This document shows, one piece after another, positions 1 to 64,000 of a stretch of 64,000 nucleotides of DNA (its first letter is position 1; each line of letters starts with the position of its first letter). Location of the stretch: the NCBI GenBank assembly GCA_035510735.1, contig DATKGN010000013.1, forward strand, positions 596 to 64,595. Direction: 5' to 3'. A model generated the notes under the pieces. That model saw only the letters and a list, made by a program, of their open reading frames with translations. It was not told the origin of the DNA and did no database searches. This stretch comes from Patescibacteria group bacterium. Lineage in GTDB: Bacteria > Patescibacteriota > Microgenomatia > UBA10105 > UBA927. The position numbers were made by a program, and so were the translations under genes.

Positions 1-10
1 TAGTCTCATT

Positions 11-382
11 GTGGCCTCAAATAATTTAGGTATTATTGCAAAGCCCAACCTGATGTCCAAAAAACTTGCTATGAGAAGAATTCACACATTTCTAGACCAG
101 GCTCTGGAAGCATTACACCCGGATGGACAAATTTTACTCGTTGCCATGAATACTGGATTACAATTAAGTCTAACAAAAAATTGGTTAACTGGAAAAATGA
201 ACTATACAATACCTACAAATGGATATGTTGAGACTAGATTCTATTTTTTATCAGGACTTGGAGTAATCAAAGAAGGTAAATCAAAAATTTGGAATCGATG
301 GATTAAAGCGCTTAGACAACGCCATGCAAAGATACCTCTCTATTTAAAGCCGGAAATAAAAGTATTCCCTGGAATAATTTAA
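11..382 (+). CDS. hypothetical protein, probably a C-terminal fragment of a gene that begins upstream of the window
   Basis: The reading frame is open back to position 2, and the track start at 11 is a GTG. No recognisable catalytic motif is present. The segment 'LHPDGQILLV' faintly resembles the post-motif region of class I methyltransferases but is not diagnostic. It is convergent with the downstream minus-strand genes. Confidence 0.3.
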   Translation: MASNNLGIIAKPNLMSKKLAMRRIHTFLDQALEALHPDGQILLVAMNTGLQLSLTKNWLTGKMNYTIPTNGYVETRFYFLSGLGVIKEGKSKIWNRWIKALRQRHAKIPLYLKPEIKVFPGII

Positions 383-430
383 TAAACGAATATCTCCACA
401 ATAGAATTTACGGTATAAATGGACCTAAAA

Positions 431-913
431 CTATAAATCGTAATCTTTGGAGAATTGACTCTTTTTACCAGCGGTATCGGTAAATTCCAAAACGACGGAA
501 ACTTTTGTAACTCCTAAATCGGGCGTACAGTCATTCCGGGAACACGTGCCCAAATATATCTCACGACTAAACGTATCTTTTCCCGTCGTATCAATCGGCG
601 TACTGCCTGAATTCACGCCTTTAATTAATCCCTGACTGTCATAGGAAAGTTCATAGCCGATACTTACAATCTTACCGGCCAATCCATCGGCGGTAATTGA
701 AACGGTATTTGCCTTCGTCGTACTTTTTACCAGATCAACCTTAATTGAAGAATCCACAGGCGGCAACGAGTCCTGAAGTGATGTCATATCGGCTGGGGTA
801 GAAGCGGTTGTTTTTGTAGCCGGTTTTGGTGACATGATTTTATAGACTACCACCCCCGTAATAATGAGAAGAACTGCCAATGTGCCGTAAATGACCATCA
901 TCTTATTTTTCAT
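431..913 (-). CDS. membrane-anchored (signal-anchor) surface protein with a Ser/Thr/Pro-rich linker and a small Cys-containing beta-rich domain; hypothetical
   Basis: The N-terminus has a hydrophobic segment MVIYGTLAVLLIITGVVVY. This is followed by a low-complexity linker PKPATKTTASTPADMTSL..PPVDSS. A roughly 100-aa domain follows with two Cys (GTCSRNDCTPD). Its start at 913 overlaps the glyQS stop at 910 in an ATGA-type overlap, so it is probably co-transcribed and translationally coupled. Confidence 0.5.
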   Translation of the reverse strand: MKNKMMVIYGTLAVLLIITGVVVYKIMSPKPATKTTASTPADMTSLQDSLPPVDSSIKVDLVKSTTKANTVSITADGLAGKIVSIGYELSYDSQGLIKGVNSGSTPIDTTGKDTFSREIYLGTCSRNDCTPDLGVTKVSVVLEFTDTAGKKSQFSKDYDL

Positions 914-2232
914 ATACCTCCTGTTTCAAGCTTATCGCTCACGTAATTAGCTAATTGGGCAATATTGACGCGATCCTGCTTGGTTGTATCGCGATCACGG
1001 ACCGTTACGGTATCGTCCTCAAGCGTCGTATAGTCTATTGTAACACACCAAGGCGTGCCTACCTCATCCTGAGCCAGGTACCGTTTTCCGATGTTTCCAC
1101 GGTCATCCCAGGCTGTCACAAAGCGCTTTTTGAGTAAAGTGAGCACGGTTCTTGCCTTTTGTACCAACTCCGGCTTGTTGGCCACGAGCGGAAACACAGC
1201 CGCTTTGACAGGAGATAGGCGCGGCGACAATCGTAAAAACACCCGATTATCTTCTTCCACATAGGCGTCCAGAAGTAATGCCAAAAAGAGACGCGACACA
1301 CCGACTGACGGTTCAATTACGTAGGGCATGAATTTTTCACCGGTCACTGGATCACGGTATGAGAGATCTTTCCCGCAGAACTTGCTGTGTGTTTTTAAAT
1401 CATAATCGGTACGGTTGGCAATTCCTTCTAGTTCCTTAAATCCCCACTCAGGATAGTCATATTCGATATCCCACGAATCAGCAGCATAATGCGCGCGTTC
1501 GGTGGGCTCATGCTGTCTGAACCGGAGGTGGCTTTTCCAGAGACCAAGGGAAAGGTGCCAATCAAATCTGATTTGTTTCCATGCGCTAAACGCACTCTCC
1601 GCTTCGCTCGGGTGAACAAAATACTCAAGTTCCATTTGTTCAAACTCACGGACTCGGAAAAGATATTTTCCAGGAGTAATTTCATTGCGGAATGCTTTTC
1701 CTATCTGCGCGATGCCGAAAGGGATTTTCACCCGTGAGGAGTCAACCACGTTCTGAAAATTCACATATATTCCCTGGCAGGTTTCACCACGGAGATATGC
1801 CAGGCTTGACGTATCCTCGACGGGCCCCACAAACGTCCGAAACAGGAGGTTAAATTGTTTTGGCTCCGTCCATTCAACTTTAATGAGTTTTCCGTGAACT
1901 CTATGATCTGCATTTTTTTCATGATCTGCGATTTCATCCGGCTGATCCGCACGAAACCGTGAGTGGCAAACCTTGCATTCGACAAGCGGATCGGTGAATG
2001 ATGCGACATGACCTGACGCTTCCCACACTTTTGGATTCATGATGATGCTTGCATCAAGCCCAACGATATTATCGCGGTCGTGGACCATGGCTTTCCACCA
2101 AGCTTCTTTAATATTCCTTGCGAGTTCTACGCCCATGGGGCCGTAATCCCAAAATCCACCTATTCCCCCATAAATTTCACTTGACGGATATACAAATCCG
2201 CGGCGTTTGGCAAGAGCAACAATTTTATCCAT
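910..2232 (-). CDS. glyQS: glycine--tRNA ligase, class II alpha2 (single-chain) type
   Basis: The 440-aa product has the characteristic GlyRS N-terminus MDKIVALAKRRGFVYPSSEIYGGIGGFWDYGPMGVELARNIKEAWW and class II motifs (FRNE, GIAQIGKAFRNEITP). A canonical T-box leader lies immediately upstream, and recO sits upstream of that, as in Firmicutes. Confidence 0.9.
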   Translation of the reverse strand: MDKIVALAKRRGFVYPSSEIYGGIGGFWDYGPMGVELARNIKEAWWKAMVHDRDNIVGLDASIIMNPKVWEASGHVASFTDPLVECKVCHSRFRADQPDEIADHEKNADHRVHGKLIKVEWTEPKQFNLLFRTFVGPVEDTSSLAYLRGETCQGIYVNFQNVVDSSRVKIPFGIAQIGKAFRNEITPGKYLFRVREFEQMELEYFVHPSEAESAFSAWKQIRFDWHLSLGLWKSHLRFRQHEPTERAHYAADSWDIEYDYPEWGFKELEGIANRTDYDLKTHSKFCGKDLSYRDPVTGEKFMPYVIEPSVGVSRLFLALLLDAYVEEDNRVFLRLSPRLSPVKAAVFPLVANKPELVQKARTVLTLLKKRFVTAWDDRGNIGKRYLAQDEVGTPWCVTIDYTTLEDDTVTVRDRDTTKQDRVNIAQLANYVSDKLETGGI

Positions 2233-2394
2233 ATATTCCTATAAAAAAACCCTAACACAACTACTTGCGTTAGGGGTCCTTCGACGAAAGCTCAGGACGG
2301 TTCCACCCTAGTTTTCTCCGTTACTTCCGGAGAACATCTCATTTGATTTCCTGCACTTCCCCGCTGCCAACGGGATCATCATGCACTCATTAGT
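2233..2394 (-). promoter_or_regulatory. T-box riboswitch leader (glycine-specific, minimal glyQS type) controlling glyQS
   Basis: On the minus strand the region reads ...GGAAGUGCAGGAAAUCAAAUGAGAUGUUCUCCGGAAGUAACGGAGAAAACUAGGGUGGAACCGUCCUGAGC... The segment AAACUAGGGUGGAACCGUCC matches the conserved T-box sequence AAnnAGGGUGGnACCGCG. The bulge reads UGGA, and its variable base A is complementary to the U73 discriminator of bacterial tRNA-Gly. A GGC glycine codon followed by a purine (uuGGCAgc) lies upstream and is a candidate specifier. The terminator/antiterminator arrangement is followed by the RBS aGGAAuauauggAUG. The length of about 160 nt is typical of stem-II-less glycine T-boxes. Confidence 0.7.
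2243..2275 (-). terminator. intrinsic terminator (expression platform of the T-box leader)
   Basis: The minus-strand RNA reads CCCUAACGCAA-GUAG-UUGUGUUAGGG. This gives an 11-bp stem including one G-U pair, with a 4-nt loop, on plus-strand coordinates 2250-2275. It is followed immediately by UUUUUUU (plus-strand A run 2243-2249) and lies about 15 nt upstream of the glyQS start codon. Confidence 0.7.
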
Positions 2395-2964
2395 TTACGC
2401 TTGCCTTCCCAACACTGTCAAGAGCGGCCACGTGCGGAATTTCCGCTCGGTAATATCTTCAATGTATGACTGAATCTCAGATTCACGTAAGGTATGCGTT
2501 GAGGATAAGAATCCGAGCGGCCGGAGAAGGTCATGAACGAAACGGGAAATAAGATGCTGCCATTCCGATTGATTATTTGATGATTCAAGCGACAAAAGAC
2601 CGTCGCGGAGAAGGAAAAATACGTCTTCATGTTCCTGTCGGTCGGGCAGAAGCTGATCGACAAGCTCACACATACAATAGGCATATCCTAACCGCCCGAC
2701 ATCGGATTCAAATACTGTTCCCCTCGATTTAGCCTGAGCTTCTGTCAGGATATCGAGTGATTTATGCGTGTGTATAGTAAGTACAACATGGCTGAATACT
2801 TCAACATGGCCGGATCGTCGACTTGTAATTCTTCTCACACCTTTTGCGATAATCCTGATCTTCCCGAATTGCCTGGTAAATACGGTAAGAATTCTGTCAG
2901 CCTCACCCACTGACTTCCGTTTGAGGACAATACCTTCCGCAGTATACACATGAAACGGTCTCAT
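2395..2964 (-). CDS. recO: DNA repair/recombination mediator protein RecO
   Basis: The N-terminal OB-fold signature reads HVYTAEGIVLKRKSVGEADRILTVFTRQFGKIRIIAKGVRR. The length of 189 aa is on the short side for RecO. The synteny recO then glyS is conserved in Gram-positive bacteria. Confidence 0.7.
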   Translation of the reverse strand: MRPFHVYTAEGIVLKRKSVGEADRILTVFTRQFGKIRIIAKGVRRITSRRSGHVEVFSHVVLTIHTHKSLDILTEAQAKSRGTVFESDVGRLGYAYCMCELVDQLLPDRQEHEDVFFLLRDGLLSLESSNNQSEWQHLISRFVHDLLRPLGFLSSTHTLRESEIQSYIEDITERKFRTWPLLTVLGRQA

Positions 2965-2966
2965 GG

Positions 2967-5000
2967 TTACAAGGTGACTTCAGTATCTGTTTGAAGATTA
3001 AATTTCTGGCGGTCGCTGCCGTTGAGCCGAATAAGAACCTGTTGCATGTCGGTTCCCGGCTGTTTTTGGAAAAGCAGGTGATACTTGCCGTCCGTTGATT
3101 TCACCGGCGAATTGTAGGTAAGCTCCAAACGCGCACTTCCTAAGGGATTCACAACAAGAAATCCGTCAAATTCCGTTTTCCCTAAGCTTTCAGATGTCGT
3201 CATCGGGGAGGCTGAACTCGTTTGCGGTGACTGCGTTCCTTTGCTGTCGACAAGTTTACTCCCTTTCGGTACGTAGACCCGCACCCAATCGCGAAGCGGG
3301 GCGTTTAAGCACAATCCTCCGCTCTCAAGTCCGCAGTCACTGCCCGGATAAGGATTCGTATAATCCACAGTCAATTTTGTCGTAATAGTTCCGTCGCCAT
3401 TCACTGTCGTATCTTTGGTAATTTTTTCATTCACAAACATATTGGATTTCGCTCCCCCCATATTGGCATTGTTAACATGGAGATAATCCCAACCCTTACC
3501 TTCTTGATATTTAAGAATGGCAGCAGTATCACCGGTCTGCATAATTCTCCCGCCCATATTAAAACTCTCAACACCTTTTTGCGCCTGAGGGTCATGCAGA
3601 TACGCAAGCATATGTTTTTCATTAATCTCAGTCAGCAACATTTGAAACAGTCTGCTCCAGTATTTTGAGGGAGAAACACCAAGTGCTTCCTGAAGAACAA
3701 GATGCAGTAATTGACCGATTTCTCCTTTTCGGTTGTCACGGACATACCCCACAGGACGTGAAGAATAGTCTTCGAGATTATAAATCGCTTTTGCACAATT
3801 ACATCGTTTATCAATATCAGCGCTGTATTCCCGCCCATCAACAAAAATAGGACCTAAAATTTTGAGCGTATCGACAAGCACATGAGTGTCGACTGCAAAG
3901 ATACCGTCAATCGGTTGAGTCCCAGCGGCATTTGAGTACATATCCTCAAATTGTTTCATCGATACTTTAAAATCTGGTGAGAGATTGCTATCCCGAAGAT
4001 TAAACGTATACACGCCTTTCAGGTATGCAAGAATTTCCGGAGGAACAGGATATTTTTTCTTAAGACCGCCGTCGAGTGCATATATATCATCCGATTTTTC
4101 CAATATCGCCTTACCTCTCACAAACCGAAATTGAGCATACGCCGTCATAAATCCACCGGTCGGCCGGAGTTCTTTATCATTTTGAAATATCACAAGATAC
4201 CGCTTATCCGTGGGCTCTCCGAGCATACTCGGTAAACTCATGAGAAGGGGCTGCGCGTTTACAAATAAGCTCGCAGCGTTATCGATCGTTTCTTTCAGTG
4301 AAATTAATTGCGGCCGAATTGAAGTACTACCGATATGATCGGGATAACGATCGGGGTTAATCATGTCGAGTTCAGTTTGCAGTTTTTCAATACTGCCGGC
4401 CATCTGGTTCACTTTAGGAGTGAGCGCGCTCATCGTTTTCACCGCAGTTTGAATACGGTCATCGGCGGTCCCTGCGACAAAAGTACTTTTCCCTTTAAGT
4501 CCCAACAGATCTGCATTCGGTTCTAGCGCTTCAACTGCGCGGTCTCCGGCATCCAATCCGTCAAACGCAGCATTTATAGCATGCTGGCCGTCAGTTACGT
4601 AGGCCCCTAACAACGGAACGAATGAGAGCGGCGCGAGCTTTTTATAATCGGTCTCAAATACGGTAAGCGCCTGTCTCGTGTCTGCAAGCCCGACTTTCGT
4701 TTTTTCAATATTTTCTGTTTTAACCGCACTTCCCGTTTCTCTCGCTTTAGCCATTACCACTTTTCCTTGTGCAATCACCCCACCGAGAGGTAGCAACATA
4801 ACGCCGATAATGAGAAGAAAAACCACGATAACGGCAACCGGAATTACAACATATTGCCATGGAAGTGGCTTTGATTTTTTGGGCATAGTTGCCTGCGTCT
4901 GCGTCTCAAGTTCTATACGTTTGAGTTCTTCTCCCATATACGTATTGTTCACGGAAATACCGTTTTTGTCAACAGGAATGTCAGATATATCACACTGCAC
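2967..5000 (-). CDS. DUF4012-family membrane-anchored extracytoplasmic protein
   Basis: There is a single N-terminal TM (WQYVVIPVAVIVVFLLIIGVMLL) and then a large soluble region. It contains the DUF4012-type core YLVIFQNDKELRPTGGFMTAYAQF. Members of this family typically sit beside polysaccharide loci. The track start at 5000 is a GTG, and ATG starts at 4937 or 4886 are alternatives. Confidence 0.65.
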   Translation of the reverse strand: MQCDISDIPVDKNGISVNNTYMGEELKRIELETQTQATMPKKSKPLPWQYVVIPVAVIVVFLLIIGVMLLPLGGVIAQGKVVMAKARETGSAVKTENIEKTKVGLADTRQALTVFETDYKKLAPLSFVPLLGAYVTDGQHAINAAFDGLDAGDRAVEALEPNADLLGLKGKSTFVAGTADDRIQTAVKTMSALTPKVNQMAGSIEKLQTELDMINPDRYPDHIGSTSIRPQLISLKETIDNAASLFVNAQPLLMSLPSMLGEPTDKRYLVIFQNDKELRPTGGFMTAYAQFRFVRGKAILEKSDDIYALDGGLKKKYPVPPEILAYLKGVYTFNLRDSNLSPDFKVSMKQFEDMYSNAAGTQPIDGIFAVDTHVLVDTLKILGPIFVDGREYSADIDKRCNCAKAIYNLEDYSSRPVGYVRDNRKGEIGQLLHLVLQEALGVSPSKYWSRLFQMLLTEINEKHMLAYLHDPQAQKGVESFNMGGRIMQTGDTAAILKYQEGKGWDYLHVNNANMGGAKSNMFVNEKITKDTTVNGDGTITTKLTVDYTNPYPGSDCGLESGGLCLNAPLRDWVRVYVPKGSKLVDSKGTQSPQTSSASPMTTSESLGKTEFDGFLVVNPLGSARLELTYNSPVKSTDGKYHLLFQKQPGTDMQQVLIRLNGSDRQKFNLQTDTEVTL

Positions 5001-5628
5001 CTTTACCCGATATCATCGCCCAGGGGCTCCTCAATAATATGACAATATCAAGCCACAAGGAGCTCTTTTTGACGTAATCAGCATCCATTTTAATTCTTTT
5101 GTCAAAATTGACTTCACTTCGCCCTGATACCTGCCATTGCCCGGTGATTCCCGGTTTCGCTGAAAGCACGACCTTCACGAGATCCCGCGTGTGCGGATAC
5201 TTCCGCTGCTGCTCGACAAGCTCATCGGGATAATACGGCCGCGGCCCTACAAGACTCATCTCCCCAATAAGAACGTTGAGAAGCTGAGGAATTTCATCAA
5301 TCGAATGTTTCCGTATAAATCGCCCGACATTTGTAACGCGTGGATCTTCGCGGAGTTTATAACTATTCCGCTTATATTCACCGTATAATTTTGCGAGCCG
5401 TGGATCTCTTCTCAATTTTTCATGGGCGTTTATCACCATCGACCGAAACTTAAAAAGTTTAAAAGGCTTGCCGTCTTTGCCTACACGTTGCGGCGTATCA
5501 GCAAAAATCGGTCCCAAACTGTCCCATTTGATGGCAATAGCGGTGATAATACAAAAAGGCATAAAAATAAGAGCCAGAATGAAACTGCCAAGGATATCAA
5601 TACAACGCTTCGTAAATGAATACATCAT
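4990..5628 (-). CDS. polyprenyl-phosphate phosphoglycosyltransferase (bacterial sugar transferase family, small WbaP/PglC-like initiating enzyme)
   Basis: A single re-entrant N-terminal helix is followed by the conserved sugar-transferase core KPFKLFKFRSM...DEIPQLLNVLIGEMSLVGPRP...PGITGQWQVSGR. Confidence 0.9.
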   Translation of the reverse strand: MMYSFTKRCIDILGSFILALIFMPFCIITAIAIKWDSLGPIFADTPQRVGKDGKPFKLFKFRSMVINAHEKLRRDPRLAKLYGEYKRNSYKLREDPRVTNVGRFIRKHSIDEIPQLLNVLIGEMSLVGPRPYYPDELVEQQRKYPHTRDLVKVVLSAKPGITGQWQVSGRSEVNFDKRIKMDADYVKKSSLWLDIVILLRSPWAMISGKGAV

Positions 5629-5642
5629 GGGCTTATTAGTAT

Positions 5643-6725
5643 TTAGGTAAGGTGATCGTTTTCAGTACCGGTCAGGCTTTCCACGAGAGATTTAATTTTT
5701 GATACTGAACTCTTTTTACATACCATAACGACATCATTGGTATTTACCACCAGCATATCGTCAAGATCAATGGTCACTACCAATTGGTCTGTATAATTAT
5801 ATACAAGGGAATCGCTTGTATTGTTAAGCATGACTTTGCCCTGGGTCACATTTTTATCAGCAGTCTCCTGGAGAGCCTCTTTCAGTGCTTCCCAGGCGCC
5901 GATATCGCTCCATTTCATATCCTCTGAAACAACGAGCGCATCTCCCGGATCTAGTTTTTCAAGGATTGCGTTATCGAAATGAATTTTTTCGAGTGTCGGA
6001 TATACTGAATCGAGCGTTTCATAAAATCTGGCCGTGTGAAGTTCTTCAACAATCCGTGATAACCCTTTATATAAATTCGGAGCAAACCTCTTATATCGTT
6101 CCCACAAAAAAGTCGGGGTGGTGACGAAATATCCGACATTCCATGCATGGTGACCGCTTTCAAAATAACGTTTTGCCGTGTGTTTATCTGGTTTATATTG
6201 AAAATCAATAAATGCATGGAAGGAAATACCGTTCATCGAAGCTACCTCTTTCCCGTATTCAATCCAACCTAAGTTATCACTGGCAAACCGGGGTTTTTGC
6301 GATACGAAAATAATTTTATTCGGATTTTTCTCAATAAGTGATCCCGCACTTTTCAAAATTTTCCGGAATAATACCTCTTCTTTGACCAGATGATCGCTCC
6401 AGAGAATTACCATGGGCTCCGTAGGCGATACTTTCGTCAAAATCCCTGCCATCAGCCCCACGGCAGGACCAACGTCACGCATCTCAGGCTCACCAATAAC
6501 ATGGTCAGGCGGCAATTTTGCAAGTTGCGACTGAACCATCGGCACATGCATTTTACCGGTTGCCACATAGATATCGGACCACGAAAAATCAGGCTGAATT
6601 CGGCCGGCAGCAAGCTGTAGAGTAGACTTGTCACCGATAATTTTTTCAAATTGTTTTGGCGACTTTTTACGGGAGAGAGGCCATAAACGGGTTCCCACGC
6701 CTCCGGCAAAAATAACTGCTTTCAT
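5643..6725 (-). CDS. manC: mannose-1-phosphate guanylyltransferase (GDP-mannose pyrophosphorylase, nucleotidyltransferase domain only)
   Basis: The N-terminus MKAVIFAGGVGTRLWPLSRKKSPKQF is the hallmark of ManC/CpsB-type NDP-sugar pyrophosphorylases. At 360 aa there is no C-terminal PMI cupin domain. Confidence 0.8.
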   Translation of the reverse strand: MKAVIFAGGVGTRLWPLSRKKSPKQFEKIIGDKSTLQLAAGRIQPDFSWSDIYVATGKMHVPMVQSQLAKLPPDHVIGEPEMRDVGPAVGLMAGILTKVSPTEPMVILWSDHLVKEEVLFRKILKSAGSLIEKNPNKIIFVSQKPRFASDNLGWIEYGKEVASMNGISFHAFIDFQYKPDKHTAKRYFESGHHAWNVGYFVTTPTFLWERYKRFAPNLYKGLSRIVEELHTARFYETLDSVYPTLEKIHFDNAILEKLDPGDALVVSEDMKWSDIGAWEALKEALQETADKNVTQGKVMLNNTSDSLVYNYTDQLVVTIDLDDMLVVNTNDVVMVCKKSSVSKIKSLVESLTGTENDHLT

Positions 6726-7849
6726 ATATATCTATTATATAACTCCTCAACGGTTTGTTTCATCTCACGATTAAAGCGCTCCTGACCGAATCGTTTCGCA
6801 TTCTCGCGGCAGAGGTTGTCATCATACCACTCATGATCAAATTGTTTCAAGGCGCGGGTAAGCCCATCTACCGATTGAGAGTCAAATAATAATCCTGTTT
6901 TCCCGTCTACAACAATCTCAGCCATGCCGCTTTTTTTATATGTGATAACCGGTTTTCCCATCGCCTGTGCTTCAACTGCAGCAATTCCGAAGTCTTCAAC
7001 GCCTGCAAAGACAAATGCTCGACAGTCGCGAAAATAATTAATTAACTCCCGATCCGTTACCGTTCCCACTAACTGAATTGTCGGTCCAGCTAATCTTTGA
7101 AGATGTATTTTTTCCACTCCTTCACCCACAATGACCAGCGGTAATTTCAGCTTATTACATGCTTCAACAACTAAATCAATCCGTTTATACGGAACCAACC
7201 GGGAAACAAGAAGAAAAAAACTGTGTGCCGCAGAAGAGACAGTTTTTTTCCCTTCTTGAAACATTGTAAGATCAACGGGAGGATAAATTACGCGATCAAC
7301 CGATTGATGATAATACGTTTGAATACGTTCTTTTACTATATCGGATATTGCGATATACCTGTCCGGACGGCTGCTGCCAATAATATCCCATTTGCGCAGC
7401 AATGGAGTCAACGTATTTAATGTTCGCCCGGTGACTACCCGAGGCAGACCTATATTGGGATTCTTCTCATACTCTTCTTTACCGCTCCATAGATACCGCG
7501 TCGGGGTAAGGCAATAACAAATATGGAGAGTCTGGGGCTTCGTAATAATATATTTTGCCTCAGCTGATGTAATTGAAATTACCACGTCGTATGTATCAAA
7601 TGAAAATGATTCAAATGCCATTGGCGTAAGCCACGCATAAAGCTCATGATGCCGTTTCGCAAACGGAAATCGCTGTAAAAATGAGGGCTTAACGTGAAAT
7701 ACCGATGCCCAACGGGCATGCTGTTTATCATACACAGCGGTGAATAACGGCGCATCGGGCCAGATTGCATGCATTGCCAACAGAACCCGTTCCGCCCCCC
7801 CAATTTTATTGATTCGGTCATATACAAATGCAATTTTTTTCGGTTTCAT
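6722..7849 (-). CDS. glycosyltransferase, GT-B fold (GT4 family)
   Basis: The C-terminal domain motif is EDFGIAAVEAQAMGKPVI (the E-x7-E region). The N-domain MKPKKIAFVYDRINKIGGAERV is GT4-typical. Confidence 0.8.
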   Translation of the reverse strand: MKPKKIAFVYDRINKIGGAERVLLAMHAIWPDAPLFTAVYDKQHARWASVFHVKPSFLQRFPFAKRHHELYAWLTPMAFESFSFDTYDVVISITSAEAKYIITKPQTLHICYCLTPTRYLWSGKEEYEKNPNIGLPRVVTGRTLNTLTPLLRKWDIIGSSRPDRYIAISDIVKERIQTYYHQSVDRVIYPPVDLTMFQEGKKTVSSAAHSFFLLVSRLVPYKRIDLVVEACNKLKLPLVIVGEGVEKIHLQRLAGPTIQLVGTVTDRELINYFRDCRAFVFAGVEDFGIAAVEAQAMGKPVITYKKSGMAEIVVDGKTGLLFDSQSVDGLTRALKQFDHEWYDDNLCRENAKRFGQERFNREMKQTVEELYNRYI

Positions 7850-8964
7850 AAAGTGGTTCCGACCCGCAAGTAGATATCGTATGTTTTGACAGCCAAATCA
7901 TGCCAGTTGTAACGAAGAAGAAATGGTTTAATCTTATTACTCATCTCACGACGCGTTGAATGTTCCGAAATCCGAACGAGGGCATCTTTCAATAATCCTG
8001 GCTTCCTGGTATCAACGAATGTTGCAAAATCTTCTAATATTTCCCGAAAAATTGGAATATCCGATACGATAACAGGGCAACCCGCTGCGAGCGCTTCAAG
8101 TGCCGGTAAACCGAATCCTTCCATCCGTGACGGGAACAGTAGTGCAATCGCATTGGCGTATAATGCATGAAGCTCTACGTCTCCGATATCATGTAAAAAC
8201 AGGACATGATCTTGAATTTCCGTCGCATACACAACTCCCGCAAGCCTCCGATAAAAATAATCATCAGGACCGACAAAGACAAGAAGTGCAGATTTTTTTA
8301 CCGCTTTCTGGTACTCCCGATACGCTTCGAGCATTAATTCAATATTTTTATGCGGATAGACATTACCGACATACAGAAAATAGTCCCCCGATATTGATGA
8401 TTTTGCTGTTGGAATATTTATTTTTTTCAAAAAATTCGGGTCAATGCCTTCATACGTTACAATAATTTTATCCTGATTAATTCCGAAATGTTTTATAATA
8501 TCGTCTTTCACAGTTTTTGAAACGGTAATGATTTTCCGCGCATTCATTATTCCCAGTCCAAGAACTATCCGGTATCCAAAACGACGGATTTTATAAAAAA
8601 AATACGGCAGCGTTGTTGCTTTACCTGTATCAGTCTGAAGAATGGTGAGGTCGTGAATTGTAATAATATACTTTCCGAAATATAAGATGGGCGCATTAAA
8701 ATATGGTATATGCACCAAATCAAGATGCTCTTTTGTAAACAACCACGGCATTACTATTTGCTCACGTACACTATGCCACGAAACATCGGCTAACCTTTTT
8801 GTCCACCGATCATTTGGAGGCGAAAACGTATGGTAATCCCTTTTTCGGAAAAAAAGGATGTACTGATTAACGGAATCAATATCGCCAAGCTCCCGTATAA
8901 GATTACGGATATACCGCCCGACACCCGTTTCGCCGATAAGACGCGCATCAATACCGATTTTCAT
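7846..8964 (-). CDS. glycosyltransferase, GT-B fold (GT4 family)
   Basis: The N-terminus is MKIGIDARLIGETGVGRYIRNL and the C-terminal motif is MEGFGLPALEALAAGCPVIVSD. Confidence 0.8.
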   Translation of the reverse strand: MKIGIDARLIGETGVGRYIRNLIRELGDIDSVNQYILFFRKRDYHTFSPPNDRWTKRLADVSWHSVREQIVMPWLFTKEHLDLVHIPYFNAPILYFGKYIITIHDLTILQTDTGKATTLPYFFYKIRRFGYRIVLGLGIMNARKIITVSKTVKDDIIKHFGINQDKIIVTYEGIDPNFLKKINIPTAKSSISGDYFLYVGNVYPHKNIELMLEAYREYQKAVKKSALLVFVGPDDYFYRRLAGVVYATEIQDHVLFLHDIGDVELHALYANAIALLFPSRMEGFGLPALEALAAGCPVIVSDIPIFREILEDFATFVDTRKPGLLKDALVRISEHSTRREMSNKIKPFLLRYNWHDLAVKTYDIYLRVGTTL

Positions 8965-8965
8965 A

Positions 8966-9844
8966 TTAGAGAGACCACTGTTTCAATAAAAACAGGCGGA
9001 ATACGTAAAAACTATTGACCAAAAAGCTTATAATCGGCCCATACTCTCGGGCATAATGTTTTTTGAAAAACAGCCAGTTATATTCGTGAAAATATATTTC
9101 CGTTGCCACACGGCGCTGCCGCAGAATATTGGCTCTTCCACTCTGTTTCTTTTTATGAAGAATGGAAACCAGAGGATAATACCAAATCTGCCATCCCGCC
9201 TGTTTTATCCTATATGCCCAATCTATATCCTCCGCATACATAAAATAATCTTCATCAAGTACGCCGACAGCGGCAACAACCTCGCGGCGCACCATAAAAA
9301 ATGCCCCGGAAATACAATCAACTTCGTGAGGTATGCGTAGATCTTTATATCCCTGGTGATATTCTCCAAACCACTGTGTCCTCGGAAACAATTTTTCGAG
9401 CTTTGCGATGTAGGAGAATGCGACCCATGGCGTCGGAAACCCGCGGTGACACGCCGGATCCATTGACCCGTCCGGAAGGACTAACTTACATGTAGCGGCT
9501 CCGGCCTTTGGATGCCCATCCATGAATGTGATCATTGATGTGAATGTGTTGACTGCAACTTCGGTATCCGAGTTAAGAAGAAGAATATATCGCCCTTTAG
9601 ACCCTTTTATCCCGGGATTATTTCCTGCCGCAAAGCCGATATTTTTCCCGTTTTCAATGAATGTCACCTCCGGAAATTCTTTTTTCACCATGGTCTGCGA
9701 TCCGTCAGACGAGGCATTATCACAGACAATAACCTCAATCGTGTATCCGCCAAGTTTTGTATTCCGAATGCTTGAGAGACATGCCCGAGTTACATCAACA
9801 GTATTAAAATTAAGAATAATAATGGAAAGATCAACGCGTTTCAT
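8966..9844 (-). CDS. glycosyltransferase family 2 (GT-A fold)
   Basis: Motifs include LSIIILNFNTVDVTRACLSSI...VIVCDNASSDGS and a DxD-like YAEDIDW. The start was moved to the internal ATG at 9844 (MKRVDLS), which reduces the overlap with the downstream GT4 to 14 nt. The track ORF extends to 9922. Confidence 0.75.
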   Translation of the reverse strand: MKRVDLSIIILNFNTVDVTRACLSSIRNTKLGGYTIEVIVCDNASSDGSQTMVKKEFPEVTFIENGKNIGFAAGNNPGIKGSKGRYILLLNSDTEVAVNTFTSMITFMDGHPKAGAATCKLVLPDGSMDPACHRGFPTPWVAFSYIAKLEKLFPRTQWFGEYHQGYKDLRIPHEVDCISGAFFMVRREVVAAVGVLDEDYFMYAEDIDWAYRIKQAGWQIWYYPLVSILHKKKQSGRANILRQRRVATEIYFHEYNWLFFKKHYAREYGPIISFLVNSFYVFRLFLLKQWSL

Positions 9845-11015
9845 ATGATTGTTTCCACACGGTATCAAGCACCTTGGCAATTTGTTCCCAACTGTACTTT
9901 TTTTCCACCAACGCTCGTGCATTCATCGTCATTCTAACCGTTTCTTTAGGATACATAAAAATATACTCAACCGCCTTCGTAAACTCCTCTTTCGTCTCGA
10001 CCTGACAATAATGCGTCCCGGAGAGCACATCAAGTCCCGTACTCCCGGCTTTCGTTGTCACAACGGCCGTTCCGCTTGCCATCGCCTCAAGAATCTTAAA
10101 CTTGCTCCCGCCTGCTATACCCATAGGCGCCACAAGAACGTCAGACTCCCGATAAATCCTTCGGATATCATCGATATCCTCACGGATATGCATATGATCT
10201 CCGGTAAACTGGCGAAGTGAACTCGGAAAACCTTTTCCGATGATTGTCAGAGTTACACTGGGCATTCGCGCACGAATGCCGGGCCAAATATCTCTCACCA
10301 GCGTTCGAACAGCTTCAACGTTCGGCGCCCACGCAAAATTACCAACGAATACTAATTTCGCGTTCTGTTTATCCCATGTATGCTTGTGATAAGAAAATGA
10401 ATGTATATCCACCCCGTTTGCAACAACAGCCGTTTTTTTCTTCGTTATGTTTGAAATAATTGCGGCATCGTTATCCGATACTGCAATAACGGATGACGCT
10501 TTCTTCCACACCTTCTCTTCCCAACGGCGGATTTTCCCGGCATCGGAAGAAAGGATTGGGCGTGCAAAAAAGAACGGATATGATTTGGCAAATTCACTAT
10601 ACACAGCATATTCAATATTATGTTCTGAAACGACCATGGGTATTGACCCTCTCTCAGGCACTGACGGATATACATAAAATGGCTCAAGATGGATGAGGTC
10701 ATATTTCTTCTTCGACAATTCATTCTGTATACACTCCTTCATGAGCGCATTGTCATACGTGGTTAAAAGTAACGGGTATGACCCGAACATTTTCGCGAGA
10801 TACGAGGCCTGCATAGCCCTACCGCGATAGATCATGTGCACGTCTGACAAAAACCCTAACGTATTTATGTAAGCGCGCTCCTTTTCATCTCGGATAAAAG
10901 AACAAAGGGTGATATCGTGATTCTTTGCGAGAATCTTGAGAAGATTATACATTCGCACCTGGCCCCCAGAATAGAGCGGGTACGGAAGTACAGCGCTAAT
11001 AAATAATATGTTCAT
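9831..11015 (-). CDS. glycosyltransferase, GT-B fold (GT4 family)
   Basis: The N-terminus MNILFISAVLPYPLYSGGQVRMYNLLK and the C-domain ...GIAGGSKFKILEAMASGTAVV are GT4-typical. Confidence 0.8.
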   Translation of the reverse strand: MNILFISAVLPYPLYSGGQVRMYNLLKILAKNHDITLCSFIRDEKERAYINTLGFLSDVHMIYRGRAMQASYLAKMFGSYPLLLTTYDNALMKECIQNELSKKKYDLIHLEPFYVYPSVPERGSIPMVVSEHNIEYAVYSEFAKSYPFFFARPILSSDAGKIRRWEEKVWKKASSVIAVSDNDAAIISNITKKKTAVVANGVDIHSFSYHKHTWDKQNAKLVFVGNFAWAPNVEAVRTLVRDIWPGIRARMPSVTLTIIGKGFPSSLRQFTGDHMHIREDIDDIRRIYRESDVLVAPMGIAGGSKFKILEAMASGTAVVTTKAGSTGLDVLSGTHYCQVETKEEFTKAVEYIFMYPKETVRMTMNARALVEKKYSWEQIAKVLDTVWKQSYETR

Positions 11016-12448
11016 TTCTTTCTCGTGAGATCAATAATTGCATATTTATCGTTCCTGACGAGCACGGTGTACATGTTTGCAAGATCACGCGTCTCCAAAT
11101 CATTATTCGTCGGCGAAACCGTTACATAATATCCCGCCCCCATTGCAATTTTCTTTGCAATATCAAATCCTTCGGGCCATCCCTGCCTATTGATCTGATA
11201 AAGAAATGTCGTATCACCGTTATACGGTGCAATCACTTTGGCATTTTTGGGAATAAGAGCATCGGCAGCTTTTCCCGCTTCAACAATCTCCGGTCTGTTG
11301 ATCCAAAAATAGGTTCTTATCGTATACCATGAAAAGGCCCAAAGGAACAAAAAACAAACAATCGCGAGTGCGTATGAGCCGAATTTATTAAACCCCTCAA
11401 CTCCCCTCATAAATGTGTAAAATCCCTTTGCTGTAAACCAAACGATAACCGGAATAATAAGCGCCTGATAATAATCATGCTGAACGTTTCCCCCGGCAAA
11501 AATAATCAGATATGCTAATGCACCCGCGAGCCACAACAGAGAAAACCACGCTTCTCCTTTTTTCATTTTGGTGACGAGTCCTATGCCAAAGGGTATAAGA
11601 CCCCAATACCCTAAAATAAGATCGGCAAGCCGCTGGGAAAACAACCAGTAGAACCAGGCGCCCTTAAAGCGCACCCCATTATTATTGTATAGCCAGTCTG
11701 ACACCGGAATCCCTTCCGGGAACTGCAATATCCAATGCCGCCACCAAAGAAGCGGAACGGCGATGATAACGCAGTATATAAGACCATATGCAACGCCCTT
11801 AAGAAACGTCGTATTGCGGAATACGAGATAAGCCGCCGGAAATAAAATGAAAATCTCCATGGGCCGCACGAGAAGGGATATGGCCCCGAAAATACCGGCA
11901 ACGATAACCCAGGCCCATGACCAGTTTGAGTTTCCCCTTTTCCAAAGCACCGTCAGACTCACAAGTGCGCAAAATGTCGCAAGAGGGTCAGGTAAAATCG
12001 CGCGACCATAATAGATGCTAAAGGGCAGCACCGCGTAAATGAACGCGCCCAAGATACCCGCAAACGGATTTACGATTTCACTCAGGAGAAATCCGAAAAG
12101 CAACACACTAGCGCCCGTTGCAACAATGCTGAGCCCCCGAAGGACCTCCTCGATGGTCACGTGCGGAATTAATTTAAACGACTCAACGCCGATAAGTTGA
12201 TAGAGAGGAAATTCCACCATCCTCCACCCCATCGGATTATCCTTACCGGACTGAATGTTAGAAAGATCGTCGTATCGCGGATGAAGCGGATCTATACCGA
12301 ATTTAAGAAAATTTCTTGCAACCGCTGCAGTATCGGATTGCCGCCAACTGTGCCAGTCGGCGATTGGCCAGTTAATATGGTAAAAACGTACACCAATACT
12401 GAGTAAACTTATAATAACAAGACCGACGATAAATAATTTTCTCTTCAT
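11012..12448 (-). CDS. GT-C fold membrane glycosyltransferase, ArnT/PMT-like (GT39/GT83-like)
   Basis: The protein is 478 aa with about 11 predicted TM helices. The first loop contains PIADWHSWRQSDTAAVARNF, which is the position of the acidic motif in polyprenyl-phosphate-sugar dependent GT-C enzymes. Confidence 0.6.
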   Translation of the reverse strand: MKRKLFIVGLVIISLLSIGVRFYHINWPIADWHSWRQSDTAAVARNFLKFGIDPLHPRYDDLSNIQSGKDNPMGWRMVEFPLYQLIGVESFKLIPHVTIEEVLRGLSIVATGASVLLFGFLLSEIVNPFAGILGAFIYAVLPFSIYYGRAILPDPLATFCALVSLTVLWKRGNSNWSWAWVIVAGIFGAISLLVRPMEIFILFPAAYLVFRNTTFLKGVAYGLIYCVIIAVPLLWWRHWILQFPEGIPVSDWLYNNNGVRFKGAWFYWLFSQRLADLILGYWGLIPFGIGLVTKMKKGEAWFSLLWLAGALAYLIIFAGGNVQHDYYQALIIPVIVWFTAKGFYTFMRGVEGFNKFGSYALAIVCFLFLWAFSWYTIRTYFWINRPEIVEAGKAADALIPKNAKVIAPYNGDTTFLYQINRQGWPEGFDIAKKIAMGAGYYVTVSPTNNDLETRDLANMYTVLVRNDKYAIIDLTRKK

Positions 12449-15400
12449 TTCTTTTTCGTTGTATCCGTAGGGATAACCACCTCAGCACGAATTCCTCTTT
12501 TTAGCTGGTAATTTTCAAAGATAAACACCTCCCGGTCCCCCTTGTGGATGGGATACTCAAAAGCTTCTTCCAGGGTCCGCGCCGGAATTATCCGATATGG
12601 ACTTTCTCTGTACATATGCCAGATCGCATCATTAAGCCCCGTCGGAAATATCCAGGCGCTCCCATAGCGGATGGGCGTATTGATGAAGAAAAATGTTTTG
12701 TAATCTTTGGGTGGAAACGTTTCTTCTTTGATAACCGCAAGCGCCTGCTGGGCTGTGTTACTTGCTTTTATCCAATCATCACCCACCCTGAGCACTTCAC
12801 GCACATTCCAAGAAGTAAGGAGTACAAACAACAGAAGAAGAATGACGGACACCCATAAGCGTTTTGTGTTGTGAAGTATTTGAGAGCACGCAAGAACAAC
12901 AGCAATAATCAAAAATATTGATGGAATATACGTGTACCGATCCGCCATGCCCCCGAGTGGCGCATACGCCGCGAGCGATATAAAAAATGCGGCAATCCAA
13001 ACCAGCGACCCCCGAAACATGCGTAACTTTTCCCGTAATGTAACGACAAAGAATACTACGATGGCTCCGATAACAGCAACGGCAACTGATATTTCTTTAA
13101 CGTATTGACGAAGCATTGATCGCACCGTCATCCAGTAGTCAACTACTTTCGGTCCGCCGAATGATGCGATTGCGTACCCGACCGAATTAACAACAGAATT
13201 AATAAACACCGTGCTCGTTTTGTAGCCGTAGTCCCCCTGTGGCGCAAGCGCCCCAGCCGAGTGACGCATAAATAGATACAATGGGATGAGGAGCAGGCCT
13301 CCCCATAACCATTTATTTTTTTGCTCACGGGATAGTCCAATTATAAGAACTATAACGGGAGCGACAACTAATCCGTCATATGAGAGCATAGCAAAAAATG
13401 TCGTGATCACCATTACGGCTCCGATAATAAATTTTGGCACACGATGGAAATAACCGAATGACTCTTCAAAAAAATAGACGGCCATTGTCAAAAACATTGC
13501 AGACAGCATGCTACTTTGTCCTGATATCCAATAGACGTTTTCGTGATGACTGGCAAGCACAGCGAACAGAAGTGCACCGCACCACGCGACAAATCCGTGA
13601 ACTTTCCTAAGAAGCAAAATCCGATACACAAAAAATGTTGTACAGAGAAGAAGAAAAATTGACATCAAATGATATGCAAATGGTTCAAGCCAAAAAATAG
13701 AAAATACTGAAAAATACCAAAGTTTCGGAATCGGGCGGTAGAAAAATCCCTGAGACTGGGTAAAGTATGTCATGATAGATTTGACATTGCTCTGTGCTGC
13801 CCACCGAAGCCAGGTAAAATCATCGCCCAGAAAATACAACCCAAACGTCTTGTGCCAAACGAAGACGACAGCAAGGAAGAGATAAAAAACGTAGGCTGCG
13901 GGGTGGGTAAAAATACGTTTTAAAAGCCCTATATAGTCGAGCGTAATGGTAGTCCCCCGAGCAAGGAGCGCTATTGCTATTCCTAAAAGCAACCACAAAA
14001 TATATGCAACCTTTGACGCTTCAAAAACGTCAATAAGTACAGCATTGAGAATCAGACCAGCGATTCCGGCAAATAACCCGATTACCAATGAACGTTCAAC
14101 AGGTGATAAGGTATTTTTATACTTAAAAAACAAATAAAATGCTGCCGCAAATATACCTAAAAATGAGATTGCACCAAGGAGACCAGTCTCCCCGAGCATT
14201 CTATGGTAATCGCCGTCAGCGGCTACAGAAAGTGTCGAATACCCACTTCCGAGTAGAATATTCCGCTTAAACGCCTCAATTGCTAATGGCCATTCCCCCT
14301 GAATACGCGTCGTTATTGAAATATCATACACAAGTGCCTTCTGGATAAGAAAACTTCCGGAGATCGTTGCGACGCTGCCGGGAGCTCCTTTCACGTCAAC
14401 GCTTTTATAATACGCAACGGTTTTCACTGCGCTGTTGTTTTGTTGTTGCGATGGAAGGTTTATAAACTCACTCCCCCGAGGGAGTGTGTTCGTCGACGGT
14501 GATTCGATCGGCTGTAATGTAGCTTCCTGACCCTGTAACTTATCAAGTGTTCCGATAGGTTTACCTGTCGACAGATCAACGACAACATTACTAACACTGA
14601 ACGTTTTATAAAACCGCTCCGAAGCACCGCTCGTAAAATTAAGTGTCAGAATGCTCAGAACGATCATTGGGATGATATAAATAGGCTTTTTTTGCCAAAT
14701 AAGCATAATGCTCATCACAATGAGATACACGCCGAACGAAACACGCGAAGCCGTAAAGAGAAGCATGATTAACCCTAAAAATGTGAGAATGAAAAAAAAT
14801 ATTTTTTGCCACCACCGCGTAAACGCGAATATCAAACTTGCCATGATGGGGATGGTCAGCACCATGTACGCGGCAAGGTCATAATGTCCTGCGAATGTTG
14901 ATGGAAACCGCGCATTTGAAGGAAGCCGCAATGGTAGCCCTTTCGCGAATTGCTCGTTCATCGTCATAAACGCGGGAAATCCCAAAAATTTCTGTCCAAA
15001 CCCATACAAAACGACCGCCAAATACGTTCCTCCCAAAACATAAAGAACTGGGAGCACAGACTGCTTTTTCCGAAATGCCTCAAACGCAAGGAAGAAAACC
15101 ACCATATACTCTATACGCCGTACGTAATGAAGCACAGCAAGGTGAGGGAAAAATATACCCGCAAAATGCGGAAAAATAAAAACGAGTGCATTGACAAGAG
15201 ATATAAACCCTATGCCCCAGTACGCAAAAATAGGCGTCTGTAAAGGCGAACTGCTTAATCGTTTCTGACGCCAAAATTCTATTGCGAGTACAATTGCGGA
15301 TGCAAGGATGACAAAATCATCAAACCGGATATACACCCATGTCTGCGTCACATCAATAAGCGGCAATTTTGGGTACAGCGGAATAAACGCCAGTAAAAAT

Positions 15401-15453
15401 AGCGTCAGAGTTGCAAGAAAATTATCTTTACACCATCCGAATAGCTTCTGCAT
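12445..15453 (-). CDS. large polytopic membrane protein: N-terminal O-antigen ligase/polymerase-like (Wzy_C/WaaL) domain fused to a C-terminal GT-C-like membrane domain
   Basis: The 1002-aa product has more than 20 TM segments. The Wzy_C/WaaL-type motif H-x-x-L-x-E-x-G-x-x-G is present as DYHRMLGETGLLGAISFLG in the middle. The C-terminal half restarts with new TM helices and an LGDDFTW acidic loop motif. Confidence 0.55.
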   Translation of the reverse strand: MQKLFGWCKDNFLATLTLFLLAFIPLYPKLPLIDVTQTWVYIRFDDFVILASAIVLAIEFWRQKRLSSSPLQTPIFAYWGIGFISLVNALVFIFPHFAGIFFPHLAVLHYVRRIEYMVVFFLAFEAFRKKQSVLPVLYVLGGTYLAVVLYGFGQKFLGFPAFMTMNEQFAKGLPLRLPSNARFPSTFAGHYDLAAYMVLTIPIMASLIFAFTRWWQKIFFFILTFLGLIMLLFTASRVSFGVYLIVMSIMLIWQKKPIYIIPMIVLSILTLNFTSGASERFYKTFSVSNVVVDLSTGKPIGTLDKLQGQEATLQPIESPSTNTLPRGSEFINLPSQQQNNSAVKTVAYYKSVDVKGAPGSVATISGSFLIQKALVYDISITTRIQGEWPLAIEAFKRNILLGSGYSTLSVAADGDYHRMLGETGLLGAISFLGIFAAAFYLFFKYKNTLSPVERSLVIGLFAGIAGLILNAVLIDVFEASKVAYILWLLLGIAIALLARGTTITLDYIGLLKRIFTHPAAYVFYLFLAVVFVWHKTFGLYFLGDDFTWLRWAAQSNVKSIMTYFTQSQGFFYRPIPKLWYFSVFSIFWLEPFAYHLMSIFLLLCTTFFVYRILLLRKVHGFVAWCGALLFAVLASHHENVYWISGQSSMLSAMFLTMAVYFFEESFGYFHRVPKFIIGAVMVITTFFAMLSYDGLVVAPVIVLIIGLSREQKNKWLWGGLLLIPLYLFMRHSAGALAPQGDYGYKTSTVFINSVVNSVGYAIASFGGPKVVDYWMTVRSMLRQYVKEISVAVAVIGAIVVFFVVTLREKLRMFRGSLVWIAAFFISLAAYAPLGGMADRYTYIPSIFLIIAVVLACSQILHNTKRLWVSVILLLLFVLLTSWNVREVLRVGDDWIKASNTAQQALAVIKEETFPPKDYKTFFFINTPIRYGSAWIFPTGLNDAIWHMYRESPYRIIPARTLEEAFEYPIHKGDREVFIFENYQLKRGIRAEVVIPTDTTKKK

Positions 15454-16294
15454 ATGTTGTTTTTAAATAATCACTCCCGATAACATATCCTATTGCTATC
15501 GAAATGAGCGCCTTTAACCGCAGCAATAAGCGTAACACGTCAAGCGCCGCTCGAGAATAGTGTTTTTTATACAAATAAAGAAATCCCCGGTAAATATTAA
15601 GAACCGGTCCGGTCCGTTTATTCGTTGAGCTTGCAGCACCTAAATGAATAATTTTGGATACTGGATAAAAATATGTTGTATATCCGTGGCGTCTGGCTCT
15701 CATCAATAGATCAATCTCCTCCATATACATAAATATTCCTTCATCGAATAAGAGATCGTCGAAAAACGACGTTTTTGCCGCCACGATGCAGGCTCCTGAT
15801 ATCCAATCAACCTGCCGGGTTTCATCAGGCGACCAGCGCGTCAGGCCGTTTCTATCGCCTCTCATAAAAAGTGCAGCAAAAACAACGGGCAGTGAAAAAA
15901 ACGGGCCGCATGATGTCTGTGGGGTACGGTCGGGGTTCAATAATTTAGGACCGACGAATGATTTCGGATGGGTGAGAGCAAAAGAATATATATTGTCAAT
16001 AGCATCTGGCAGTACAACCGTGTCCGAATTAAGAAGCATAATATACGTACCTTTAGCCCGTTTCATCCCCTGATTATTTGCGCGTCCGAATCCGACGTTC
16101 TCGGCGTTAAAAATCGTAACAACATGCGGATATTTCTTTACCAGCATCTCCCGTGTGCCGTCTGTGGATATGTTATCCACAACAATAATTTCCATCTTTA
16201 ACCGGCTTGTATACATTGTCCGATAAATAGATGAAAGGCAGTCATCGACTAATTGCTTTGTATTAAAACTAACGATAATGATAGAGAGATCCAT
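15428..16294 (-). CDS. glycosyltransferase family 2 (GT-A fold)
   Basis: Motifs include MDLSIIIVSFNTKQLVDDCLSSI, VVDNISTDGT, a DxD-like MEEIDLL and YIMLLNSDT. Confidence 0.8.
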   Translation of the reverse strand: MDLSIIIVSFNTKQLVDDCLSSIYRTMYTSRLKMEIIVVDNISTDGTREMLVKKYPHVVTIFNAENVGFGRANNQGMKRAKGTYIMLLNSDTVVLPDAIDNIYSFALTHPKSFVGPKLLNPDRTPQTSCGPFFSLPVVFAALFMRGDRNGLTRWSPDETRQVDWISGACIVAAKTSFFDDLLFDEGIFMYMEEIDLLMRARRHGYTTYFYPVSKIIHLGAASSTNKRTGPVLNIYRGFLYLYKKHYSRAALDVLRLLLRLKALISIAIGYVIGSDYLKTTYAEAIRMV

Positions 16295-16303
16295 AATGAT
16301 GAA

Positions 16304-16903
16304 TTATTGAAACAAGCGGGAGAACTTAAGCGTATACCGAAGATCTTTTGATCGGTCTTTTATAAATTTTGCCGGAACTCCCCCGACAACTGTAAAAGGC
16401 GCAACATCATGGGTGACAACGGCTCCTGATGCGACAACCGCGCCGCGGCCAATAGTGACACCGGGTAAAATAGTCACACGGGTTCCGATAACCACGTAAT
16501 CTTCTATAACAACCGGTCCTGCGATTTCGGAAAAATTGGAATCATCGACATCATGTTCCATAGTAAAAATTCTTACTTCACCGGCAATCGAAACATTATT
16601 GCCGATTTTGAGTGGCCGATTTTTTGGGTTAACAAAGTCCTTTATATAAGACGCAAATTTATACTCATGGTCCCGCCATATGCGCTTGAACCGACCGTCC
16701 AGAAATGCATCATTTCCGATTATCGTGTTATGACCGATCTCAATGCCCGAAGGCAGATTAAATCTGGCACGCCAATGGACCGATGAATCTTTTCCGATTT
16801 TTACACGGAAAAGGTGTCGGTATAAAAATAGCCTCACGGTATGGCTGGGAATATACCCAGTCAATGTTGCCAAATAAACCCAAAAATCAATCATCCATCT
16901 CAT
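16304..16903 (-). CDS. sugar O-acetyltransferase, left-handed beta-helix (hexapeptide-repeat) family
   Basis: The C-terminal hexapeptide repeats read IGNNVSIAGEVRI...VVIEDYVVIGTRVTILPGVTIGRGAVVASGAVVTHDVAPFTVVGGVPAKFI. The start was set to the internal ATG at 16903 (MRWMIDFW), which forms an ATGA overlap with the upstream GT4 stop. The track ORF extends to 16963. Confidence 0.7.
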   Translation of the reverse strand: MRWMIDFWVYLATLTGYIPSHTVRLFLYRHLFRVKIGKDSSVHWRARFNLPSGIEIGHNTIIGNDAFLDGRFKRIWRDHEYKFASYIKDFVNPKNRPLKIGNNVSIAGEVRIFTMEHDVDDSNFSEIAGPVVIEDYVVIGTRVTILPGVTIGRGAVVASGAVVTHDVAPFTVVGGVPAKFIKDRSKDLRYTLKFSRLFQ

Positions 16904-18054
16904 ATATCCTTCGCGCCGGCTTTGGTTAATATATCGAGTGTTTGCTTCGCCGCTTTCTCCCATGTAAACTGTTTAACACGTACTAGACCGCGTTGAATTC
17001 GAGTCTTCCCTTGTATCAAATTTCGCTGACGAACAGCTGAAAGAAGGCCGTTTGCGATGCTGTCAACATCGGTAGGCACAACGTAAATACCAGCAGAATC
17101 TGCGATCTCAGGCAGGCTTGAAACGTTACTGATCACGACGGGACATTTATACGCCATAGCCTCAAGAACCGGCAACCCGAATCCCTCATAAAGACTTGGC
17201 AGTGCAAAACAGAGAGCCTGACGATAAAATGAAGGCAAATCGCTATCCGGCACGAAATCCAAAAATTTCACCTTATCTACCACTCCGAACTTCGAAGGCG
17301 CGCTCAATATTTGCTCATACAGCCACCCTTTTTTACCGATTATCACCAACTGTACTTCTCCGAATTTCTGTTTATTTTTTTGGAGAAATTTTGAAAAAGC
17401 CTCAATGAGGCGCACATAATTCTTCCGGGGTTGAAGCGTTCCGACGGATAATATGAAGTGCTTTGCAATCTTATACTGCTCAAGGCTGTTTTCCTGCTTT
17501 ATCGGAGTGCCTGTTGTGGTCTTTTGCATAGAAAATCCTGGGAACGTAACAAATACCTTTTCTTTGCCAATACCGTAACGTTTTATTATATCATTTTTAC
17601 TGAATTGGCTTATGGTACAGACGGCACTGGCATGCGCCAACCCATATTTGGTCCAATTTGTTAATTGATAGAGGTCCCGTTTCCGGAAAAGTTCAGGAAA
17701 ATACAGATAGGAAAGATCCATAACCGCCATCACCCTCGGTATTCTGGTGAATCTGGGGATATAGTGAGTAGGTGAAAAAACCACTTGAGCCTCCGGCTTA
17801 TCTTTTTTTAATGCGAGAGGAAGCCCCACGAACGTCCACAATTTTTGGGGTCCGCGGACGTAATAATGCCACCAGGTAGTCTCCTTCGGCATATCCGTCC
17901 TCGGTCTTGTTGGTACATAGACACGGACTTCTACACGGTGCGCATTATCGTGTGATAAAAGAACGTATAAACTCACGAGTATTTCATATGCATACCGGCC
18001 TATTCCAACGCGTGAGCCGACGTTTGCCTCATACCCGTCGATAGCGATAATCAT
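16900..18054 (-). CDS. glycosyltransferase, GT-B fold (GT4 family)
   Basis: The N-terminus is MIIAIDGYEANVGSRVGIGRYAYEIL and the C-terminal motif is EGFGLPVLEAMAYKCPVVISNV. Confidence 0.8.
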   Translation of the reverse strand: MIIAIDGYEANVGSRVGIGRYAYEILVSLYVLLSHDNAHRVEVRVYVPTRPRTDMPKETTWWHYYVRGPQKLWTFVGLPLALKKDKPEAQVVFSPTHYIPRFTRIPRVMAVMDLSYLYFPELFRKRDLYQLTNWTKYGLAHASAVCTISQFSKNDIIKRYGIGKEKVFVTFPGFSMQKTTTGTPIKQENSLEQYKIAKHFILSVGTLQPRKNYVRLIEAFSKFLQKNKQKFGEVQLVIIGKKGWLYEQILSAPSKFGVVDKVKFLDFVPDSDLPSFYRQALCFALPSLYEGFGLPVLEAMAYKCPVVISNVSSLPEIADSAGIYVVPTDVDSIANGLLSAVRQRNLIQGKTRIQRGLVRVKQFTWEKAAKQTLDILTKAGAKDI

Positions 18055-18647
18055 AATAAATTCCCGCTAAATCCGGGATAGACGACATGTAAACGGTCTT
18101 TTGCTATACCGAGAAGCCCCATTACATCTTTTTTCGTCGATTCACTGTCACAAAATATCGTCTGACACTCTTTTTTAACCCATGCGAGTCTTCTTTTCTG
18201 TGTCGCGACAATATTTGGGGAAATCAATAATCGCTTCGTGGTAAATTCTGTCTGCTCATGTGTTTCAATAGGATACTTAAAAGCGATAAGATCGTGAATC
18301 GTCGTAATCCCCCGTGCGCCAGCAAGAGGCGGCTGAGTCCAGTCGCTGCTCCAGAAAATATCGACAGGTCCTATAAATGATTCAATCGGGATAATATGCA
18401 GCCTATTCCATAAGAGATCAAGAAACGTCGGCGGCATGAAAAAAAGTTTTAACGTCACACGACGCGGATCCGCGTGGAGAGACTGATGATATGAACGAAG
18501 TACACGACGCCTACGCAGCGACGAGCCAAAAAGAACGTATTCGTTTTCTGTATCCTTCGAAATAATCTCCCGGACAATCGATCGGACGTATGTCGCGACC
18601 CCCGTTCCTTCATACACAATTTGGCTTATATCTATGCCGATACGCAT
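18051..18647 (-). CDS. GT4-type N-terminal (acceptor-binding) domain only; stand-alone half glycosyltransferase or truncated remnant
   Basis: The 198-aa product begins MRIGIDISQIVYEGTGVATYVRSIVREI, a GT4 N-domain. It ends at ...RLHVVYPGFSGNLL, where the C-terminal catalytic domain would normally begin. No E-x7-E domain is present. It overlaps the next full-length GT4 by 4 nt. Confidence 0.45.
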   Translation of the reverse strand: MRIGIDISQIVYEGTGVATYVRSIVREIISKDTENEYVLFGSSLRRRRVLRSYHQSLHADPRRVTLKLFFMPPTFLDLLWNRLHIIPIESFIGPVDIFWSSDWTQPPLAGARGITTIHDLIAFKYPIETHEQTEFTTKRLLISPNIVATQKRRLAWVKKECQTIFCDSESTKKDVMGLLGIAKDRLHVVYPGFSGNLL

Positions 18648-18685
18648 ACCTGTAGTATAGCGTATTTGGAGGCTCGGAAGAAATA

Positions 18686-19666
18686 TTATGCATATCCGTT
18701 GGGGTGCATTTTATACCACGCCCATGCGGATTCAATGATCGATTCAAGCGACGCATGTGACGGCTTCCAGCCAAGAAGTTTTCCCGCTTTTCGGTTATCT
18801 GCAAATATAGCATCCGGATCTCCCCAACGGCGCTCTTTGTAGTGGATATCCATCTTTTTACCCGTCACCTTCTCTATTGTGTGCAATATCTCAAGATTCG
18901 AATATCCTTTTCCGACACCCAAATTAACCGTCAATGATACATTATTTTTAATAATAAATTGTGCTGCCTTCAGATGCGCGTCCGCTAAATCCAATACATG
19001 AATATAATCCCGCACACACGTTCCGTCCGGAGTTTTATAATCCTCCCCAAATACGAAAAATGGTTTCCCCGATGCCGCAGATGCGAGTGCAACCGGAATA
19101 ATGTGCGTCTCAACGGGATGAGCTTCTCCTAATGTACCATCAGAGAGAGCTCCGCATGCATTAAAATACCGTAGGTTTGCATGGTGGATACCGTAGATTT
19201 TTTCGTACCAATCGAGAATCTGTTCAAAATTCCGCTTAGAAGCACCATATACGGACGCAGGCGCTATCGGCGACTCTTCGGTAACCGGCAGACTCTCCGG
19301 AAATCCATATACCGCACAGGTTGAAGAAAAAATAATCGTTTTACACCCGTTGCGCCGCATCGCATCAAGGAGATTTAATCCACCGTCAATATTGTTGTGA
19401 AAATACTTAAATGGCTTCTGCATCGACTCCCCCGCCAGAGCAAGCGCCGCAAAATGAATTACCGCGTCAAAGTGATCATTTTCTAACACACGATCAATGG
19501 CATCTTTCGACGTGAGATCTCCGATGACTAATTTTGCGTCACCCACCGCTTCTTTATGGCCTGTACTCATATTGTCAAATATTTGAGTCTCGTGAGACTT
19601 TGACCTCAATAACCAATTAGTAATGGATCCGATGTACCCGGCGCCGCCGGTGATTAAAAACTTCAT
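18686..19666 (-). CDS. galE: UDP-glucose 4-epimerase
   Basis: Motifs include MKFLITGGAGYIGS, the catalytic YGASK (YxxxK) and the overall SDR-extended layout. The 326-aa length fits GalE. Confidence 0.85.
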   Translation of the reverse strand: MKFLITGGAGYIGSITNWLLRSKSHETQIFDNMSTGHKEAVGDAKLVIGDLTSKDAIDRVLENDHFDAVIHFAALALAGESMQKPFKYFHNNIDGGLNLLDAMRRNGCKTIIFSSTCAVYGFPESLPVTEESPIAPASVYGASKRNFEQILDWYEKIYGIHHANLRYFNACGALSDGTLGEAHPVETHIIPVALASAASGKPFFVFGEDYKTPDGTCVRDYIHVLDLADAHLKAAQFIIKNNVSLTVNLGVGKGYSNLEILHTIEKVTGKKMDIHYKERRWGDPDAIFADNRKAGKLLGWKPSHASLESIIESAWAWYKMHPNGYA

Positions 19667-19884
19667 GAGATATTCCTTTGCGTAAATCGTTCACGTAATA
19701 TGTAGGTCAATAAAAATCCTCCGGCATACAAAACCAGTCGCTCACCGGTGAAAAAAACCCACTTCGCATAAAGTGGAATCGCCACAAGAAGACACAGGAG
19801 TCCGGCATAAACGAACCACTTCGGTTTCCTTGCGCTAAATAATATGATGAAGATAACAAAAAATCCCAAATCCTGTATTTTCAT
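19663..19884 (-). CDS. small hydrophobic protein (2-3 TM), hypothetical
   Basis: The 73-aa product is almost entirely hydrophobic helices. It has an ATGA-type overlap with galE. It could be a genuine small membrane subunit or an overprediction. Confidence 0.3.
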   Translation of the reverse strand: MKIQDLGFFVIFIILFSARKPKWFVYAGLLCLLVAIPLYAKWVFFTGERLVLYAGGFLLTYILRERFTQRNIS

Positions 19885-19907
19885 ATTCGCGGCTGCATGT
19901 TTTTACG

Positions 19908-20852
19908 CTATTTTCGTAGCGAGTAATAAGCAATTGTTTTTTGCAACCCCACGTCAATCGCAACCTTCGGACGCCACCCGACAAGATCAGTGACTTTGGA
20001 GATATCGGGCTTTCTCTTCACAGGATCATCTTCAGGCAAATTAGTGTGAATAATCTTCGAAGTCGTTTTGGTCATTTCCTGAATTTTCTTCGCTAAATCG
20101 AAAACAGTACATTCCTCGGGGTTTCCGAGATTAATAATCTCACCGTTTGTACGTTCTGAGAACATAATGGCCATAAGCCCGATAACTAAATCCGAAACAA
20201 AACAAAATGAACGTGTTTGTTTTCCGTCACCGTATATAGTCAACGGTTTTTTTTCAAGAGCTTGATTGATAAAATTAGAAATAACCCGACCGTCGTCTCT
20301 CCGCATATTCGGTCCGTACGTATTGAATATCCGGACAATCCGCCCGTCGACCCCTTTATCCCTGACATACAGTTTTGTCATCATTTCCCCGAATCGTTTG
20401 GACTCGTCATAACACGCCCGGATACCAACCGGGTTTACATTACCCCAATAACTTTCCTTCTGCGGATGCTCAAGGGGATTCCCATACACTTCGCTTGTTG
20501 AGCTGAATAAAAATTTAGCCTGATACCCCCGCGCAAACCGGAGAAGATTGCGGGTGCCCACAGAATTAACCAGAGCTGTTTCTTCGTGGTATTTTTGATA
20601 GTCAGGAACCGATGCAGGTGAAGCAAGATGAAATACATAATCAACCTTCGGCAAAATAGGCATTTCTTTTACGACATCCCAGCGGATAAAGGTAAAATTC
20701 GGATTTCTCTTCAATTGCTCAATATTTTTTTCGGACCCTGTGATGAGGTTGTCAACGCAAATTACTGTATAGTTTTTTTCGATAAGTAATTCACACAAAT
20801 GAGATCCGATAAACCCTGCCCCCCCGGTAACCAATGCTGTCTTATTTTCCAT
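19908..20852 (-). CDS. uxs: UDP-glucuronate decarboxylase (UDP-xylose synthase)
   Basis: It is near-colinear with eukaryotic and bacterial UXS. Motifs include LVTGGAGFIGSHL, VDNLITG, NPNFTFIRWDV, HLASPASVPDY, STSEVYGNP, YWGNVNPVGIRACYDESKR and RIFNTYGPNM. Confidence 0.85.
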   Translation of the reverse strand: MENKTALVTGGAGFIGSHLCELLIEKNYTVICVDNLITGSEKNIEQLKRNPNFTFIRWDVVKEMPILPKVDYVFHLASPASVPDYQKYHEETALVNSVGTRNLLRFARGYQAKFLFSSTSEVYGNPLEHPQKESYWGNVNPVGIRACYDESKRFGEMMTKLYVRDKGVDGRIVRIFNTYGPNMRRDDGRVISNFINQALEKKPLTIYGDGKQTRSFCFVSDLVIGLMAIMFSERTNGEIINLGNPEECTVFDLAKKIQEMTKTTSKIIHTNLPEDDPVKRKPDISKVTDLVGWRPKVAIDVGLQKTIAYYSLRK

Positions 20853-20909
20853 GATTCTATTCTATCAGATTACACCGCATACTGACATAATTTTTTGCGC
20901 GAATTACTA

Positions 20910-22778
20910 TTAAATAGAAAACACTATAACGTCACCGTTTTCAAAAACCTTCCGTAAATACTGTTGGAACAGTTGAACATTGATTGTATATCGAAAATCC
21001 GGGGAGGGTTTTTTTGGTACAACAATATAGCTGACATTGTATTGTTCCATTAATACCCCATCGTCTTTCGGCTGCTCAAACATCAATTTCACAACATGAG
21101 AACGGTCAGGAGTAAGTGTATTCTGAAAAAATCCGTAAAAATTCCTTCTTCCGGCAAGTACCACCGGATCAAAAATGTCGGGATTCTCGACAAATACAGC
21201 ACGCTGTGAAGTTGAATTACGTATCCACTCGATAAATGTATTCTGCGGCGCATCTGTGACAGGATACCCAAAATCATTTTTTATCACCATAAGGTCAATC
21301 ACGCCGGATATCGTTAAAAATAGGATAAATATAACAGCAAACCCACGTAGGACTGTATTTTTCTTTCGCCACATGTAATAAATTAAATATGATGAAATAA
21401 TATTGGCAAATATGACGGTGTAGTTTCCGAATTTTTGATCGATATCAAATACAAACAATACCTTCGCGAGAATCCCGACAATAAACATGACAAGACCCGT
21501 TGCGAAAAATATCCTATATTGCCGGGGCATCACAAACAATCCGATCGGAACACTGAAGAGCAATATACCGTAATTATAAATAATATAGAGCAAAATGGGC
21601 ACATGCGTCGTTGGCAGCGGTATACTACTGCGCACCGCTGGGGTTATATACACCATCGCAGCCCGTACCCACGTCATAAGCGTCGGCACAGAACATATCA
21701 AAGAAGCAATAATATAAACAACGAACTGACGATATTTTCTATTTATTAATAACAGAATTCCGACAGTTCCAAGCAGTATGCCAAACATCACAATATGCCA
21801 AAACGCCAATAGACCCGTAAGTATTCCGACAATCATTAAATCAATCATTGACCATGTCTTCTTTTTGCACTCCTGAAATACAACCAAACCGACGAGGAGG
21901 GCAATCGCAATTCCCAGCGCAAGATGACGTTGATTAACAAAGACATTGAGCGTCCAATAAATAGAAATAGGCGATCCGTCAAACGGCCCCGCAAAAAAAT
22001 ATTTCGGAAGCCGCCAGAGTATTTTTAGCGCATGTATTGAAACTCCGTATTTTTCAAAGAAAAAAATAAATGTCAGCGTGCTGTGTAAGATCGTAAAGAG
22101 AACCGCGAAAAGTCCGACAATTTTAGGCGCTTTCGTTAGCACGCGCGGAATAAAATAGATAACCACAAGAAGGCATGCGTATGTTAAGGCGCTTGGTATA
22201 TTCACGGCCCACACGATCGGTACCCCAAGATGTTCGTACATACCGACCCAAAAATAGAACATAAAATGATACACGTGAACGGCATTTGCTACAAACGGAG
22301 AGAGAAACGGAAGATTATTCCCCCATGAAAAGGATCTGACGATCGAAAGCGCGTGACCGAAATCAAATACTTCATTGCTACCGATTAATAAAACCGACCC
22401 GGTCCCCATTCGAAAAGATTTAAACATTAACCAAAATGAAAATATGAGGGAGAATAACAAAACCGTCATATCAAAACGCTCCTTCAATGCACTCCGTATT
22501 TCCTTTTTTATTCCGACTAAACACGATTTCCAGCGCAACAGAAAGTACAGAAATATCAAGAAGGAATAACTCAGGGACGCTACGAAAATCCGATCCAAAC
22601 TACGCGGCAGAAGACTTGCAAGCACATAAGCTAGTGATACTGAAACTACCGTTCCAATAAGAAAAGCCGCCACAAAACGAAATAGAGCAAACGGCAATGC
22701 TGATTTCCATCGGTTAACAAGAACATACCCGCTTACGATTGACGCAATAGAAAATAATAATAGAATCGCTTGATGCAT
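20910..22778 (-). CDS. polytopic membrane protein (at least 12 TM) with a C-terminal extracytoplasmic domain; candidate GT-C-like transferase, unclassified
   Basis: The product is 622 aa. A hydrophobic N-terminal two-thirds is followed by a roughly 150-aa soluble C-terminal region. No soluble-enzyme motifs are present. Confidence 0.5.
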   Translation of the reverse strand: MHQAILLLFSIASIVSGYVLVNRWKSALPFALFRFVAAFLIGTVVSVSLAYVLASLLPRSLDRIFVASLSYSFLIFLYFLLRWKSCLVGIKKEIRSALKERFDMTVLLFSLIFSFWLMFKSFRMGTGSVLLIGSNEVFDFGHALSIVRSFSWGNNLPFLSPFVANAVHVYHFMFYFWVGMYEHLGVPIVWAVNIPSALTYACLLVVIYFIPRVLTKAPKIVGLFAVLFTILHSTLTFIFFFEKYGVSIHALKILWRLPKYFFAGPFDGSPISIYWTLNVFVNQRHLALGIAIALLVGLVVFQECKKKTWSMIDLMIVGILTGLLAFWHIVMFGILLGTVGILLLINRKYRQFVVYIIASLICSVPTLMTWVRAAMVYITPAVRSSIPLPTTHVPILLYIIYNYGILLFSVPIGLFVMPRQYRIFFATGLVMFIVGILAKVLFVFDIDQKFGNYTVIFANIISSYLIYYMWRKKNTVLRGFAVIFILFLTISGVIDLMVIKNDFGYPVTDAPQNTFIEWIRNSTSQRAVFVENPDIFDPVVLAGRRNFYGFFQNTLTPDRSHVVKLMFEQPKDDGVLMEQYNVSYIVVPKKPSPDFRYTINVQLFQQYLRKVFENGDVIVFSI

Positions 22779-22780
22779 AG

Positions 22781-24721
22781 TTATAATTTTTTTCTCGTGA
22801 TGAAAATGAGTACGCTCACTAACACAATCGAAACGATACTAACAATGCTCAAAAAATTCACCGCGCGCGAAGGAGAATATTGGAGTATTAAATCATCTGA
22901 CACCACAGGAGATAACGAATAACGTATCATACCCAAAGTTGTTTTTTCTGGCTTAACTACCATCTTACCAACACGTAAGATCCATCCGGGGTCATATGCC
23001 ATTTGAAAATTAATCGTATTGATCACCGTTGTCGTTTTAGGTATTACGATCATCCCCTTAGGAGTAACGGAAAATATCACGGATTCGTTTTCCGGTCCGG
23101 CTGTTATCAGGGCGTCATACATTGTATTCTCATAAACAGATAACGACGTAAAACCTTTCAGTCGTCTGAGAGAACTTTTATCAATGGCAGTAATGAGTTC
23201 ATCCCGTAGGTGTTTATCAAAAACGTATTGCGTTTGGAAAATTCGTTTCTCGTAATCCGCAGGCACCACGATATACCGAATGGAGTAACTACCGAGTATT
23301 TGGGTAAAATCCGGCTTTCTGACCATCAATATAACAGCCGATAGTGAACTGTTGGGAAAAAGACTCGTGCCGTCAATCACAGGATGCATCATGTCTGCAT
23401 ACCCGAGCCGCTCCGGTTGCGGCAACCATAACGTGCGGGAAAATCTACTATCATGTTGAATTAGATTCATGAATTGTTGATAATCAGACGGAACCGGCTG
23501 GGGACGAAAATTCCCCGTCAACTGCCCCAAAAATAATTGACGGATAAGAATACCCCAGAACAACAGAAATAAAACAATCACAACATAGTTAAGATGAACT
23601 CGAACGGCCTCCTTTTTTGTTAATCGCGAAACGGTCTCACTAACGTTTGTTAACGTATAAGGAATGAGAATTGCATAAGACAGTGCGACGAATAAATAAA
23701 ATTTCGTCGGATCCCGGTATAAAACAAATCCGGGTATATGGAGAAAACTCCAGGCATAAATGCCACCCAAAGGACCATTTTCTCCCGACGAGAGAAATGC
23801 TCCAATAAGTCCAATAAGTGAAAAGAATAATATCCGCGTTCTATTCTTTATGGTTTGACGGTTTAAAAAAACGAGCGACGCAAAAGCGATAAATGGAAGA
23901 AACAAATACTCGGGTTGTAGAAAATATACTTTTCCAAAAATATTATCCGGCCAATTCGGATGAAGAAGCGATAAGGCATGACTAAAATCTGCGGAACTTA
24001 AAAACTTCACAATGCCGCCACCAGAATATTGGCCATTATCGGTGATGACGCTGCCCGGATACATAACCGATGGCACTATCCAAAAAGCATGAATAACCGC
24101 CGCAACGATTCCCGCAATTCCCAGACGGATATACGTTTCAAATGCTAGAAATAATGATGGTTTAGTAAAAAATGCATAAACAATGACAACTCCAACCGCC
24201 AAAATAGCCATTCGCAAATCGAAAGCCACAAGGAGCGTAATCCACAGCCCGTCTATAAGTGACTGCCGTATCCATTCGGATTTTAGTGGTTTATGATTCC
24301 CCCACCCATCAATCCATTCCATCGCCCGGTTCAAAAATAGCGGCACGGCGGCAAATCCCACTGACACGCCGAATTGCCCGCCTCCGAATAGCATCAAAAG
24401 GTAAGTATTGGATGCATAAATAATTGCGGATACCGCTATCAATAGTTTAGACTGAAAAAACCGACTAGCCAAAACTGAGGCGCAATAGACAGCTATAATG
24501 AAAACGGATATCCAAAGTATTTTGTCTATCGCGACCCATTCCAACCCCGCACTATGAAATAATTTAATGATGCTGGACACCCACGACTCATACCATAAAC
24601 GATTAATGTTACTCTCCCCTAAGTTCTTCGCCCAATTCCAGGCTTGTGGCAACCAAGAGAGTTGATTTAAATTGGAGGGATAATAGAACGGTCCGTCTCC
24701 AGATGCAAAAAAAACGTTCAT
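22781..24721 (-). CDS. polytopic membrane protein with extracytoplasmic loops/domain; candidate GT-C-like transferase, unclassified
   Basis: The product is 646 aa with many TM helices. A large region between TM clusters is followed by a C-terminal TM anchor (FLSIVSIVSIVLVSVLIFI). Confidence 0.5.
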   Translation of the reverse strand: MNVFFASGDGPFYYPSNLNQLSWLPQAWNWAKNLGESNINRLWYESWVSSIIKLFHSAGLEWVAIDKILWISVFIIAVYCASVLASRFFQSKLLIAVSAIIYASNTYLLMLFGGGQFGVSVGFAAVPLFLNRAMEWIDGWGNHKPLKSEWIRQSLIDGLWITLLVAFDLRMAILAVGVVIVYAFFTKPSLFLAFETYIRLGIAGIVAAVIHAFWIVPSVMYPGSVITDNGQYSGGGIVKFLSSADFSHALSLLHPNWPDNIFGKVYFLQPEYLFLPFIAFASLVFLNRQTIKNRTRILFFSLIGLIGAFLSSGENGPLGGIYAWSFLHIPGFVLYRDPTKFYLFVALSYAILIPYTLTNVSETVSRLTKKEAVRVHLNYVVIVLFLLFWGILIRQLFLGQLTGNFRPQPVPSDYQQFMNLIQHDSRFSRTLWLPQPERLGYADMMHPVIDGTSLFPNSSLSAVILMVRKPDFTQILGSYSIRYIVVPADYEKRIFQTQYVFDKHLRDELITAIDKSSLRRLKGFTSLSVYENTMYDALITAGPENESVIFSVTPKGMIVIPKTTTVINTINFQMAYDPGWILRVGKMVVKPEKTTLGMIRYSLSPVVSDDLILQYSPSRAVNFLSIVSIVSIVLVSVLIFITRKKL

Positions 24722-24761
24722 ATAGTTGTGCTATTTAGCATATTTTTCCAATCCTTTTCGT

Positions 24762-25739
24762 TCATGTTTTTTGACCGGCCCTAGATTCATTATAGAGCAA
24801 CAATAACCCAACGATTGTATAGAAAAATGTGATAATTGCGCTCCTACTTGCTACATCTTCCATATGGGTTAACAACCACAATGGGGACAAAAATAACAAT
24901 ACGAGCGCTATGCCAAAAATATGTGACGAAGAGATACGAAATCTTTGAGCAACTATATATGTCATAAGTGCCAAAAAGATAACAATGTCAGATTGCATAA
25001 GAACCGGTTGAATAACATAGACTACTACCATAGTTGCTATCATTATATGAGGAAGTATTGTTCGCATTAATACCATCCGCTCCATAGTATTCCGAAACAG
25101 TATTTCGACAAGATACAGTACGGCCGGGACCAAGAAAACCATGAGATAGGCGAGATAATTAATGTTGAGAAACAAATTTTCTGACTTTGTTAATGCAAAC
25201 TGAAGAATGCTCTTCTTTGATTGAATAACAGTATGCCTGTCAAACGTATACCGTGAGAAAAAATACTGTCTATTCTTAAGAAACCCTATGGCATTATTCG
25301 GTATCCCATTAACCGAATAAATCTCAAATTCATAGATTTTACCCTTGGAGTTTTTTATTACGGGAAATCCAAAAGGATACGGTTCGTTATCGGGGAATCT
25401 GTCTGTAAAATATTTATTAAAACAATACCAATCCTTCGAACCCTTTTCCTTAAGTTGAAAAACAATTATATCATTATTAATTCTGTTAAATGTCGTCACC
25501 GGTACTGCAATTGCGCCGAGGTTGTCCTCATGAGCAATAAATTCCCCATAGATCAGGTCACCTTTATATAGTTCCGGATGTGAAGAGAATTGCATTTGGG
25601 CTATCGTGTGATCATATTGAAGAGTCGTCACACTAACTTCCCGATAATAATATATCGACAAGCCGGTACCTATAAGAATCAATAGGAGAGGAATTACAAA
25701 TATCGTAAACAACTTAATGATAAAATTATTGTTTTTCAT
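24762..25739 (-). CDS. membrane protein: N-terminal TM, roughly 170-aa extracytoplasmic domain, then 4-5 C-terminal TM helices; hypothetical
   Basis: The topology is read from hydrophobicity. It has a 4-nt overlap with the upstream gene. Confidence 0.45.
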   Translation of the reverse strand: MKNNNFIIKLFTIFVIPLLLILIGTGLSIYYYREVSVTTLQYDHTIAQMQFSSHPELYKGDLIYGEFIAHEDNLGAIAVPVTTFNRINNDIIVFQLKEKGSKDWYCFNKYFTDRFPDNEPYPFGFPVIKNSKGKIYEFEIYSVNGIPNNAIGFLKNRQYFFSRYTFDRHTVIQSKKSILQFALTKSENLFLNINYLAYLMVFLVPAVLYLVEILFRNTMERMVLMRTILPHIMIATMVVVYVIQPVLMQSDIVIFLALMTYIVAQRFRISSSHIFGIALVLLFLSPLWLLTHMEDVASRSAIITFFYTIVGLLLLYNESRAGQKT

Positions 25740-28006
25740 ATGGCATTACGTCGGAATATGACAAATCTTACTATTCCCATAATCACCAAATATCCTGCAA
25801 TACCTATCCAAAATACAACACTCACTTCGTTAATAAATTGGACGTATTTTTGAACATGAAAGTAAATACGCAGATGAATTTGTTTTTGACCGTTAACCGT
25901 CTCTAAGGTCTTAGGATAAGCCTGCACAATCTTTGGAAGTTCAAACGACCACCCGTTCCCAAAACGGTAAATCATAAAGTGAGTCGCGTTATTAACTGTG
26001 TATTCATGGCCTTGAGAATCAACGGCAAATAGATCCCATGAACCGTCAAACGGCTCTAAGAAAGCCAAATTTGTTCTACCCTCTTTAAAGTGAATGGTAA
26101 TGTCGTATTGGTAGGGATAAGATTTTTGAATTGCTGGAACTGCGATGTCAGCGGGGATTGATTGTGTATTGTTGGTCAAAAATATTTTATCGGTCGTGAA
26201 TCGTTTATTTATCGAATACAGCGAATATCGGGTACCGAAATCCTTAATTTTATCTCCGAGAATTAATTTATTATACGCTGGTTTTTGGGCATCGATCGTG
26301 CCTTCAAAGTTAAGGTGATCATACGCCGCTTTCGGTAATGAATATCGTGAAACGATTATATATTTTACGCTCATGCGTTGTAATATCTCTCCGATTTTTT
26401 CGTATTGGCCGTTATGAAGATATCCGAGCATCTGAAAATTTAAGTCCGGATCAGCTGTTGTCGCGAAACTCTGGAATCCTGCGAAATCTGAAATACCAGC
26501 CAAAAATTGCATCGGTGAGGCGCCGTAATAATAATGTCCCGGATTCTCTTTATCCTCGATAACCACATAACTGGCAAAATTGAGAGGAAGCCAGGCAAAC
26601 CGTGACGGTTCATGCATCGAACGGACATACGATATGAGGTTCATAAAATCTGGGTTGAAATTGCCGGAAATATTTTGATACGTGTCATCTGTGAGTGTCG
26701 GCGGAAAAAAATAATTCCTCGCAGACCAAATTGTTGTAAAAAATAATAATACTATTAACAAGTTCATGATGTGTTTCTTTTTAATCGTTTTGACAAGGAC
26801 AACGAGTGACATACAGAGCGCAAATGCGAATTGAAAGCTTACGGCTATGCCGAATTTGTCATACATATTTCGGAACATTGCAAACAACGGAATATGGTTG
26901 TTGAAAAAAGTAAATATCGCAACGTTCCAATCTCCGAAGTTGGGTGTGACGAGAGCGAAACTGAACAATAATCCGGCGACAGACAGGACATACGAAGGGA
27001 TGTATTTCCTAATTTTTCGTATACGAATGCCCGCAAGTAGAATTACGGCAAAATAGAGAACTCCGTACGACTGGGCAAAATCCATATTGTTTCGCTCATC
27101 CCACGAGGAGCGTATATAGGCTGATAGTTGGTTAATGGGGTCATTGAGATGCGACAATGATTGAATAAGATCAACGTTATTCGCTTTGATGACGGAAGAA
27201 GATACCGACGCGATCACGGAAGAACCTCCGGTATGGGCGACAAGCGGGTAAACTTGATGAAATAGCCAATAAAAATTTAACCCGGCTACCAAAACGAAAA
27301 AGATCAACGTCATTTTAACGAAAGAGGAGAAGTAGTTCTTAATGAGTATGATGAAAATTGGTATAGAGGCAAACGCCATGGCGCCAAACCAGGGCAACGT
27401 CAAAAAAGTGGAACTAAATGCCGAATAAACTACTGCCGAAAGAACGACATGATAGACTTTATTCTCCTTGACTGCCCTGATAAATAAATAAAAGACAGCG
27501 GGAAAAATAGAAATCATATAGATTGCTAACAGTTGCGCGGAAAAAACCGTTTTTATGACAAACAAAGAGAGAATGTAAAATAATGAAGAAACAAACCGTG
27601 CGGAAAATACACCTGCGCCCTTCTCATTTTCCTGTGTCCACAACCCGGTAAAAAGATAAAAGAACAAAAACCCGCCCGCGAGGTTTGCTCCGTACATGAG
27701 AAGCTGCGTATTAATATAGGGAGCCACATGTTTTAATCCCGAAATAATCAACAGTACCGGGATAAAGAAGCTCACTGATTCATAACCACCGTTAGTCCCT
27801 AATGTATTATTCGATACGATGTTACCGACAAAATTCCGCAGCATTTCTCCTGGGAAAATATAGTAGAGGCGTGTATCATCTCCACCGACATCATAAAATC
27901 CATGTAATCTAATAAAAGGGACAAAGACTAAACAAATTGAAGTTATAATGACGAGTTTATTTCTGTTAAGGAAATGAATCAGAGTAGTAATAAAATTTTT
28001 TGGCAT
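25736..28006 (-). CDS. large polytopic membrane protein (N-terminal half about 12 TM, C-terminal roughly 350-aa extracytoplasmic domain, terminal TM anchor); candidate GT-C-like transferase
   Basis: The product is 756 aa. An early loop has HGFYDVGGDDTRLYY (an acidic motif). A C-terminal anchor VSVVFWIGIAGYLVIMGIVRFVIF is present. Confidence 0.5.
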   Translation of the reverse strand: MPKNFITTLIHFLNRNKLVIITSICLVFVPFIRLHGFYDVGGDDTRLYYIFPGEMLRNFVGNIVSNNTLGTNGGYESVSFFIPVLLIISGLKHVAPYINTQLLMYGANLAGGFLFFYLFTGLWTQENEKGAGVFSARFVSSLFYILSLFVIKTVFSAQLLAIYMISIFPAVFYLFIRAVKENKVYHVVLSAVVYSAFSSTFLTLPWFGAMAFASIPIFIILIKNYFSSFVKMTLIFFVLVAGLNFYWLFHQVYPLVAHTGGSSVIASVSSSVIKANNVDLIQSLSHLNDPINQLSAYIRSSWDERNNMDFAQSYGVLYFAVILLAGIRIRKIRKYIPSYVLSVAGLLFSFALVTPNFGDWNVAIFTFFNNHIPLFAMFRNMYDKFGIAVSFQFAFALCMSLVVLVKTIKKKHIMNLLIVLLFFTTIWSARNYFFPPTLTDDTYQNISGNFNPDFMNLISYVRSMHEPSRFAWLPLNFASYVVIEDKENPGHYYYGASPMQFLAGISDFAGFQSFATTADPDLNFQMLGYLHNGQYEKIGEILQRMSVKYIIVSRYSLPKAAYDHLNFEGTIDAQKPAYNKLILGDKIKDFGTRYSLYSINKRFTTDKIFLTNNTQSIPADIAVPAIQKSYPYQYDITIHFKEGRTNLAFLEPFDGSWDLFAVDSQGHEYTVNNATHFMIYRFGNGWSFELPKIVQAYPKTLETVNGQKQIHLRIYFHVQKYVQFINEVSVVFWIGIAGYLVIMGIVRFVIFRRNAI

Positions 28007-28051
28007 AAATCACAGTTATGTTTTTGTAGCTGATTATAATAAATACAACAT

Positions 28052-28723
28052 TTATTTATATCCAACGCACATAAGATTTACAGACACTGAGGGAAGCATA
28101 ACGCCTAATATCCGACTTCTTATAAGTCCAATATTAAATTTGTCACCGATAGTGTGAATTGATAAAAATTTATTGACTTTTAGCTGACTCTCAAGAGTGG
28201 ATTGTGTGTAATACCGTATATGTCCAACGGATGGCAACCCGTTTGTAGTTAGATGGGGAGAATACTCTAAATATGGTGATACACCAAAAAGAAGCATCAA
28301 TCGCCGACCTATAGAAGCGACATTTGGAGTTGTTACTATCAATTTCCCTCTCTTTTTTAATAATCGATAACTTTCTTTTAATAACGCATCTGTGTCAAAT
28401 ACGTGTTCAATAATATCACCTAAGATTACGACATCGAACATGTTTTCTTTAAACGGCATCCTGCCAGATTCAATATCATGGTAATATGCCTTAATCCCGG
28501 CCTCTTTCGCCTTCAATAAATTATTTTTGACTATATCAACTCCGTATACAATATTAGAATTCGCCAGCAGCTTTTTGCTTATAAACCCATCATTACACCC
28601 CACGTCCAACACTGTCTTATGCTCTCCTGTTTCCTTAATTAAAAACTCAATTTTTTCATTATAATATCCACCAGTTTCTCTTTTATCCTCTACTACAGAA
28701 TCATAAAATAGGTCGTTTTTCAT
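28052..28723 (-). CDS. class I SAM-dependent methyltransferase
   Basis: Motif I is VLDVGCNDGFIS. The post-I acidic residue is in VYGVDI. Motif II/III is VVILGDIIEHV...LKKRGKLIVTTPN. Confidence 0.75.
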   Translation of the reverse strand: MKNDLFYDSVVEDKRETGGYYNEKIEFLIKETGEHKTVLDVGCNDGFISKKLLANSNIVYGVDIVKNNLLKAKEAGIKAYYHDIESGRMPFKENMFDVVILGDIIEHVFDTDALLKESYRLLKKRGKLIVTTPNVASIGRRLMLLFGVSPYLEYSPHLTTNGLPSVGHIRYYTQSTLESQLKVNKFLSIHTIGDKFNIGLIRSRILGVMLPSVSVNLMCVGYK

Positions 28724-28781
28724 AATAATCTGCTAAATTGCTGGATACAATACCGAATATACCAGAGATTATAACTTATTT

Positions 28782-29789
28782 CTAAAGACAATAGTTTCGT
28801 ATTTCTGAATACCCATAGGCAATCAAGCCTAAAAAACATATAATTGGATGCAGAAACCATGCCGGATCTTGAACAGTTAAATATCCTTTTACACTTAAAT
28901 ACAGCGGCTGAATAAACGTTAATGAATAGATAACATAAAGGACTAAGTTCTTCTTATCTTCGCCCGAACGTGAATCATAGACAAGATATGCGCGTTTATG
29001 TTGGGCGCCGTCAAAATCCCGTTTTTTATATTCAATACGCCGCAAAAAAAATGAAAGGATGTTAGATCCGGTATAGTGAATGATTGAATTATGAACAACG
29101 CCATACGTATTGTGCCCCAACTCTAATAATTTCATAAAAGCGTCTGTATGAAGAAAATTGGGTGATTTTCCGATAACCTTATTCAATATCTTCCTTCTTA
29201 CCATATGACCGTTGTCACCAAGGGTGGGAAGACTGCGTTTATCAAAGGACACCGTCGTATATTCTTTATTTCGATTTATCAGAATACCCTTCTTATATGT
29301 TGTTTCAAAAAGAGGCAATTTTTCCGACTTATTTAGATAGTAGACAACTGGATCATTTATCCCGAATAAAGAGCAGTACTTCGTAAAAGCGGGCATTGAA
29401 GGATCATATGCATTATGCATACTAAATGTACCTACAACCTTCTTGTTATTGAGAAAGGGTAAAACCATCTGACGCAACCAGTGTTTACCTATCATGATAT
29501 TATCGGGTTCTAAAAATAGTATTATTTCATTTTTTGCTTTTGACAGTGCCATTTTCATCCGTTTAAGGGGGTTATCTAATAGTGTTTTTTCGACGAATAC
29601 TTTAGCATTTTGTCTTCGTAGTAATTCAAGCGAACCGTTCGTAGACCCAGCATCCATTATAATATGTTCAATTTTTGAAGTGGGATAGTCCTGATCATGA
29701 AGGGCTTGCAGTGTCCTTCGCCAAATGCTTAAAGACGTATTGTAGGAAACAGTAACAATGGAAATAGAAGGATATCGCATTTGCTTCAA
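28782..29789 (-). CDS. glycosyltransferase family 2 (GT-A fold)
   Basis: Motifs include ISIVTVSYNTSLSIWRRTLQALHDQDYP and IIMDAGSTNGS. Confidence 0.7.
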   Translation of the reverse strand: MKQMRYPSISIVTVSYNTSLSIWRRTLQALHDQDYPTSKIEHIIMDAGSTNGSLELLRRQNAKVFVEKTLLDNPLKRMKMALSKAKNEIILFLEPDNIMIGKHWLRQMVLPFLNNKKVVGTFSMHNAYDPSMPAFTKYCSLFGINDPVVYYLNKSEKLPLFETTYKKGILINRNKEYTTVSFDKRSLPTLGDNGHMVRRKILNKVIGKSPNFLHTDAFMKLLELGHNTYGVVHNSIIHYTGSNILSFFLRRIEYKKRDFDGAQHKRAYLVYDSRSGEDKKNLVLYVIYSLTFIQPLYLSVKGYLTVQDPAWFLHPIICFLGLIAYGYSEIRNYCL

Positions 29790-30409
29790 ATAGTATTCAC
29801 CTTCTTCGCCAACAAAAACATGCCGTTGTTAACTGGGTAAAACCGACCATATCTGCCGAAAATTTTTGGCTCAAAGCCGAAACGCTTAACAATTGAGGTT
29901 AGCGTATTTCTAGTATAGAAGCGAATGTGCGCAGTCGTCGGGGTAAAAACCGTCTCGAAACCAATGAGTGCAATTATTAAATTTTTAATCAATCCATGAT
30001 ATGGAGTTGAGAGGAGAAGAGTTCCGTCTTTCGTGAGTAGCCGGTTAAATTCCTCAAACATTCTTTCCGTATCATAAACATGCTCAATAACATCCAGGGA
30101 TACTATGAAATCACAGCTATGAGCCGGCAGGGAAACATGCTGTTCATCATCTATCACTAATATCTTTGCCTTTGGAACGGTCTTCCCCGCAACTCTTATT
30201 GCCTCCTCTGAAATATCAGCACCATACAGGACAGCTGACGGGTTCATTTTTGAAATTAATGAAAGAATTTTGCCCTTACCACAGCCATAATCCAATATTG
30301 TCAATTTTGATTTTCGCGGAATTAAAGATATCAGGCTGGACCACTTATATGTAAAATCTTCTAACTCTGCTGGCTTTCTACGCCAATACCGTTCGTAATA
30401 TTTTTGCAT
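29786..30409 (-). CDS. class I SAM-dependent methyltransferase
   Basis: Motifs include ILDYGCGKGKILSL, LYGADISEEAI and FIVSLDVIEHVYD...LTKDGTLLLSTP. Confidence 0.75.
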   Translation of the reverse strand: MQKYYERYWRRKPAELEDFTYKWSSLISLIPRKSKLTILDYGCGKGKILSLISKMNPSAVLYGADISEEAIRVAGKTVPKAKILVIDDEQHVSLPAHSCDFIVSLDVIEHVYDTERMFEEFNRLLTKDGTLLLSTPYHGLIKNLIIALIGFETVFTPTTAHIRFYTRNTLTSIVKRFGFEPKIFGRYGRFYPVNNGMFLLAKKVNTI

Positions 30410-30508
30410 AATTCTCTACGCCTACAAAATACGATTTAATATCAAGCGTAATTATATATGAGGCCACTATGATAAGATATGTAGCATTATACAAATACGG
30501 AAGGAACA
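30410..30508. promoter_or_regulatory. divergent intergenic region (99 nt) presumed to carry promoters for the minus-strand methyltransferase/GT2 genes and the lone plus-strand GT gene
   Basis: It is the only sizeable divergent gap in the cluster. It is AT-rich, with TATA-like hexamers (gtaattatatat, cattatac) and a GGAAGG Shine-Dalgarno 7 nt before the ATG at 30509. Confidence 0.3.
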
Positions 30509-31657
30509 ATGAAACTCCCTAAAAGTATTCTCTATATTAATTTTGCCCCATATGACAACGCCGGCATGATACGCGATTATCTTATTGATCGATATTATTA
30601 CGTCTTTCACTTTTCTTTTAACTTCCACTACTTACAAGGATCCGAAAACAGCAGCTCACTTACTGTCTATAAAAAAGGCAAAAAAACTTCTAAATCATTA
30701 ATATTCCAAATATTGCCCCATCCAAAACTCACTTTCGTAATGCTACCGATACGATCCGTCGTATTTCTCATTGAAATTATTATTTATACGTATGTACTTA
30801 AAAAAAAATATGGAGAAGTTGATGATTACTTTACAGTAAATGCGTTTACGGCCTGGTGTGGATTAATTCTTAAAAAACTGAGACTCGTAAAAAGAACTAT
30901 TTTTTGGGTTTGGGACTATTACCCCCCTAAGCACAAAAGCCGAACGATCACCCTGATGCGCTGGGCATATTGGCAATTTGACAAACTTGCAACGCACTCG
31001 GATAAACTCATCTTCCTAAATCATAAACTTGAGGATTTGCGCAAAAAGATAAGGATAATTCCGTTTGGTCGTAATTATCCAATTATAGGGATTGGCACAA
31101 ACGTTTTAAAATGTAGACATCAACATAAAAATGTCTCCCTACTGTTTATTGGCGTGTTAAAACGAAGCCAAGGACTTGATTTGCTCATCGATAATTCCCA
31201 CGTCATAAAAAAACATTTTCGTGATATTGAAGTTCATATTGTAGGTAGTGGACCGGATGAAAATTACTATAAAACAAAGGCATTAGGAGCTGCGATCCCA
31301 TTTATATTTCATGGTCTTATGGACCTGTATTCCAAAAAGGCTATGGAAATTATCAAAAACACAAACATCGGTATCGCCCCTTATAAACCTGAACCTGGAA
31401 ACGTTTCTTACTATGGAGATCCGTCAAAAATTAAAAATTACCTAAGCTTTGGATTGCCCGTTATTACAACCAATGTGTTTGAATTTTCTGAAATAATCCG
31501 GACAAGCGGAGCCGGAGAAATTATTCCGTACAAATTAGAACCTTTTCTTAATAGTATTCAAAAAATTATATCAAATTATGGACAATATTCTGTTCTCGCG
31601 AGGAGTCTGGCTCAAAAATACTATTATGCTAAATACTATGACAAAATGTTTGCTTAA
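30509..31657 (+). CDS. glycosyltransferase, GT-B fold (divergent GT4-like), paralog of the 40659..41774 product
   Basis: The C-terminal segment IGIAPYKPEPGNVSYYGDPSKIKNYLSFGLPVITTNVFEFSEIIRTSGAGEII aligns by eye with VGLSIYKGASPWTWWGDSMKTREYLACGIPVIMTNACSTADDIRQKNVGFIV of the 40659..41774 protein. The N-terminal half is Rossmann-like. Confidence 0.55.
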   Translation: MKLPKSILYINFAPYDNAGMIRDYLIDRYYYVFHFSFNFHYLQGSENSSSLTVYKKGKKTSKSLIFQILPHPKLTFVMLPIRSVVFLIEIIIYTYVLKKKYGEVDDYFTVNAFTAWCGLILKKLRLVKRTIFWVWDYYPPKHKSRTITLMRWAYWQFDKLATHSDKLIFLNHKLEDLRKKIRIIPFGRNYPIIGIGTNVLKCRHQHKNVSLLFIGVLKRSQGLDLLIDNSHVIKKHFRDIEVHIVGSGPDENYYKTKALGAAIPFIFHGLMDLYSKKAMEIIKNTNIGIAPYKPEPGNVSYYGDPSKIKNYLSFGLPVITTNVFEFSEIIRTSGAGEIIPYKLEPFLNSIQKIISNYGQYSVLARSLAQKYYYAKYYDKMFA

Positions 31658-31686
31658 GACAACACACAAGCGGCAAGTGTTCAGTA

Positions 31687-32736
31687 TTACTTCGGCGGAT
31701 GAGTGATATCCTCAATAATTCGGTCTATCGAATACTCAAAATCCCATCGGGGATAATCCCTTTTAAATTTTGATACGTCTGATATATACCAGATATGATC
31801 TCCTTTACGCGGTAGACTCGCGTATTTCAATTTGGCTTTTTTACCCAGAATTACCTCAATTTTTGCTACGGCTTCCTTTATAGAAATATTTGAAAACCGA
31901 GAGCCTCCGATGTTGTACACTTCACCTTTTTTGGGTTTCTTATACACTTCAAAAAAAGCCCTGATTAAATCGTGTGAATGAATGTTATCCCTGACTTGTT
32001 TGCCCTTATACCCGATGACTGTATATGGGATCCCTTCACGGATACATTTAATCAGATATGCCAAAAAACCATGCAGCTTTGCTGCAGAGTGGTTTGGACC
32101 GGTAAGACAGCCTCCTCGAAATACAACGGTATTCATACCGAAATATTTACCGTATTCCTGAACCATCAGGTCCGCTGAACATTTGGATACGCCAAAAATA
32201 CTGTGTGTTGTCTGATCTAGACTCATCGTTTCATCAATGCCATTGTAGTACTTGTGGTTTTTTGGTAATTCAAAACGTTTTTCGAGCTCGACTAAAGGCA
32301 ATTTGTTGGGATTGTCGCCATATACCTTATTTGTCGAGGTAAAAATAAATACTGCATCTTTTGCATATTTTCTTGTCGATTCAAGAAGTAAAAGTGTTGC
32401 AACGGCATTGATGGAAAAATCCGTCAACGGCTCTCTTGCTGCCCAATCATGAGAAGGTTGGGCAGCGGCATGGATAATCATGTCAAAATGTACGGATTTG
32501 AAAAGGTCGGTAGTTTTACGCTCGTCACGAACATCAAAATTATGGTGATGATATAAAGAAAACGATTTCTCAAGCCTCTTTCGGTTCCATGTCGTATCAC
32601 CGTCAACCCCAAAAAAATATGAACGCAAGTTATTATCAATACCGTGTACCTCAAATCCCTTATCAACAAAATAGCTGACTGCTTCTGATCCAATTAAGCC
32701 GGCAGAGCCCGTAATTAATATTTTCTTATGTTTCAT
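31687..32736 (-). CDS. NAD-dependent epimerase/dehydratase (extended SDR), CDP-paratose 2-epimerase-like
   Basis: Motifs include [17 protein letters not shown] and the YxxxK in VSKCSADLM. The N-terminal architecture ...[12 protein letters not shown]...TWN resembles the tyvelose/paratose epimerase subgroup. Confidence 0.65.
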
Positions 32737-32756
32737 GCAACTATTTATGATAATAG

Positions 32757-34493
32757 CTATTGGCTAAATTGTTTTAGAGCGTCTTCTTTAAAGGATTTTG
32801 TTATATTCGTAAAAGTACTATCCCGGGTACTATAGTTCAAAGCAACAACCTGATCTATTGATATAGTGTTATTTTTAATAAGTTCTAACAACTGATTTTT
32901 GTCCCAAAAATATCCAAATCCTTTTCCCTCACTTTCCTTATAGCCCTGACTTGCCATTGTTTCTAAAAATACTTGATTAATCAAACTTTTAGGAATTTTT
33001 CCCTGATCGTAATAAAGGGTCATAATGACGTAGCCGGGGCCCAATTCTAACGGAACTTTTTGATTAAAATGCCCATAATTTCCTTCACCCCCAATATATA
33101 TAACTGGCTTATCCGGTAACGTTGGCACCATGCGAGTAAGTTGTGAAACCACATTTTTTGTATTATTCCCACGTATAACGTTCGCATAAACTTCCCGCCG
33201 GATTATAGAAATTTGTTTCACAAAAAATAGACATAGAAATAATACTGCACATATTATAAGGATCACTTTCTCGATTTTACGTTTCGTAAAGACTTGAATG
33301 AATTGAAAAAGCGAATAAAAAATGGAGCCGAAGATAATTGAGGCGGGAACCGCGATAGCGTACAGATATCTTGACTCCATATATGACGCATTCTTCCATG
33401 GAAGAAATGCAGCAATCGGCATAAAATTCAAAATATATAAGACACCGAGCACAAGAGCGGTTTTACGCTTTATAACCCCTCTGAAAAGAGAATAGGCAAA
33501 TAGAAATATCAAAACGAACGATAAAATAACAGCGATAAAATCCGATGCCATTAAGTCATACACTACATTCGGATCAGTAACATACACCATCGTAACTGGA
33601 TAATTAATTCTTACAAACCACGGAACTATTTTATACATAAACCTGTAGGGTATAAGGAATTGAGACAAAGAGGCCAATGGATACATAATGATGTTATTGG
33701 AAAAATGCATCCAGAGGGGAATTTTTACGATTGCAACTGCATTAATACCCGGACTACCATAATAACCAATAACTCTACTAACCGCCGTCACAATCATGAT
33801 GATTGCCTGACATATATGGAGTTTTACAAAAGTGATCAGTTTCCGTTTTCCGGAATAGAATATGACAAATAAAATCGGCAGTAATATAAATGTATACATT
33901 GTCGAATCTTTGAATAGAAATGCAGTATAAGCGCACAACCAGGAGACAATAAATTGATAGCCTTTCTCAGTACGCATATATTCGATAAAAATATTTAGGG
34001 ACAATAAAACGAAAAATGTCGAAATCAGAACTTGCACAGGGTTGGTAAGTTCTGAAAGTGCTTGATGTGATACGCTGCATGTCAAAAAGAATCCCCACGA
34101 AATGAGAGATATCCAAGTATTGGAAGTTAATTTTTTCGATATTTTATATACTAATAAGGAATTTATCGGATGGAAAATGAATGCGATTATGGCAAAAGGC
34201 CATGGGTTTAAGGGAAAATAACGGAAGAATATATTGTTTATAACAGTTCCAAACACCCTCCCGTTCCCCATGAGTATATCCAAAAGGCTAAACGATTGGA
34301 GTGATGCATATAATCCGTTAACCTTAACTATCCCGAGTTGCGCCCATTCGTCATTTAAATAATACAGCTTCGAAATATTCCAATAGGAAAATAATGTGAC
34401 AAATAATGACACTGTCGTAATAATGATATCCTGTGGAATCCTTGCAAGAAAAGAAAATAATTTTCTAAATTGTTTTTGTTTCATAATAGACAA
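32757..34493 (-). CDS. GT-C-like polytopic membrane protein, family A (paralog 1 of 3), with a C-terminal extracytoplasmic domain
   Basis: The product is 578 aa. The first loop has an acidic motif YYLNDEW. There are about 11-13 TM helices. The C-terminal soluble domain carries the family signature [43 protein letters not shown]. Confidence 0.6.
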
Positions 34494-34498
34494 AGTCT

Positions 34499-36238
34499 TC
34501 AGTATTCACGTAATGAATCTTTTAGAAACAATTGAACCTCTTGAGTGTCATCTTTAAGTGTTCCGGTTGCGCCATCATAATAAAATCCGACGACCTGATT
34601 TATCGAAAGTTTTGGATTACTTTTCAATAACTCTATCAAATGTGATTCTTGCGTATAAAATCCATAGGCTTTATTACCTACTAGCCGATATCCCTCTCCA
34701 TGATCAAAATGATACGGTTCTAAAATGAGCTCTCCCGGTATTTTACCTGTTTTATAGTAGCGAACCATAAGTGCATATCCGGGATTAAGTAATACAGGAA
34801 TAAATTGATCAACTTCCCCAAAATATGTATTATTACCCGTTAATAAAATAATGGGCTTGTCCGGCAAGTTCGGCCTTATTGCAATAAATTGGTCCATGGC
34901 GGTTTTCATCGGCTGATTATACTCAACTCCTGCTATAACATCACGCTTCATCACAACGGCCTGTTTATATATATACCCGCATCCGACAAAACAAATAATT
35001 AAAAATGCTATAAATTCAAATCGAACAATGCTTTTCATGAGATTCTTTATACCGATGAGTAATAATGAGAAAAAGATAGCTCCGCTGGGCAACAATACAT
35101 AATAATATCGGGATTCAAAATACGCTTTACCTTTCGGCGCGTCATAAAGGGCCAAAGGTACATGCTGTAAAAAATAGTACAAAACAGCGAAGAATAAGAG
35201 TGTACGGTATTTTTTTATAGGAAGCACAAGAAAATATATAGCTACAATAAGCACGACGGTTATCATAAATGATAAATAGTCGGCGATGATGTAGTAATTC
35301 AGGACGGTTTCCCCGACATCCGAAAATACTTTCGGTATAAATTGATACTGGAAATGGTAAAAAAATATCGACAGTTTAATCATGTAATCATACGGTATAT
35401 AAAAATGGGCAAGACTTGTCAGTGGGTAGTAAATCAAATGAAATGCGATTCTTGCTATAGATGGATGGGTTTGCTGTGCAAATGTCGGATGTCCGTGAAT
35501 CACATAAAACGTTAATATCCGTAAAAATCCGATACCACAAAATAACAAAATAGGGATCAAATTATTTTTTACCGTTAGCAATAATTTATCCGATCGTTTT
35601 TTCCCATACATCCAATCGAACCAAAAAAACAACACAAGCACTACAATTGAAGTTTCCTTGAAATAGTATGCAAGTAATAAACAAATCCAACTCGACACTT
35701 TCAAACTAGTATTAACCGGACGCTTATAGTCAAAACGGATAAGATAAAGCCATATCGCAAGCAAAGAAAAAAATAACGCAAATAAACTCTCGTATGTTGC
35801 TCCAATCCACGTAAATACCTGGGAATCCACACTGCAGGTAATAAAAAATAGGCCACTGAAAAATGCCAAAAATTTTGATTTCGAAATTTTCTTCACAATG
35901 AGGTAAAGCAATATTGCATTAAGAAGATGAACAACATCAGATGCGATTGCAAACGGTAAAGCACTGAAAGGCGCTACATACAATGATATATTCGTCAGAA
36001 GCAGCGCTAAAAAACGGGCTTTCCCCGAAATTATTTCCATCGGAGTTAACAGTTTCAATTCACCTAACGGACCATAAATATAAACAGCACCAAGCAATTT
36101 CCATTCGTCAAAAACATAATAGAGATTCGGCAACAGTCTGAACATGAAGCGGATAAGAAGGAGCGCAGCCGAAATAAAAATAAGTCCGTATTTGTGTGAC
36201 CAGCAAAACGCACGAATGCGCCTGATAATTTTATTCAT
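34499..36238 (-). CDS. GT-C-like polytopic membrane protein, family A (paralog 2 of 3)
   Basis: The product is 579 aa. It has the first-loop motif YYVFDEW and the C-terminal signature LPDKPIILLTGNNTYFGEVDQFIPVLLNPGYALMVRYYKTGKIP. Confidence 0.6.
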   Translation of the reverse strand: MNKIIRRIRAFCWSHKYGLIFISAALLLIRFMFRLLPNLYYVFDEWKLLGAVYIYGPLGELKLLTPMEIISGKARFLALLLTNISLYVAPFSALPFAIASDVVHLLNAILLYLIVKKISKSKFLAFFSGLFFITCSVDSQVFTWIGATYESLFALFFSLLAIWLYLIRFDYKRPVNTSLKVSSWICLLLAYYFKETSIVVLVLFFWFDWMYGKKRSDKLLLTVKNNLIPILLFCGIGFLRILTFYVIHGHPTFAQQTHPSIARIAFHLIYYPLTSLAHFYIPYDYMIKLSIFFYHFQYQFIPKVFSDVGETVLNYYIIADYLSFMITVVLIVAIYFLVLPIKKYRTLLFFAVLYYFLQHVPLALYDAPKGKAYFESRYYYVLLPSGAIFFSLLLIGIKNLMKSIVRFEFIAFLIICFVGCGYIYKQAVVMKRDVIAGVEYNQPMKTAMDQFIAIRPNLPDKPIILLTGNNTYFGEVDQFIPVLLNPGYALMVRYYKTGKIPGELILEPYHFDHGEGYRLVGNKAYGFYTQESHLIELLKSNPKLSINQVVGFYYDGATGTLKDDTQEVQLFLKDSLREY

Positions 36239-36247
36239 TCGTTTCCT

Positions 36248-36991
36248 CTACCGTTTTACGGCAATAATTCCAATATCTCTTGATAAAGACGTTTTGAGTG
36301 ATGCAAGACAGTCAATCGCATCATACATCGCTTTTAATACTTTTGGTAAATTCCAGGATAACGGCAATCCAAAGGACTCTTCAATCGTAAAACCGGACGC
36401 CTCGATCAAATCGGTAAGTGCAGGGAGATTAAAAACCCGTACATGACCCATCGCCTCCGGCTCACGCATAAGGTTTCGAAGAATTCTCGTACCGTACACT
36501 TTTGAAATATCGCTGACTTCCAAAAATAACGGATATTCCCCGAACAGAAAAAGGATCCGGTTAAACCAAAAGGATAAATTCGGCGTGATGATAACCATCC
36601 GGCCGCCCTTCTTTAATACCCGCTTTGATTCGCCAAGAAGAACATCTGTTTTTACAATATGTTCGATGAGCTGATCTGAAATCACCAGATCGAATGTGTT
36701 GTTTTCGAAAGGAACCGTTTTATTGAGATCAGCTTTCTTGACGATGATTCCGTGAGCACGGGCAGTTTTTATACCGCTGTCTGATACTTCAATGCCATAG
36801 ACCGTCGCTCCGCATAGTTTCGAAAGCTCATGGGAAAATCTTCCGTTGCCGCACCCCAATTCGAGGATTTTTTTCGGTTTCCATGCAAGAATATATCTCT
36901 TTAAAAAGGCGATACGCGCATCCACAAACTGCTTATTGAAATCAAAATCTTCTTCTTTATATGTATATGCTCTCCCTAATATTGTATCCAT
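36248..36991 (-). CDS. class I SAM-dependent methyltransferase
   Basis: Motifs include ILELGCGNGRFSHEL, VYGIEVSDSGI and LVISDQLIEHI...LKKGGRMVIITPN. Confidence 0.75.
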   Translation of the reverse strand: MDTILGRAYTYKEEDFDFNKQFVDARIAFLKRYILAWKPKKILELGCGNGRFSHELSKLCGATVYGIEVSDSGIKTARAHGIIVKKADLNKTVPFENNTFDLVISDQLIEHIVKTDVLLGESKRVLKKGGRMVIITPNLSFWFNRILFLFGEYPLFLEVSDISKVYGTRILRNLMREPEAMGHVRVFNLPALTDLIEASGFTIEESFGLPLSWNLPKVLKAMYDAIDCLASLKTSLSRDIGIIAVKR

Positions 36992-36996
36992 AAGCT

Positions 36997-37977
36997 CTAA
37001 ATAGTTTTTGACAATAACACCCTTCCCTCTTTGTTTGTGATAAATGATCCAATGATTACATTTGTCGTCATGATATTAAAGGGCAGCTCGTATAATCCAG
37101 CTGGATCACGGTAACGCAGTGACTTATAGAAACCGACTATGATTGACGGCATGATAGTATAACAATACATAAGCCAAAGGAATAGTTTAATAAACTCACT
37201 TCTTTTCGACCAATCTATCCACGTCCAATACCGTTTATTCGGTTGATTAAAATACATGGTTTCCAGATTTCTCTTCCTCTTACGAACAAGATTGGATAAC
37301 GTCGTTAAAAAAGGATGATGAATTCCGATATCGGGAACATATGCATATGAAGTCCTGCCGTTTTCCACCATAATGACCATCGTATCCAATTCCATATATT
37401 TTTTCATTTCGGCAACAGCCGTTGTTAGTAATTCTTTCCGTCTGTAAAGACAGAAACTCGCTGGCAGAATTTTCCCCTTCCGATATTCGGTTATCCAATA
37501 CTCTTTGTATTTTTTTGTAATACAGCTGGACGTCGAGGGCGTAAGAAAACAAAAAAGCGGATCGCGCTGGATGGGGTCAAACGTAATGTATCGGTTAAGC
37601 GGCGCATCGCCGGGCAAACTCACGAATCTGGTCCATGAACCGACGATTTCTGTATCTTTTTCAAGCGGACTAACCATTTTTTCAAACCAATGGTCACCCA
37701 CGAGACCCATATCACAGTCCAGGATCATAAAATATTTTCCCGTCGACTTCATAAGCGCTATCTTTTTCCCGTACTCTGCTTCTCTGAGTGGATTACGAAG
37801 AATAGTTACGGGGAAACGTTTCGCTATTTTGACCGTATCGTCCGTTGAACCGCCGTCAACGATAAACACTTCCAATTTTCCCTGGTATTTCTGATGAAAT
37901 ATGGAGTTCAAACAATGCTCAATATGGTCATGCTCATTGAGCGTAGGTATCGCTATGGATATTGAAGGAAACACCAT
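36997..37977 (-). CDS. glycosyltransferase family 2 (GT-A fold)
   Basis: Motifs include ISIAIPTLNEHDHIEHCLNSIFHQKY, VFIVDGGSTDDT and a DxD-like ILDCDM. Confidence 0.7.
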   Translation of the reverse strand: MVFPSISIAIPTLNEHDHIEHCLNSIFHQKYQGKLEVFIVDGGSTDDTVKIAKRFPVTILRNPLREAEYGKKIALMKSTGKYFMILDCDMGLVGDHWFEKMVSPLEKDTEIVGSWTRFVSLPGDAPLNRYITFDPIQRDPLFCFLTPSTSSCITKKYKEYWITEYRKGKILPASFCLYRRKELLTTAVAEMKKYMELDTMVIMVENGRTSYAYVPDIGIHHPFLTTLSNLVRKRKRNLETMYFNQPNKRYWTWIDWSKRSEFIKLFLWLMYCYTIMPSIIVGFYKSLRYRDPAGLYELPFNIMTTNVIIGSFITNKEGRVLLSKTI

Positions 37978-37981
37978 ATGT

Positions 37982-38974
37982 CTAGCGTACCATATGGTCC
38001 GTAAGGAGTCCGTTCAAAAAACCCCAACCGTATGCCATATGTGTCAATATGACGCCAAGAGAGGCAAGTAGCGATCCAAATACATTAGTTTTTCCCGAAA
38101 CGCTGCCGTACGCCATGGAATAAAAAATTAGGAATACTAGTCCAAAAATCAACCGGGCTGGCAGAGAGATGATGCTCATCATTACAAGTAGCCAGAACCC
38201 AATCGTCAATAACAAGGGTAAACAATAAAATAAACTTCGCGAAGTCTCCGGATATCGCTTAAAAAAATACCCACGGTGGACACCAACATTTGAAATTTGA
38301 CGGAGATATTGCGAGAATAACGGCCGGCGGTGATGATACACAACTACATCGGGATCGTAGAGCATTTTACCGTACTTCAGAAGTTTCAAACATACGAACG
38401 TGTCTTCTCCGCCATAAAACGTACTTTCCCATCCGCCGACACTTTTAAGGACATTTGTTTTAATAAATAAATTATATGCCGGCCAATCGGTCATATACTG
38501 ACGTTTTTGATGAGCATTTGTAAACCGGAATTTCAATTTTCCGCTTGTAAGGTCTGACTCATAAACAATTCCGCTTATTTGAGCCAAATATGGATCTTCA
38601 GGGGGAGTCACTCCGGGGCCACCCAGAGCAACGATAACGGGATATGTTCGAAAAAGTTCAATAGCCTGGGTTAGCCAAGTCGGATCTGGATACGCATCGT
38701 CATCTATATAGGCACATATCTCTCCCTTTGCATGGCGAAGAGCGATATCCCGTTTTTCTGCGGGACCGGTGGTATGACCTGCTTTCGTCACAATCAGCCG
38801 GATATTTTTGACTTTTGGTAACTGTATTTTTTTATCACAAATAACTAGTATTTCATAATTTGGATAGGTTAAAAGATCAAATTTCCTGAGATCCTCACTG
38901 AACCGTGCTGATACGATATACGCAGGGATGACAATGGAAACGAGCGGTTTTTTTGATAATTTCGGTATTTTCAT
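37982..38974 (-). CDS. glycosyltransferase family 2 with C-terminal TM helices
   Basis: Motifs include VSIVIPAYIVSARFSEDLRKFDLLTYPNYEILVICD and a DxD-like YIDDDAY. A hydrophobic C-terminal segment of about 80 aa with 2-3 TM follows. Confidence 0.7.
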   Translation of the reverse strand: MKIPKLSKKPLVSIVIPAYIVSARFSEDLRKFDLLTYPNYEILVICDKKIQLPKVKNIRLIVTKAGHTTGPAEKRDIALRHAKGEICAYIDDDAYPDPTWLTQAIELFRTYPVIVALGGPGVTPPEDPYLAQISGIVYESDLTSGKLKFRFTNAHQKRQYMTDWPAYNLFIKTNVLKSVGGWESTFYGGEDTFVCLKLLKYGKMLYDPDVVVYHHRRPLFSQYLRQISNVGVHRGYFFKRYPETSRSLFYCLPLLLTIGFWLLVMMSIISLPARLIFGLVFLIFYSMAYGSVSGKTNVFGSLLASLGVILTHMAYGWGFLNGLLTDHMVR

Positions 38975-40662
38975 AATGACTTCGTCCTGTTGTTGCGGAT
39001 ATACTCACGGATTTGGGGGCTTATGTCAAGAAGCAACCGGTCGTTGGATTTGTAATAGAACGCAACAATCTGATTTTCGGATAACTTAGGATTCTGTTTA
39101 AATAAATTCAAGAGATCATTTTTATCCCAGTAATACCCAAATCCTTTCCCTTTTACTTCACGATATCCCTGATCCCGTATTTCCCACAAAAAGTCGTTCT
39201 GAAAAAACTCTCTTGGAACAACCCCCGTCGGGTAATACCAGATCATCAACGTATACCCCGGTCCTTGTTCGAGAGGGACTTTCACATTCGTCAATCCGTA
39301 ATATCCATTGCTATCGCCTGTGATATACACGATCGGCTTATTGGGAAGCGTCGGATACAGGTAGGTAAATTGCTTAAGCAATTGTACTCTTTCCGCCGAA
39401 ACGCTCGCCAGTTGAGCAACGTTGCGCCGTATGAGACGAACGTTAACAAATATATAGAAACACAAAATAATTCCCATTGAAAAAAGAGCATATCGATAAA
39501 TCTTAGAATATTTCTTCAGCCTATCTGCAATGCCGGTAAGTACCGCGCTAAGCAACAATGCCCCTCCCGCGCTGCCAAGATAAAAATATCGAGAATCCAG
39601 ATACGCGCCACCTCTGCGAAGAATAATATAGGGTAAGAAACTAAGACCAATGAATATCAATGCGTACAAAATAATTTTACCAACCCTCTTAACCATGTAC
39701 GCAACGACCACAGACACAACTATAACGATAAGAGAAAAATACAAGGAAAGTACATCAGCGGTCATATTATCCCTGATCGATGAAGCCATAAAATTCCCAT
39801 TAATAAATGGATACATCGCTGACTGGAACAATGTTGCAAATTTGTAGAGGTAGACATCCGGAATGAATATTTGGGAAATTGATACAACAGGATAAAATAA
39901 CGCGTTGAACAGTATCTTTTCCTTCATGAACGGAGTATTTGCCTCGAAAGCTGCAGAGTTGGCCGGTATCCGTAGATAGTTAACTAGAACCACAGATAAA
40001 CAGAACACTAAATAGACCCCAATGGGCCAAAATATTTTAAAGATTTTCATGATGGTCACCTTATTTTTAGATAAATTAATAAAGAGTAAGGGAAGTATGA
40101 CAAACACAATCACTCCACTCTCTTTAAATAGGTAGGCTACAACCGCAGAAACCTGGGACAGAATTAAATAATGCCGCTTATTCGATTCCATAAACTGCAG
40201 CAGAAGAAGAATCGATACGAAAACAAACGTTGCCGAGGGCAGCGTCGTAGTATTGGCAGCAAACCACGTGACTGCCTGAATCGGTGTATACAGGCATATA
40301 AATATAATTGATGCGAGATATGACAACATAGTATTTTTACTTAGTTTTTGGACTACGAAATAGAGCAACAACGCATTGAAAAAATTAACAACGATGGAAA
40401 ATAAGGCGAAAGGAAAACCCTGATACGTAAAATACCGATAAAATATGAAATTAAAGATCGATCCGAGTATCCTCCCAGATCCGGCTAGAATACTTATGAT
40501 AGAAAACTTGCCGAGAAACCTTGTGCTTCCGTATGCAATAACATCTCCAACCCCAACCCATTCGTCCTGTTGATAAAATAAATGGAAAAGCCTGCTATAA
40601 ATAAACCCAGAAAGAAATATCAAAAGTAGTATTATAATTATCCACTTAAATGATTTCATCAT
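38971..40662 (-). CDS. GT-C-like polytopic membrane protein, family A (paralog 3 of 3)
   Basis: The product is 563 aa. It has the first-loop motif FYQQDEW and the C-terminal signature LPNKPIVYITGDSNGYYGLTNVKVPLEQGPGYTLMIWYYPTGVVP. Confidence 0.6.
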   Translation of the reverse strand: MMKSFKWIIIILLLIFLSGFIYSRLFHLFYQQDEWVGVGDVIAYGSTRFLGKFSIISILAGSGRILGSIFNFIFYRYFTYQGFPFALFSIVVNFFNALLLYFVVQKLSKNTMLSYLASIIFICLYTPIQAVTWFAANTTTLPSATFVFVSILLLLQFMESNKRHYLILSQVSAVVAYLFKESGVIVFVILPLLFINLSKNKVTIMKIFKIFWPIGVYLVFCLSVVLVNYLRIPANSAAFEANTPFMKEKILFNALFYPVVSISQIFIPDVYLYKFATLFQSAMYPFINGNFMASSIRDNMTADVLSLYFSLIVIVVSVVVAYMVKRVGKIILYALIFIGLSFLPYIILRRGGAYLDSRYFYLGSAGGALLLSAVLTGIADRLKKYSKIYRYALFSMGIILCFYIFVNVRLIRRNVAQLASVSAERVQLLKQFTYLYPTLPNKPIVYITGDSNGYYGLTNVKVPLEQGPGYTLMIWYYPTGVVPREFFQNDFLWEIRDQGYREVKGKGFGYYWDKNDLLNLFKQNPKLSENQIVAFYYKSNDRLLLDISPQIREYIRNNRTKSL

Positions 40663-41774
40663 AAAAATTTCGACTCTAACATTCTATAAATGTATGAATA
40701 ATCGGAAAATGTTTTCGCGTTCTTTCGCATTACCTTCAAAACTTTCATATTTTTATTCAATAGTAATATCTTCTTCGCAATGTCATTAGGATCCGGTTTA
40801 ACGATAAACCCGACATTTTTTTGACGAATATCGTCTGCAGTCGAACACGCATTCGTCATAATAACAGGTATTCCGCAGGCAAGATACTCCCTTGTTTTCA
40901 TTGAATCACCCCACCATGTCCATGGCGATGCGCCTTTATAAATCGACAGTCCGACAAGGCTTCTGGATATCACCTTCATGACGTCCTTATGGAGCATCGC
41001 ACCAGCAAAGTGGACGTACTTATCCAACCCCAATGCTTTAACATCAGCGCGTAATTCATTTTCGTCCTTTCCGGATCCGATGATCGCCAGATTCATTTTA
41101 CTATTCTTCTTAGTTACAAATGACATCGCCCGGATTGTTGCGTCAAAATCAATATTTTCCTTCGATAAAGTAGAAACCAATATAACAGAATTATTATCCT
41201 TTCGTGTATTGAGATTGTGTAGTCTCATGAGAGGTATATTGGGAACAAAATAATTTCGGTTCTCACTTACTCCCTGACTTTTTCTTAGTTTCACCATACG
41301 AGAGGACACATTCCATACCTCATCGCAATATCGAAGGCAGGTTCGATCGATTGCATGATAAATGGAATTTGTTATAGGATTCTGAAATCTCTGCAGGGCG
41401 TAGTCAGCAGTATAAAAAATAACTATTTTCGTTAACCCTAACCGTCGCAGCAGTATTCCGTATAATGCGTTAAGCGGATCGACTCCAATAAAATAGTCCG
41501 GTATAGTTCGTGTATTTCTTAGAGAACGATAGGTAATAATAAAGTCCTGAAATACCCGAATTACTAATGGCAATCTGCTAAATCCGAGGATTTTTACATG
41601 TTGTGATTTGCCGTCAAAATATTCAATTCTTGAACGGGATCCGAAATAGAGCGGATGTTTTATAAACATAAACAGCCGCTTATGCTGTTCCATAAACGAA
41701 GCCAGAATCTCTCCCGTACCGTGACCGGGCTTACCATCGGAAGAATATTGGATATGGCTTGCAATGACTAACAT
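40659..41774 (-). CDS. glycosyltransferase, GT-B fold (divergent GT4-like), paralog of the plus-strand 30509..31657 product
   Basis: The C-terminal domain reads LAIIGSGKDENELRADVKALGLDKYVHFAGAM...ACGIPVIMTNACSTADDIRQKNVGFIV. Confidence 0.55.
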   Translation of the reverse strand: MLVIASHIQYSSDGKPGHGTGEILASFMEQHKRLFMFIKHPLYFGSRSRIEYFDGKSQHVKILGFSRLPLVIRVFQDFIITYRSLRNTRTIPDYFIGVDPLNALYGILLRRLGLTKIVIFYTADYALQRFQNPITNSIYHAIDRTCLRYCDEVWNVSSRMVKLRKSQGVSENRNYFVPNIPLMRLHNLNTRKDNNSVILVSTLSKENIDFDATIRAMSFVTKKNSKMNLAIIGSGKDENELRADVKALGLDKYVHFAGAMLHKDVMKVISRSLVGLSIYKGASPWTWWGDSMKTREYLACGIPVIMTNACSTADDIRQKNVGFIVKPDPNDIAKKILLLNKNMKVLKVMRKNAKTFSDYSYIYRMLESKFL

Positions 41775-41775
41775 A

Positions 41776-42567
41776 TTATTTTGTCAGTGAGATATGAAAC
41801 CGAGTGGCGAAACGCTCATCTGGGTAAATATCGATAACGTAACCGATAAGATTCGTCACGGGAAAAATAATCAGTGAAGAAACTGTATAAAGGGGCTTTA
41901 CGACAATATTTGCTTCGACAATTCTACGGATGAGCCATTGATTAATGATCGAAGCAACGGTAGTCCCCCCGGTATTCACATATATGTCAATTTTATTAAA
42001 TCGCAGAGTCTTTTTTATATGATAAAAAAAACCAAAAGAATACCTAAAGTAATCCATTGTATGATCCGGTTCACCTCCGTGCATTCGATAAAGATAGGGT
42101 ACGGATATCACTGCTTTACCACCATTTTTTAAAACTCTCTTAGCTTCTGAAAAATATTGAACGGGGTCGGCTACATGTTCAAGCACCTCATAGCTTATAT
42201 GATAATCGAACGTGCTTGATTTAAACGGAAGCTGCAACGCGTCACATGTTTTATCCAAAGTAATTCTTTTTTGCCGGTCAATCAAGATTCCTAAGTAGGG
42301 AAAACGGGTCAGGAACGTATCCAGCTTACCAAATTCACCGTCCCACGTCGTGTGATCAGTGGCTATATATTTAACAATTTTCTTATATTTAGCGATCGCT
42401 TCAAGTTTTCGTTTCCCGTTTCCGGCGCCGACTTCAAGAACAACACCGTGTATTCCCTTCAATATATGATCGTTCGCTTGCCTCATTTTCAGGTCATGCA
42501 GCCAATGCGGATAAAACGGCGTCAGGAGTAGCGCGGAAAATATACTCATATTAGGTATAGAGCTCAT
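41776..42567 (-). CDS. class I SAM-dependent methyltransferase
   Basis: Motif I is VLEVGAGNGKRKLE and the downstream segment is YHISYEVLEHVADP...LKNGGKAVISVP. An alternative start 18 nt downstream (MSIFSALL) would remove the overlap with the upstream gene. Confidence 0.7.
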   Translation of the reverse strand: MSSIPNMSIFSALLLTPFYPHWLHDLKMRQANDHILKGIHGVVLEVGAGNGKRKLEAIAKYKKIVKYIATDHTTWDGEFGKLDTFLTRFPYLGILIDRQKRITLDKTCDALQLPFKSSTFDYHISYEVLEHVADPVQYFSEAKRVLKNGGKAVISVPYLYRMHGGEPDHTMDYFRYSFGFFYHIKKTLRFNKIDIYVNTGGTTVASIINQWLIRRIVEANIVVKPLYTVSSLIIFPVTNLIGYVIDIYPDERFATRFHISLTK

Positions 42568-43366
42568 CTAATACTTGAGGAATGCGGTCTTTGAAGGAAA
42601 TACCCAAATTCTTCCTCATCTCTGACGTATTAAGGAGCAAATTATCTTCTGAACCTATAGCCGTATTGAATACGAGGGATGAGGTTCGATGTGATTTAAA
42701 AGCTTTTGCTAATTCGAGAATCGAATACGATTTCGCGGAAGCGATATTAAAAATGTTGCTTTTATCATATGTAATACACCGGATTATCGCTTCACATGCA
42801 TCATGTACTTCCAAAAAATCTCTTTTTTGTTTACCCGAGCCGTTAACCGTAATGGTTCCGGATTCCGTTTGCTGTTTAAACTCATAAAAAACTCCCTTAT
42901 TTGAGTCTTTCCCGTATATGTTTGGAAAACGTAAGATGATCGACTGAATATTACATGTGCCTCGGTAATACTCCACGACCGATTCTGCAATTTTCTTAGA
43001 CAATCCGTACGCGCTTATTGGCCGTAATACATCATCTTCTTTAGACAATCTGTTTGTACGGTTACCATAAACTGCACCTGATGATGAAAAGATAACTTTG
43101 TTTAACGAATATTGCGTGCCTATTGCAAGCATTGTCTGAAGGGTTTGTACATTAACGGAAAAAGCTTCTTTTCTATCATTCGTAAATTTGCCGATAAGGA
43201 AGATTAATACACTGGGCTTTTGTACTTTAAAGAATGATGTTACGTCTTTTTCACGTAACGCATTCCCGGTAAACGAAACGTAGGCGATATTCCGATCGTC
43301 AAGCAAACGACAAAGATGAGAACCTATAAATCCTTTCGACCCAGCCACTCCAACTATTGCATTCAT
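42551..43366 (-). CDS. NAD(P)-dependent sugar epimerase/reductase (short SDR; dTDP-4-dehydrorhamnose reductase-like size)
   Basis: Motifs include VGVAGSKGFIGSHL (GxxGxxG) and YGLSKKIAE (YxxxK). At 271 aa it is too short for a 4,6-dehydratase. Its position just downstream of a PseB/CapD-like dehydratase suggests a 4-keto reductase or epimerase partner. Confidence 0.6.
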   Translation of the reverse strand: MNAIVGVAGSKGFIGSHLCRLLDDRNIAYVSFTGNALREKDVTSFFKVQKPSVLIFLIGKFTNDRKEAFSVNVQTLQTMLAIGTQYSLNKVIFSSSGAVYGNRTNRLSKEDDVLRPISAYGLSKKIAESVVEYYRGTCNIQSIILRFPNIYGKDSNKGVFYEFKQQTESGTITVNGSGKQKRDFLEVHDACEAIIRCITYDKSNIFNIASAKSYSILELAKAFKSHRTSSLVFNTAIGSEDNLLLNTSEMRKNLGISFKDRIPQVLDELYT

Positions 43367-43372
43367 AGATGA

Positions 43373-44404
43373 TCACTGAAAAAGCCATGATTCTTTTTTC
43401 AATAACTTTTCAAAGTCGTAATTATTAAGTCGTGTCGTGGTTTTTGATGAAAATTCATCTCCAACAAATTTTTTGTTTTTCCCATAAAAACGCAACAATT
43501 CTTTTTTGTTTAATTGCGGAAGAAGAACATAACATTTTTCTGAAAAAACGTAGGCACTATCCGACTCATTTTTGGAAATTAAAACTTCGTGTTTCTTTTC
43601 TCCCGGACGACCGCCAATAACTTTTATCCGGCTGCCTTTATTGCCGAACAGTTTGATCATCACGGAAGCGATCGTCTCTATGGTTGCCGCCGGCATGTTC
43701 ATAACAAACGTTTCTCCGCCGACTGATTGCTCTATCGAAGTAAAAATCAATCCTATCGCTTCTTTCGTATTCATAAGAAATCTGGTCATCGTTGGATCCG
43801 TAATAGTGATTTCATTGTGCAGTTGAAGTTGTTTTTTAAATAGCGGAATAACACTTCCGTTTGTCCCCAAAACATTACCACCCCGTATACAAATAAATTT
43901 TGTTTTATGACTATTTATATGTGAATAATTAACGTTTGCATTAATCATGAGTTTTTCACCACACGCTTTCGTTATCCCGTAAATATTGAGAGGTTCGACG
44001 GCTTTATCCGTAGATACGTCAATCACTTTTTCAATTTTATTCTCTATTGCAGTTTCAATGACGTTTTGCGCACCATAGATATTGGTTAAAACGGCTTCCC
44101 ATGGGTTGTTTTCACATACCGGGACATGTTTGAGAGCAGCAAGGTGAAAGAGCACGTGAGACCCTAACATAGATAACCGGAGGATATTTTTATCGCGGAC
44201 ATCACCGATGATAAATTTGATTTTTGGACTATTTTGAAACTCTTCCTTCATCTCCACCTGTTTATGTTCCCCTCTTGAGTATATCCGTACCTCTTTCACT
44301 TTTGGGTAACGGTCAATGATTTGCCTGACAAGTTCATGACCCCAGGATCCGGTTCCACCGGTAACAAATACCACTTTTCCATCGAGCGAATATGTTTGTT
44401 TCAT
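43373..44404 (-). CDS. UDP-N-acetylglucosamine 4,6-dehydratase family (PseB/FlaA1/CapD-like polysaccharide biosynthesis protein)
   Basis: The N-terminus GKVVFVTGGTGSWGHELVRQII matches the PseB/CapD KxxxTGGTGSFG signature. The overall length of 343 aa also fits. Confidence 0.75.
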   Translation of the reverse strand: MKQTYSLDGKVVFVTGGTGSWGHELVRQIIDRYPKVKEVRIYSRGEHKQVEMKEEFQNSPKIKFIIGDVRDKNILRLSMLGSHVLFHLAALKHVPVCENNPWEAVLTNIYGAQNVIETAIENKIEKVIDVSTDKAVEPLNIYGITKACGEKLMINANVNYSHINSHKTKFICIRGGNVLGTNGSVIPLFKKQLQLHNEITITDPTMTRFLMNTKEAIGLIFTSIEQSVGGETFVMNMPAATIETIASVMIKLFGNKGSRIKVIGGRPGEKKHEVLISKNESDSAYVFSEKCYVLLPQLNKKELLRFYGKNKKFVGDEFSSKTTTRLNNYDFEKLLKKESWLFQ

Positions 44405-44405
44405 G

Positions 44406-45425
44406 TTAAATATATGTAATAAATTCCCTCAAAAATATCGCTAAGCCGATATTACGCCATATTATATGCCAAAACACGCGATCATTCACACTGCGAATTG
44501 TCGTCTGTATATATTTTCTTTTCCGTAACGTACTGCTCATATTCCTGATATTCCATAAAATAGCTTTCACTATACTCCATGATGTTTTATATCGGCTGGT
44601 CACTAACAATGCAAAAGTCACACCTACACAAAAAAATAAATGCACCGGTAATATGAGCATCAAATGATATAAACCGACATTTTTGCAATATGAATTAATT
44701 CTGTTTTTAAATGAATGATACTGAACAAAAGCATTGTTCATGCCGCTACTCGTTGCCCCCATTTTATGATAGACAACCGATTTATATGCATAGACAATTC
44801 GGTGCCCAGAGAGCCAAACGCGGTGGCACATATCGGTTTCTTCAAAATAAGCAAAATAATCGGGATCAAGAATCCACCCGTCAACTTCAATCTTCTGTAA
44901 CACGTCCTTCTTAAATATCATACAGGCGCCCTTGGCGGTATACAGATCTATTTGTTTATTGTATTTCGGACTATCTTTTTGACGGAATCCGTAGTGATAG
45001 AGAAAACCGGTCGGTGTTAAGAATGCCCCCACCGAATCAAGACGTGTGTGGTCATCCATAAGGAGCAGCTTGCCCTGAGCGCCGCCAATCGAAGGATCGC
45101 TTTCAAGTACGTTGACGAACTCCTCAAGAAATGTCGGGGTTGTTTCCGTATCGTTATTAAGAAACAAAATATAGTCACCCTTTGCTTGTTTATATCCGAT
45201 GTTATTTGCATGGGAAAACCCGAGGTTCTTTTCATTAACGATGATTTTTGTTTTCGGGTAATGCGCTTTGGTCCACGCAACGGACCTGTCAGTCGACGCA
45301 TTGTCAACGAGAATCCATTGTGTGTTTTTATATGTCTGCCTGGCAAGCGTCGGGAAACAACCTTTGAGCCAATTAAGACCGTTCCAATTGACGATAATGA
45401 TAGAAATGAGCTTCTGTTTCCTCAT
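44406..45425 (-). CDS. glycosyltransferase family 2 with a C-terminal membrane segment
   Basis: Motifs include ISIIIVNWNGLNWLKGCFPTLARQTY, ILVDNASTDRS, YILFLNNDT and a DxD-like FEETDMCHR. A C-terminal hydrophobic region follows. Confidence 0.8.
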   Translation of the reverse strand: MRKQKLISIIIVNWNGLNWLKGCFPTLARQTYKNTQWILVDNASTDRSVAWTKAHYPKTKIIVNEKNLGFSHANNIGYKQAKGDYILFLNNDTETTPTFLEEFVNVLESDPSIGGAQGKLLLMDDHTRLDSVGAFLTPTGFLYHYGFRQKDSPKYNKQIDLYTAKGACMIFKKDVLQKIEVDGWILDPDYFAYFEETDMCHRVWLSGHRIVYAYKSVVYHKMGATSSGMNNAFVQYHSFKNRINSYCKNVGLYHLMLILPVHLFFCVGVTFALLVTSRYKTSWSIVKAILWNIRNMSSTLRKRKYIQTTIRSVNDRVFWHIIWRNIGLAIFLREFITYI

Positions 45426-45439
45426 ACCGGTATTTTATG

Positions 45440-46264
45440 TTATACGAGTATAGCAGACACATAGCCACACGCTATGGCGACCATCTCTGACGTCTTCATG
45501 AAGAGCATGCCGAGCCCCACCACGGGGTCTCGGAATAATTTTAATGGATTAGAAAAAAATATGATGTAACGATTGAGTATACTGGCCTGTTTGATAAGAT
45601 ATTGCGAATTTTCTTTTTTGGCTTTATAACGATCCATCTTCTTACCATAATAATATTTTTTCCGCATGGTGCCAATGAGTGATAGCTTGCCTTCATTATG
45701 ACGGATATGTGCGGATACTCTTCCTATTGATTGATCTCCATGCAGCTCTTTAACTCGCTGCGGGAGATCATAATCTTCAGGACCCGTGATTGACTCATCA
45801 TAGCCTTCCAACGCCTCAAATATATCTTTACGGAAAAAACGGGCAGCCTCAATATAATCGACCTTCAGATAGAAACTACGCTCCAGAGCCTTACACGTAG
45901 CCCAGAACCCGACTCCGAATGATTCTTCTGGTATCACCACAGCGAGTTTCCTTTTTTCCTCAGAAATCATAACGCATTCTTTAATAACCCGGGGAGTTAA
46001 TTCCATGTCAGCATCAAGAAACAGAAGATATGTACCCGTTGCTTTACCGGCTCCGAAATTGCGCTGCGCTGACCGCTCGGGCCCTTTATCGAAGAACTTA
46101 GCAGTATACCGTTTCGCTATACTCTTCGTTGCATCGGTCGAATTATTGTCAATGACAATTATTTCGATATCATTATAAGATTGCCGCTTAATACTATTGA
46201 GACATGCTTCAATATTTTTTTCCTCATTCCGGGTCGTAATAATAACCGATACTGCCGTATTCAT
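45440..46264 (-). CDS. glycosyltransferase family 2
   Basis: Motifs include VSVIITTRNEEKNIEACLNSIKRQSY, IIVIDNNSTDAT and LLFLDADME (DxD). The start was set to the internal ATG at 46264 (MNTAVSV), leaving a 4-nt gap to the upstream gene. The track ORF extends to 46330. Confidence 0.8.
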   Translation of the reverse strand: MNTAVSVIITTRNEEKNIEACLNSIKRQSYNDIEIIVIDNNSTDATKSIAKRYTAKFFDKGPERSAQRNFGAGKATGTYLLFLDADMELTPRVIKECVMISEEKRKLAVVIPEESFGVGFWATCKALERSFYLKVDYIEAARFFRKDIFEALEGYDESITGPEDYDLPQRVKELHGDQSIGRVSAHIRHNEGKLSLIGTMRKKYYYGKKMDRYKAKKENSQYLIKQASILNRYIIFFSNPLKLFRDPVVGLGMLFMKTSEMVAIACGYVSAILV

Positions 46265-46268
46265 AATA

Positions 46269-47600
46269 TTATTGCTCTGTATATACAATAATCGTCCAAA
46301 CAGAAAGTAATAGTATAACAAACAATACAAGGATATTAAGGAGCTTCAATATTCGGCTATATTTTATCGACGGGAACACCCCAGATAATGCCCCCAAACC
46401 AACGGTGACAAGATAGGTTCTAAATACCGGATACGAAAAACCCAAGACTCTCCCCCAACTTTCCGCAAACATTGAAAGCCCGGTCACAAGATAAAATAAT
46501 GCTGATACAAAATAATCTTTGTTGAAATAATCAACTAAAAATACCGCTGTCGCAATAATGAGGAATGGATAGAACGGATACCGATACCATCCGTGAAGCG
46601 GCTCGCTTGGAATGGCAAAAATATACAGTGCGCCATATGCCAAAAATCCCATAACTACGGCGACATTCTTCTTTATGTCTTTTATCATCAGAAGTGTAAT
46701 TGCTACCCAACCGAAATATATCCATCCGTCGACCAGTGCGCGATCAACGACAATCGGGTCGCGAAACATAATAAACAAACTGTCAAAGGTTAAATCATAG
46801 CGTGCTAGCTGCAATTTCCAAAGATTCAGAAATAGCGTCTTATCCAATACTAAGCCATAGATAATAAATGATGAGAAACACAACACGGTAACAACGCCGA
46901 CAGTAATCGCTTCTTTCCACTTTTTAGAAAATAGAAATATTCCGATAACAGCAAGGGGAGCCGCCATCCAGGGGACTTTAGCCAAGGGCAGCAAACCGCA
47001 AATGAGAGAAATTGCTGTTAATAGCGTACCTGTGGGACGCTTAAGGTATCGGTCGGTAAAATACAGAGCTAACAGAAAAAACGGGATGAAAAAATTTTCG
47101 TTCTGCACGATCCGCGAACCGATAACAACCGTGGGCACTATAGCATAAAGGAAGCTTGCTAATAATCCAATCGGATTGCCGTACATCGATGATGTAAGAA
47201 GATAGACCCCCAGAATGGCTAACACTCCCAAAACCAGTGCAAGAGGCCTCATCTTGGCAATCGTCACGTCATTAAACGACCGCACCCCATTAAGCATGGC
47301 AAATCCACCAGCCACAAGCCCAAAAAGCGGAGGATGCTCTAAATACGGTGTCACTAACGTAAAATGGGCTCCTTGCGGATTGTAGTACTGGACTTTATGC
47401 GTGTATTCATCGTGCGGTGACCAGGAAGTCGGAATACCCTTCTCCCAAAGACTGACTCCCAGAAACGTCCATGCATACTCATCAAATGTCGCGCCATCCC
47501 GCGGCCATACGGTATAGTTATACGACCGCAGCATAAATCCTAAAAGGATAATACAGATAAGAATAATCTTACTATGTTTCTCAATCAGTTTTCGAATCAT
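46269..47600 (-). CDS. GT-C fold membrane glycosyltransferase, ArnT/PMT-like
   Basis: The product is 443 aa with about 11 TM. The first-loop acidic motif is RDGATFDEYAWTFLG (DE motif). Confidence 0.6.
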   Translation of the reverse strand: MIRKLIEKHSKIILICIILLGFMLRSYNYTVWPRDGATFDEYAWTFLGVSLWEKGIPTSWSPHDEYTHKVQYYNPQGAHFTLVTPYLEHPPLFGLVAGGFAMLNGVRSFNDVTIAKMRPLALVLGVLAILGVYLLTSSMYGNPIGLLASFLYAIVPTVVIGSRIVQNENFFIPFFLLALYFTDRYLKRPTGTLLTAISLICGLLPLAKVPWMAAPLAVIGIFLFSKKWKEAITVGVVTVLCFSSFIIYGLVLDKTLFLNLWKLQLARYDLTFDSLFIMFRDPIVVDRALVDGWIYFGWVAITLLMIKDIKKNVAVVMGFLAYGALYIFAIPSEPLHGWYRYPFYPFLIIATAVFLVDYFNKDYFVSALFYLVTGLSMFAESWGRVLGFSYPVFRTYLVTVGLGALSGVFPSIKYSRILKLLNILVLFVILLLSVWTIIVYTEQ

Positions 47601-48693
47601 AAGTAGTTTTTAATAATCGCAAACTCTCCCCTATTGCCGATTGCCACGTCAGACTTCTCACCCATGAGACACATTCTTTTTGCATGCGTTCATATCTCTT
47701 TGAATCTTTTTCCAATACCAAGGCTTCACGTGCCATCTCGAGAGGGGAATTGTATGACAATACAATGCCGGTTTTGCCGTTTTTAACAACGTCCACTAAC
47801 CCTGAGATATTATAGACAATCGACGGAGTCCATTGGCTGGCCGCCTCAAGCACAACCAATCCCCACCCCTCTTTGACGGAACCATGAAGTAAAAGATGCG
47901 CACGTCCCATGAAGTCAAGTTTTTCTTTCTCCGAAACCTTACCTATGAACTTTACCCGCGAATCTATATGGTATTCAGTAAGCATATCCTTGAGTTTTGT
48001 CAGATATTCTTCATCTCCGCCGCCTACAATCCAAAGCTGTGCACCCTCGTTCTCTTTTGCAATGAAAGAAAATGCTTTAATAACCTCCTCTATCCCCTTC
48101 ATCTTGACAACACGGCTCACGAATATGCAGGTAAACCGCTTATCTTTCTTTGGCATTGTTGCGGCAATACTGTTTGTTATCGGACAGGGTATGGCCGTAC
48201 AATGGCTCCTTGGAATACCAAATGATACCAGATCATCAACGGATGATGGTGCATCGGTCCAAAACGGAACCCGCCGGTATATATATAAATATGCCCGCTC
48301 CAAAAGTTTTCCAATCATATTAAATGGAAAACCCACCATGTAATCCCAAATTTCATCGGCTACTTCATGAATAAACGTAACAATCGGTTTTCTGACATAT
48401 AAAGGGGTAAAAAAAGGGATGCCGTGAATCTCATCAACGATAATATCGAATTCATCTTTGTGTGCCAGATAATAAAACGGCGCAGCCAAATATACGCGCA
48501 GAGACCCGGCAGCCCGAACAATCTTTACACCATCAATAATCTCCTCAGAGCGGGCCCCAGCATAGCTTGCCGTAAACCAGGTGACGCTGTGTCCCGCATG
48601 CACCCAACCCTTGGCATGTTCAAGCGTCACTATCTCAGCGCCGCCAGCTTTGGGATGTTTTGTGTCACGCCAATTAAAAAGTAAAATTCTCAT
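47581..48693 (-). CDS. glycosyltransferase, GT-B fold (GT4 family)
   Basis: The N-terminus is MRILLFNWRDTKHPKAGGAEIVTLEHAKGW. The C-domain reads KFIGKVSEKEKLDFMGRAHLLLHGSVKEGWGLVVLEAAS. Confidence 0.75.
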   Translation of the reverse strand: MRILLFNWRDTKHPKAGGAEIVTLEHAKGWVHAGHSVTWFTASYAGARSEEIIDGVKIVRAAGSLRVYLAAPFYYLAHKDEFDIIVDEIHGIPFFTPLYVRKPIVTFIHEVADEIWDYMVGFPFNMIGKLLERAYLYIYRRVPFWTDAPSSVDDLVSFGIPRSHCTAIPCPITNSIAATMPKKDKRFTCIFVSRVVKMKGIEEVIKAFSFIAKENEGAQLWIVGGGDEEYLTKLKDMLTEYHIDSRVKFIGKVSEKEKLDFMGRAHLLLHGSVKEGWGLVVLEAASQWTPSIVYNISGLVDVVKNGKTGIVLSYNSPLEMAREALVLEKDSKRYERMQKECVSWVRSLTWQSAIGESLRLLKTTYDSKTD

Positions 48694-48699
48694 CTTACA

Positions 48700-49506
48700 T
48701 TACCCAATATTAATTCTGAAGTTTAAATCGGGATCAAAACGCCATTTTCGCTTGCTCGCGTCATCATAATAATGAAGTATGTGTAACCGGTAAAAAACTG
48801 CGAGTGTATCTTTAATCATATTAAAAATAACGCGCCAAAAATTTCCTGATTTTATGCTACTTTTAACTCCTTCGAAATCAAGCTCAATAGGTGCTTCAAG
48901 AATCTTTGTATACCCAAGCCTATGGGCGACAGCCAATATTTCTATATCAAAGGCAAACTGTTTCACTAATAACCGAGGCAGCACATCGGACAGCACTCGA
49001 CGCCGATATAATTTCATTCCAACCTGCGTATCCCGGACGTTTACATTGAATAGTATACGAATAAGCATTTGATACCCCCAGGAAAAAATACGTCGTGCAA
49101 TCGGGTATGAAGTTTTCGATAACGGGTGACGCTTACTTCCAATCACGATGTCTGCATTATTCCAGACAAGCGTATCCAGCATAAGTGGCAACGATTCGGG
49201 CTTCAAATCACCCCCCGCATCAATAAATCCCACGACATCACCGCTTGACTGGGCCATACCATATCGAACCGCGTATCCCTTACCCTTATTAACAGCGTAA
49301 CCAACTACGATTATGCCTTTCTTTTTTACGGATTGGGCAGCCTTCAGACTTCCGTCAACCTCACCATCAATAACAATAATAAGTTCAAATGGGACATTCA
49401 TTGTTTCAAGTACCTCATAGATCGACCGGATATCACGGGCGACAGTATGCTCCTGACGGTACGCGGGCATGATGACGGAAAATAACTTAACTTTTTCGTC
49501 TGACAT
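48700..49506 (-). CDS. GT2 polyprenyl-phosphate sugar synthase-like (Dpm1/GtrB-like)
   Basis: The product is a short 268-aa soluble GT2. Motifs include FSVIMPAYRQEHTV...ELIIVIDGEVDGS and a DxD-like GFIDAGGD. It is adjacent to a flippase. Confidence 0.7.
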   Translation of the reverse strand: MSDEKVKLFSVIMPAYRQEHTVARDIRSIYEVLETMNVPFELIIVIDGEVDGSLKAAQSVKKKGIIVVGYAVNKGKGYAVRYGMAQSSGDVVGFIDAGGDLKPESLPLMLDTLVWNNADIVIGSKRHPLSKTSYPIARRIFSWGYQMLIRILFNVNVRDTQVGMKLYRRRVLSDVLPRLLVKQFAFDIEILAVAHRLGYTKILEAPIELDFEGVKSSIKSGNFWRVIFNMIKDTLAVFYRLHILHYYDDASKRKWRFDPDLNFRINIG

Positions 49507-50746
49507 AGGGGTAGTATATCAAAAGTACTAAAAATAGAATCCCGACAATGAGCGTATTATTCCAGATAATCGTATGAAGACTAGAGTGAAAAATATTCAT
49601 CGTGAGAGTTTGAGCTGCCGCTGCCAATACTGCAAATATCCATACCAGTGTTTCCCCTAGCGCGAGATACATTGTCACAAAGAGATTTGCAAGTGTGTAA
49701 AACGATATAAATAATCCGAACGATCCTAAATAGACGCTCGCCGATAAAAACGCCTTACCAAATAGCAAATTAACGACCAACGAAGGGAAAAGATAATAAC
49801 CGAGCGTTAAACCGAATGACATGATTCCAACGCCGACCAGAGACAAAAAAACGATACTCGTAAATTCTTTACCAAGTTCTTTGCGTTCCGCCAATAAGGG
49901 GAATGATACGAGACCAACCGAAGAAGAAGCAAAAAAAATAATTTTTCCTAAGACAGACAGGGATGAATATATTCCTGCTAACTCCGGAGGGAAAAAATGC
50001 TTGACCAGCACGACATCCTGACTATAAAGCGCAGTCATGCAGAATATTGCAATAAATGTCGGTACGCTATACACAATTGCCGATTTCGCGGACATACTGA
50101 TCTTTTTCGGTTTATTCGATAATATTGACCGAAGCGGGATGAGGGTTAATAGGTATCCGAATACATTGGCGATAATTCCTAAAAATAACGTCCATCCGAC
50201 GCTGATTGTGGCGCCAATAACCCCAACGATCAAGCGTAAAGCTCCTCCGATGTTCTGAAGGGCGGCAATGGCAATAAATTTCTGAAATCCCTGCAGCATG
50301 CTTATTGCAATGATCGAAAAAAGATAGGTCGCAAACATGAGATACAACCATATAAGGTAGACTGGTTGCCTGATATTAAGATACGAAGCAAAAAATTTTG
50401 TAAACGGCACCAATAGGATAAAAGCGATAATGCCGAATACCACAATACCTTTGGAGATCGATATAAATAACTGCTTTGCTTCACCTAACTCGTTCTTTGC
50501 CTTTAATTGAGAGAAAAACTTTACCATAATGTTCTGCAAAATCGTCGAAGGCGCGTTCAAAATGTAATAGATGGAAATGAGTGCCGCGAGCTCGCCGTAT
50601 CTTGCAGGCCCAAGCATCCTGCCGACGATGAGATGGTAAAGATACGCTAGGAAATTTGCGAACATCGTGCCGCCAAAAACGATAGCACTGTTTTTGACCA
50701 TAGGATGTGAAGCATATCGCGAGACGCGTGTAACAATTCGTTTCAT
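49487..50746 (-). CDS. wzx: Wzx-type oligosaccharide flippase (MOP/PST superfamily polysaccharide biosynthesis protein)
   Basis: The product is 419 aa with about 12 TM. The N-terminus reads VKNSAIVFGGTMFANFLAYLYHLIVGRMLGPARYGELAALISI, typical of PST-family flippases. Confidence 0.7.
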   Translation of the reverse strand: MKRIVTRVSRYASHPMVKNSAIVFGGTMFANFLAYLYHLIVGRMLGPARYGELAALISIYYILNAPSTILQNIMVKFFSQLKAKNELGEAKQLFISISKGIVVFGIIAFILLVPFTKFFASYLNIRQPVYLIWLYLMFATYLFSIIAISMLQGFQKFIAIAALQNIGGALRLIVGVIGATISVGWTLFLGIIANVFGYLLTLIPLRSILSNKPKKISMSAKSAIVYSVPTFIAIFCMTALYSQDVVLVKHFFPPELAGIYSSLSVLGKIIFFASSSVGLVSFPLLAERKELGKEFTSIVFLSLVGVGIMSFGLTLGYYLFPSLVVNLLFGKAFLSASVYLGSFGLFISFYTLANLFVTMYLALGETLVWIFAVLAAAAQTLTMNIFHSSLHTIIWNNTLIVGILFLVLLIYYPYVRRKS

Positions 50747-50747
50747 A

Positions 50748-51446
50748 TTACTGGAAAAAGCGATACCGCAATAACGTTATAACTGCCATAATACCATCTC
50801 TCCACGTAAGCTTTTTCCCCTCGGAGAACATGCGACCGTAATAAGATATCGGAACCTCGTAAATCTGGCACCCTGCTTTGAGCGCTTTTGCCGTAAACTC
50901 GGGTTCAAAATCAAAACGATGCGCAGTGATAACGATTCGATTAAGAACATTACGCCTGAAAACCTTATAGCCCGTCTCCATATCCGTAATATTGGTATTA
51001 TAAAGAATATTCGTTATGAACGTGACGAATTTATTACCTAACTCATACACAAACATTGTCGATAAATGCGCTCCGAGGAAGCGGGAGCCGTATACCACTT
51101 CAACCCGATCATTTTCAAACGGAGTTAAAAGTGCCTGATAATCCGCAGGGCTGTACTCCAAATCTGAGTCCTGTATAAGAATAATATCTCCCGTAGCCCG
51201 TTTAAATCCGGCCGTGAGCGCCGTCCCTTTCCCGCCGTTTTTAGGCTTATATAATACGATAACGCGACGTTCCCAGGCTTTAAGCCTCTCGCTTGTTCCA
51301 TCAACCGAGCCGTCATCTACAATGATGACCTCTTTTTTCCAACCTGGAAGCTTTTGATCATACACGCTAGTGAGAAGTGTATCGACAAATGAAACTTCAT
51401 TATAAACCGGAATAATAATGGATAATTTCTTCATGCGACGAACCAT
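50748..51446 (-). CDS. GT2 polyprenyl-phosphate sugar synthase (Dpm1/GtrB-like)
   Basis: Motifs include LSIIIPVYNEVSFVDTLL, VIIVDDGSVDGT, GKGTALTAGFKRATGDIILIQDSDLEY (DxD) and YKVFRRNVLN. The 232-aa length is classic for Dpm1-type enzymes. Confidence 0.8.
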   Translation of the reverse strand: MVRRMKKLSIIIPVYNEVSFVDTLLTSVYDQKLPGWKKEVIIVDDGSVDGTSERLKAWERRVIVLYKPKNGGKGTALTAGFKRATGDIILIQDSDLEYSPADYQALLTPFENDRVEVVYGSRFLGAHLSTMFVYELGNKFVTFITNILYNTNITDMETGYKVFRRNVLNRIVITAHRFDFEPEFTAKALKAGCQIYEVPISYYGRMFSEGKKLTWRDGIMAVITLLRYRFFQ

Positions 51447-52549
51447 CCCCGCAAGTATAGCATCGTTCCTGCAATTTGGAGAAGTGAAAAAATGATGATA
51501 AGCGTAATTTTAATTGATTTGTGAGGGATTTTGCCTAAAATAATAAAAAGCGGAAATATCACGAGAATATAACGTGGTATGGAGGAAAATGTCCCAGTTA
51601 ATGTCGGAAGCGTAAGCACAACAAAAGCGTAAACAATATATGATAGCTCTTCGCGAATACGCCATCCATAATAAAGAAGAATATAAGCCGTCATTGTAAA
51701 GACGAATTCTGCGATAGAAATACTATACGATTCTAATGTCGGTTGCCCTACGGCACTGAATATAATCTTAAAGTAGCGCCAGATTACCTGCGGCAACAGA
51801 ATGATTTCATTGCCGCTTCTATTGGCACCGAATTCGGATTGAACATGAAAAAACCGCAGAGGATCACCGGTTGTATGATATAAATAGGCCATATATAAGA
51901 CAAGACCGAGCGGGACACATAAAAATCCCACGATATCGGAAACTTTGATCTTTCTTTGCTTCATCTGAATATACTCCCATAGGACCGGGATAAGAAGAAA
52001 CACCCCGACAAGTCGGGCTGCACCGGCAAGTCCCCCGAAGAAACCGGCAAGTAAAAAATTCTTCTTTTTTGCTAATACCACGGTCGAGATAGCAAGAAGG
52101 AAAAAAAGGCCCTCTGTATAAACGGAGGTAAAAAAGAATGCTGTCGGAAAAGTGAATAAGAAAAGAATAGCCCATTTCGCAATATTCTCTGACTGCTCCT
52201 TTAGCAAATCGTATAATAAAGCCGCTCCGACGAAAAAACTGATTATTGAAATCGCTATTCCGGCATTTTCATAAGAAAGACGAACAAAATTGTGAAGATA
52301 TCGGATAGCAAACGGATAGAGTGGGAAAAATGCTTCACTATACAAAAAATGCTCTCCTTGAGCTATCTGAATATAGTGGATGCCGTCCATATTTGACCAG
52401 GGGGTTAAGCCCAAATAACCAATCCTAATTGGTACGATAAAGGAAGCCCCTAATGAAACTACAAAAAGAACGAGGCGCCAAACTAAAAACGTGATAAGAA
52501 CAAATTTATGATCCAGTAACCACTTTTTCATACGCTGCAACGGTCTCAT
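51431..52549 (-). CDS. GT-C fold membrane glycosyltransferase, tentatively PIG-V/GT76-like mannosyltransferase
   Basis: The product is about 370 aa with about 9 TM. The first loop has TPWSNMDGIHYIQIAQ (a WxxDGxHY-like motif). The start was set to the internal ATG at 52549 to avoid a 150-nt overlap with the upstream GT4. The track ORF extends to 52657. It lies directly downstream of a Dpm1-like synthase. Confidence 0.45.
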   Translation of the reverse strand: MRPLQRMKKWLLDHKFVLITFLVWRLVLFVVSLGASFIVPIRIGYLGLTPWSNMDGIHYIQIAQGEHFLYSEAFFPLYPFAIRYLHNFVRLSYENAGIAISIISFFVGAALLYDLLKEQSENIAKWAILFLFTFPTAFFFTSVYTEGLFFLLAISTVVLAKKKNFLLAGFFGGLAGAARLVGVFLLIPVLWEYIQMKQRKIKVSDIVGFLCVPLGLVLYMAYLYHTTGDPLRFFHVQSEFGANRSGNEIILLPQVIWRYFKIIFSAVGQPTLESYSISIAEFVFTMTAYILLYYGWRIREELSYIVYAFVVLTLPTLTGTFSSIPRYILVIFPLFIILGKIPHKSIKITLIIIFSLLQIAGTMLYLRGWFVA

Positions 52550-53567
52550 GAACTGTTTTTTTCCATGAGAATGACTTCGCCCATTCCAACCCGTCCAGGA
52601 TAGTCCGTTTCCGCTTGTTTTCAGGCAATGAGAGCGCAAAACCGATGCCGCGCGCAATATCTTCCGTATTCATATCGTCAACAGCTATCGACGGACCCGC
52701 TATTTCGCGTAAACTTGAGTTTGAGGCCGCGACAACAGGACATGAACACATCATCGCCTCAAGAATCGGCAACCCGAACCCTTCATAATGGGACGGTTGA
52801 ATCAAGCAACGCGCTAAACTGTATATCACGGTCAGATCTTCATCGGGTACATAGCCGGGTCTTATCAGAGAATCCCTAAAATGCAATTGTTCAATAACTG
52901 AATTTATTTCACGAGTCTCTCGTAACGATTCGTTAAGAAACGATTTTCCGATAAGAACAAGCGGTACGGAATGAAACTCAGGAGTTTCATGTATCCGGGA
53001 AAATGCTTCCAATAATCCTATGATATTCTTATTCCAATTAACATCCCCTACGTAGACGATAAATTGTTTGGGTAGGTGGTATTTTTGCTGTACGAATCTA
53101 AATAGCTGAACATCGGTAGTCGTATGAAATGACGGTGAAGGTGCCAGATAAACTGCATCAACATCTTTCGGATTTAAGCCTACAATTCGGCAAATATCTC
53201 GTTTTGACGTCTTTGAATCCGTAATAACACGATTCGTGTTTTTCAGGGCCTGCTTTTGAATAGACCATTTAATATTTCCCCTTATTCCGGACGGAAACTT
53301 ATCCGGAAAAACAAGCGGAATAACATCGTGTACTGTCACAACTGTCGGTTTGGAATGTATGAGAGGTAACGTTAAAAAAAATGGATCAAAATAAGGATAG
53401 TGGACTATATCCGCATTTTCGGATACTTTTTGTCCTCGAGTAAAAAAACTATACGAATTATTCCTTTCATACTTCTGCAACGCCTCAATGAGCAATTTAG
53501 TGTATACGCCAACTCCTCTTCCCCCGTGTCCAGATTCGAGACTAGTGATATTTATCGCAATATTCAT
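52506..53567 (-). CDS. glycosyltransferase, GT-B fold (GT4 family)
   Basis: The start was set to the internal ATG at 53567 (MNIAINITSLESGHGGRGVGVYTKLL), giving an ATGA overlap with the upstream gene. The C-terminal motif is YEGFGLPILEAMMCSCPVVAASNSS. Confidence 0.8.
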   Translation of the reverse strand: MNIAINITSLESGHGGRGVGVYTKLLIEALQKYERNNSYSFFTRGQKVSENADIVHYPYFDPFFLTLPLIHSKPTVVTVHDVIPLVFPDKFPSGIRGNIKWSIQKQALKNTNRVITDSKTSKRDICRIVGLNPKDVDAVYLAPSPSFHTTTDVQLFRFVQQKYHLPKQFIVYVGDVNWNKNIIGLLEAFSRIHETPEFHSVPLVLIGKSFLNESLRETREINSVIEQLHFRDSLIRPGYVPDEDLTVIYSLARCLIQPSHYEGFGLPILEAMMCSCPVVAASNSSLREIAGPSIAVDDMNTEDIARGIGFALSLPENKRKRTILDGLEWAKSFSWKKTVHETVAAYEKVVTGS

Positions 53568-55192
53568 AGTGTTCTCTTTCTTATATATTGAAGTATACCC
53601 CATCCTACTATGCTTACCAATGAAATAACTGAAATTCCGTCCGCGAATTTTCTCATGGGTGTTTCAGTCATATCCGCCTGAATACTGTGGACTCCCGCAT
53701 CAACATAGAAATCTAATGTACCCGCCGAGATATAATGAATAGGAACTGATTTTCCATCGACTTTAACTTCCCAGCCGGGAAAATACAAGAGGTTAATCCG
53801 TAATGATTCCGGAAAAGAAGTTGTAACGTTATAGAGTTTGTTAAGATATTTATCGTTTACCGTTTCGTAGGGCACCGAACGGCCATCCGTATCCGTAAGC
53901 ATTGAACTCGGTCGTATCTGCTTCCAGGATGTCCAAATAGTAGACAGACTATTTCCCATTGACGACGTTCCGTTTGTGAAGTTTTGGCGGGATAAATAAT
54001 ATTGATCATTGCGCGGTGCATATATTGCCCCCCGTGTATACGAAAACGAGCTGACAATGGATAAGACGACAAAAATTACGGTAATCCAGCGCTGTTTTAT
54101 AACCGAACTGACACAGGCAATAACAAAGGCGCTCATCGGTATGAGATACGCTAAGAATCTCCATGGATATTGGGTATATTGGAGAATCGGTAAAGCGTTC
54201 CAGACCGGTGTAGAGACTGGGAGCGTCATACCGATGGCCAACGCCATAACTGCCAGAATCCCAAACAATTCGAGTTTTAACTTTTTTTTGATTGAAATGA
54301 ATATTGCAGTGATGAACGCTATTACTATCCAAAACATTGGACCAATGCCTATCTGGAGGGACATAGCGTTAGCGGATACGCCAGTTCCGGAGAAGTCGGT
54401 GCCCCACGAAGGAATGAGGAGTTGTACTACACTTGCAAAATGATCACGGAAATTAACAGTGTTTAATCCAACCATATATTTCGATTCCGCGAGCGCCGGC
54501 AGCCAAAACCAACCCGCAAGCCCCATACCGCCGATGAAAGCAATCAGCCACTTCCAATTCCGTCGCCATAATACGTACACGATAAGAAATGGAAAAAATA
54601 GCATTGCTAATATATTGTGGCTTAAAATAAGAAGACTAATGGTTATAGTAAATGGTAGGGGCCAATCTTCCTCTATCACGAAAAGTGAAGCAAATACCCA
54701 GGCAATTGCCCATACTTCTCCGATTTCGCCGCGGACATACAACTCAACAAACCAATATGGCACGAATGAAGACGCTATCGTGCCAACAACGGCGGGATAT
54801 AATCCAAAGCGCTTACGAAGCCACAAAAAACAAAATAATCCGGCGGCAAGATAGCCTAATGCGGATCCGATTTTAAACGCATCGACAAATCCGATGGCAA
54901 ACAGGTGCAAAAATGCTGCCAGATAATTTGCAAATGGATACAAAAACTCAAAAACCGGTATCCCGTATCCGCTGTTTAACGTCGGAGCCCACCTTGGAAA
55001 TAAATATCCTTCCCGAAGCATTCGGTTAAACTCTACAAAACGGATAAAATGGAACTCACCATCATGTGTCGGGATAAAACTTCGACCGAAAAACGGCACT
55101 ACCGCAGAAAGTACGACTAGGAATGTCACGAGAACACCAATTACGTTTTTTTTCCGTTCCATAGTGAATTTCTTTTCATTCTCAAGGACCAC
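53564..55192 (-). CDS. polytopic membrane protein, family B (paralog 1 of 2); candidate GT-C-like transferase
   Basis: The product is 542 aa. The conserved N-terminal loop motif is PTHDGEFHFIRFVEFNRMLREGYLFPRWAPTLNSGYGIPVFEFLYP. There are about 12 TM plus a C-terminal extracytoplasmic domain and a terminal anchor. Confidence 0.5.
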   Translation of the reverse strand: MVLENEKKFTMERKKNVIGVLVTFLVVLSAVVPFFGRSFIPTHDGEFHFIRFVEFNRMLREGYLFPRWAPTLNSGYGIPVFEFLYPFANYLAAFLHLFAIGFVDAFKIGSALGYLAAGLFCFLWLRKRFGLYPAVVGTIASSFVPYWFVELYVRGEIGEVWAIAWVFASLFVIEEDWPLPFTITISLLILSHNILAMLFFPFLIVYVLWRRNWKWLIAFIGGMGLAGWFWLPALAESKYMVGLNTVNFRDHFASVVQLLIPSWGTDFSGTGVSANAMSLQIGIGPMFWIVIAFITAIFISIKKKLKLELFGILAVMALAIGMTLPVSTPVWNALPILQYTQYPWRFLAYLIPMSAFVIACVSSVIKQRWITVIFVVLSIVSSFSYTRGAIYAPRNDQYYLSRQNFTNGTSSMGNSLSTIWTSWKQIRPSSMLTDTDGRSVPYETVNDKYLNKLYNVTTSFPESLRINLLYFPGWEVKVDGKSVPIHYISAGTLDFYVDAGVHSIQADMTETPMRKFADGISVISLVSIVGWGILQYIRKRTL

Positions 55193-56295
55193 ACAACATA
55201 TAAACCTACGGGCACAACCGTTAATAAGGTTCTAAGCGTCGGTCCTGGACCCGCATAATACCCCATAAACATGTATGGAAGATTTCTAAGCTCTAATCCA
55301 ATCGAAAACGCAATAGTTAACCCCTGCTCAAACCATGCGATGTCACTAGGCATAACAACTGCAAAAAGGAAGAACCATACGGCGTACCATGGATAAAGCT
55401 CCTCCCGTAGGGGTGTAAATATAATAAAAACTGCAAATAACAGCCAAAATGACATTCTGTACAATTTATTACCTTTCAATTTGAGTAAAAGAGGCACGAT
55501 GAGGACAGCGGTCGCCCCTTTTACCAATATGGAAAGAGCCAATGCTTTCCAACCTATTAACTTATCTACAACCGACGATTTTTGAAGCAAATGAAGACCT
55601 AGGAGCGCAAGAACCATCATGACGATATCATTGTGACCGGATACAACAATTTCAATAAGAATTAAGGGGTTTAGACCGAAAAGAATGACTGCCTGCCACT
55701 GATGCGTCACTTTATAGATAAGATATAATCCTCCGATCAGCCATAGCGTTACAAATAGTTTAAAAGATATCATCGTAAGCCACACATTTCCGAATCCTAA
55801 TACATGCGGAATACCCGACAGAAGAAGCCATGTAGGACCGTAGAGCGCTACTTTGTTTGCCGCCCTTGTAAATGCCAGACTTGCTTCATTTGGGATTTCA
55901 ATAGGCATGACGATGTACGGATTTTCATGATGAGTAAAAAGCATTTTCGCCGTCGTCATGTAGTTGAATATGTCATAAGAAACCAACGAATAGGCAAAAA
56001 CTAGAATACCGTATGTCACTGCGACAGTAAGGATAATATCCCTCCCTCGGAGCTCACGACGCTTCGTCATGCGGTATGCCCACGCATACAGCACGAAAAA
56101 GATAACAAGGAATACTAAATAAATTCCGGTTACAAGCGGTCGCTCATTAAAAGCAAGCGCTGACAACCAACCGTGCAGACCGAGATAGAGAGGATTGTTT
56201 GACAATACAAGATTCTTATCAACGAAACCATAGGAAAAAATAACAAATAAAACAGTACTCACAACATAGCTCGCAAGAAGTAATAGTTTTTTCAT
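55141..56295 (-). CDS. polytopic membrane protein (about 10 TM), hypothetical
   Basis: The 384-aa product is uniformly hydrophobic with no soluble domain. It sits among GT-C candidates. Confidence 0.45.
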   Translation of the reverse strand: MKKLLLLASYVVSTVLFVIFSYGFVDKNLVLSNNPLYLGLHGWLSALAFNERPLVTGIYLVFLVIFFVLYAWAYRMTKRRELRGRDIILTVAVTYGILVFAYSLVSYDIFNYMTTAKMLFTHHENPYIVMPIEIPNEASLAFTRAANKVALYGPTWLLLSGIPHVLGFGNVWLTMISFKLFVTLWLIGGLYLIYKVTHQWQAVILFGLNPLILIEIVVSGHNDIVMMVLALLGLHLLQKSSVVDKLIGWKALALSILVKGATAVLIVPLLLKLKGNKLYRMSFWLLFAVFIIFTPLREELYPWYAVWFFLFAVVMPSDIAWFEQGLTIAFSIGLELRNLPYMFMGYYAGPGPTLRTLLTVVPVGLYVVWSLRMKRNSLWNGKKT

Positions 56296-56822
56296 TGGAT
56301 TGATAAAGCCGTTGATAGTTCGTTATGAATATATAATCGCGTCGCACTCGCACGCTCCGGCTGCCATAGAAATTCATTGGGTGTCGTTTGAAGAAGTGTT
56401 GTTATTACAGTTTTATGTGCGATTGACGCTTCCTGTATTTCACTTCGAAACTGTGTCATATCATCCCCGCTTTGTTCAGCCGTAAGAACATTCGGCATGA
56501 TCGCGGCAAACTGGTCACTTGATCTATGAAGCGCATCGATTGCAAGAAGATACTGATTATAGTCAAAGAGTGTTTTAGCCTCGACAAGATATTTATCAGA
56601 TAGTCCGAGATGGTATTTTACCTGTGCAATATTACCGAAGTACCAATACTTATTGAATGTATCTATAAGTCTTGAGAGACGGTATAATTTGTTCCCTGGC
56701 ATATAGGAGGGGTATGGCAACACATATGAAGCAAACACATTATTATGCAAAAAAAATGTTCCAAGAAACAACAATATAACTGCGGAAACCATTCGTACAC
56801 CTTTATTTCTTCGATTTTCCAT
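56292..56822 (-). CDS. N-terminally anchored/secreted soluble protein, hypothetical
   Basis: An N-terminal hydrophobic segment VSAVILLFLGTFFL is followed by a roughly 140-aa hydrophilic domain. It has an ATGA-type overlap with the downstream membrane protein. Confidence 0.4.
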   Translation of the reverse strand: MENRRNKGVRMVSAVILLFLGTFFLHNNVFASYVLPYPSYMPGNKLYRLSRLIDTFNKYWYFGNIAQVKYHLGLSDKYLVEAKTLFDYNQYLLAIDALHRSSDQFAAIMPNVLTAEQSGDDMTQFRSEIQEASIAHKTVITTLLQTTPNEFLWQPERASATRLYIHNELSTALSIQ

Positions 56823-56827
56823 AAAGT

Positions 56828-57967
56828 TTAAAAAAACTTTTTACACGAAGAGCAAAAAAGAAACACTCCGTATGTACTAATTATATATGCAATCGGCATG
56901 AAGAGTATCAAATACCGTGACGTCGTCTGGCCTGTAGATAAAAACGCTAAATATACCAATGCCCAAAGAATATACGGAATAATTATATCCGGTAACCGAA
57001 TTTTCCGGATGATCCACCCAATCCCCGTAATAACAACTACTGTAGTCGCAATCGGCCAAAGGATATTCCACTGCGGGTCGGAAATAATCGGTGAATTACC
57101 ATACCAAACATACCAACGATTGAGATAAATAAGCGGCCAAACAGTCAATGGTAATATTAACTGGCTTTGATGATACGCGAACACCCATTTTTGGATACCG
57201 AGGAATTCCCTGATCGAATATCCAAGGATAAACACCCTGATATAGCTCATAAGGAGTATGGCAATAGAAATCGGCAATGTGGCACATAACCAAACAAGAC
57301 GGCGGTATTTTGATGTGATAATCAGCGATATTCCCCATGCTGCTACGATGGTCATACCGGAGATAAAAAACTTTGTTGATATAAACAATCCTAAAAATAC
57401 GCTCGCACCGGCAAAAAACAATATATATCTTCGTTTTTTCATATAGCCGATACTGAATATATACAATGCCGCCAACAAAAATACGAGCTGTATGATATCA
57501 AGAAGCGGCGTATAAACAAGCTGGTTGGTGATGAGAGGATCAAATGTAACAATGACAACCGGCACAAGAGACCACGGAATTGATTTCGTCATCATGTAGG
57601 CCGACAGATAGACAAGAGACAATGACGCGATGAAAAACAACAAATTCATCGTATTTTCATTGTGGAAAATCAACGCGGATAGTCCGATGCTGTATCTGCC
57701 AAGCGGCGGTGTGTCGGGAGCGATAAGAATGGGCGGAACACCCCGCGCGTACGCTCCTCCCGCATATGCATTCACCGTTTCGTCTGGAATCCAACCTTTT
57801 GGATGTTTATTCGCGTATTGAGAATCGTTATACACACGAAGTAATCCAGGATAACGCTGCCAATAACTTGTATTTATGTATTCTGAGGCGTGTGCCGTCA
57901 ATACTTTACCAATATTCCAAACAATAACGAACACGCAGAAACAAATGAACAATTTTCGTAGGATCAT
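56828..57967 (-). CDS. polytopic membrane protein (about 9-10 TM) with an N-terminal extracytoplasmic segment, hypothetical
   Basis: The product is 379 aa. A signal/anchor is followed by a roughly 90-aa hydrophilic stretch (YINTSYWQRYPGLLRVYNDSQYANKHPKGWIPDE) and then TM helices. Confidence 0.45.
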   Translation of the reverse strand: MILRKLFICFCVFVIVWNIGKVLTAHASEYINTSYWQRYPGLLRVYNDSQYANKHPKGWIPDETVNAYAGGAYARGVPPILIAPDTPPLGRYSIGLSALIFHNENTMNLLFFIASLSLVYLSAYMMTKSIPWSLVPVVIVTFDPLITNQLVYTPLLDIIQLVFLLAALYIFSIGYMKKRRYILFFAGASVFLGLFISTKFFISGMTIVAAWGISLIITSKYRRLVWLCATLPISIAILLMSYIRVFILGYSIREFLGIQKWVFAYHQSQLILPLTVWPLIYLNRWYVWYGNSPIISDPQWNILWPIATTVVVITGIGWIIRKIRLPDIIIPYILWALVYLAFLSTGQTTSRYLILFMPIAYIISTYGVFLFCSSCKKFF

Positions 57968-58749
57968 GTCGTATTTCGTAAGGATAACCCTTTTATGTAG
58001 GCAAGCGGAAAGTGGAAAGCGGAATATAGAGAAAATTCAAAACCTGTTAAACCATCAATAAACCCTTTATGCCGGAGAAATATTGAAAAAAAAGTTGAAA
58101 TAGGCTTTATAAAAAAATATGTAACGACCTGCATCGGGTGTGAATATGTGTGATTTTTTACCAATTCCTGTGCAGTCAGTTTGATGTACGTATCGGCTTT
58201 TTTCCAATAGTCAGCCCGCGTCATGTAAGAATAATGAAGCATTGGGTGAATAATGTAGCCGACTTTCCCGTCAACAGCTATTTGCTCGTGGACGCTTTTA
58301 CATGGAAATGAAGCTTTCCCCCGCCGTACGAGACGCATAACATAATCTGGATATTGACCGCCTTTCTTCATTACATGACCCCAAAAATAATTCTTCCTCG
58401 GTATGAAATATCCGTTCGTACCTCCATTTTCTTTCTTATTCGTTATGGAAAGAATTTCCTCTCGAAGATTATCCGGGATCACTTCATCCGCATCTAATTG
58501 CAAGATCCATTCACCTTTGCAGGCCACAAGCGCCTTCTGTTTATTGATATGAAATATAGACGGATTATTTGTCTCAATGATATGGGCTCCGAACGTCTTA
58601 GCAATTGAGACCGTTTTATCTGTCGACCTCCCGTCAACCAACATGACTTCATCGGTAAATGATGCGACTGATTGTAAACACCGTGCAATATTTTTCTCTT
58701 CGTTATATGTCGCAATCGCAATGGAAAGAGTTATATTTTTTTCCGCCAT
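57964..58749 (-). CDS. glycosyltransferase family 2 (LPS-core-type small GT2)
   Basis: Motifs include LSIAIATYNEEKNIARCLQSV, VMLVDGRSTDKT and WILQLDADEVI (DxD). Confidence 0.75.
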   Translation of the reverse strand: MAEKNITLSIAIATYNEEKNIARCLQSVASFTDEVMLVDGRSTDKTVSIAKTFGAHIIETNNPSIFHINKQKALVACKGEWILQLDADEVIPDNLREEILSITNKKENGGTNGYFIPRKNYFWGHVMKKGGQYPDYVMRLVRRGKASFPCKSVHEQIAVDGKVGYIIHPMLHYSYMTRADYWKKADTYIKLTAQELVKNHTYSHPMQVVTYFFIKPISTFFSIFLRHKGFIDGLTGFEFSLYSAFHFPLAYIKGLSLRNTT

Positions 58750-60377
58750 ATTGTTTCGCCCAGTCCGGCAATAACGGTTAAACTCAACAGTACGCTAATA
58801 CTCATGTAATTCGCTATTTTTCGCAATTTCGTATCGGTAAAAATAATACTCACGGTGTGGTCGCCGCTTGCAATATGAAACGTTATAAGTCCGCGATACT
58901 CCGGATCCTGGAATTGCATATCTGTTTTCACCCCATCAACATAAACATTCCATCCCGGAAAATAGAGTGTATTTTCAACAAGGCGGGCGGATGTTGGTAC
59001 CGAAACCTGATAAATGTGCTTCGTGGTCGTCCGTGAAATGGGTTTAATGGTGGCTACTCCCGAGATGACCCCGATCGGATCGTTCGGCCGATGCTCCATA
59101 AACCGAACGGACCATATGGGGCTGCTCTCACCGGTATCGGTGGTCGAATTATAAATACCGGAATAATATGATTCCGGTTTTACCGAGTAGGCTTTCGGTT
59201 TCCACATCGTATAGCTTAAAACTACCGTAAGAATACAAAACCCCGCGATCACATACATCTCGTATCGCTTAAGGTGATTACAGAACGCATCGATCCCTAT
59301 GCCACCGAGTATCGAAACGGAAAACACGGAAACAGACAAGAAGCGCCACGGGAACTGAAATTTTTGAAGTAGTGTGATCTGATCCCAAATGAATGCTGAC
59401 TGGGCGGTCATGATAAACAGAGAAATGACAAAGACGGCAACCGCAGCTGAAACAAACCAAACGAATGCCTTTGTTTGCTTTCTTGTCACTGCCCATATGG
59501 CCGCCAGTACGCCAATCCACCCGGTAAATCCTATCGATTTGGACAATTCATCGCTGGTTCCGTAACTCCAACCTGAAAAAATAAATTTTATCCACGGCAC
59601 AAAGCGGTCAGAAACCCCACCGGCAGTCACGATATCACGGAGTGTATATTTCCCCTCAAATTCCGCCGGAATCCAGAAAAATGCCGATAATCCAAATCCG
59701 CAAAAAAACGCTACAAGACTAGAAAAAAGAAAAACGTTGTCCTTCTTTGTGACGAAAAAATAAAGATAGATAATATACAAAAGAATGATCGGCATAAACA
59801 TGATGGATATTGCGTTATGTGAAAGAATAAGCGCAGCGACTGTGAGAGAAACCCCGATCGCATACCATACCTTTTTATTCAGAGCAGCTCTGTTATGGGC
59901 AAGGCAAAATAATAAATAGAGAACGAGAGGCGGAAAAACGAATGCAATGTGTTCACCGATTGCTCCGCGGACTGCCATATCAACGAATCGATACGGTGCA
60001 AACGCATATAAAACCGCAGCTATTACCCCGACCCTCTTATTGAAAGCAGCCGCAGCCCAAAGATACATCATAAGTGCACTTGCGATATACGCCACGACGA
60101 ATACCAATTTCGTCGCATCAACAAAAGAAAATCCAAAGGCATGAAAGAGCGATGCAACATATGACGGCAACGGATACAAAAACATGAGAATCGGATGACC
60201 GTAGCCCCAATTGAGATTCGCCGCCCAGCGAGGTACGAGGTTCCCTTCAGACAGAGACTGGTAAAAATTTGCGATCCGAGCCACATGATCCGGCCCGTCA
60301 TGGGTCACCGGAAGACCGGGAACTAAAAAATACAGGAGAGGCAATATGCAAAGACTTACAATAATTATCCAATTCAT
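58731..60377 (-). CDS. polytopic membrane protein, family B (paralog 2 of 2); candidate GT-C-like transferase
   Basis: The product is 548 aa. The N-terminal loop motif PVTHDGPDHVARIANFYQSLSEGNLVPRWAANLNWGYGHPILMFLYP matches the 53564..55192 product. Confidence 0.5.
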   Translation of the reverse strand: MNWIIIVSLCILPLLYFLVPGLPVTHDGPDHVARIANFYQSLSEGNLVPRWAANLNWGYGHPILMFLYPLPSYVASLFHAFGFSFVDATKLVFVVAYIASALMMYLWAAAAFNKRVGVIAAVLYAFAPYRFVDMAVRGAIGEHIAFVFPPLVLYLLFCLAHNRAALNKKVWYAIGVSLTVAALILSHNAISIMFMPIILLYIIYLYFFVTKKDNVFLFSSLVAFFCGFGLSAFFWIPAEFEGKYTLRDIVTAGGVSDRFVPWIKFIFSGWSYGTSDELSKSIGFTGWIGVLAAIWAVTRKQTKAFVWFVSAAVAVFVISLFIMTAQSAFIWDQITLLQKFQFPWRFLSVSVFSVSILGGIGIDAFCNHLKRYEMYVIAGFCILTVVLSYTMWKPKAYSVKPESYYSGIYNSTTDTGESSPIWSVRFMEHRPNDPIGVISGVATIKPISRTTTKHIYQVSVPTSARLVENTLYFPGWNVYVDGVKTDMQFQDPEYRGLITFHIASGDHTVSIIFTDTKLRKIANYMSISVLLSLTVIAGLGETIWRKKI

Positions 60378-60383
60378 ACGTAA

Positions 60384-62030
60384 TTAATGATCTGTAATGT
60401 GAATGGCATCCGTTCCGTCAAGATATTTGATTGTATCAAGCGTGCCCGCTGGAATTTCTTTCGGCGTGCCGATATACAAGGTTTTTCCGTCTTTCACTTC
60501 ACGGCCCCAGTCAATAGGTCGAAAATCGTAAATATCGAAATGATTTTTCACTTCAGCGAAACCACCCGAAGCGGTCCCACCACCCTTTAAGTAGGCAACC
60601 GGATCATATTTCGTATAAAAAAGGAAAAACATGTGCGGCTGTTCAAGCTTTGTAGAAACAACAATTTTTGTATATTGATTTCTATGCACCCGTGCGTACT
60701 CAACCGCCTGTTTATATCCGTACTGCCAGTACTCCGAAAACTCATGATCCATATGGACGTAATACATATCAAGATAATAGGCGAGATTAAATATCGCTAC
60801 TCCAACCAGCACGATAATCCAAATACGGCGAAAACGAGATCCACTCTTAACCCACAACAGAAAAGAAATCAAACCGAATGCGGTGAACAGTTGAAAAACG
60901 GGAAGAAAAACTAACGTCCGTATGGCGTGGGGCAGCTCGGTTGTCACTGATGCTGCAACCGGTGCGATAAGAAACCAAGAGAAGAGAAGGATACTCAGTT
61001 TTCCCCCGCGCTTCCACACTGCCACCATGCCCCACAAAAGAAACGGCAGCTCCCAGAGGTACAATAATCCCATATCTGGCGCATGATGCCGCGGATTATC
61101 ACCGTTTAAGAAAAGCCATTGAAAAGAATAGTGAGATATGTACCCATCAAATATGGTCTTCGCCCAAACAAGCCGCCGGTTGTCAAATAGGACTCCCAAT
61201 TTATTACCCGCTTCAAGATCATCTTCCAGAAGCTGAGTACTCCGTGCGAGTAAACCTGTCTGATCGGATAAAGAACTGGTGCCTTTGAGGCGCATAAGCG
61301 CCGTGGGATTTAACGATACGATAATGAGAGGCAGTACGGTCAATAAACCGATCACAAAAGCCACAATAACGCTACGCGAACGGCTGATAAACTCCTTCCA
61401 CGTTAATGCAACGATGATGAGAAATATGAGCGGCGCAAAAACCCGTTCACTATGATATGCATAAAGAGACAATCCGAACAAAAATGCGCTCAAAGCCAAC
61501 CACCACGCTGATTTTCGCCCCCGGAATAGTGCATAGGCGCCCCAAATATTTAAAGTGACGCCGGTATTCGCTTCAAAGGCTATCCGGGAGAACTGGATGT
61601 GCCACGGCGATATTGCAAGTAAAAATGCAGCAAAAAGTGGTATGAACGATTCCCTGTGATCACTTTTTTCGCGCCGATCAAGCAAAATGAGTTCCTGCGT
61701 GAGGAAATACACGCCTAAAACAGCAAACAACCCCATAATCGCCGACGGGAGCCGAACGGCCCACACAGTAAGCCCGAAAACAGCAACAGACGGGATTGTC
61801 AGATAGACGTAAAGCGGTGGCTTATAATCATCATAGGATCGAAGCGATAAGGGCAGCTTCGTTCCGTACTCATCCCTGCCGGTTTTCAGAATTGAATACG
61901 CATTGTACCCAAGGGCAACTTCGTCCCAATCAGGGCTTACCGGAACCTTCCCGAGCTGCCAAAACCGCAGAACCCCTGCGATGAGCATTATAAAGATAAG
62001 TAACAATACTTTTTTGGAAAGTATATTCAT
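60384..62030 (-). CDS. GT-C fold membrane glycosyltransferase, ArnT/PMT-like (tandem copy 1)
   Basis: The product is 548 aa. Motifs include VSPDWDEVALGYNAYSILKTGRDEYGTKLPL, YDDYKPPLYVY and RLPSAIMG. Confidence 0.65.
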   Translation of the reverse strand: MNILSKKVLLLIFIMLIAGVLRFWQLGKVPVSPDWDEVALGYNAYSILKTGRDEYGTKLPLSLRSYDDYKPPLYVYLTIPSVAVFGLTVWAVRLPSAIMGLFAVLGVYFLTQELILLDRREKSDHRESFIPLFAAFLLAISPWHIQFSRIAFEANTGVTLNIWGAYALFRGRKSAWWLALSAFLFGLSLYAYHSERVFAPLIFLIIVALTWKEFISRSRSVIVAFVIGLLTVLPLIIVSLNPTALMRLKGTSSLSDQTGLLARSTQLLEDDLEAGNKLGVLFDNRRLVWAKTIFDGYISHYSFQWLFLNGDNPRHHAPDMGLLYLWELPFLLWGMVAVWKRGGKLSILLFSWFLIAPVAASVTTELPHAIRTLVFLPVFQLFTAFGLISFLLWVKSGSRFRRIWIIVLVGVAIFNLAYYLDMYYVHMDHEFSEYWQYGYKQAVEYARVHRNQYTKIVVSTKLEQPHMFFLFYTKYDPVAYLKGGGTASGGFAEVKNHFDIYDFRPIDWGREVKDGKTLYIGTPKEIPAGTLDTIKYLDGTDAIHITDH

Positions 62031-63727
62031 ATATCAAAAATTACTAACTGGTGATACCCGTCAAGAGCATTAACCGTTTTAAGGATATGCGCACCCTTGG
62101 GTACCCAACCGGGATCGGCAATATATAACGCTTTCGGATTTAATGCTCCCGGCGGCATCGCAGTAATAAATCGGTATGTATCAAAACCGTACACGTGGTA
62201 AAACCCGGCGGCATCAAACGAGGATTTTTTAATTGTTAAAAAAGTATTCGGATCATACGTTGTATAAAATAATGTGTACATATACGCCCGGCCGATGGTT
62301 TCAGATATATAAATCGTGTCGTATTTATTCTTCACGGACTGAGCATACCGAATTGCCTCACGATACCCATACTGCCATTCACCCGAATACAGTTTCGCGT
62401 AATGCGCATAATAATAAAAAAGGTAATACGATATGCTAAACACATAAAATAGTATAAGAACACAATATATACCTTTCTGAATAACCCGTGTAGATAATTT
62501 TCCTTTCCCCAGTTTCTGAGCCCAAGAACATATGGTGTATATGCCAAATGCGATAAAAATCTGCCACGTGGGCAAGGTATCAAGTATCCGTAGTGCATGA
62601 GGAGTTTCACGTGCGGTTGCTGCAGGAACAATTGCAAGGGTAAGCCATAGGATCAAAAACCAACCAATCTGAGGATACGTTGCAAACAGCGACACAAAAC
62701 CGACAAGAAGAAGCGGTGCATCTATCGCGTATAATTGTCCCACATCCTGAATCGAAAACTTCGGATTTCCGTCCCCCCTGATAAAGAGGAACCAGGGCTG
62801 CAGATTGTCCGTATAATGCCGGAGAAAATCCAATGCGTATCCCATCCGGCGGTTGTGAAGAATTTTTGCAAGTAGTGAATTATGCTCGTATGTGATCCGT
62901 GTATTTGCGGTTTCCACTACCGATAAGTCAGTAAATATATTTACCTCGTTAAACCGAATTCTTGATTCCTTTGATAAAAGATGCGGTACGATGGGCGCCA
63001 TGAGAAGAAGTGCCAATATAGCCCCGATAATAAATTCTTTTTTGTGCTTCCATATGTTTTTCCAAAAAAACAGAACAAGAACTATGCCGAACATCGGTGC
63101 AAAATATCGTGAGCTGTTAAACGTATAAACAGCACCTATGAAAGGAACCCAGGCAATGTACCAATACCGCGGGGTGGTAATAGATTTAAAAACCAAATAG
63201 ATACCCAATACCACAAGTAACAGTGCAATATTTGCTTCAAATCCCGCCCGGGATAAATTAATATGCCACGGAGAAAATGCCAATAGTGCGGTTGAAAGTA
63301 TGGGCAGCCAGTTAAGAAGATGAGACAATTCCGTCTTCTGATTCTTGGCCGTAAGCAGGGAAAACAATTCAATAACCAAGTAATACGTTAATAACACGGT
63401 AAGTGTCCCTGACAGGGCCGACGGAAGCCGGACCGCTAGCTCACTTAGACCGAATACCGCCACAAATGGGACAGTCGCATATATCGCGAGGGGCGGTTTG
63501 TAATCACCGTAGGAAATGAATGTATCAAGCGGTAAAAACCGTCCGTGTTCATCTTTTCCGGTTTTAAGAATTGAATACGCATTATATCCGATTGACACTT
63601 CATCCCACGAAAGTGACGGCGGTATCGAAGTTATTTTATACGTCCGCAAAAAGAAAGCGATAACGACGATTATAAGTAACAAAACTGTTTGGATTGTCCT
63701 TTTCATATAACTAGATAAGCGCCTCAT
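62027..63727 (-). CDS. GT-C fold membrane glycosyltransferase, ArnT/PMT-like (tandem copy 2)
   Basis: The product is 566 aa. The segment PPSLSWDEVSIGYNAYSILKTGKDEHGRFLPL...YGDYKPPLAIY...RLPSALSG is clearly paralogous to 60384..62030. It has an ATGA-type overlap with that gene. Confidence 0.65.
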   Translation of the reverse strand: MRRLSSYMKRTIQTVLLLIIVVIAFFLRTYKITSIPPSLSWDEVSIGYNAYSILKTGKDEHGRFLPLDTFISYGDYKPPLAIYATVPFVAVFGLSELAVRLPSALSGTLTVLLTYYLVIELFSLLTAKNQKTELSHLLNWLPILSTALLAFSPWHINLSRAGFEANIALLLVVLGIYLVFKSITTPRYWYIAWVPFIGAVYTFNSSRYFAPMFGIVLVLFFWKNIWKHKKEFIIGAILALLLMAPIVPHLLSKESRIRFNEVNIFTDLSVVETANTRITYEHNSLLAKILHNRRMGYALDFLRHYTDNLQPWFLFIRGDGNPKFSIQDVGQLYAIDAPLLLVGFVSLFATYPQIGWFLILWLTLAIVPAATARETPHALRILDTLPTWQIFIAFGIYTICSWAQKLGKGKLSTRVIQKGIYCVLILFYVFSISYYLFYYYAHYAKLYSGEWQYGYREAIRYAQSVKNKYDTIYISETIGRAYMYTLFYTTYDPNTFLTIKKSSFDAAGFYHVYGFDTYRFITAMPPGALNPKALYIADPGWVPKGAHILKTVNALDGYHQLVIFDI

Positions 63728-64000
63728 CCCAATACTTCAGTGCGCCAAGCACAAATACCATTGAAATAAATGCAACATGGCTGTTATTAAAATAACGGCT
63801 CACATACCACACGACAAAAAGTGTCGCCGCATGGACGATAATGAGCGATGACACTGTTTTTGTTTTTCCGATATACCAAATACCTGCACCGAGAGCCGGA
63901 ATGCCCAACAGAACCTGCCAGATTACAAATGGATAATTATCATGAATCGTCCTAATCACACCGCCGCCAACTAATAACATGCCTAAACCGTATCCAGATA
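63711..64000 (-). CDS. small hydrophobic membrane protein, partial (frame open to window end); possibly a GtrA/DUF2304-like partner of the GT-C genes
   Basis: The visible product has 3 predicted TM. The reading frame continues without a stop beyond position 64000, so the true N-terminus is not in the window. Confidence 0.3.
   Translation of the reverse strand, partial: SGYGLGMLLVGGGVIRTIHDNYPFVIWQVLLGIPALGAGIWYIGKTKTVSSLIIVHAATLFVVWYVSRYFNNSHVAFISMVFVLGALKYWDEALI

Follow-up and report, generated by a model that had tools for sequence, protein, structure and literature searches.

The window analysed here, a stretch of 64,000 nucleotides, holds roughly 60 kb of co-directional sugar-assembly genes, about 6% of a genome of ~1 Mb. 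At 4990-64000 we count 51 complete genes, plus one cut by the window end, in line with the more than 50 counted in an earlier sequence-only reading of this DNA; the ORF listing and gene table give 50 complete ORFs of at least 100 aa at 4990-63727. Minus-strand coding covers 96.8% of bases 4990-64000 (97.2% with a 73-aa ORF included), and coding on either strand 98.8%. The tight packing noticed earlier is borne out: there are 12 four-base start/stop overlaps (11 ATGA, 1 TTGA), and only two gaps exceed 60 nt, one of 241 nt, which is occupied by the 73-aa gene, and one of 99 nt (30410-30508) between two divergent genes. The picture of an uninterrupted, single-strand array of ~59 kb holds for the ~97% minus-strand coding at 4990-64000, and fails at g27, a GT4 gene on the plus strand that is the sole exception to the layout. 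The array had also been said to start at the priming phosphoglycosyltransferase (PGT), but its true start lies one gene further left, with g5 (DUF4012, 2967-5000). Its right edge does fall outside the window; a cut membrane ORF runs to the window end. The first part of the locus, which we call the core, reads as follows.

2967..5000, minus: g5, DUF4012 membrane-anchored protein, 677 aa, first core gene (PF13196, 81 bits)
4990..5628, minus: g6, small priming polyprenyl-phosphate phosphoglycosyltransferase (Bac_transf, 202 bits; TIGR03025/WbaP C-terminal domain, 247 bits, under cut-off)
5643..6725, minus: g7, mannose-1-phosphate guanylyltransferase-like (ManC, without PMI domain; PF00483, PF22640; TIGR01479, 224 bits, under cut-off)
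6722..8964, minus: g8 and g9, two GT4 (GT-B) transferases (Glycos_transf_1, 100 and 102 bits)
8966..9922, minus: g10, GT2 (PF00535, 76 bits)
9831..11015, minus: g11, GT4 (PF13692, 76 bits)
11012..12448, minus: g12, PMT/PMT_2-type GT-C, 478 aa, ~11 TM (PMT 30.0 bits, PMT_2 30.7 bits, both above their cut-offs of 22.7 and 26.1 bits)
12445..15453, minus: g13, 1002-aa fusion of a WaaL/Wzy_C-like domain (~1-500) to a GT-C domain (~500-910), ending in a small beta domain
15428..16294, minus: g14, GT2 with C-terminal TM segments (PF00535, 85 bits)
16304..16963, minus: g15, hexapeptide-repeat O-acetyltransferase (WcaF-like; PF00132; NF007797, 85.7 bits, under cut-off)
16900..18647, minus: g16, full GT4, and g17, stand-alone GT4 N-terminal half of 198 aa (Pfam); upstream end of the core

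The core (g5-g17, 2967-18647) always adjoins recO/glyS and comprises the DUF4012 protein, the PGT, ManC, four full GT4s and a half-GT4, two GT2s, the acetyltransferase, a PMT_2-type GT-C and g13. Its gene order is the same in 87-100% of the metagenome loci with room for it: the series g17-g16-g15-g14-g13-g12 through g6-g5-recO recurs in locus L086 and in almost every one of the 80 metagenome loci, including those with a g13 identity of only 33-35%. Among loci with room, g12 is present in 52/52, g16 in 45/45, g9 in 33/33, g17 in 34/38 and g6 in 25/27, as against 10/36 for g18 and 2/24 for g20, which lie outside the core. The g16/g17 split also occurs in relatives, and g5 adjoins the PGT in L086, L066 and 23 metagenome loci. 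By these gene comparisons, the first ~15 kb of the locus is conserved across the lineage. As to that lineage, the sequence-only reading had proposed placing the contig by its housekeeping genes, and GlyRS shows ≤62% identity to Patescibacteria MAGs; where a g13 homologue has a named source, that source is Microgenomates or Gottesmanbacteria. The host is a Microgenomates-type Patescibacterium (CPR), uncultured and ultra-small.

The WaaL/Wzy-like fusion reported earlier is real. The protein itself has no Pfam match, but comparison of AlphaFold models with solved structures predicts a Wzy_C/WaaL fold joined to an ArnT/PMT-like fold. The N-terminal half is the sole Wzy_C/WaaL-fold protein of the window, of a kind in which sequence does not separate ligase from polymerase; in the GT-C half, D544 and D545 are invariant and follow a TM helix.

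Upstream of the core lie the following.

18686..19666, minus: g18, UDP-glucose 4-epimerase GalE (TIGR01179, 382 bits against a cut-off of 262)
19663..19884, minus: 73-aa two-TM membrane protein (ORF; conserved)
19908..20852, minus: g19, SDR-type NDP-sugar dehydratase/decarboxylase-like (PF01370, 181 bits; NCBIfam matches all under cut-offs)
20910..22778, minus: g20, probable GT-C, 622 aa, ~15 TM (weak profile links)
22781..24721, minus: g21, predicted AftD/STT3-fold GT-C, 646 aa, g23 paralogue without the first TM helix (hhalign)
24762..25739, minus: g22, 325-aa membrane protein with an N-terminal TM, an outside domain of ~150 aa and a C-terminal TM bundle
25736..28006, minus: g23, GT-C of 756 aa whose periplasmic domain is beta-rich, with GGDD at 41-44 (predicted fold)
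28052..44404, minus except g27: variable low-GC block g24-g38, ~16 kb (28-44 kb; Pfam, NCBIfam)
within 28052..44404, minus: methyltransferases g24, g26, g31 and g36; GT2s g25, g32 and g33; GT4 g35
30509-31657, plus: g27, GT4
32757-34493, 34499-36238 and 38971-40662, minus: g29, g30 and g34, paralogous GT-Cs
within 28052..44404, minus: SDR enzymes g28 and g37, and g38, PseB/FnlA-like dehydratase
44406..46330, minus: g39 and g40, GT2s (PF00535, 92 and 98 bits)
46269..47600, minus: g41, PMT_2-type GT-C, 443 aa (PF13231, 49 bits, above cut-off)
47581..48693, minus: g42, GT4 (PF00534, 114 bits)
48700..51446, minus: g43, GT2; g44, Wzx/MOP flippase; g45, GT2 (Pfam, NCBIfam)
51431..52657, minus: g46, polytopic, ~370-408 aa (weak match to AZOBR_p60025 'glycopolymer formation', 29.8 bits)
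52506..53603, minus: g47, GT4 (PF00534, 95 bits)
53564..55192, minus: g48, PTPS_related-type GT-C, g53 paralogue (30% identity over 535 residues)
55141..56822, minus: g49 (384 aa, ~9 TM) and g50 (176 aa, one TM, weak DUF5667)
56828..57967, minus: g51, small PMT_2-type GT-C, 379 aa (by homologues' Pfam matches)
57964..58749, minus: g52, GT2 (PF00535, 71 bits)
58731..60377, minus: g53, PTPS_related-type GT-C (PF10131, 32.7 bits, above cut-off)
60384..63727, minus: g54 and g55, paralogous PMT_2-type GT-Cs with a WDE motif after the first TM (PF13231)
63725..64000, minus: another membrane protein, cut, C-terminal end only (open frame, hydrophobic sequence)

Classified by Pfam and NCBIfam profile matches, the genes comprise one priming PGT (g6), six NDP-sugar enzymes (g7, g18, g19, g28, g37, g38), one hexapeptide acetyltransferase (g15) and four SAM methyltransferases (g24, g26, g31, g36), together with one Wzx (g44); for these classes the earlier tally was nearly exact. 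Its figure of about nine GT-B transferases also stands, at nine GT4s (eight full-length plus the half-domain g17), while the GT2s number ten, slightly fewer than the eleven or so counted there. Besides the WaaL-like fusion g13 there are 16 further polytopic membrane proteins, where at least 12 large ones had been counted. The assignment of g44 rests on PF01943 (27.8 bits against a cut-off of 28.2, E 2e-6, near full-length) and on orthologues that bear this family. It is flanked by g43 and g45, whose best NCBIfam matches are PpgS, ArnC, AglJ (106 bits) and a Dol-P-hexose transferase, at scores (42-106 bits) far under the cut-offs of 325-529. In distant loci, a g45-like GT2 and a g21-like GT-C are neighbours immediately upstream of the core.

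Counting g13, the window has 17 polytopic membrane proteins besides Wzx: 13 with a GT-C fold, one probable GT-C, two with motif leads only and one without assignment. The sequence-only reading had seen GT-C loop motifs in several of these proteins and had named transporter or other non-GT family assignments for most of them as the outcome that would overturn it; no large membrane protein other than Wzx matches a transporter family, and its view of a high GT-C count is supported. The 13 are GT-C-fold glycosyltransferases as judged by Pfam for four, by paralogy or profiles for six, and by predicted folds or a profile link for three. The first four (g12, g41, g53, g54) score above the cut-offs that Pfam sets for the PMT, PMT_2 or PTPS_related family. 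The next six (g29, g30, g34, g48, g51, g55) are placed by paralogy, hhalign or their homologues' Pfam matches. Thus g29, g30 and g34 are mutually 27-31% identical over their full length and align with the C-terminal half of g13 in hhalign (98.8%); g54 and g55 are 35% identical and are linked to g12 by hhalign (96%), PF13231 scoring 32.1 bits in g54, over the cut-off, and 25.7 bits in g55, slightly under it; about 40% of the g51 homologues listed carry PF13231 or PF02366; and a jackhmmer search seeded with g53 arrives at the g12 family. A GT-C family match under its cut-off is found for g34 and g55, and none of g13, g20, g21, g23, g29, g30, g48 and g51 has one of its own at a curated cut-off. 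As located by a crude hydropathy scan for TM topology, an acidic motif in the first outside loop is DD in the C-terminal half of g13 and in g23, and DE in g29, g30, g34, g41, g51, g54 and g55; g48 and g53 share an HDG motif, likewise after the first predicted TM helix.

The remaining three of the 13 are g13 (through its C-terminal half), g23 and g21; for the first two, AlphaFold models compared with solved structures predict the GT-C fold. g23 belongs to a sequence-orphan family: it has only 56 homologues, of which none has a Pfam match, and its profile finds nothing among PDB sequences. Its AF2 model (pLDDT 90.9) matches STT3 (1e-6) and AftD (6w98_A, 1.9e-6, TM 0.45 over 670 columns) in Foldseek, while transporter matches stay at probability 0.1-0.3 and TM ≤0.1; the likeness to STT3 is one of fold only. 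g21 aligns with the g23 family at 99.9% over 602 columns in hhalign and has a weak MmpA match; the one hint of GT-C_AftD/Arabinose_trans membership is its weak PF11847 match (E 0.0045, 15 bits against a cut-off of 26). g20 has no Pfam match, but is probably a GT-C as well: its family counts 901 cluster representatives, with a Dpy19 match in 3/81 members, and hhalign links partial regions to g23 (93%) and g21 (84%). g46, for which the PDB search finds nothing, has a W-N-DG-HY-IA motif reminiscent of PIG-V-type GT-Cs. Profile searches give no family match for g22, which co-occurs with g21/g23 homologues in L087, L132, L146 and L169, and no significant one for g49.

Comparison with relatives shows that the locus is a lineage-wide core with semi-conserved and strain-specific modules, and is not one evolutionary unit. 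The semi-conserved part, g18-g23 and g39-g55, holds GalE and other sugar-nucleotide enzymes, Wzx and about ten more GT-Cs; L086 carries a homologous 73-aa gene at the same place, and L168 has six GT-Cs in 17 kb syntenic with g53 to g40. The strain-specific block g24-g38 has a GC content of 0.35-0.41. The closest relative passes from g23 to g39 in only ~1.8 kb (a methyltransferase and a GT8), with none of g24-g38. L169 has homologues of g25, g27, g23, g22 and g21 upstream of its core.

On balance, and with moderate confidence, we read the locus as the main cell-envelope glycoconjugate assembly locus, in which a lipid-linked glycan would be built inside, flipped, extended outside by GT-Cs and ligated. 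From the observed families, folds, gene order and conservation we infer the substrates, order of steps, acceptor and number of products. g6 would prime a polyprenyl phosphate carrier, on which cytoplasmic GT4s and GT2s would assemble a lipid-linked oligosaccharide, with GDP-Man, UDP-Gal/Glc and amino or 6-deoxy sugars as building blocks. Wzx would then move it to the outer side of the membrane, where successive GT-Cs may extend and branch the glycan, one sugar each, using polyprenyl-phosphate monosaccharides supplied by g43, g45 and possibly other GT2s. Finally, the WaaL-like domain of g13 would pass the finished glycan to an acceptor, while its GT-C domain would add a sugar there or make one ready. 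The cluster's lone PGT and lone Wzx speak for a single pathway; ~17 cytoplasmic transferases and at least 13 GT-Cs exceed the need of one repeat unit, which makes several products plausible.

It is possible, though we think it unlikely, that the locus serves mainly protein O-glycosylation, with PMT/PMT_2-type GT-Cs acting directly on secreted proteins, be they type IV pilins, S-layer proteins or others at the surface. g13 would then serve, through its Wzy_C-like domain, as a PglL/TfpO-type oligosaccharyltransferase that moves a lipid-linked glycan to protein, and the GT-C paralogues would mirror numerous protein targets or sugars. CPR bacteria rely on type IV pili, and Pseudomonas pilin glycosylation uses the two enzyme types (TfpO, TfpW) whose folds g13 joins; g12, moreover, exceeds the PMT cut-off. 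However, there is no pilin or S-layer gene inside or beside the cluster, a pattern search finds a WWDYG-type motif in none of the window proteins, and the many cytoplasmic transferases, single PGT and Wzx equally suit a polymer or oligosaccharide pathway. Glycosylation in Saccharibacteria has been called unexplored (PMC11623550). This alternative overlaps the envelope reading and differs from it mainly in the acceptor.

Similarly doubtful is a chance juxtaposition, at a single recombination hot spot in a compact, strongly co-oriented genome, of several unrelated glycan operons (a conserved wall-polymer core and independent decoration or capsule modules) with separate products. The modular make-up fits it: the 16-kb low-GC insert is missing from the closest relative, g18-g23 are kept in about a third of loci or fewer, and the inversion of g27 makes at least one transcriptional break likely. 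Flanking housekeeping genes share the direction of the locus and cumulative GC skew declines steadily over the whole window, so uniform strand alone does not speak for an operon; promoter and terminator scans gave signals at or below chance level. Yet about 50 genes share one priming enzyme and one Wzx, the tight spacing and the 12 four-base overlaps include module borders, and the stretch immediately upstream of the core is again extended by many GT-Cs in 16/21 loci of independent genomes. A transporter or other non-glycosyltransferase role for the majority of the large membrane proteins is very improbable and largely refuted, since, for all that g22, g46 and g49 lack a significant family match and the GT-C links of g20 are weak, 13/17 are GT-C by Pfam, profile or fold, only Wzx matches a transporter family and g23 scores low against transporter folds.

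The envelope reading can be carried further, more speculatively. Microgenomates, and possibly other CPR, might have a lineage-wide general surface glycosylation system of an ER- or mycobacterium-like kind, in which a lipid-linked oligosaccharide made inside and flipped is lengthened outside by at least 12 GT-Cs, including the orphan AftD/STT3-fold g21/g23, and moved en bloc by a bifunctional WaaL::GT-C g13 to protein (pilins/S-layer) or wall, variable GT-C, methyltransferase and GT modules giving a strain-specific surface code. If true, such a code would matter for host attachment or phage evasion of these episymbionts. We found no published description of this locus in the literature.

Among known systems, Wzx/Wzy O-antigen, capsule and EPS loci share with this one a Bac_transf PGT, cytoplasmic GT4s and GT2s, sugar-nucleotide genes, an acetyltransferase, a MOP-family Wzx, a Wzy_C/WaaL-fold protein and, as in serotype loci, a variable lower-GC middle. 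In contrast to them, this locus is three to four times larger, has at least 13 GT-Cs where they have 0-1, and belongs to a CPR host; its first ~15 kb is lineage-conserved rather than hypervariable, its ligase-like domain is fused to a GT-C, and Pfam finds no Wzz or PCP chain-length regulator in any window ORF and no LCP ligase in the window. Like mycobacterial arabinogalactan/LAM synthesis (EmbA/B/C, AftA-D, PimE, MptA/B), it would use many GT-Cs to extend a glycan outside the membrane from polyprenyl-phosphate donors, as proposed here, and the predicted AftD/STT3-type fold with a periplasmic domain recurs in g23 and g21. However, none of its proteins is related to Emb or Aft by sequence, the window has no decaprenyl-phospho-arabinose synthesis genes, and the genes form one array here but are scattered over the genome there.

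The three-component systems GtrA/GtrB/GtrC, CsbB/GtcA/YfhO and ArnC/ArnT share polyprenyl-phosphate-synthase-like GT2s (here g43 and g45) beside GT-Cs, whereas here the synthase matches are under family cut-offs, GT-Cs far outnumber candidate synthases, and no GtrA-family small flippase has a Pfam match in the scanned ORFs (the 73-aa ORF at 19663-19884 left out). With the eukaryotic ER ALG and OST pathway the likeness that can be shown is one of fold and pathway logic, not of orthology: the STT3-type WWDYG motif is lacking and en bloc transfer would use the WaaL-fold domain. Compared with WaaL and PglL/TfpO (Wzy_C), finally, the acceptor is not to be assumed to be lipid A-core, the window has no LPS genes, and g13 carries in addition a whole GT-C domain and, at its C-terminus, a beta domain; if it is indeed a bifunctional WaaL::GT-C enzyme, it may be one previously undescribed.

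Scans with Pfam and NCBIfam assigned the genes of the cluster (numbered from left to right, on the minus strand unless stated) to the following categories.

Priming phosphoglycosyltransferase (PGT): one, g6 (Bac_transf)
Sugar-nucleotide enzymes: six, namely g7 (ManC-like), g18 (GalE), the SDR proteins g19, g28 and g37, and g38 (PseB/FnlA-like)
GT4 transferases: nine, g17 among them being an N-terminal half only
GT2 transferases: ten
Hexapeptide acetyltransferase: one, g15
SAM methyltransferases: four
Wzx flippase: one, g44

These figures are nearly identical to those of the sequence-only reading, which had counted about 11 GT2 enzymes. The GalE protein exceeds its NCBIfam equivalog cut-off. 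A hydropathy scan gave 18 polytopic proteins, Wzx included, and Pfam showed no Wzz, LCP or GtrA family member in the cluster.

The pathway parts are thus one PGT, one Wzx, about 17 cytoplasmic transferases and at least 13 GT-C enzymes, the polytopic membrane glycosyltransferases. As a whole, we infer from them a mechanism that fits the cluster: a lipid-linked glycan would be assembled in the cytoplasm, flipped to the outer face, extended and branched stepwise outside the membrane, and ligated by the WaaL-like domain of g13, a 1002-aa fusion of WaaL/Wzy_C-like and GT-C domains. As a class, GT-C enzymes use polyprenyl-phosphate sugars at the outer face of the membrane. Wzx is flanked by the GT2 genes g43 and g45, whose best NCBIfam matches are polyprenyl-phosphate sugar synthases, far under cut-offs. 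In distant loci, a g45-like GT2 and a g21-like GT-C recur as a pair next to the conserved core (g5-g17), which supports a pairing of donor synthase and GT-C. A protein O-glycosylation system, which would contrast with the favoured model mainly in the acceptor, seems to us unlikely.

The layout of the locus is compact. We listed 50 ORFs of at least 100 aa between 4990 and 63727; with two further ORFs, the claim of more than 50 genes stands. Three features bear on the layout.

19663-19884, minus strand: a 73-aa ORF with two TM helices, overlapping the start of g18 by ATGA
30509-31657, plus strand: g27, a GT4, the sole plus-strand gene
reaching the window end, minus strand: a cut membrane ORF

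Minus-strand coding covers 96.8% of 4990-64000, or 97.2% with the 73-aa ORF counted. An uninterrupted single-strand cluster, as first described, is therefore right for nearly all of the coding sequence and slightly overstated because of g27. The many four-nucleotide overlaps and mostly short gaps were borne out: there are 12 four-base overlaps (11 ATGA, 1 TTGA), the apparent large gap at 19667-19907 is occupied by the 73-aa ORF, and the sole other gap above 60 nt measures 99 nt. A homologous 73-aa gene lies at the equivalent place, between two epimerase genes, in the Microgenomates genome L086. The longest-ORF start of g46 (51431-52657) is a TTG that makes it overlap g47 (52506-53603) by 152 nt; translation of g46 probably begins at an internal ATG instead (M37 or M43), and similarly misplaced start codons are the likely cause of several further overlaps of 40-92 nt. 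Strand uniformity alone does not prove an operon, because the flanking glyS, recO and DUF4012 genes share the direction of the cluster and cumulative GC skew declines steadily across the whole window. Between 24 and 64 kb, predicted promoters and terminators were no more frequent than in shuffled sequence and were uninformative on operon structure; neither Rfam nor tRNA searches of the window returned a match. Independent glycan operons gathered in one hot spot are an improbable reading in our judgement.

The glycan-assembly cluster has at its left end a gene order that is conserved across relatives. Two of its genes are as follows.

2967-5000, minus strand: g5, a membrane-anchored DUF4012 protein of 677 aa with a large outside domain
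18051-18647, minus strand: g17, a stand-alone GT4 N-terminal half-domain of 198 aa, immediately upstream of the full GT4 g16

In L086, a 1.02-Mb contig, the order is recO, DUF4012, PGT, ManC, GT4, GT4, GT2, GT4, PMT_2, g13, GT2, acetyltransferase, GT4 and half-GT4, identical to that of the window. Among 80 loci with the g13 family from a metagenome scan, g6 to g17 occur in order in 87-100% of the loci with room, including loci whose g13 is just 33-35% identical; beyond the core, presence falls to 10/36 for g18, 12/31 for g19 and 2/24 for g20, again among loci with room. DUF4012 and recO adjoin the core in every locus whose flank reaches that far, which moves the left edge from the proposed 4990 to g5, at 2967. 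The g17/g16 split, itself part of the core, is kept in relatives (185-200 aa plus about 382 aa). In Microgenomates and WWE3 loci the DUF4012 gene is an invariable neighbour of PGT and recO; as a candidate role, g5 might replace a missing co-polymerase or scaffold. A DUF4012 family is noted to be common to CPR (Patescibacteria) and Gram-positive bacteria and tied to EPS clusters (PMC6744442).

The distal parts are mosaic. In the closest relative (L085, L087; g13 73% identical), g23 is followed by about 1.8 kb holding a methyltransferase and a GT8 gene, and then by g39-g45 homologues. Because so little lies between these homologues, the g24-g38 block (28052-44404, GC 0.35-0.41) is, by sequence comparison, a variable insert. 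Another locus, L168, carries homologues of g53-g52-g51-g47-g44-g43-g42-g41-g40 together with further PMT_2 genes, six GT-Cs falling within 17 kb; its g52 homologue (4772-7054, GCA_964521295.1) is a 760-aa protein in which a GT2 domain is fused to about 500 more residues without a Pfam hit. Upstream of the core, L169 has g25, an inverted g27 homologue, g23, g22 and g21, and in 16 of 21 loci the 10 kb upstream of the core hold at least one GT-C-like ORF. The g27 homologue of L169 (3549-4715, 44% identical) is likewise inverted relative to its cluster and again adjoins a g25 homologue; inversion and module thus move together. We rejected an origin from a phage, a plasmid or a chimeric assembly: synteny of the flanks with relatives speaks against it, as does the recurrence of the g25/g27 context in L169.

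Four large membrane proteins score above Pfam cut-offs: g12 (PMT, PMT_2), g41 and g54 (PMT_2) and g53 (PTPS_related); g34 and g55 fall just under. By BLAST there are three full-length paralogue groups, {g29, g30, g34}, {g48, g53} and {g54, g55}. With hhalign, g21 aligns to g23 (99.9%), {g29, g30, g34} to the C-terminal half of g13 (98.8%), g12 to {g54, g55} (96.4%) and to g41 (96%), and {g54, g55} to g23 (86%); jackhmmer recruits the g12 family from g53 or g54. Although g51 has no Pfam hit of its own, about 40% of its homologues listed carry PMT_2 or PMT. PDB sequence searches (single sequences of g13, g20, g21, g23, g46 and g49; membrane-protein profiles A1, A2 and A3) returned nothing meaningful, and fold comparison was therefore needed. 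The g23 family has only 56 homologues in a collection of 5.8 billion proteins, none with a Pfam domain. Its predicted model is confident (pLDDT 90.9) and is matched by STT3 and by AftD of mycobacteria (E 1e-6 to 2e-6; TM 0.45 over 670 columns), whereas transporters matched poorly in that search. Acidic motifs follow a TM helix predicted by hydropathy: DD in g23 and the C-terminal half of g13, DE in g29, g30, g34, g41, g51, g54 and g55, and HDG in g48 and g53. The paralogue g21 (22781-24721, minus strand) begins right at its GDG motif (MNVFFASGDGPFYY), with no space for the first TM helix present in g23; its relatives are similar in length. A canonical OST was rejected, the WWDYG motif being absent from the window proteins. 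Dpy19 is matched by 3 of 81 members of the g20 family, which has partial hhalign links to g23 and g21; g20 is probably a GT-C. Profile and family searches gave no family assignment for g22, g46 or g49, and jackhmmer found no homologues of g46 and g49 in the fetched relative loci; their motifs presumably resemble those of GT-Cs, which makes them leads, not tests. The 17 membrane proteins other than Wzx thus comprise 13 of GT-C fold, one probable (g20), two leads (g46, g49) and one without a lead (g22), so the expectation of glycosyltransferases rather than transporters held for most, and the reading of the large membrane proteins as non-glycosyltransferases is largely refuted.

The contig was placed by its glyS sequence, as had been suggested. 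No close relative emerged: the best GlyRS matches are Patescibacteria MAGs, and no GTDB species representative exceeds 62% identity. The g13 protein has more than 1848 full-length homologues, 47-73% identical among the 120 matches listed, and where a source name is given it is Gottesmanbacteria or the Microgenomates group. Proteins identical to those of the window turned up on short metagenome contigs only, and a search for an exact match to g55 gave no record. Left of glyS lie two small ORFs without a family match, g1 (11-382, plus strand) and g2 (431-913, minus strand); g2 (160 aa, one TM) is kept as a 155-aa gene in the exact-match contigs.

CPR bacteria are generally regarded as living attached to other microbes, and to our knowledge their surface chemistry is almost unknown. 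The relatives seen have genomes of about 1 Mb, of which the locus would take about 6%; this share, and a core order kept across a large lineage, suggest a glycan with a central rather than accessory place in the envelope. Targets for further work are the unannotated fusion g13 (WaaL::GT-C; over 1800 homologues), the orphan g21/g23 GT-C family, and the variable region, which may mark strain-level surface diversity. This GT-C collection is among the densest natural ones we know of, and is useful for studying diversification of the enzyme class. The searchable literature holds no description of GT-C-rich loci in CPR or of Wzy_C-PMT_2 fusions, and glycosylation in Saccharibacteria is stated to be unexplored (PMC11623550). 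The part families are known, and their logic joins that of Wzx-dependent loci to extracytoplasmic glycosylation of the Gtr, Arn and mycobacterial type; what is unusual is how densely GT-C genes are packed, the conservation of the WaaL::GT-C fusion, the orphan g21/g23 family, the lineage-wide core and the share of a genome of about 1 Mb.

Follow-up and report, generated by a model that had tools for sequence, protein, structure and literature searches.

In the O-antigen ligase WaaL (Wzy_C, PF04932; GT121; structure 7TPG), which has 12 transmembrane (TM) helices, TM9 and TM10 are separated by a long outer loop. Ligases carry two arginines and a histidine, while in the related polymerases and SEDS proteins, which also have conserved arginine residues, an aspartate or glutamate takes the place of the histidine at the acceptor-activating site (PMC10920833). 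In Brucella and Mesorhizobium the O-antigen ligase WadA is itself bimodular, its GT121 part being fused to a GT25 enzyme, and this was read as coupled action (PMC10920833). GT-CA enzymes of two- and three-component periplasmic glycosylation systems add sugars onto glycans linked to undecaprenyl diphosphate (Und-PP) outside the membrane (PMC11127046), and this class includes the ArnT/PMT/GtrC type (GT83, GT39; Pfam families PMT_2, PMT and GtrII). The PglB, STT3 and AglB enzymes (GT66) are distinguished by a WWDYG motif and a C-terminal domain of more than 200 aa.

The window considered here, a stretch of 64,000 nucleotides analysed as a whole, contains an ATG-started reading frame of 1002 aa in which a Wzy_C-superfamily module is genuinely fused, in one covalent chain, to a second GT-C-fold module (Table 1). 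A first-pass annotation had placed the frame at the same position with no strand given; it lies on the minus strand, and both motifs quoted there, DYHRMLGETGLLGAISFLG (aa 415-433) and LGDDFTW, are present. A homologue search returned 1848 matches, and nearly all of the best 120 of these, examined for size and identity, were about 940-1010 aa long, shared 47-73% identity and came from independent assemblies. The fusion was found in at least 578 species-level genomes and is spread over hundreds of genomes of Microgenomates, within the candidate phyla radiation (CPR). Across the relatives, the N half and the C half vary in step in their identity to the query (r=0.92). The first-pass annotation knew of no precedent, which does not hold for ligase-glycosyltransferase fusions in general, as WadA likewise joins a Wzy_C-type module covalently to a further glycosyltransferase from its own pathway. 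However, the partner in WadA is a globular, cytoplasmic, nucleotide-sugar enzyme of the GT-A type, whereas here it is a polytopic GT-C module of 485 aa with an invariant DD motif predicted to face outward, like the active site of the N module. No O-antigen ligase-type module fused to a second GT-C module was found in the literature searched, and the combination of a Wzy_C-type and an ArnT/PMT/PglB-like GT-C module in one protein appears to be undescribed so far.

Table 1. Features of the fusion gene and its operon, with positions in the window.
Feature	Positions	Strand	Remark
Bimodular polytopic membrane glycosyltransferase, complete ORF	12445..15453	-	1002 aa, ATG start, with stop codon
N module, aa 1-497, Wzy_C/O-antigen-ligase superfamily (GT-CB-like), 12 TM	13963..15453	-	HMM, relatives, fold
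Large outer-face loop, aa 286-415, TM9-TM10 of N module	14209..14598	-	model and conservation
Motif DGDYHRMLGETGLLG, aa 413-427	14173..14217	-	ortholog alignment
Cytoplasmic linker between modules, aa 498-517	13903..13962	-	sequence variable
C module, aa 518-1002, GT-C fold (GT-CA-like), outside Pfam classes, distant PMT_2 kin	12448..13902	-	fold and profile
LGDDFTW, aa 542-548	13810..13830	-	right after first TM helix of C module
Soluble beta-rich C-terminal domain, aa 913-1002, about 90 aa	12448..12717	-	models and conservation
GT2 glycosyltransferase, 288 aa, upstream	15428..16294	-	always before fusion or split pair
PMT_2-family GT-C protein, 478 aa, downstream	11012..12448	-	conserved neighbour
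Glycan-assembly operon, conserved and syntenic	2967..19666	-	neighbour annotation

For the operon as a whole, the gene order is epimerase, GT4 N-domain protein, GT4, hexapeptide acyltransferase, GT2, fusion, PMT_2, GT4, GT2, GT4, GT4, sugar-1-phosphate nucleotidyltransferase, Bac_transf phosphoglycosyltransferase and DUF4012, and it is identical in the related loci L001 (60% identity) and L002 (49%). The start of the fusion gene is overlapped by 26 nt by the upstream GT2 gene, whose product is similar to GT2s of the common chain-extending kind (TuaG, HpsE and EpsD, for example), and its stop overlaps the start of the downstream PMT_2-family gene by 4 nt. In contrast to ArnT/PMT/GtrC-type systems, a GtrB/ArnC/DPMS-like polyprenyl-phosphate sugar synthase was recognised neither in the operon nor in the window, nor was a GtrA-like flippase partner of the C module. 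The locus also differs from those of Wzy-type polymerases: a chain-length regulator was not recognised, and the conserved operon yielded no flippase, the sole Wzx-like candidate being located 34 kb away and scoring slightly below threshold. No gene for an acceptor protein was identified in the operon.

For the N module, the AlphaFold2 model has 12 TM helices and both termini are predicted to be cytoplasmic, with loop charges that obey the positive-inside rule and inner loops rich in K/R. The direct Wzy_C match expected from the first-pass annotation was not obtained with the whole protein at E<=1, and the N half scanned alone reached 16.6 bits (E=0.007), below the Pfam cut-off of 31.7 bits; yet Wzy_C was matched by 23 of 36 relatives (best E 1.6e-7), and IctB gave a weak match to the N module. 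In Foldseek searches, WaaL (7tpg_B, TMt 0.59) and the SEDS protein FtsW were matched only by the full-length model, which includes the N half, and a profile search of the PDB with the protein found no relative by sequence. Because of the family-level matches and the WaaL fold similarity, the N module is assigned as a divergent Wzy_C domain, having its superfamily and GT-CB fold class in common with the Wzy-type polymerases (clan GT-C1, GT125-129) and SEDS proteins (GT119).

The likeness to WaaL extends to an arginine where a TM helix reaches the outer face (R237, compared with 'TQTR215' in E. coli), a second arginine in the TM9-TM10 loop (R383) and an x-x-x-E-x-G-x-x-G motif going into TM10, the equivalence of R237, R383 and H417 to WaaL residues being taken from the register of the motif and from a single hhalign alignment that was not significant. 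The loop itself comprises 130 aa, with pLDDT <50 over most of its length and with D377, R383, W388, G402, G404 and D413 invariant; residue-conservation counts here and below refer to 78 species-level orthologs. R237 is also invariant (78/78). Within DGDYHRMLGETGLLG, whose register agrees with 'H338-N-E-I-I-E-A-G' of E. coli WaaL, D413 and R418 are conserved in 78/78, E422, G424 and G427 in 77/78, and Y416 in 74/78. Position 417, however, is occupied by L in 47 orthologs, H in 10, F in 9, M in 7 and V in 3, and by histidine in 19 of 36 close relatives; thus the quoted motif is present, but it is not a canonical ligase active site. A canonical O-antigen ligase therefore seems unlikely from the residue pattern, and a polymerase-like enzyme or a non-LPS transferase appears to fit better, as the ligase-type histidine is variable while the acidic D413 is invariant and E422 nearly so, which fits the Asp/Glu-for-His pattern of the polymerases.

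In a further difference from WaaL, LPS synthesis is not known from the lineage of the host, a member of the CPR. It is possible, if rather doubtful, that the N module acts as a ligase or O-oligosaccharyltransferase of the WaaL/PglL type and passes the completed glycan en bloc to its last acceptor, which in the absence of LPS would be an S-layer protein, a pilin or a lipid. The GT-C module joined to it would then decorate the product or prime this acceptor, for instance by PMT-like O-glycosylation. The Wzy_C family matches and WaaL-like fold are consistent with this, as are the PMT-like relatives of the C module, the coupled action proposed for WadA, and the GT121 ligase-like proteins with unknown acceptors that CAZy lists in Gram-positive bacteria (PMC10920833), but the histidine that defines ligases and O-oligosaccharyltransferases is mostly replaced by Leu, the protein falls under the Wzy_C threshold, and the operon offers no identified acceptor.

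For the C module, the model (pLDDT 89, pTM 0.88) has about 13 helices after the linker followed by the beta-rich tail, close to the 12 or so TM helices and soluble tail of the first-pass annotation. Despite the lack of any Pfam match in the C half, including PMT_2 and DUF2723 as then suggested, the module is recognised as GT-C by predicted fold and transitive homology only. The top 26 Foldseek matches in the PDB were all GT-C enzymes (TM 0.30-0.51), among them PglB, STT3, AglB, ArnT, PMT and ALG12, with a probability of 1.0 for the top 25 and 0.72 for AftA, and the C-module model matched GT-C enzymes alone. A profile search gave 42,848 matches, complete stand-alone proteins among them; of 41 such relatives, four match PMT_2, one PMT and one GtrII, and three stand-alone paralogs are present within the window. 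GT-CA enzymes such as PMT, ArnT and PglB have an acidic motif in the first outer loop, and the position of LGDDFTW agrees with it, D544, D545 and W548 being invariant (78/78). In the C-terminal domain the W934..G939 motif is invariant, D942 is conserved in 77/78 and W945 in 75/78. The fold, the DD motif, the helix number and the small soluble domain are all shared with the ArnT/PMT/GtrC type, from which the module differs by its fusion to a Wzy_C module and by the missing Pfam match.

In the fold comparison of the C module, PglB, STT3 and AglB score best (E 7.5e-5 to 9e-4, TMq 0.39-0.49), and oligosaccharyltransferases use PP-linked donors. Together with the failure to find a lipid-P-monosaccharide synthase at the locus, and with lineages in which the GT-C module alone keeps the operon slot, this would accord with an N module that polymerises the repeat unit and a C module, PglB/AglB-like in role and representing a new GT-C family without a WWDYG domain, that moves the Und-PP-linked polymer en bloc to the final acceptor. 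Such a division of labour is unlikely, however, as a WWDYG-type motif and sequence similarity to these enzymes are absent, the C-terminal domain is short, ArnT, PMT and ALG12 have similar E-values and TM-scores, and the sequence-level relatives in PMT_2, PMT and GtrII are users of lipid-P-monosaccharides. The loss of the canonical histidine in the N module, and the absence of a match to any curated family model for the C module, might also suggest that one module is catalytically dead and only a scaffold or substrate-binding partner, but this is highly improbable given that R237, R383, D413 and R418 in the former and D544, D545, R573, E638, R839 and Y840 in the latter are invariant at ortholog identities of 34-60%, the pattern expected of active sites.

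The K/R-containing linker of 20 aa lies where related contigs carry two genes instead of one. In L005 and L094 the Wzy_C and GT-C parts are neighbouring overlapping genes in the identical operon slot, with A-runs at the N/C junction, so a frameshift error is possible there, and the seemingly split L007 is in reality a fusion with an in-frame TAG. The corresponding operon in L092 and L093 has the GT-C module only, and the two modules are therefore not strictly interdependent. A merger of two neighbouring genes by assembly or frameshift artefact, which the split pairs might suggest and for which the first-pass annotation singled out 13.9-14.2 kb, is effectively refuted, as the frame is open across 13903-13962, is uninterrupted in 78 of the 80 best species-level loci (stop-free segment of at least 950 aa), and remains unbroken at about 1000 aa in hundreds of independent assemblies that include contigs of about 1 Mb and a record titled complete chromosome.

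The preferred reading, with a rough probability of 0.55 for the scheme as a whole, is a bimodular glycosyltransferase of a Microgenomates (Patescibacteria/CPR) bacterium, acting on the outside of the cytoplasmic membrane in the final stages of a conserved envelope-glycan pathway. The cytoplasmic enzymes of the operon would assemble an oligosaccharide on Und-PP, which would then be flipped outward and bound by the N module via R237 and R383 for en-bloc transfer, probably as a Wzy-type polymerase or non-LPS transferase rather than in a WaaL-like manner. The C module, like ArnT, PMT and GtrC, would draw on a polyprenyl-phosphate-linked sugar and attach a residue either to this glycan or to its acceptor, with the DD motif as its putative catalytic or metal-binding site. 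The short cytoplasmic linker would keep both outer-face active sites together, so that product could be handed between the modules. Counted against this scheme are the missed Wzy_C cut-off, the poorly modelled N-module loop, the basis of the WaaL residue equivalences, the lack of a PDB relative by sequence, the unrecognised donor-sugar synthase, the oligosaccharyltransferases as top fold matches, the distant Wzx-like candidate, the lone GT-C module of L092 and L093, and the A-runs at split junctions. The bimodular enzyme is genuine, widespread and uncharacterised, with both of its parts being known kinds of enzyme; its precise chemistry is what we infer, and it is plausible that, as the first-pass annotation proposed, the fusion would couple en-bloc transfer to further periplasmic glycosylation.

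Homology of the N-terminal module (residues 1-497) of the 1002-residue fusion protein to the Wzy_C superfamily is seen mainly at the level of the family. Wzy_C was absent from a Pfam scan of the whole protein (no match at E<=1), and the N half scanned alone gave a sub-threshold match to Wzy_C (PF04932) at residues 223-423 (E=0.007; 16.6 bits vs a cut-off of 31.7), whereas 23 of the 36 aligned relatives matched the model at E<=0.01 (best 1.6e-7). These family-level matches therefore support the superfamily homology proposed by the first-pass annotation but not formal Wzy_C membership of this sequence, which stays below the gathering score. The NCBIfam match to IctB is weak (23.7 bits vs a cut-off of 366), and identity as a 'bicarbonate transporter' was dropped on that score. 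The full-length AlphaFold2 model (pLDDT 77.5, pTM 0.75) predicts 12 transmembrane (TM) helices for the N module, with a 130-aa, poorly modelled outer-face loop between TM9 and TM10, and twelve helices with a long TM9-TM10 loop are the layout of WaaL (PMC10920833). Foldseek with the full-length model matched WaaL (7tpg_B; E=0.03, probability 1.0, TMt 0.59) and also FtsW; since both were absent when the C half was searched alone, these matches would belong to the N module, which in the model thus resembles WaaL in helix number, in the long outer loop near the C terminus and in fold. The short 'inside' loops of this module are rich in K/R and the short 'outside' loops have none, which places both of its ends and the linker (residues 498-517) in the cytoplasm.

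In GT121 ligases two arginines bind Und-PP and a histidine activates the acceptor, and polymerases related to GT121 as well as SEDS proteins have Asp or Glu where the ligase has His (PMC10920833). The arginine pair that binds the Und-PP diphosphate is R191/R265 in CmWaaL and R215/R288 in EcWaaL, and the acceptor-activating histidine is H313 in CmWaaL; in the E. coli K-12 WaaL sequence the ligase histidine is H338, in the motif 'H338-N-E-I-I-E-A-G'. Residues R237, R383, D413 and R418 of the fusion are invariant in 78/78 species-level orthologs, and E422 is kept in 77/78. R237 ends a 'TASR' motif, compared with 'TQTR215' of E. coli WaaL, and R383 lies in 'R..GEW...G.G'; an hhalign comparison of the family with E. 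coli WaaL paired TASR237 with TQTR215, at a non-significant probability of 0.25%. Judged from motif register, R237, R383 and H417 may be the WaaL-equivalent residues, H417 being in register with H338. Position 417 is variable, however, with His in 19 of the 36 close relatives and in only 10/78 species-level orthologs (Leu in 47/78), unlike the conserved acceptor-activating His of WaaL and GT121, and the stretch DYHRMLGETGLLGAISFLG (residues 415-433), read as a WaaL/Wzy_C motif by the first-pass annotation, therefore counts as a superfamily motif lacking the ligase His. D413 and E422 lie within 5 residues of H417 and would be candidates, by sequence position, for the acid that Wzy-type polymerases (CAZy clan GT-C1) combine with Arg at the His position. 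A ligase or O-OTase N module working with a decorating GT-C module would fit the WaaL-like layout and fold, but the scarcity of the ligase His makes it a rather unlikely reading. No LPS genes were seen within the 64-kb window, and CPR bacteria are not known to make LPS.

For the C module (residues 518-1002) the first-pass annotation had suggested a GT-C-like membrane module, to be checked for PMT_2/DUF2723-type domains. The C half alone has no Pfam match at E<=10, and PMT_2, PMT or related models are also unmatched in the 36 relatives; among stand-alone C-module relatives, 4/41 reach PMT_2 (best 7e-10), 1/41 PMT and 1/41 GtrII, so that kinship to PMT_2 would be transitive only. Searching PDB sequences with family profiles, one for the full protein and one for the C half, returned nothing beyond noise (for example an MBP fusion or PLL/PHL lectin repeats, E>1). 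Modelled alone from 19 sequences (pLDDT 89, pTM 0.88), the C module is predicted to adopt a GT-C fold: its 26 best PDB fold matches are all GT-C proteins (PglB, STT3, AglB, ALG12, ALG9, ArnT, Pmt1/2/4, DPY19 and AftA), with probability 1.0 for the top 25, 0.72 for AftA and TMq of 0.30-0.49, and EmbA ranks 29th. At E<=1e-3 an exhaustive search with the C-half profile matched 42,848 representatives, of which 116 remained at E<=1e-30; among the matches are ~27 clusters of fusions ~1000 aa long as well as complete stand-alone proteins ~470-540 aa in length. The C module defines a GT-C family of thousands of relatives that Pfam leaves unclassified. Three stand-alone paralogs are encoded in the window (see table). 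Four other 'stand-alone' relatives (P0155, P0159, P0165 and P0174) were set aside, since their position at contig edges makes them uninformative.

Eight residues of this module (D544, D545, W548, R573, P574, E638, R839 and Y840) are invariant in 78/78 orthologs. The D544-D545 pair, within the LGDDFTW string also quoted by the first-pass annotation and found at residues 542-548, lies 6 residues past the module's first TM helix; by its charge the linker preceding this helix is cytoplasmic, and the DD loop is predicted to be outside. The pair is kept in stand-alone relatives too (D59/D60 of relative A3). GT-CA enzymes (PMT, ArnT, PglB) carry a catalytic acidic motif in the first outer loop after TM1, and D544-D545 occupy the corresponding place when compared with the PMT_2/PMT/ArnT type (GT39, GT83). 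The oligosaccharyltransferases (OSTs) PglB, STT3 and AglB (GT66), in contrast, have WWDYG in a large C-terminal outer-face domain; neither WWDYG nor WWD was found in the fusion sequence, the C-terminal soluble domain of the C module is ~90 aa, and PDB OST sequences were not matched. The C module is therefore not a member of the OST family, and a polymerase N module paired with an OST-like attaching C module is improbable, even with PglB, STT3 and AglB among the fold matches. The C terminus also contains an invariant motif, GxAWIFPTGLxDAxWH (residues 931-952), weakly like the blade repeat GRxEVFxxGxDxALWH of the Photorhabdus PLL/PHL beta-propeller lectins; at E>1 this likeness may be due to chance.

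Judged by residue conservation, both modules are apparently conserved and catalytically competent, and it is very improbable that one of them is dead. Forms with a single module also occur. At two related loci (L092 and L093) the same operon carries the GT-C module alone, in a protein found on 7 contigs, and a six-frame search revealed no remnant of the N module there; L004 has a stand-alone GT-C copy in a different context.

The fusion is also real as a covalent unit, as the first-pass annotation had described it. A search of 5.8 billion proteins returned 1848 matches, the best 120 of which are almost all ~940-1010 aa long, with 47-73% identity and 88-100% query coverage (most 97-100%), and trace to numerous independent assemblies that carry the labels Microgenomates, Gottesmanbacteria or Patescibacteria. 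Among species-representative genomes at least 578 relatives were detected; the best 80 of these loci align at 34-60% identity across residues about 1-990 and have record titles naming Gottesman-, Woese-, Levy- and Roizmanbacteria. Contigs of ~1 Mb are among them, as is one record whose title gives a complete chromosome. Stop-free segments of >=950 aa are present in 78 of these 80, and the identities of the N and C halves to the query co-vary among relatives (r=0.92). A merger of two genes by misassembly or frameshift at 13.9-14.2 kb, which the first-pass annotation wished to see checked, is for practical purposes excluded by these open frames, and we regard its chance as negligible. Many fusion loci, including L010-L013, L015 and L017, are in TPA MAGs titled 'uncultured Gammaproteobacteria bacterium', one of them on a 0.95-Mb contig; these titles are probably placeholders or wrong taxonomic labels.

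Split forms were found as well. On a 27-kb contig (L094) the same operon contains two genes, a complete Wzy_C gene for 507 aa and behind it a GT-C gene for 498 aa, the latter with its own ATG 20 nt before the upstream stop in another frame, and L005 has a similar arrangement. Both junctions have A5-A6 runs, and the downstream ATG is in an A-rich run overlapping the upstream stop (GATGAAAAATAA; ATGAGAAAAAAGCAAAGTAG), so these split forms may reflect sequencing frameshifts; the runs are compatible with translational coupling or homopolymer sequencing error, and conceivably with frameshifting. L007 was rejected as a split gene pair: it has a single frame (LIDVF*ASKVA) with an in-frame TAG exactly at the codon for the invariant Glu478, and gene callers therefore make two 'genes' of it. 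This TAG may stem from a sequencing error, mark a pseudogene or be a recoded stop.

Features of the window and of related loci, with positions in the window unless a locus is named
Feature	Position	Strand	Remark
Fusion ORF, 1002 codons	12445-15453	minus	ATG start
C-terminal motif GxAWIFPTGLxDAxWH	12595-12660	minus	
PMT_2 match	11012-12448		
PMT_2 match and C-module stand-alone paralog	38971-40662		
PMT_2 match	46269-47600		
PMT_2 match	60384-62030		
PMT_2 match	62027-63727		
PTPS_related match	58731-60377		
C-module stand-alone paralog	32757-34493		
C-module stand-alone paralog	34499-36238		
Large membrane protein, no family match	20910-22778		
Large membrane protein, no family match	22781-24721		
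Large membrane protein, no family match	25736-28006		
Large membrane protein, no family match	53564-55192		
Wzx-like candidate	49487-50746		
Wzx-like candidate and 408-aa protein	49487-52657	minus	
Glyco_transf_4-only ORF	18051-18647	minus	window
Glyco_transf_4-only ORF	L001:4805-5353		related locus
Glyco_transf_4-only ORF	L002:4961-5497		related locus
Glyco_transf_4-only ORF	L094:843-1412		related locus
DUF4012 protein, 677 aa	2967-5000	minus	single N-terminal hydrophobic segment
Glycan-assembly supercluster	2967-63727	almost all minus	
Gene junction of split form	L005:2975-2995		
Gene junction of split form	L094:5995-6020		
In-frame TAG	L007:2980-3015		

The fusion gene shares 26 nt at its start with the upstream GT2 gene, and its stop shares 4 nt with the start of the downstream PMT_2-family gene; it is therefore part of a tightly packed operon. 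The genes run as epimerases, GT4 N-domain protein, GT4, hexapeptide acyltransferase, GT2, fusion, PMT_2, GT4, GT2, GT4, GT4, sugar-1-P nucleotidyltransferase, Bac_transf phosphoglycosyltransferase and DUF4012, and together they make up the set of an Und-PP-linked heteroglycan pathway. This order of ~15 genes is identical in the three loci compared, namely the window and orthologs 60% and 49% identical, and the fusion protein by itself occurs, with identities as low as 34%, in 578 or more species-level genomes. Conservation of this degree, which hypervariable O-antigen and capsule loci do not show, suggests that the operon makes a core envelope polymer. A Wzx flippase is absent from the conserved operon and a Wzz-like protein was not recognised; the sole Wzx-like candidate (27.8 bits vs a cut-off of 28.2 for Polysacc_synt) lies 34 kb from the fusion. 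No convincing polyprenyl-phosphate sugar synthase of the GtrB/ArnC/Ppm1 type was found within the 64-kb window: the upstream GT2 resembles chain-extending GT2s and matches ArnC and DPMS at only ~21-22 bits, and two other GT2s with C-terminal TM helices had no clear match.

Almost the entire window forms one co-directional glycan-assembly supercluster with many GT4/GT2 genes, methyltransferases, epimerases and 17 polytopic membrane proteins, including at least 8 further GT-C-like proteins. The Wzx-like candidate has a near neighbour of 408 aa, unannotated and with 8 hydrophobic peaks. This protein may be a Wzy-type polymerase in its own right, in which case a second Wzx/Wzy-type pathway, independent of the first, would be encoded in the window. 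A conserved ORF of ~180-200 aa that holds nothing but the GT4 N-terminal (Glyco_transf_4) domain is always found before one of the operon's full-length GT4 genes; it may be a separately encoded half-GT or accessory subunit. The DUF4012 gene adjoins the Bac_transf phosphoglycosyltransferase gene at the operon end in 3/3 loci compared.

In the mechanism that we favour, with moderate confidence, the N module would handle the flipped Und-PP-glycan, more in the manner of a polymerase than of WaaL, the C module would take a sugar linked to lipid phosphate and add it either to that glycan or to the glycan's acceptor, and fusion would force the two active sites into proximity. A bolder reading, to which we give a probability of roughly one in five, makes the fusion the central synthase, at the outer face, of a housekeeping polymer found in the envelope throughout the Microgenomates class. 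A GT-CB polymerase would here be permanently coupled to a GT-CA transferase, and the latter would either branch the chain or, as an OST-like enzyme without the WWDYG domain, link it to its final acceptor. In public records the protein is a 'hypothetical protein', in occasional cases an 'O-antigen ligase', and no description of a Wzy_C plus GT-C fusion was found in the open-access literature. The closest precedent on record is WadA, in which a GT121 ligase is joined to a soluble GT25 (PMC10920833). The domain appended in WadA is globular, whereas that of the fusion is polytopic, and neither Glyco_transf_25 nor another soluble GT domain was detected by Pfam in the fusion or its 36 relatives. The joining of GT-CB-type and GT-CA-type membrane modules is thus a new combination of known parts.

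Much of bacterial diversity belongs to the CPR/Patescibacteria, and their cell-envelope chemistry is essentially unknown. A natural covalent Wzy_C plus GT-CA fusion is 'Rosetta-stone' evidence that both enzyme classes cooperate physically at the outer face, which is hard to show with the separate proteins of model bacteria, and the fusion is a compact cryo-EM target for a polymerase-transferase complex. Its interest is moderate and lies chiefly in giving access to the envelope biology of CPR bacteria and in being a natural case that speaks for the two enzyme classes acting as one unit. If the synthase reading is true, the fusion would be a single-polypeptide 'polymerise-and-attach/decorate' machine without described counterpart, and would provide a first handle on the composition of CPR cell walls.

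Follow-up and report, generated by a model that had tools for sequence, protein, structure and literature searches.

The AT-rich zone of a Patescibacteria glycan supercluster is probably its variable middle rather than a recent foreign insertion

The AT-rich zone of about 25 kb in this Patescibacteria (CPR) metagenome-assembled genome is probably the variable middle of a glycan gene cluster rather than a recently inserted foreign island. The whole analysed stretch of 64 kb (referred to here as the window), together with at least 8 kb past it, is one minus-strand glycan-biosynthesis supercluster, nearly all of whose genes share that strand. On the basis of Pfam and NCBIfam profile matches for the ORFs in the window, it is packed with GT2, GT4, GT-C, SDR, methyltransferase, flippase and initiating-transferase genes, and PMT and YfhO genes carry the supercluster on beyond the window. 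Past the right end of the window, this cluster again includes genes at 38-39% G+C. The best explanation overall, which we regard as likely, is that the supercluster (at least 67 kb) serves a cell-envelope glycan in a Patescibacteria (Microgenomates-like CPR) host; the glycan product and every enzyme activity are predicted from homology. The parts of the window shared with related loci are as follows.

4990..19666, minus strand: left conserved part, the glycan-cluster core, about 44% G+C; besides the genes listed next, it holds a mannose-1-P guanylyltransferase, GT4 and GT2 enzymes, a PMT_2 GT-C, an acetyltransferase and a stand-alone GT4 N-domain protein (Pfam/NCBIfam)
4990-5628, minus strand: initiating polyprenyl-phosphate sugar-phosphate transferase, left conserved part (Pfam/NCBIfam)
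12445-15453, minus strand: 1002-aa protein with 18 TM segments, left conserved part
18686-19666, minus strand: GalE (score 382 bits, cut-off 262)
19663..19884, minus strand: small hydrophobic ORF of 73 aa between UXS and GalE (GRAVY 0.85)
19908..20852, minus strand: UDP-glucuronate decarboxylase (UXS)-like gene, 42.5% G+C (human UXS1 structures, 7.5e-95)
20910..28006, minus strand: four-gene membrane block (622, 646, 325 and 756 aa), 35.6-41.7% G+C
44406..45425, minus strand: GT2, conserved core, right anchor of the slot and last gene of the island proposed earlier
45440..63727, minus strand: right conserved part, 42.2% G+C (measured over 44406-63727), with domain hits for GT2, PMT_2 GT-C, GT4, GT2, further GT4, GT2 and GT-C-like membrane proteins
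49487, minus strand: Wzx-like flippase, right conserved part
50748, minus strand: polyprenyl-phosphate-sugar-synthase-like GT2, right conserved part

Comparison with related loci (labelled L0xx or L109) indicated that the flanks are conserved. In the closest relative, L029, the flank genes are kept on both sides, mostly at 58-80% identity (flippase, 36%). The left-part genes have the same order and mostly 54-77% identity in L017, L021 and L029, with lower values for the 1002-aa protein (33-51%) and, in single relatives, for the genes at 9831 (43%), 11012 and 18051 (both 47%). The 73-aa ORF had no match in the Pfam search; it is found at the same site in L017, L021, L029 and L030 (42-61%) and beside or near a UXS-like gene in L034, L037 and L055, among further loci (47-60%). 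On the right, the genes from 50748 to 45440 are collinear in L029 at 61-80% identity, the flippase (36%) being the exception, and the order flippase, GT2, GT4, GT2, GT2 recurs in L064, L067, L070, L077 and L090.

The AT-rich stretch is genuine, mild and patchy, with a dip of about 4-5 points. G+C content was 44.0% for positions 1-19899, 38.6% for 19900-45430 and 42.3% for 45431-64000. Unsupervised likelihood analysis of the window placed change points at 20625 and 44742 (log-likelihood ratios 43 and 38), and none of 20,000 gene-order shuffles gave a contiguous 21-gene run that was equally AT-rich (P < 5e-5). Thus, the trough lies where the preliminary description had put it, with change points within about 0.7 kb of the proposed edges, but it is not uniform: it runs at 39.9% (19908-28006), 36.2% (28052-36238), 41.3% (36248-38974) and 38.8% (38971-44404), the third of these segments being flank-like in composition. 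The earlier 60-nt samples could be reproduced (0.45-0.55 outside, 0.22-0.45 inside); the step of about 15 points estimated from them was overstated, and G+C in 60-nt windows has a standard deviation of 7 points. An artefact of membrane proteins was considered as a source of the dip and rejected, as all three codon positions are lowered in soluble and membrane proteins alike; membrane proteins are more numerous in the right flank, where G+C is nevertheless higher. It should be noted that the window contains just two housekeeping genes, GlyRS and RecO, and these have 46-48% G+C, so the whole cluster may lie under the genome mean.

The first 8 kb of the zone appears to be inherited in place. The UXS gene, although it opens the island proposed earlier, is a conserved core gene, with 68-79% identity and synteny in L017, L029, L030, L034, L055 and others. 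The membrane block next to it likewise holds its place in many relatives while evolving fast: four orthologues with order kept are present in L029, L030 and L017 being similar, and identity to the closest relative is 47-62% compared with 58-80% for most adjacent core genes. To this extent, the earlier suggestion of fast evolution holds for these four genes. No Pfam family scored above threshold for the block; the 646-aa protein gave a weak AftD GT-C match. An AlphaFold2 model of the 756-aa protein (pLDDT 88.6), in which a GGDD motif at residues 41-44 is near-invariant, had AftD, STT3/PglB and AftA as top PDB fold matches, and the protein is accordingly modelled as having an AftD-like GT-C fold.

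Positions 28052-44404 differ from the rest of the zone. Gene order in relatives marks this region of 15 genes as a replaceable slot, with the conserved GT2 (44406) and 756-aa GT-C (25736) genes as its anchors. It contains four methyltransferases, three GT2, two GT4 and three paralogous PMT-like membrane proteins, plus enzymes predicted to supply one sugar of 6-deoxy-HexNAc type and one 2-epimerised sugar. Domain hits define its segments.

28052..36238, mixed strands (30509 on plus): slot segment A, 36.2% G+C, the most AT-rich part, with methyltransferase 28052, GT2 28782 and methyltransferase 29786
30509-31657, plus strand: inverted GT4, segment A
31687: CDP-paratose/tyvelose-2-epimerase-like SDR, segment A
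32757 and 34499: two paralogous PMT-like membrane proteins, segment A
36248..38974, minus strand: slot segment B, a methyltransferase and two GT2 genes, 41.3% G+C
38971..44404, minus strand: slot segment C, 38.8% G+C, with the remaining PMT-like triplet protein (38971), one GT4, one methyltransferase and a short SDR that is a reductase or an epimerase (42551)
43373, minus strand: PseB/FnlA/CapE-like UDP-GlcNAc 4,6-dehydratase, segment C (PDB sequence matches FlaA1, 1e-69, and FnlA, 5e-68)

The gene content listed in the preliminary description was borne out (UXS, four-gene membrane block, four methyltransferases, plus-strand GT4, PseB/FnlA-like dehydratase and paralogous triplet). The triplet proteins 32757, 34499 and 38971 share 27-31% identity with each other, and slot paralogues as a whole (the triplet, a set of three methyltransferases, and pairs of GT2 and of GT4 genes) share 24-32%.

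None of the three segments has a counterpart in L029, whose slot of 1.9 kb holds only a GT8 and a methyltransferase unrelated to 28052-44404. The GT2 at 44406 is 73% identical in L029, immediately upstream of this two-gene slot, and in 19 loci the slot is bordered by homologues of it (36-72%). In the 19 loci showing both anchors, slot length ranged from 71 bp, an empty slot, to 8.4 kb, as measured in fetched flanks of up to 10 kb, so that slots longer than about 10 kb fall outside the range. The gene set is different in each of L030, L032, L109, L031, L033 and L055. Homologues of individual slot genes do occur: L031 holds those of 28782 (60%), 30509 (52%) and 34499 (51%) together; L033, L036 and L055 carry that of 37982 (56-57%) in their slots; and those of 43373 (61-65%) are in L036, L055 and L072. 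GT4 genes like 30509, again inverted, are present in L030, L043, L056 and L109, and relatives have homologues of this gene and of methyltransferase 28052 within or adjoining the same slot. For the 31687 epimerase there are many homologues at 66-78%, all named ones from Patescibacteria, and on that evidence the slot genes appear to belong to the CPR gene pool. Because same-species contigs were all identical, with no within-species polymorphism, slot variation is seen between species only. In addition, identity is 50-65% for slot homologues and 60-70% for core genes of the relatives that carry them, which is compatible with vertical descent and losses and not only with lateral exchange.

We also separated the G+C deficit into amino-acid and synonymous-site components. 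A significant synonymous-site deficit was confined to 28052-36238 (residual -0.027, P = 1.3e-5), which lies 2.7 points under its own amino-acid prediction (about 2.4 core-gene standard deviations). This segment was also mildly distinct in dinucleotide signature, with a delta* of 50 against flank pieces (null mean 35, 95th percentile 44). No synonymous anomaly was found in the membrane block (-0.008, not significant), segment B (-0.006, not significant) or the GT2 at 44406-45425 (0.000), and the residual of segment C was -0.010 (P = 0.05). Thus, the deficit of the membrane block, which is seen in relatives also, is due to amino-acid composition, as is most of that of segment C. Per-gene G+C in the window tracks that in L029 (r = 0.90, 16 shared genes). 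Across related loci with background G+C from about 26% to 53%, membrane-block homologues were 2.9 points under same-locus core genes in 31 of 36 (Wilcoxon 7e-7) and slot-type genes 1.5 points under them in 26 of 33 (Wilcoxon 4e-4), although both P values are optimistic since the loci are phylogenetically non-independent.

These data bear on how the zone arose. That the whole 25 kb is a genomic island, acquired recently and at once from a foreign lower-GC donor, would account for a G+C content under both flanks, for change points close to the proposed edges and for the 15 slot genes missing from L029. However, both ends of the zone (UXS and membrane block at 19.9-28.0 kb, GT2 at 44.4-45.4 kb) are syntenic in relatives, composition within the stretch is mosaic, the per-gene G+C of shared genes tracks that in L029, the membrane block and segment B lack a synonymous anomaly, and the trough is present in 31 of 36 related loci of very different backgrounds. 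The preliminary description had noted the absence of an integrase or transposase, and the domain search agreed, with none among 55 scanned ORFs; no tRNA and no boundary repeats were found either. We thus consider such an island highly improbable, and horizontal acquisition of the 25 kb as one unit, as suggested before, is not upheld. The companion suggestion of a glycan-variation cassette survives for 28052-44404 alone, where content differed in every relative examined. An artefact of assembly or binning, in which contigs of two organisms were joined, has a negligible probability: the source is a metagenome-assembled genome, and several short contigs from other samples stop near 44.3-45.4 kb and 30-32 kb, but all four junctions (19.9, 28.0, 44.4 and 45.4 kb) are spanned at 100% identity by independently assembled sequence, namely a 55-kb contig of assembly SRR8695230 and contigs of several further samples. 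Relatives, moreover, keep gene order over the 19.9-kb junction and the slot anchors on both sides.

A history with no transfer at all is harder to dismiss, though we think it rather doubtful. Composition would then be gene-specific only, as proteins rich in Phe, Ile, Lys, Asn and Tyr use AT-rich codons and genes with low expression and little constraint drift AT-ward, and slot differences would stem from in-place duplication and loss. It agrees with the amino-acid prediction of most of the deficit in the membrane block and segment C, the AT shift of homologous families in other genomes, the correlation between protein identity and G+C (rho 0.57-0.69), the old internal paralogues of the slot, and the 30509-like and 28052-like genes at or near the same site in relatives. 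It is at odds with the synonymous deficit and shifted dinucleotide signature of segment A, and it needs several independent losses, since almost none of the 15 genes is in the three closest relatives. The 1002-aa flank protein (12445-15453) also evolves fast at a normal 43.9% G+C, so fast evolution alone is insufficient for AT-richness. As the codon-level signature expected of later arrival from a lower-GC relative is found only in 28052-36238, this segment is the best candidate for such an arrival.

By analogy, the zone looks ordinary for a large surface sugar-polymer cluster and seems to match the low-GC variable centre of O-antigen and capsule loci, in which exchange is thought to run via recombination in conserved flanks and mobility genes are absent. 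As in Salmonella enterica rfb, the site is fixed between conserved flanks, glycosyltransferase and sugar-modification genes of the centre differ between relatives, and the centre is lower in G+C than its surroundings, with segments at different levels and no mobility genes. In Salmonella, O-antigen clusters have a mosaic make-up of low-GC segments, and glycosyltransferase, wzx and wzy genes are the lowest (PMC3715488). On the other hand, the drop here is 4-8 points rather than about 15-20, variation is seen among species, in an uncultured CPR lineage, and not among strains of one species, the Wzx-like flippase is in the conserved part, and the AT-rich zone includes a conserved component, the membrane block. 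GT-C membrane glycosyltransferases also dominate this far bigger cluster (at least 67 kb), and no Wzy polymerase was identified among them. Classical genomic islands share the contiguous lower-G+C block, part of it missing from the closest relative, whereas here the outer thirds are syntenic, the shift is modest and largely amino-acid-driven, and integrase, transposase, tRNA and direct repeats were not found. A further likeness is to the mycobacterial and corynebacterial arabinan/mannan GT-C enzymes (AftD, AftA, Emb, MptA/B), given the AftD/AftA folds of the 756-aa model, the weak AftD match of a neighbouring protein, a right-flank gene annotated MptA_B_family and a polyprenyl-phosphate-sugar-synthase-like GT2 within the same cluster. 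Together these would fit extracytoplasmic extension from lipid-linked sugar donors; unlike AftD, however, the proteins are much shorter, have no AcpM partner and show sequence identity of just 9-12% across the fold alignment, and the CPR host is without a known mycolata-type wall.

Returning to the variable middle, we propose that the polyprenyl-phosphate sugar-phosphate transferase would start a lipid-linked glycan, which cytoplasmic GT2 and GT4 enzymes would extend and the Wzx-like flippase export. Many GT-C-type membrane glycosyltransferases may then elaborate it outside the membrane, with polyprenyl-phosphate sugars from the GT2 resembling AglJ and other polyprenyl-phosphate-sugar synthases as donors. 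The AT-rich zone would have two components: UXS with the four membrane proteins (19.9-28.0 kb), inherited in place and quickly evolving, and the replaceable slot (28.05-44.40 kb), whose enzymes may add or cap side chains and would in that way determine the glycan's fine structure. Slot turnover between species could proceed via gene gain, loss and duplication, and within the CPR gene pool the most likely means of exchange is homologous recombination through the conserved anchors, a route that requires no integrase. We infer diversifying selection just as tentatively as this pathway and mechanism, and likewise when, and in which direction, any transfer took place. The AT-rich zone thus appears to represent, in a CPR lineage, the low-GC variable-centre pattern of O-antigen and capsule loci, a kind already known.

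Nearly all ORFs in the window lie on the minus strand and belong to glycan biosynthesis; the only genes outside glycan synthesis were GlyRS, RecO and two small ORFs, all at the left end. The main components of this cluster were as follows.

Components of the glycan cluster (mostly minus strand)
4990-5628: initiating polyprenyl-phosphate sugar-phosphate transferase
In the cluster: mannose-1-P guanylyltransferase
In the cluster: GalE, with an NCBIfam score above cut-off
In the cluster: UXS, matching human UXS1 at 7.5e-95
49487 (start): Wzx-like flippase
50748 (start): small GT2 resembling AglJ and other polyprenyl-phosphate-sugar synthases
Across the window: many GT2 and GT4 enzymes
Across the window: more than 10 multi-pass membrane proteins, PMT_2, PTPS-related, YfhO-like or without annotation

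On the basis of the initiating transferase, the flippase and the GT-C enzymes, the product would probably be a surface-exposed glycan. Past position 64000, the cluster extends to the right by at least a further 8 kb: a matching locus (L107, 1-10004) shows one gene of the PMT family, a pair of membrane proteins without annotation and two genes of the YfhO family, of which one is inverted. Thus, the full supercluster is at least 67 kb long and contains well over a dozen GT-C-type genes. Outside this DNA, the named GalE relative with related neighbour genes came from a Candidatus Levybacteria MAG. Several small features of the left flank are also shared with relatives. The 198-aa protein at 18051-18647 consists of a GT4 N-terminal domain (Glyco_transf_4) alone and lies directly upstream of a full-length GT4 (16900-18054). 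This pair is kept in L017, L021, L029 and L030, where the identity of the short protein is 47-58%; the short protein thus seems to be a true half-glycosyltransferase that stands alone, and not a pseudogene. A 73-aa hydrophobic ORF without a Pfam family (19663-19884, between UXS and GalE) occupied the same position in the same four loci (42-61% identity) and was found near or beside a UXS-like gene in many metagenome loci.

To compare the locus with its relatives, we used a profile search with the family of the 756-aa membrane protein at 25736-28006, which yielded 74 loci from public metagenomes, and a GalE search of reference genomes, which yielded four useful CPR loci, the other eight carrying an Anaerolineae-type GalE without synteny. 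The closest relative found was L029, whose 756-aa orthologue and GalE were 62% and 77% identical to those of the window. Read in the GalE orientation, L029 opens with orthologues of GT2-232, the flippase, GT2-268, GT4-370, PMT_2-443, GT2-296 and GT2-339 (61-80% identical; flippase 36%), followed by only a GT8 and a methyltransferase (1.9 kb), the 756/325/646/622 membrane-protein orthologues (47-62%), an extra Methyltransf_21 gene, UXS (79%), the small ORF, GalE, and the left-flank GT4 genes and acetyltransferase. Since both parts are kept in order in L029, 19908-28006 and 44406-45425 are conserved in place, and the site of the window's 15 genes (28052-44404, hereafter the slot) is occupied in this sister species by two unrelated genes. 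Wider collinearity around the two anchors (the GT2 at 44406-45425 and the 756-aa gene) was observed in L029, L017, L030 and L055. Both anchors lay within the fetched DNA in 19 loci, and in these the 44406-like GT2 and the 25736-like gene were 71 bp to 8.4 kb apart. The window's slot measures 16.4 kb and is not necessarily the largest, because slots over about 10 kb were beyond the reach of the fetched flanks. The contents of other slots were also different (numbers are genes named by their start in the window).

Slot contents in other relatives
L030: methyltransferases, GT4 and an inverted block with aminotransferases
L031: homologues of 28782, 30509 and 34499
L032: dTDP-sugar isomerase, aminotransferase and other genes
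L033 and L055: homologues of 43373 and/or 37982
L109: methyltransferases, DUF6492, aminotransferase and inverted GT2 and GT4

Slot and anchor identities were compared across loci as a gauge of lateral transfer, but the anchor evolves far more rapidly than an ordinary enzyme and is therefore a poor reference. A further variable site of smaller size lies between UXS and the 622-aa membrane gene: a 57-nt spacer in the window (20853-20909), the extra Methyltransf_21 gene in L029 (16973-17971), and that gene plus a GT2 in L030 (17156-18872). In addition, three of the fetched loci, L017, L018 and L021 (CAYSEV010000002.1, CAYQEJ010000001.1 and CAZVTJ010000016.1), come from MAGs that bear the title 'uncultured Gammaproteobacteria bacterium'. 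Of these, L017 and L021 were collinear with the left flank of the window's cluster (GalE 72-75% identical), and L018 had right-flank genes in a rearranged set (GalE 58% identical); these labels look wrong or generic.

In the window, the slot comprises three GT2, two GT4, three PMT-like proteins, four SAM methyltransferases, a PseB/FnlA/CapE-like UDP-GlcNAc 4,6-dehydratase, its short SDR reductase partner and a CDP-paratose/tyvelose-2-epimerase-like SDR. The PMT-like triplet is paralogous (27-31% identity), and other old internal duplicates were also present. Many homologues of the epimerase-like SDR were 66-78% identical, and the named ones were all from Patescibacteria. Inverted homologues (43-52%) of the inverted GT4 at 30509 recurred in the slots of L030, L031, L043, L056 and L109, and this gene is therefore an old resident of the slot.

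The left anchor belongs to a block of four membrane-protein genes (20910-28006; 622, 646, 325 and 756 aa). The family of the 756-aa protein is small, with 56 matches among 5.8 billion clusters. No Pfam match of the 756-aa protein was obtained even at E <= 1 and no PDB sequence match with the family profile; thus it was placed by structure prediction only. The AlphaFold2 model (pLDDT 88.6, pTM 0.88) matched AftD in a Foldseek search (E = 4e-7, probability 1.0), followed by STT3, PglB and AftA, and predicts a multi-pass membrane domain of GT-C fold with an extracytoplasmic domain. In 40 members of the family, residues G41-G42-D43-D44 were conserved to 90% or more, and this near-invariant GGDD comes after helix 1 of the model (residues 3-34), as an acidic motif in the first extracytoplasmic loop of the kind by which GT-C enzymes are recognized. 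The best Pfam result among the four membrane proteins was a weak AftD GT-C match of the 646-aa neighbour (E = 0.0045). The gene of the AftD-like protein is single in the window and doubled, in tandem or nearby, in L017, L033, L034, L040, L041, L049, L059, L063, L065 and L074, often with a small methyltransferase between the paired genes.

The preliminary description had seen the region as an AT-rich island at 19.9-45.4 kb, its 60-nt samples implying a drop of about 15 points. G+C content was 44.0% in 1-19899, 38.6% in 19900-45430 and 42.3% in 45431-64000 (window mean 41.4%). Unsupervised likelihood segmentation placed change points at 20625 and 44742 (log-likelihood ratios 43 and 38), and none of 20,000 gene-order shuffles gave a contiguous 21-gene run as AT-rich as that observed. 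Thus, the step is real and begins and ends close to the edges proposed, but it amounts to 4-5 points. The 60-nt sample values behind the larger figure were reproduced on recount; as the SD of 60-nt windows is 7 points here, these samples had hit extremes by chance. The trough is also uneven.

G+C content and synonymous residual (observed against expected G+C) of the parts of the trough
19908-28006, UXS and membrane block: G+C 39.9%; residual -0.008, not significant
28052-36238, segment A: G+C 36.2%; residual -0.027, P = 1.3e-5
36248-38974, segment B: G+C 41.3%, like the flanks; residual -0.006, not significant
38971-44404, segment C: G+C 38.8%; residual -0.010, P = 0.05

The slot is thus lower than the flanks (43.7% and 42.2%) and mosaic, and the part of the cluster immediately beyond the window's right end contains genes of 38-39% G+C as well. 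The dip was seen at all three codon positions, in soluble and membrane proteins alike. Membrane-protein composition, which the preliminary description had named as an explanation that would undo its own, is not the full cause: the lowest GC3 was found in soluble methyltransferases and glycosyltransferases of 28-36 kb, and the right flank has more membrane proteins than the trough, yet its G+C is higher. The expected G+C of each gene was calculated from its own amino-acid sequence with the codon usage of the flanks. With this reference, the synonymous-site departure was limited to 28052-36238 and the rest was explained by amino-acid content; the deficit of the membrane block is nearly all amino-acid driven. 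The residual of segment A was about 2.4 standard deviations of core genes, and its dinucleotide delta* against flank pieces was 50 (null mean 35, 95th percentile 44), that is, mildly distinct. Segment A may have come in later from a relative of lower G+C; alternatively, its composition may have drifted at the site. Within a locus, membrane-block homologues were 2.9 points under the core genes in 31 of 36 related loci, and slot-type genes 1.5 points under in 26 of 33, in backgrounds of about 26% to 53% G+C; these loci share ancestry, and the counts are not phylogenetically independent. Slot G+C was at or under locus G+C in most relatives. Given the amino-acid-driven deficit, its recurrence in related loci and the correlation of per-gene G+C between the window and L029 (r = 0.90, 16 shared genes), most of the trough is an old trait of these gene families and not a sign of recent foreign DNA. 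Protein identity and G+C were positively correlated; the reading that fast evolution makes genes AT-rich is limited by the 1002-aa flank protein at 12445-15453, which is only 33-51% identical to its relatives and yet has a normal G+C of 43.9%. This uncharacterised membrane protein, for which 18 TM segments are predicted, matches no Pfam family and is syntenic in relatives.

A mobile island gained as one 25-kb unit would be expected to be present or absent as a whole. Relatives keep 19908-28006 and 44406-45425, and only 28052-44404 differs. Pfam scans of the 55 ORFs of the whole window revealed no integrase, recombinase or transposase, in agreement with the preliminary description, which had noted no integrase or transposase at the edges. 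No tRNA or tmRNA was found anywhere in the window and no repeat pairs bracketing 19.9/45.4 kb or 28.0/44.4 kb, and promoter-like and terminator-like sites at the edges were no commoner than in shuffled sequence. An assembly artefact was rejected, as independent assemblies, including a 55-kb contig of another run and contigs of several further samples, cover the junctions at 19.9, 28.0, 44.4 and 45.4 kb with 100% identity to the window. Same-species presence or absence was probed by exact-protein look-ups of GalE, the PMT_2 protein 46269 and the membrane protein 34499. The contigs returned, from more than six samples, were all 100% identical to the window and showed no strain-level polymorphism, one population being sampled; the nearest other relative was a different species (GalE 77% identical). 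Four of six independent GlyRS contigs end within about 0.5-0.6 kb beyond the window's left end and the other two inside the window, which suggests a repeat or strain-variable point just outside that end.

The best reading appears to be a standard surface-polysaccharide locus, in which genes for assembly and export would be conserved on either side of a variable centre, and this centre would determine the fine structure. As in O-antigen and capsule-type loci, there is a fixed locus with conserved flanks (the anchors occur together in 19 loci), differing content between them (L029, L030, L031, L032, L033, L055 and L109), variable glycosyltransferase and sugar-synthesis or modification genes, and a lower, mosaic G+C. 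In Salmonella O-antigen clusters, the variable centre likewise has lower, mosaic G+C and no mobility genes (PMC3715488). However, O-antigen and capsule-type loci vary among strains of one species, whereas the variation of the window's locus was seen between species only; this cluster also differs from the usual loci in its CPR lineage, its unusually large size and its richness in GT-C enzymes. The slot would turn over via recombination in its conserved anchors as well as by local gene duplication and loss. The patchy distribution of slot genes may reflect transfer or may reflect repeated loss, and both histories fit because slot homologues are 50-65% identical in relatives whose core enzymes are 60-70% identical. 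Thus, the AT-rich stretch was partly confirmed, and the proposal of a horizontally acquired or fast-evolving glycan-variation cassette was partly supported: a variable glycan cassette exists at 28052-44404, but the 25-kb unit was not gained whole, its outer parts being syntenic.

A broader reading, which we consider possible but rather unlikely, is that Microgenomates-type CPR bacteria share a conserved, GT-C-rich envelope-glycan supercluster with a serotype-like hypervariable slot, and that cassettes are exchanged among CPR lineages. The core would then be an uncurated family of AftD-like enzymes and the cassettes would consist of methyltransferases, glycosyltransferases and deoxy-sugar enzymes, whose exchange would vary the cell surface, presumably the point of contact of these episymbiotic bacteria with phages and host cells. 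Our literature search on CPR glycan clusters or GT-C enzymes returned nothing relevant.

Taken as a whole, the by-eye AT-rich island is best seen as the variable, low-GC core that is usual in polysaccharide loci, and should be flagged neither as a mobile element nor as foreign DNA inserted recently. The value for CPR biology is modest: a recurrent locus architecture is defined in Microgenomates-like Patescibacteria, with conserved flanks, an AftD-like GT-C block outside curated families and a slot of nothing to 15 genes. This slot is a concrete place to seek surface-glycan diversity in organisms of attached lifestyle that have so far been beyond serological typing.

Follow-up and report, generated by a model that had tools for sequence, protein, structure and literature searches.

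The stretch of DNA analysed here (the window; 64,000 nucleotides) holds a glycan cluster of about 58 kb with approximately 13 polytopic GT-C-like proteins. Within it, 32757..34493, 34499..36238 and 38971..40662 are intact open reading frames on the minus strand. Their products are full-length paralogs with 27–31% identity (BLASTP, E about 1e-63 to 1e-79), in agreement with the original prediction of a three-member family. The 38971..40662 protein (563 amino acids) belongs to subfamily A and is predicted to consist of an 11-TM GT-C core and an extracytoplasmic C-terminal alpha/beta domain. The other two belong to subfamily B. The product of 34499..36238 (579 amino acids) is the most divergent of the three (BLASTP E values of 4e-70 and 6e-63 against the other two) and is identical to the public protein P0183. 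The 32757..34493 frame encodes 578 amino acids from a TTG at 34493 or 575 from an ATG at 34484; its product is identical to P0108, for which the ATG is the start, and its nearest relative is P0178 at 38%. Searching the window with hmmsearch returned a single distant family match, a 1,002-amino-acid protein at 12445..15453 (E 1.4e-12). Comparison of the family profile with the GT-C-like proteins starting at 46269, 60384, 58731 and 25736 gave probabilities below 2% (hhalign), indicating that the three paralogs form a separate family within the window.

As anticipated, methyltransferase and GT2 genes lie between the paralogs (Pfam), all on the minus strand. Directly upstream of the clade-B pair, in the direction of transcription, is a SAM-dependent methyltransferase gene (36248..36991; Pfam Methyltransf_11, _23 and _31), an adjacency that recurs in related locus L008 (E 2e-58). 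It is preceded by a gene for a membrane-anchored GT2 of 326 amino acids (36997..37977; Glycos_transf_2), a paralog of 28782..29789, and by one for a second membrane-anchored GT2 of 330 amino acids (37982..38974; Glycos_transf_2, Glyco_trans_2_3), the start of which overlaps the stop of the clade-A gene. A GT2 gene also follows the clade-A gene in L001, L005, L006 and L008 (E 1e-138 in L008). The neighbouring GT2s 37982, 36997 and 28782 carry C-terminal hydrophobic segments, two of them in the 37982 protein, which we infer to be a candidate polyprenyl-phosphate-sugar synthase. Only the 36997 protein matched an archaeal Dol-P-Man synthase (5mlz), and weakly (E 7e-4); none of the GT2s received a specific GtrB/CsbB-type assignment. 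On the other side, directly upstream of the clade-A gene, a GT4 glycosyltransferase is encoded (40659..41774, minus strand; Glycos_transf_1), and this gene order is kept in L001, L005, L006 and L020. The cluster further encodes a Bac_transf primer and a Wzx-like protein (49487..50746; Polysacc_synt, 27.8 bits against a cutoff of 28.2), and Wzm/Wzt occur in L029. No GtrA-like open reading frame was found in the window, where the intergenic space would also be too small for one, and scanning the window for Rfam families and tRNAs gave no hits.

Related loci were retrieved with a 16-sequence alignment as the query; a single protein as the query retrieved none. The family comprises at least 730 clusters at 50% identity. 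Surveying the genomic context of its homologs, we found that every named member is from Microgenomates, lies in a glycan cluster without exception and is annotated as hypothetical. The tree separates subfamily A (38971) from subfamily B (32757 and 34499, the latter basal); both are old, and they occur together in six of the seven loci examined. Tree and synteny led us to reject recent tandem duplication: the copies in the window are not recent duplicates. The earlier interpretation is supported in part.

Predicted structures place the polytopic membrane core of these proteins alongside solved GT-C enzymes, upholding the GT-C-like nature originally suggested. We confidently predict that the three proteins are GT-C-fold glycosyltransferases that add sugars outside the cell. 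A PDB search with a 69-sequence family profile returned no match even at E ≤ 10, none of the three proteins matched NCBIfam, and ArnT (GT83) and the solved GT-Cs showed no sequence match to the family. In Pfam, the 38971 protein reached 24.2 bits for PMT_2 (PF13231), below the gathering cutoff of 26.1, and the 32757 and 34499 proteins had no match to it, the latter matching no Pfam family at all. Across the 69 members, PMT_2 was matched by 24 at E ≤ 0.01 and PMT (PF02366) by one. Judged from these profile matches, the family is a divergent relative of the PMT_2/PMT clan (GT39/GT83) rather than a clean member.

The first external loop opens with an acidic motif. This DEW motif, described at the outset as common to the three paralogs and present in their alignment, is encoded on the minus strand at 40558..40566 (D33-E34-W35, 38971 protein), 36101..36109 (D44-E45-W46, 34499 protein) and 34344..34352 (D48-E49-W50, 32757 protein, numbered from the TTG start), and is invariant in 69 of 69 homologs. 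In the 38971 protein it lies seven residues past TM1, which fits the GT-C_A-like hallmark of a first extracytoplasmic loop, behind TM1, with one or more conserved acidic residues (DxD, modified DxD or DE; PMC8035078). We propose that DEW is a catalytic or donor-binding site. Polar residues conserved besides DEW, namely K180/E181 and R358 (38971 numbering), fall in predicted external loops; TM7 and TM8 are joined by an external loop of only about 60 amino acids. Of the 11–13 TM helices originally counted, positive-inside analysis of 69 sequences favours 11: in this model, the density of Lys plus Arg is 0.34 inside versus 0.063 outside, which supports a predicted N-in/C-out topology. With this topology, DEW, K180/E181 and R358 would face the exterior, as would the C-terminal domain.

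The C-terminal domain of about 130 amino acids is predicted to adopt an alpha/beta fold and follows a long stalk helix that trails the last TM helix. It spans residues ~437–563 of the 38971 protein (38974..39354), ~456–579 of the 34499 protein (34502..34873) and ~455–578 of the 32757 protein (32760..33131), all on the minus strand and the latter two delimited by alignment. The domain is rich in aromatic residues and glycine, and the alignments confirm the conserved block (LPNKP...PGY...YY...GFGYY in the 38971 protein) in all three paralogs. The original description did not recognise it as a named family, and it matched no named family or solved structure. When a domain profile was searched against the PDB, haemagglutinins were the only matches, at chance level (E 0.24), and neither a structural match to OST domains nor a recognised CBM was found. 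Candidates for an independent, stand-alone version were only short fragments, from very short contigs or an assembly fragmented into tiny ORFs (L031), and we did not accept them as signs of an independent domain.

These observations are probably best explained by a Microgenomates-centred group of GT-C_A-like (PMT/ArnT-type) membrane glycosyltransferases that transfer sugars from polyprenyl-phosphate to a surface glycan, and extracytoplasmic sugar transfer from a polyprenyl-phosphate donor is the most likely function. The adjacent membrane GT2s and the glycan cluster lend the use of such a donor contextual support. In such a pathway, a membrane-anchored GT2 of the cluster would load a sugar onto polyprenyl phosphate at the cytoplasmic face, the lipid-linked sugar would be flipped across the membrane, and the GT-C protein would move it, with inversion, to the surface glycan (or a glycoprotein) of the same cluster. 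The DE pair may be the base, a cation ligand or both; phosphate may be bound by R358 and K180, and the C-terminal domain may help to hold the acceptor. Subfamilies A and B would catalyse successive or different additions, or act as a heteromeric pair. In a bolder version, which we consider unlikely, A and B would be an obligate heteromeric GT-C, the bacterial counterpart of Pmt1–Pmt2; the C-terminal domain would recognise the acceptor through a fold not seen before, and these proteins would establish a CAZy GT-C family of their own that builds the glycan or glycoprotein surface coat of Microgenomates cells.

Other readings of the GT-C fold differ in donor or acceptor. The primer and Wzx-like protein of the cluster are components that an OST- or ligase-type enzyme would draw on, with a Bac_transf-primed, Wzx-flipped oligosaccharide on polyprenyl diphosphate moved en bloc to protein or wall instead of single sugars from polyprenyl monophosphate; we regard this option as quite improbable. 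Compared with STT3/PglB/AglB (GT66), the family has no Pfam STT3 match, the WWD motif is absent from 69 of 69 members (WWDYG in 0 of 69), and its external domain has no structural relation to theirs and is much smaller. Another reading is strict PMT-type O-glycosylation, in which secreted, pilin or S-layer proteins would receive hexose from polyprenyl-phosphate-hexose at Ser/Thr through an A/B heterodimer like yeast Pmt1–Pmt2. Against it, clade-A members commonly occur alone, and one clade-B gene stands alone within ±9 kb (L030). PF02366 matches one member, and Pfam detects no MIR domain in the 69 members, which instead of this module in a large luminal or external loop carry the C-terminal domain. 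Moreover, the clusters here are polysaccharide-type (primer, Wzx-like gene, Wzm/Wzt in L029) rather than specific to protein glycosylation, and a galactose-binding-type domain added in some members points to a glycan acceptor. This alternative is very unlikely. Least plausible is a non-catalytic GT-C-fold scaffold or substrate-presenting subunit (like PIGU/GAB1), or a transporter or permease; the transporter or permease reading was rejected, MFS structures matching only at TM-scores of ~0.1.

The family also differs from known GT-C systems. Its identity to PMT (CAZy GT39; Pmt1/Pmt2/Pmt4) is only 7–10%. Compared with ArnT and the GT-C components of bacterial three- and multi-component systems (GtrC-type, GtlB, YfhO, GacL, GT136 ORF12), no GtrA-type flippase gene was found in the window, the family comes as two co-travelling subfamilies, and its C-terminal domain matches no recognised CBM. 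AftA, AftB, AftD and Emb (GT85, GT89, GT53 and others) are mycobacterial and have a different external domain; the CPR/Microgenomates proteins are much smaller and show no sequence similarity to them.

CPR/Patescibacteria are for the most part uncultured and have tiny genomes, and little is understood of their envelopes. For CPR, Patescibacteria or Microgenomates, our literature search returned nothing on GT-C enzymes. With these proteins, a well-known enzyme type gains a new branch; they are no new kind of system and leave the general understanding of GT-C enzymes unchanged. Proof of activity would probably make them eligible as a new CAZy GT family, a step already taken for GT136 (PMC11127046). 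The A/B paralog pair provides a defined case for testing heteromeric bacterial GT-Cs, and the small, external C-terminal domain, which has no structural relatives, is a candidate acceptor-binding module. Through its predicted GT-C fold and invariant DEW motif, a large family labelled hypothetical thus gains a testable function.

The three paralogous membrane proteins, named here by lower coordinate, are encoded by intact minus-strand ORFs of 578 aa (32757..34493, from TTG), 579 aa (34499..36238) and 563 aa (38971..40662). The start of 32757 is ambiguous, lying either at TTG 34493, 5 nt past the upstream stop, or at ATG 34484, three codons downstream (34484..34493, minus strand); a public 575-aa protein (P0108), identical to the 32757 product, is called from the ATG. 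Pairwise BLASTP matches were essentially full length, with 27–31% identity and E values of 5e-79, 4e-70 and 6e-63, a resemblance far beyond chance, and no further window protein matched the trio at E <= 1e-3. Aligning all three left 86 invariant columns, among them the D-E-W of the first loop and an LP.KP...PGY..M..YY..G..P block, confirming the shared DEW loop and C-terminal block of the original prediction.

All three proteins fall below the curated cutoffs of Pfam PMT_2 and PMT: 38971 scores 24.2 bits for PMT_2 against a cutoff of 26.1, and Pfam gave no match for 32757 or 34499. NCBIfam matched none of the three. A search of 5.8 billion proteins returned 66 homologs of 38971, nearly all unnamed; 'hypothetical protein' is the label of the few that have a name, which come from Candidatus Levybacteria and Gottesmanbacteria. 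In an alignment of 69 sequences (38971 numbering), D33, E34, W35, R358, G469 and G509 are invariant, and conservation reaches 90% or more at Q31, Q32, G39, H93, W133, F179, E181, P191, P258, Y361 and a series of C-terminal positions. PMT_2 was reached at E <= 0.01 by 24 of the 69 members (best 1.4e-12), which makes the membrane core a divergent branch of the PMT_2/ArnT-type clan. No chain matched when the family profile was searched against PDB sequences.

The GT-C-like character proposed earlier held up as a prediction, and GT-C enzymes were the top structure matches. Among known GT-C enzymes, the figures with the family were 20.0 for Pmt4, 18.5 for Pmt2, 18.4 for STT3B and 18.0 for ALG12, followed by AglB and ALG9 (15.8 each), AftA (15.7), PglB (15.0) and AftD (14.9); Pmt1, ALG3, ArnT (14.2), PIGU, AftB, GPI-MT-I, ALG6, DPY19, PimE and EmbA were in the same list. 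Combining the helices of the predicted structure with hydropathy gave an 11-TM model with the N terminus inside, within the expected range of about 11–13 helices and supported by charge bias over the 69 sequences, in which K+R density is 0.34 in predicted cytoplasmic loops versus 0.063 in external ones. The model makes H62–77 an interfacial helix within external loop 1 and assigns H246–283 to interfacial helices of the large external loop; DEW, Q129/W133, K180/E181, Y257/P258 and R358 are predicted to face outward. A stalk of about 25 residues prolongs the last TM helix into the C-terminal domain, which is likewise placed outside. Beyond this domain, three of the 69 aligned members have an additional F5/8 type C (NedA-like galactose-binding) domain, which fits an extracellular C terminus and a carbohydrate acceptor; the family searches found other members of about 695 aa as well.

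When the C-terminal domain was modelled by itself from 47 aligned sequences, it was confidently predicted to fold as a small alpha/beta unit (pLDDT 96.0, pTM 0.90). Across the 47 domains Pfam found no consistent family, with 14 families each matched by one member at chance level (E at least 0.027), in agreement with the earlier view that the domain belongs to no named family. The PDB held no sequence relative, and a domain-only database search returned just fragments of full-length genes. Thus, as far as these searches reach, the domain is family-specific. Aromatic residues and glycine abound at its conserved positions (PFQQGxGYTLM, YY, QGY and GFGYF), a composition that would be compatible with sugar binding.

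The best-supported explanation for the putative activity of the family is the known multi-component scheme of transmembrane glycosylation by a membrane-linked GT-A enzyme, a flippase and a GT-C enzyme (PMC8035078, PMC11127046). The GT-A enzyme would load a sugar onto polyprenyl phosphate, the flippase would carry the product across the membrane, and the GT-C protein would pass the sugar to a glycan outside the cell. Features that fit this scheme are the predicted GT-C fold, an external acidic pair that is invariant, external Arg/Lys residues, neighbouring membrane-anchored GT2s and the glycan-cluster context. The window GT2s are generic, with 36997 alone weakly resembling Dol-P-Man synthase (E 7e-4), and the window contains no GtrA-type flippase gene. 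STT3, PglB and AglB were the top Foldseek matches and a PP-linked pathway is present, which would also suit an OST- or ligase-type en-bloc transferase; however, the WWDYG motif, which belongs to GT66, occurs in 0 of 69 members, and the external domain is unrelated. Given the invariant motif, a non-catalytic protein with the GT-C fold is unlikely. The family resembles PMT/ArnT-type GT-C enzymes in predicted fold and putative mode of action, although it lacks the MIR domain of GT39, and its external domain is family-specific and has no structural relative.

When 1.84 billion cluster representatives were searched exhaustively with the family profile, 730 matched at E <= 1e-30; almost every one of the best 150 covers the profile practically from end to end, including the C-terminal domain. 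GTDB representative genomes with the family include Levy-, Davies-, Blackburn-, Gottesman- and Woesebacteria, other Microgenomates and 'Patescibacteria group' MAGs, and all loci examined, as the proposed context survey now reveals, are glycan-biosynthesis clusters with GT2, GT4, NDP-sugar epimerases/dehydratases, aminotransferases, acetyltransferases and methyltransferases. The order GT4, family member, membrane GT2 recurs in L001, L005, L006 and the window. Several TPA-assembled MAGs with the family (L005, L008, L010, L017, L019, L022 and L023) are titled 'uncultured Gammaproteobacteria/Pseudomonadales bacterium'; these look like taxonomic mislabels, as L005 shares 81% identity with a protein of Levybacteria. 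In L031 (ENA ERZ1286166 contig_6016), gene calls are split into numerous 40–200-aa ORFs, and of the family member just a C-terminal fragment of 195 aa (P0208) is left, a pattern that looks like indel errors of a long-read assembly.

Repeated module duplication, once proposed as the origin of the three copies, was not upheld as a recent event. Both 32757 and 38971 score clearly better against other-genome proteins than against their window siblings, and 34499 does so by a slight margin (240 versus 228 bits). In a neighbour-joining tree of 210 members, 32757 and 34499 fall in a small clade B (90/100 bootstrap) with L008_10793, L003_8271, P0158, P0175, P0178 and P0189, and are exclusive sisters in 0/100 replicates; clade A, which is separate and has 41 members, contains 38971 together with L008_3901 and P0028. 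Locus L008 keeps the window order, A–GT2 (E 1e-138)–GT2–methyltransferase–B, and A and B are in tandem in L003, L027 and L028. B accompanies A in six of seven loci examined, L030 having B alone within ±9 kb; A is often alone. The window A/B arrangement is therefore inherited and old. Both clade-B proteins of the window deviate from the family consensus where it is nearly invariant (at the QQ preceding DEW, and with W133 replaced by E, E181 by D, R425 by T or M and Q465 by E or L), consistent with functional divergence. In L029, an ENA metagenome contig, a tandem A–B–B trio (5608..10680) precedes genes for a Wzm/Wzt-type ABC transporter (ABC2_membrane; ABC_tran plus Wzt_C; 13165..15257), which hints at an acceptor glycan from an ABC-transporter-dependent pathway in some genomes.

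Nearly the whole window is a single co-directional, minus-strand glycan cluster (4990..63727, about 58 kb), with a Bac_transf phosphoglycosyltransferase as primer (4990..5628), a Wzx-like protein that narrowly misses the threshold (49487..50746), about 11 GT2, about 8 GT4, 4 methyltransferase and 6 epimerase-type genes, and some 13 large GT-C-like polytopic proteins (11012, 12445, 20910, 22781, 25736, 32757, 34499, 38971, 46269, 53564, 58731, 60384 and 62027). Two further minus-strand pairs of paralogous GT-C-like membrane proteins, 53564..55192/58731..60377 (30% identity, E 5e-61) and 60384..62030/62027..63727 (35%, E 9e-96), have weak PMT_2, PTPS_related and YfhO matches and are sequence-unrelated to the trio. 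The 1,002-aa product of 12445..15453 (minus) has no Pfam match; beyond an N-terminal stretch of ~500 aa, its residues 518–930 distantly match the family membrane-domain profile (hmmsearch E 1.4e-12). In L010, L021/L022 and L030, family members likewise have proteins of 1010–1181 aa in their vicinity. Accessory genes are also paralogous (methyltransferases 28052/29786/36248/41776, GT2 28782/36997 and GT4 30509/40659, spanning 28052..30409, 36248..37977, 40659..42567 and 30509..31657), and the cluster looks like reiterated MT–GT2–GT4–GT-C modules. The GT4 gene 30509..31657 is the sole plus-strand gene of at least 150 aa in the window, set within a cluster that is otherwise entirely minus-strand, and its orthologs in L011, L016 and L020 are likewise inverted relative to the family member. 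G+C drops to 0.35–0.37 at 28001..36000, against 0.42–0.46 at the window ends; the two clade-B genes lie in this trough together with the adjoining MT/GT2/GT4 module, and it may mark a variable or acquired part of the cluster. The 198-aa ORF 18051..18647 (minus) directly precedes a full GT4 (16900..18054), has only the N-terminal, Glyco_transf_4 half of a GT4, matches the N terminus of GT4 7846..8964 and could be a split or truncated GT4.

We found no paper describing the family, and all database names are 'hypothetical protein'; it is an unannotated, CPR-centred family of predicted GT-C fold. About 58 kb given over to one glycan cluster is a great deal for a presumed ~1-Mb CPR genome. For specialists the family is helpful, not startling, and it could become a new CAZy family if activity were shown, as happened for GT136 (PMC11127046).
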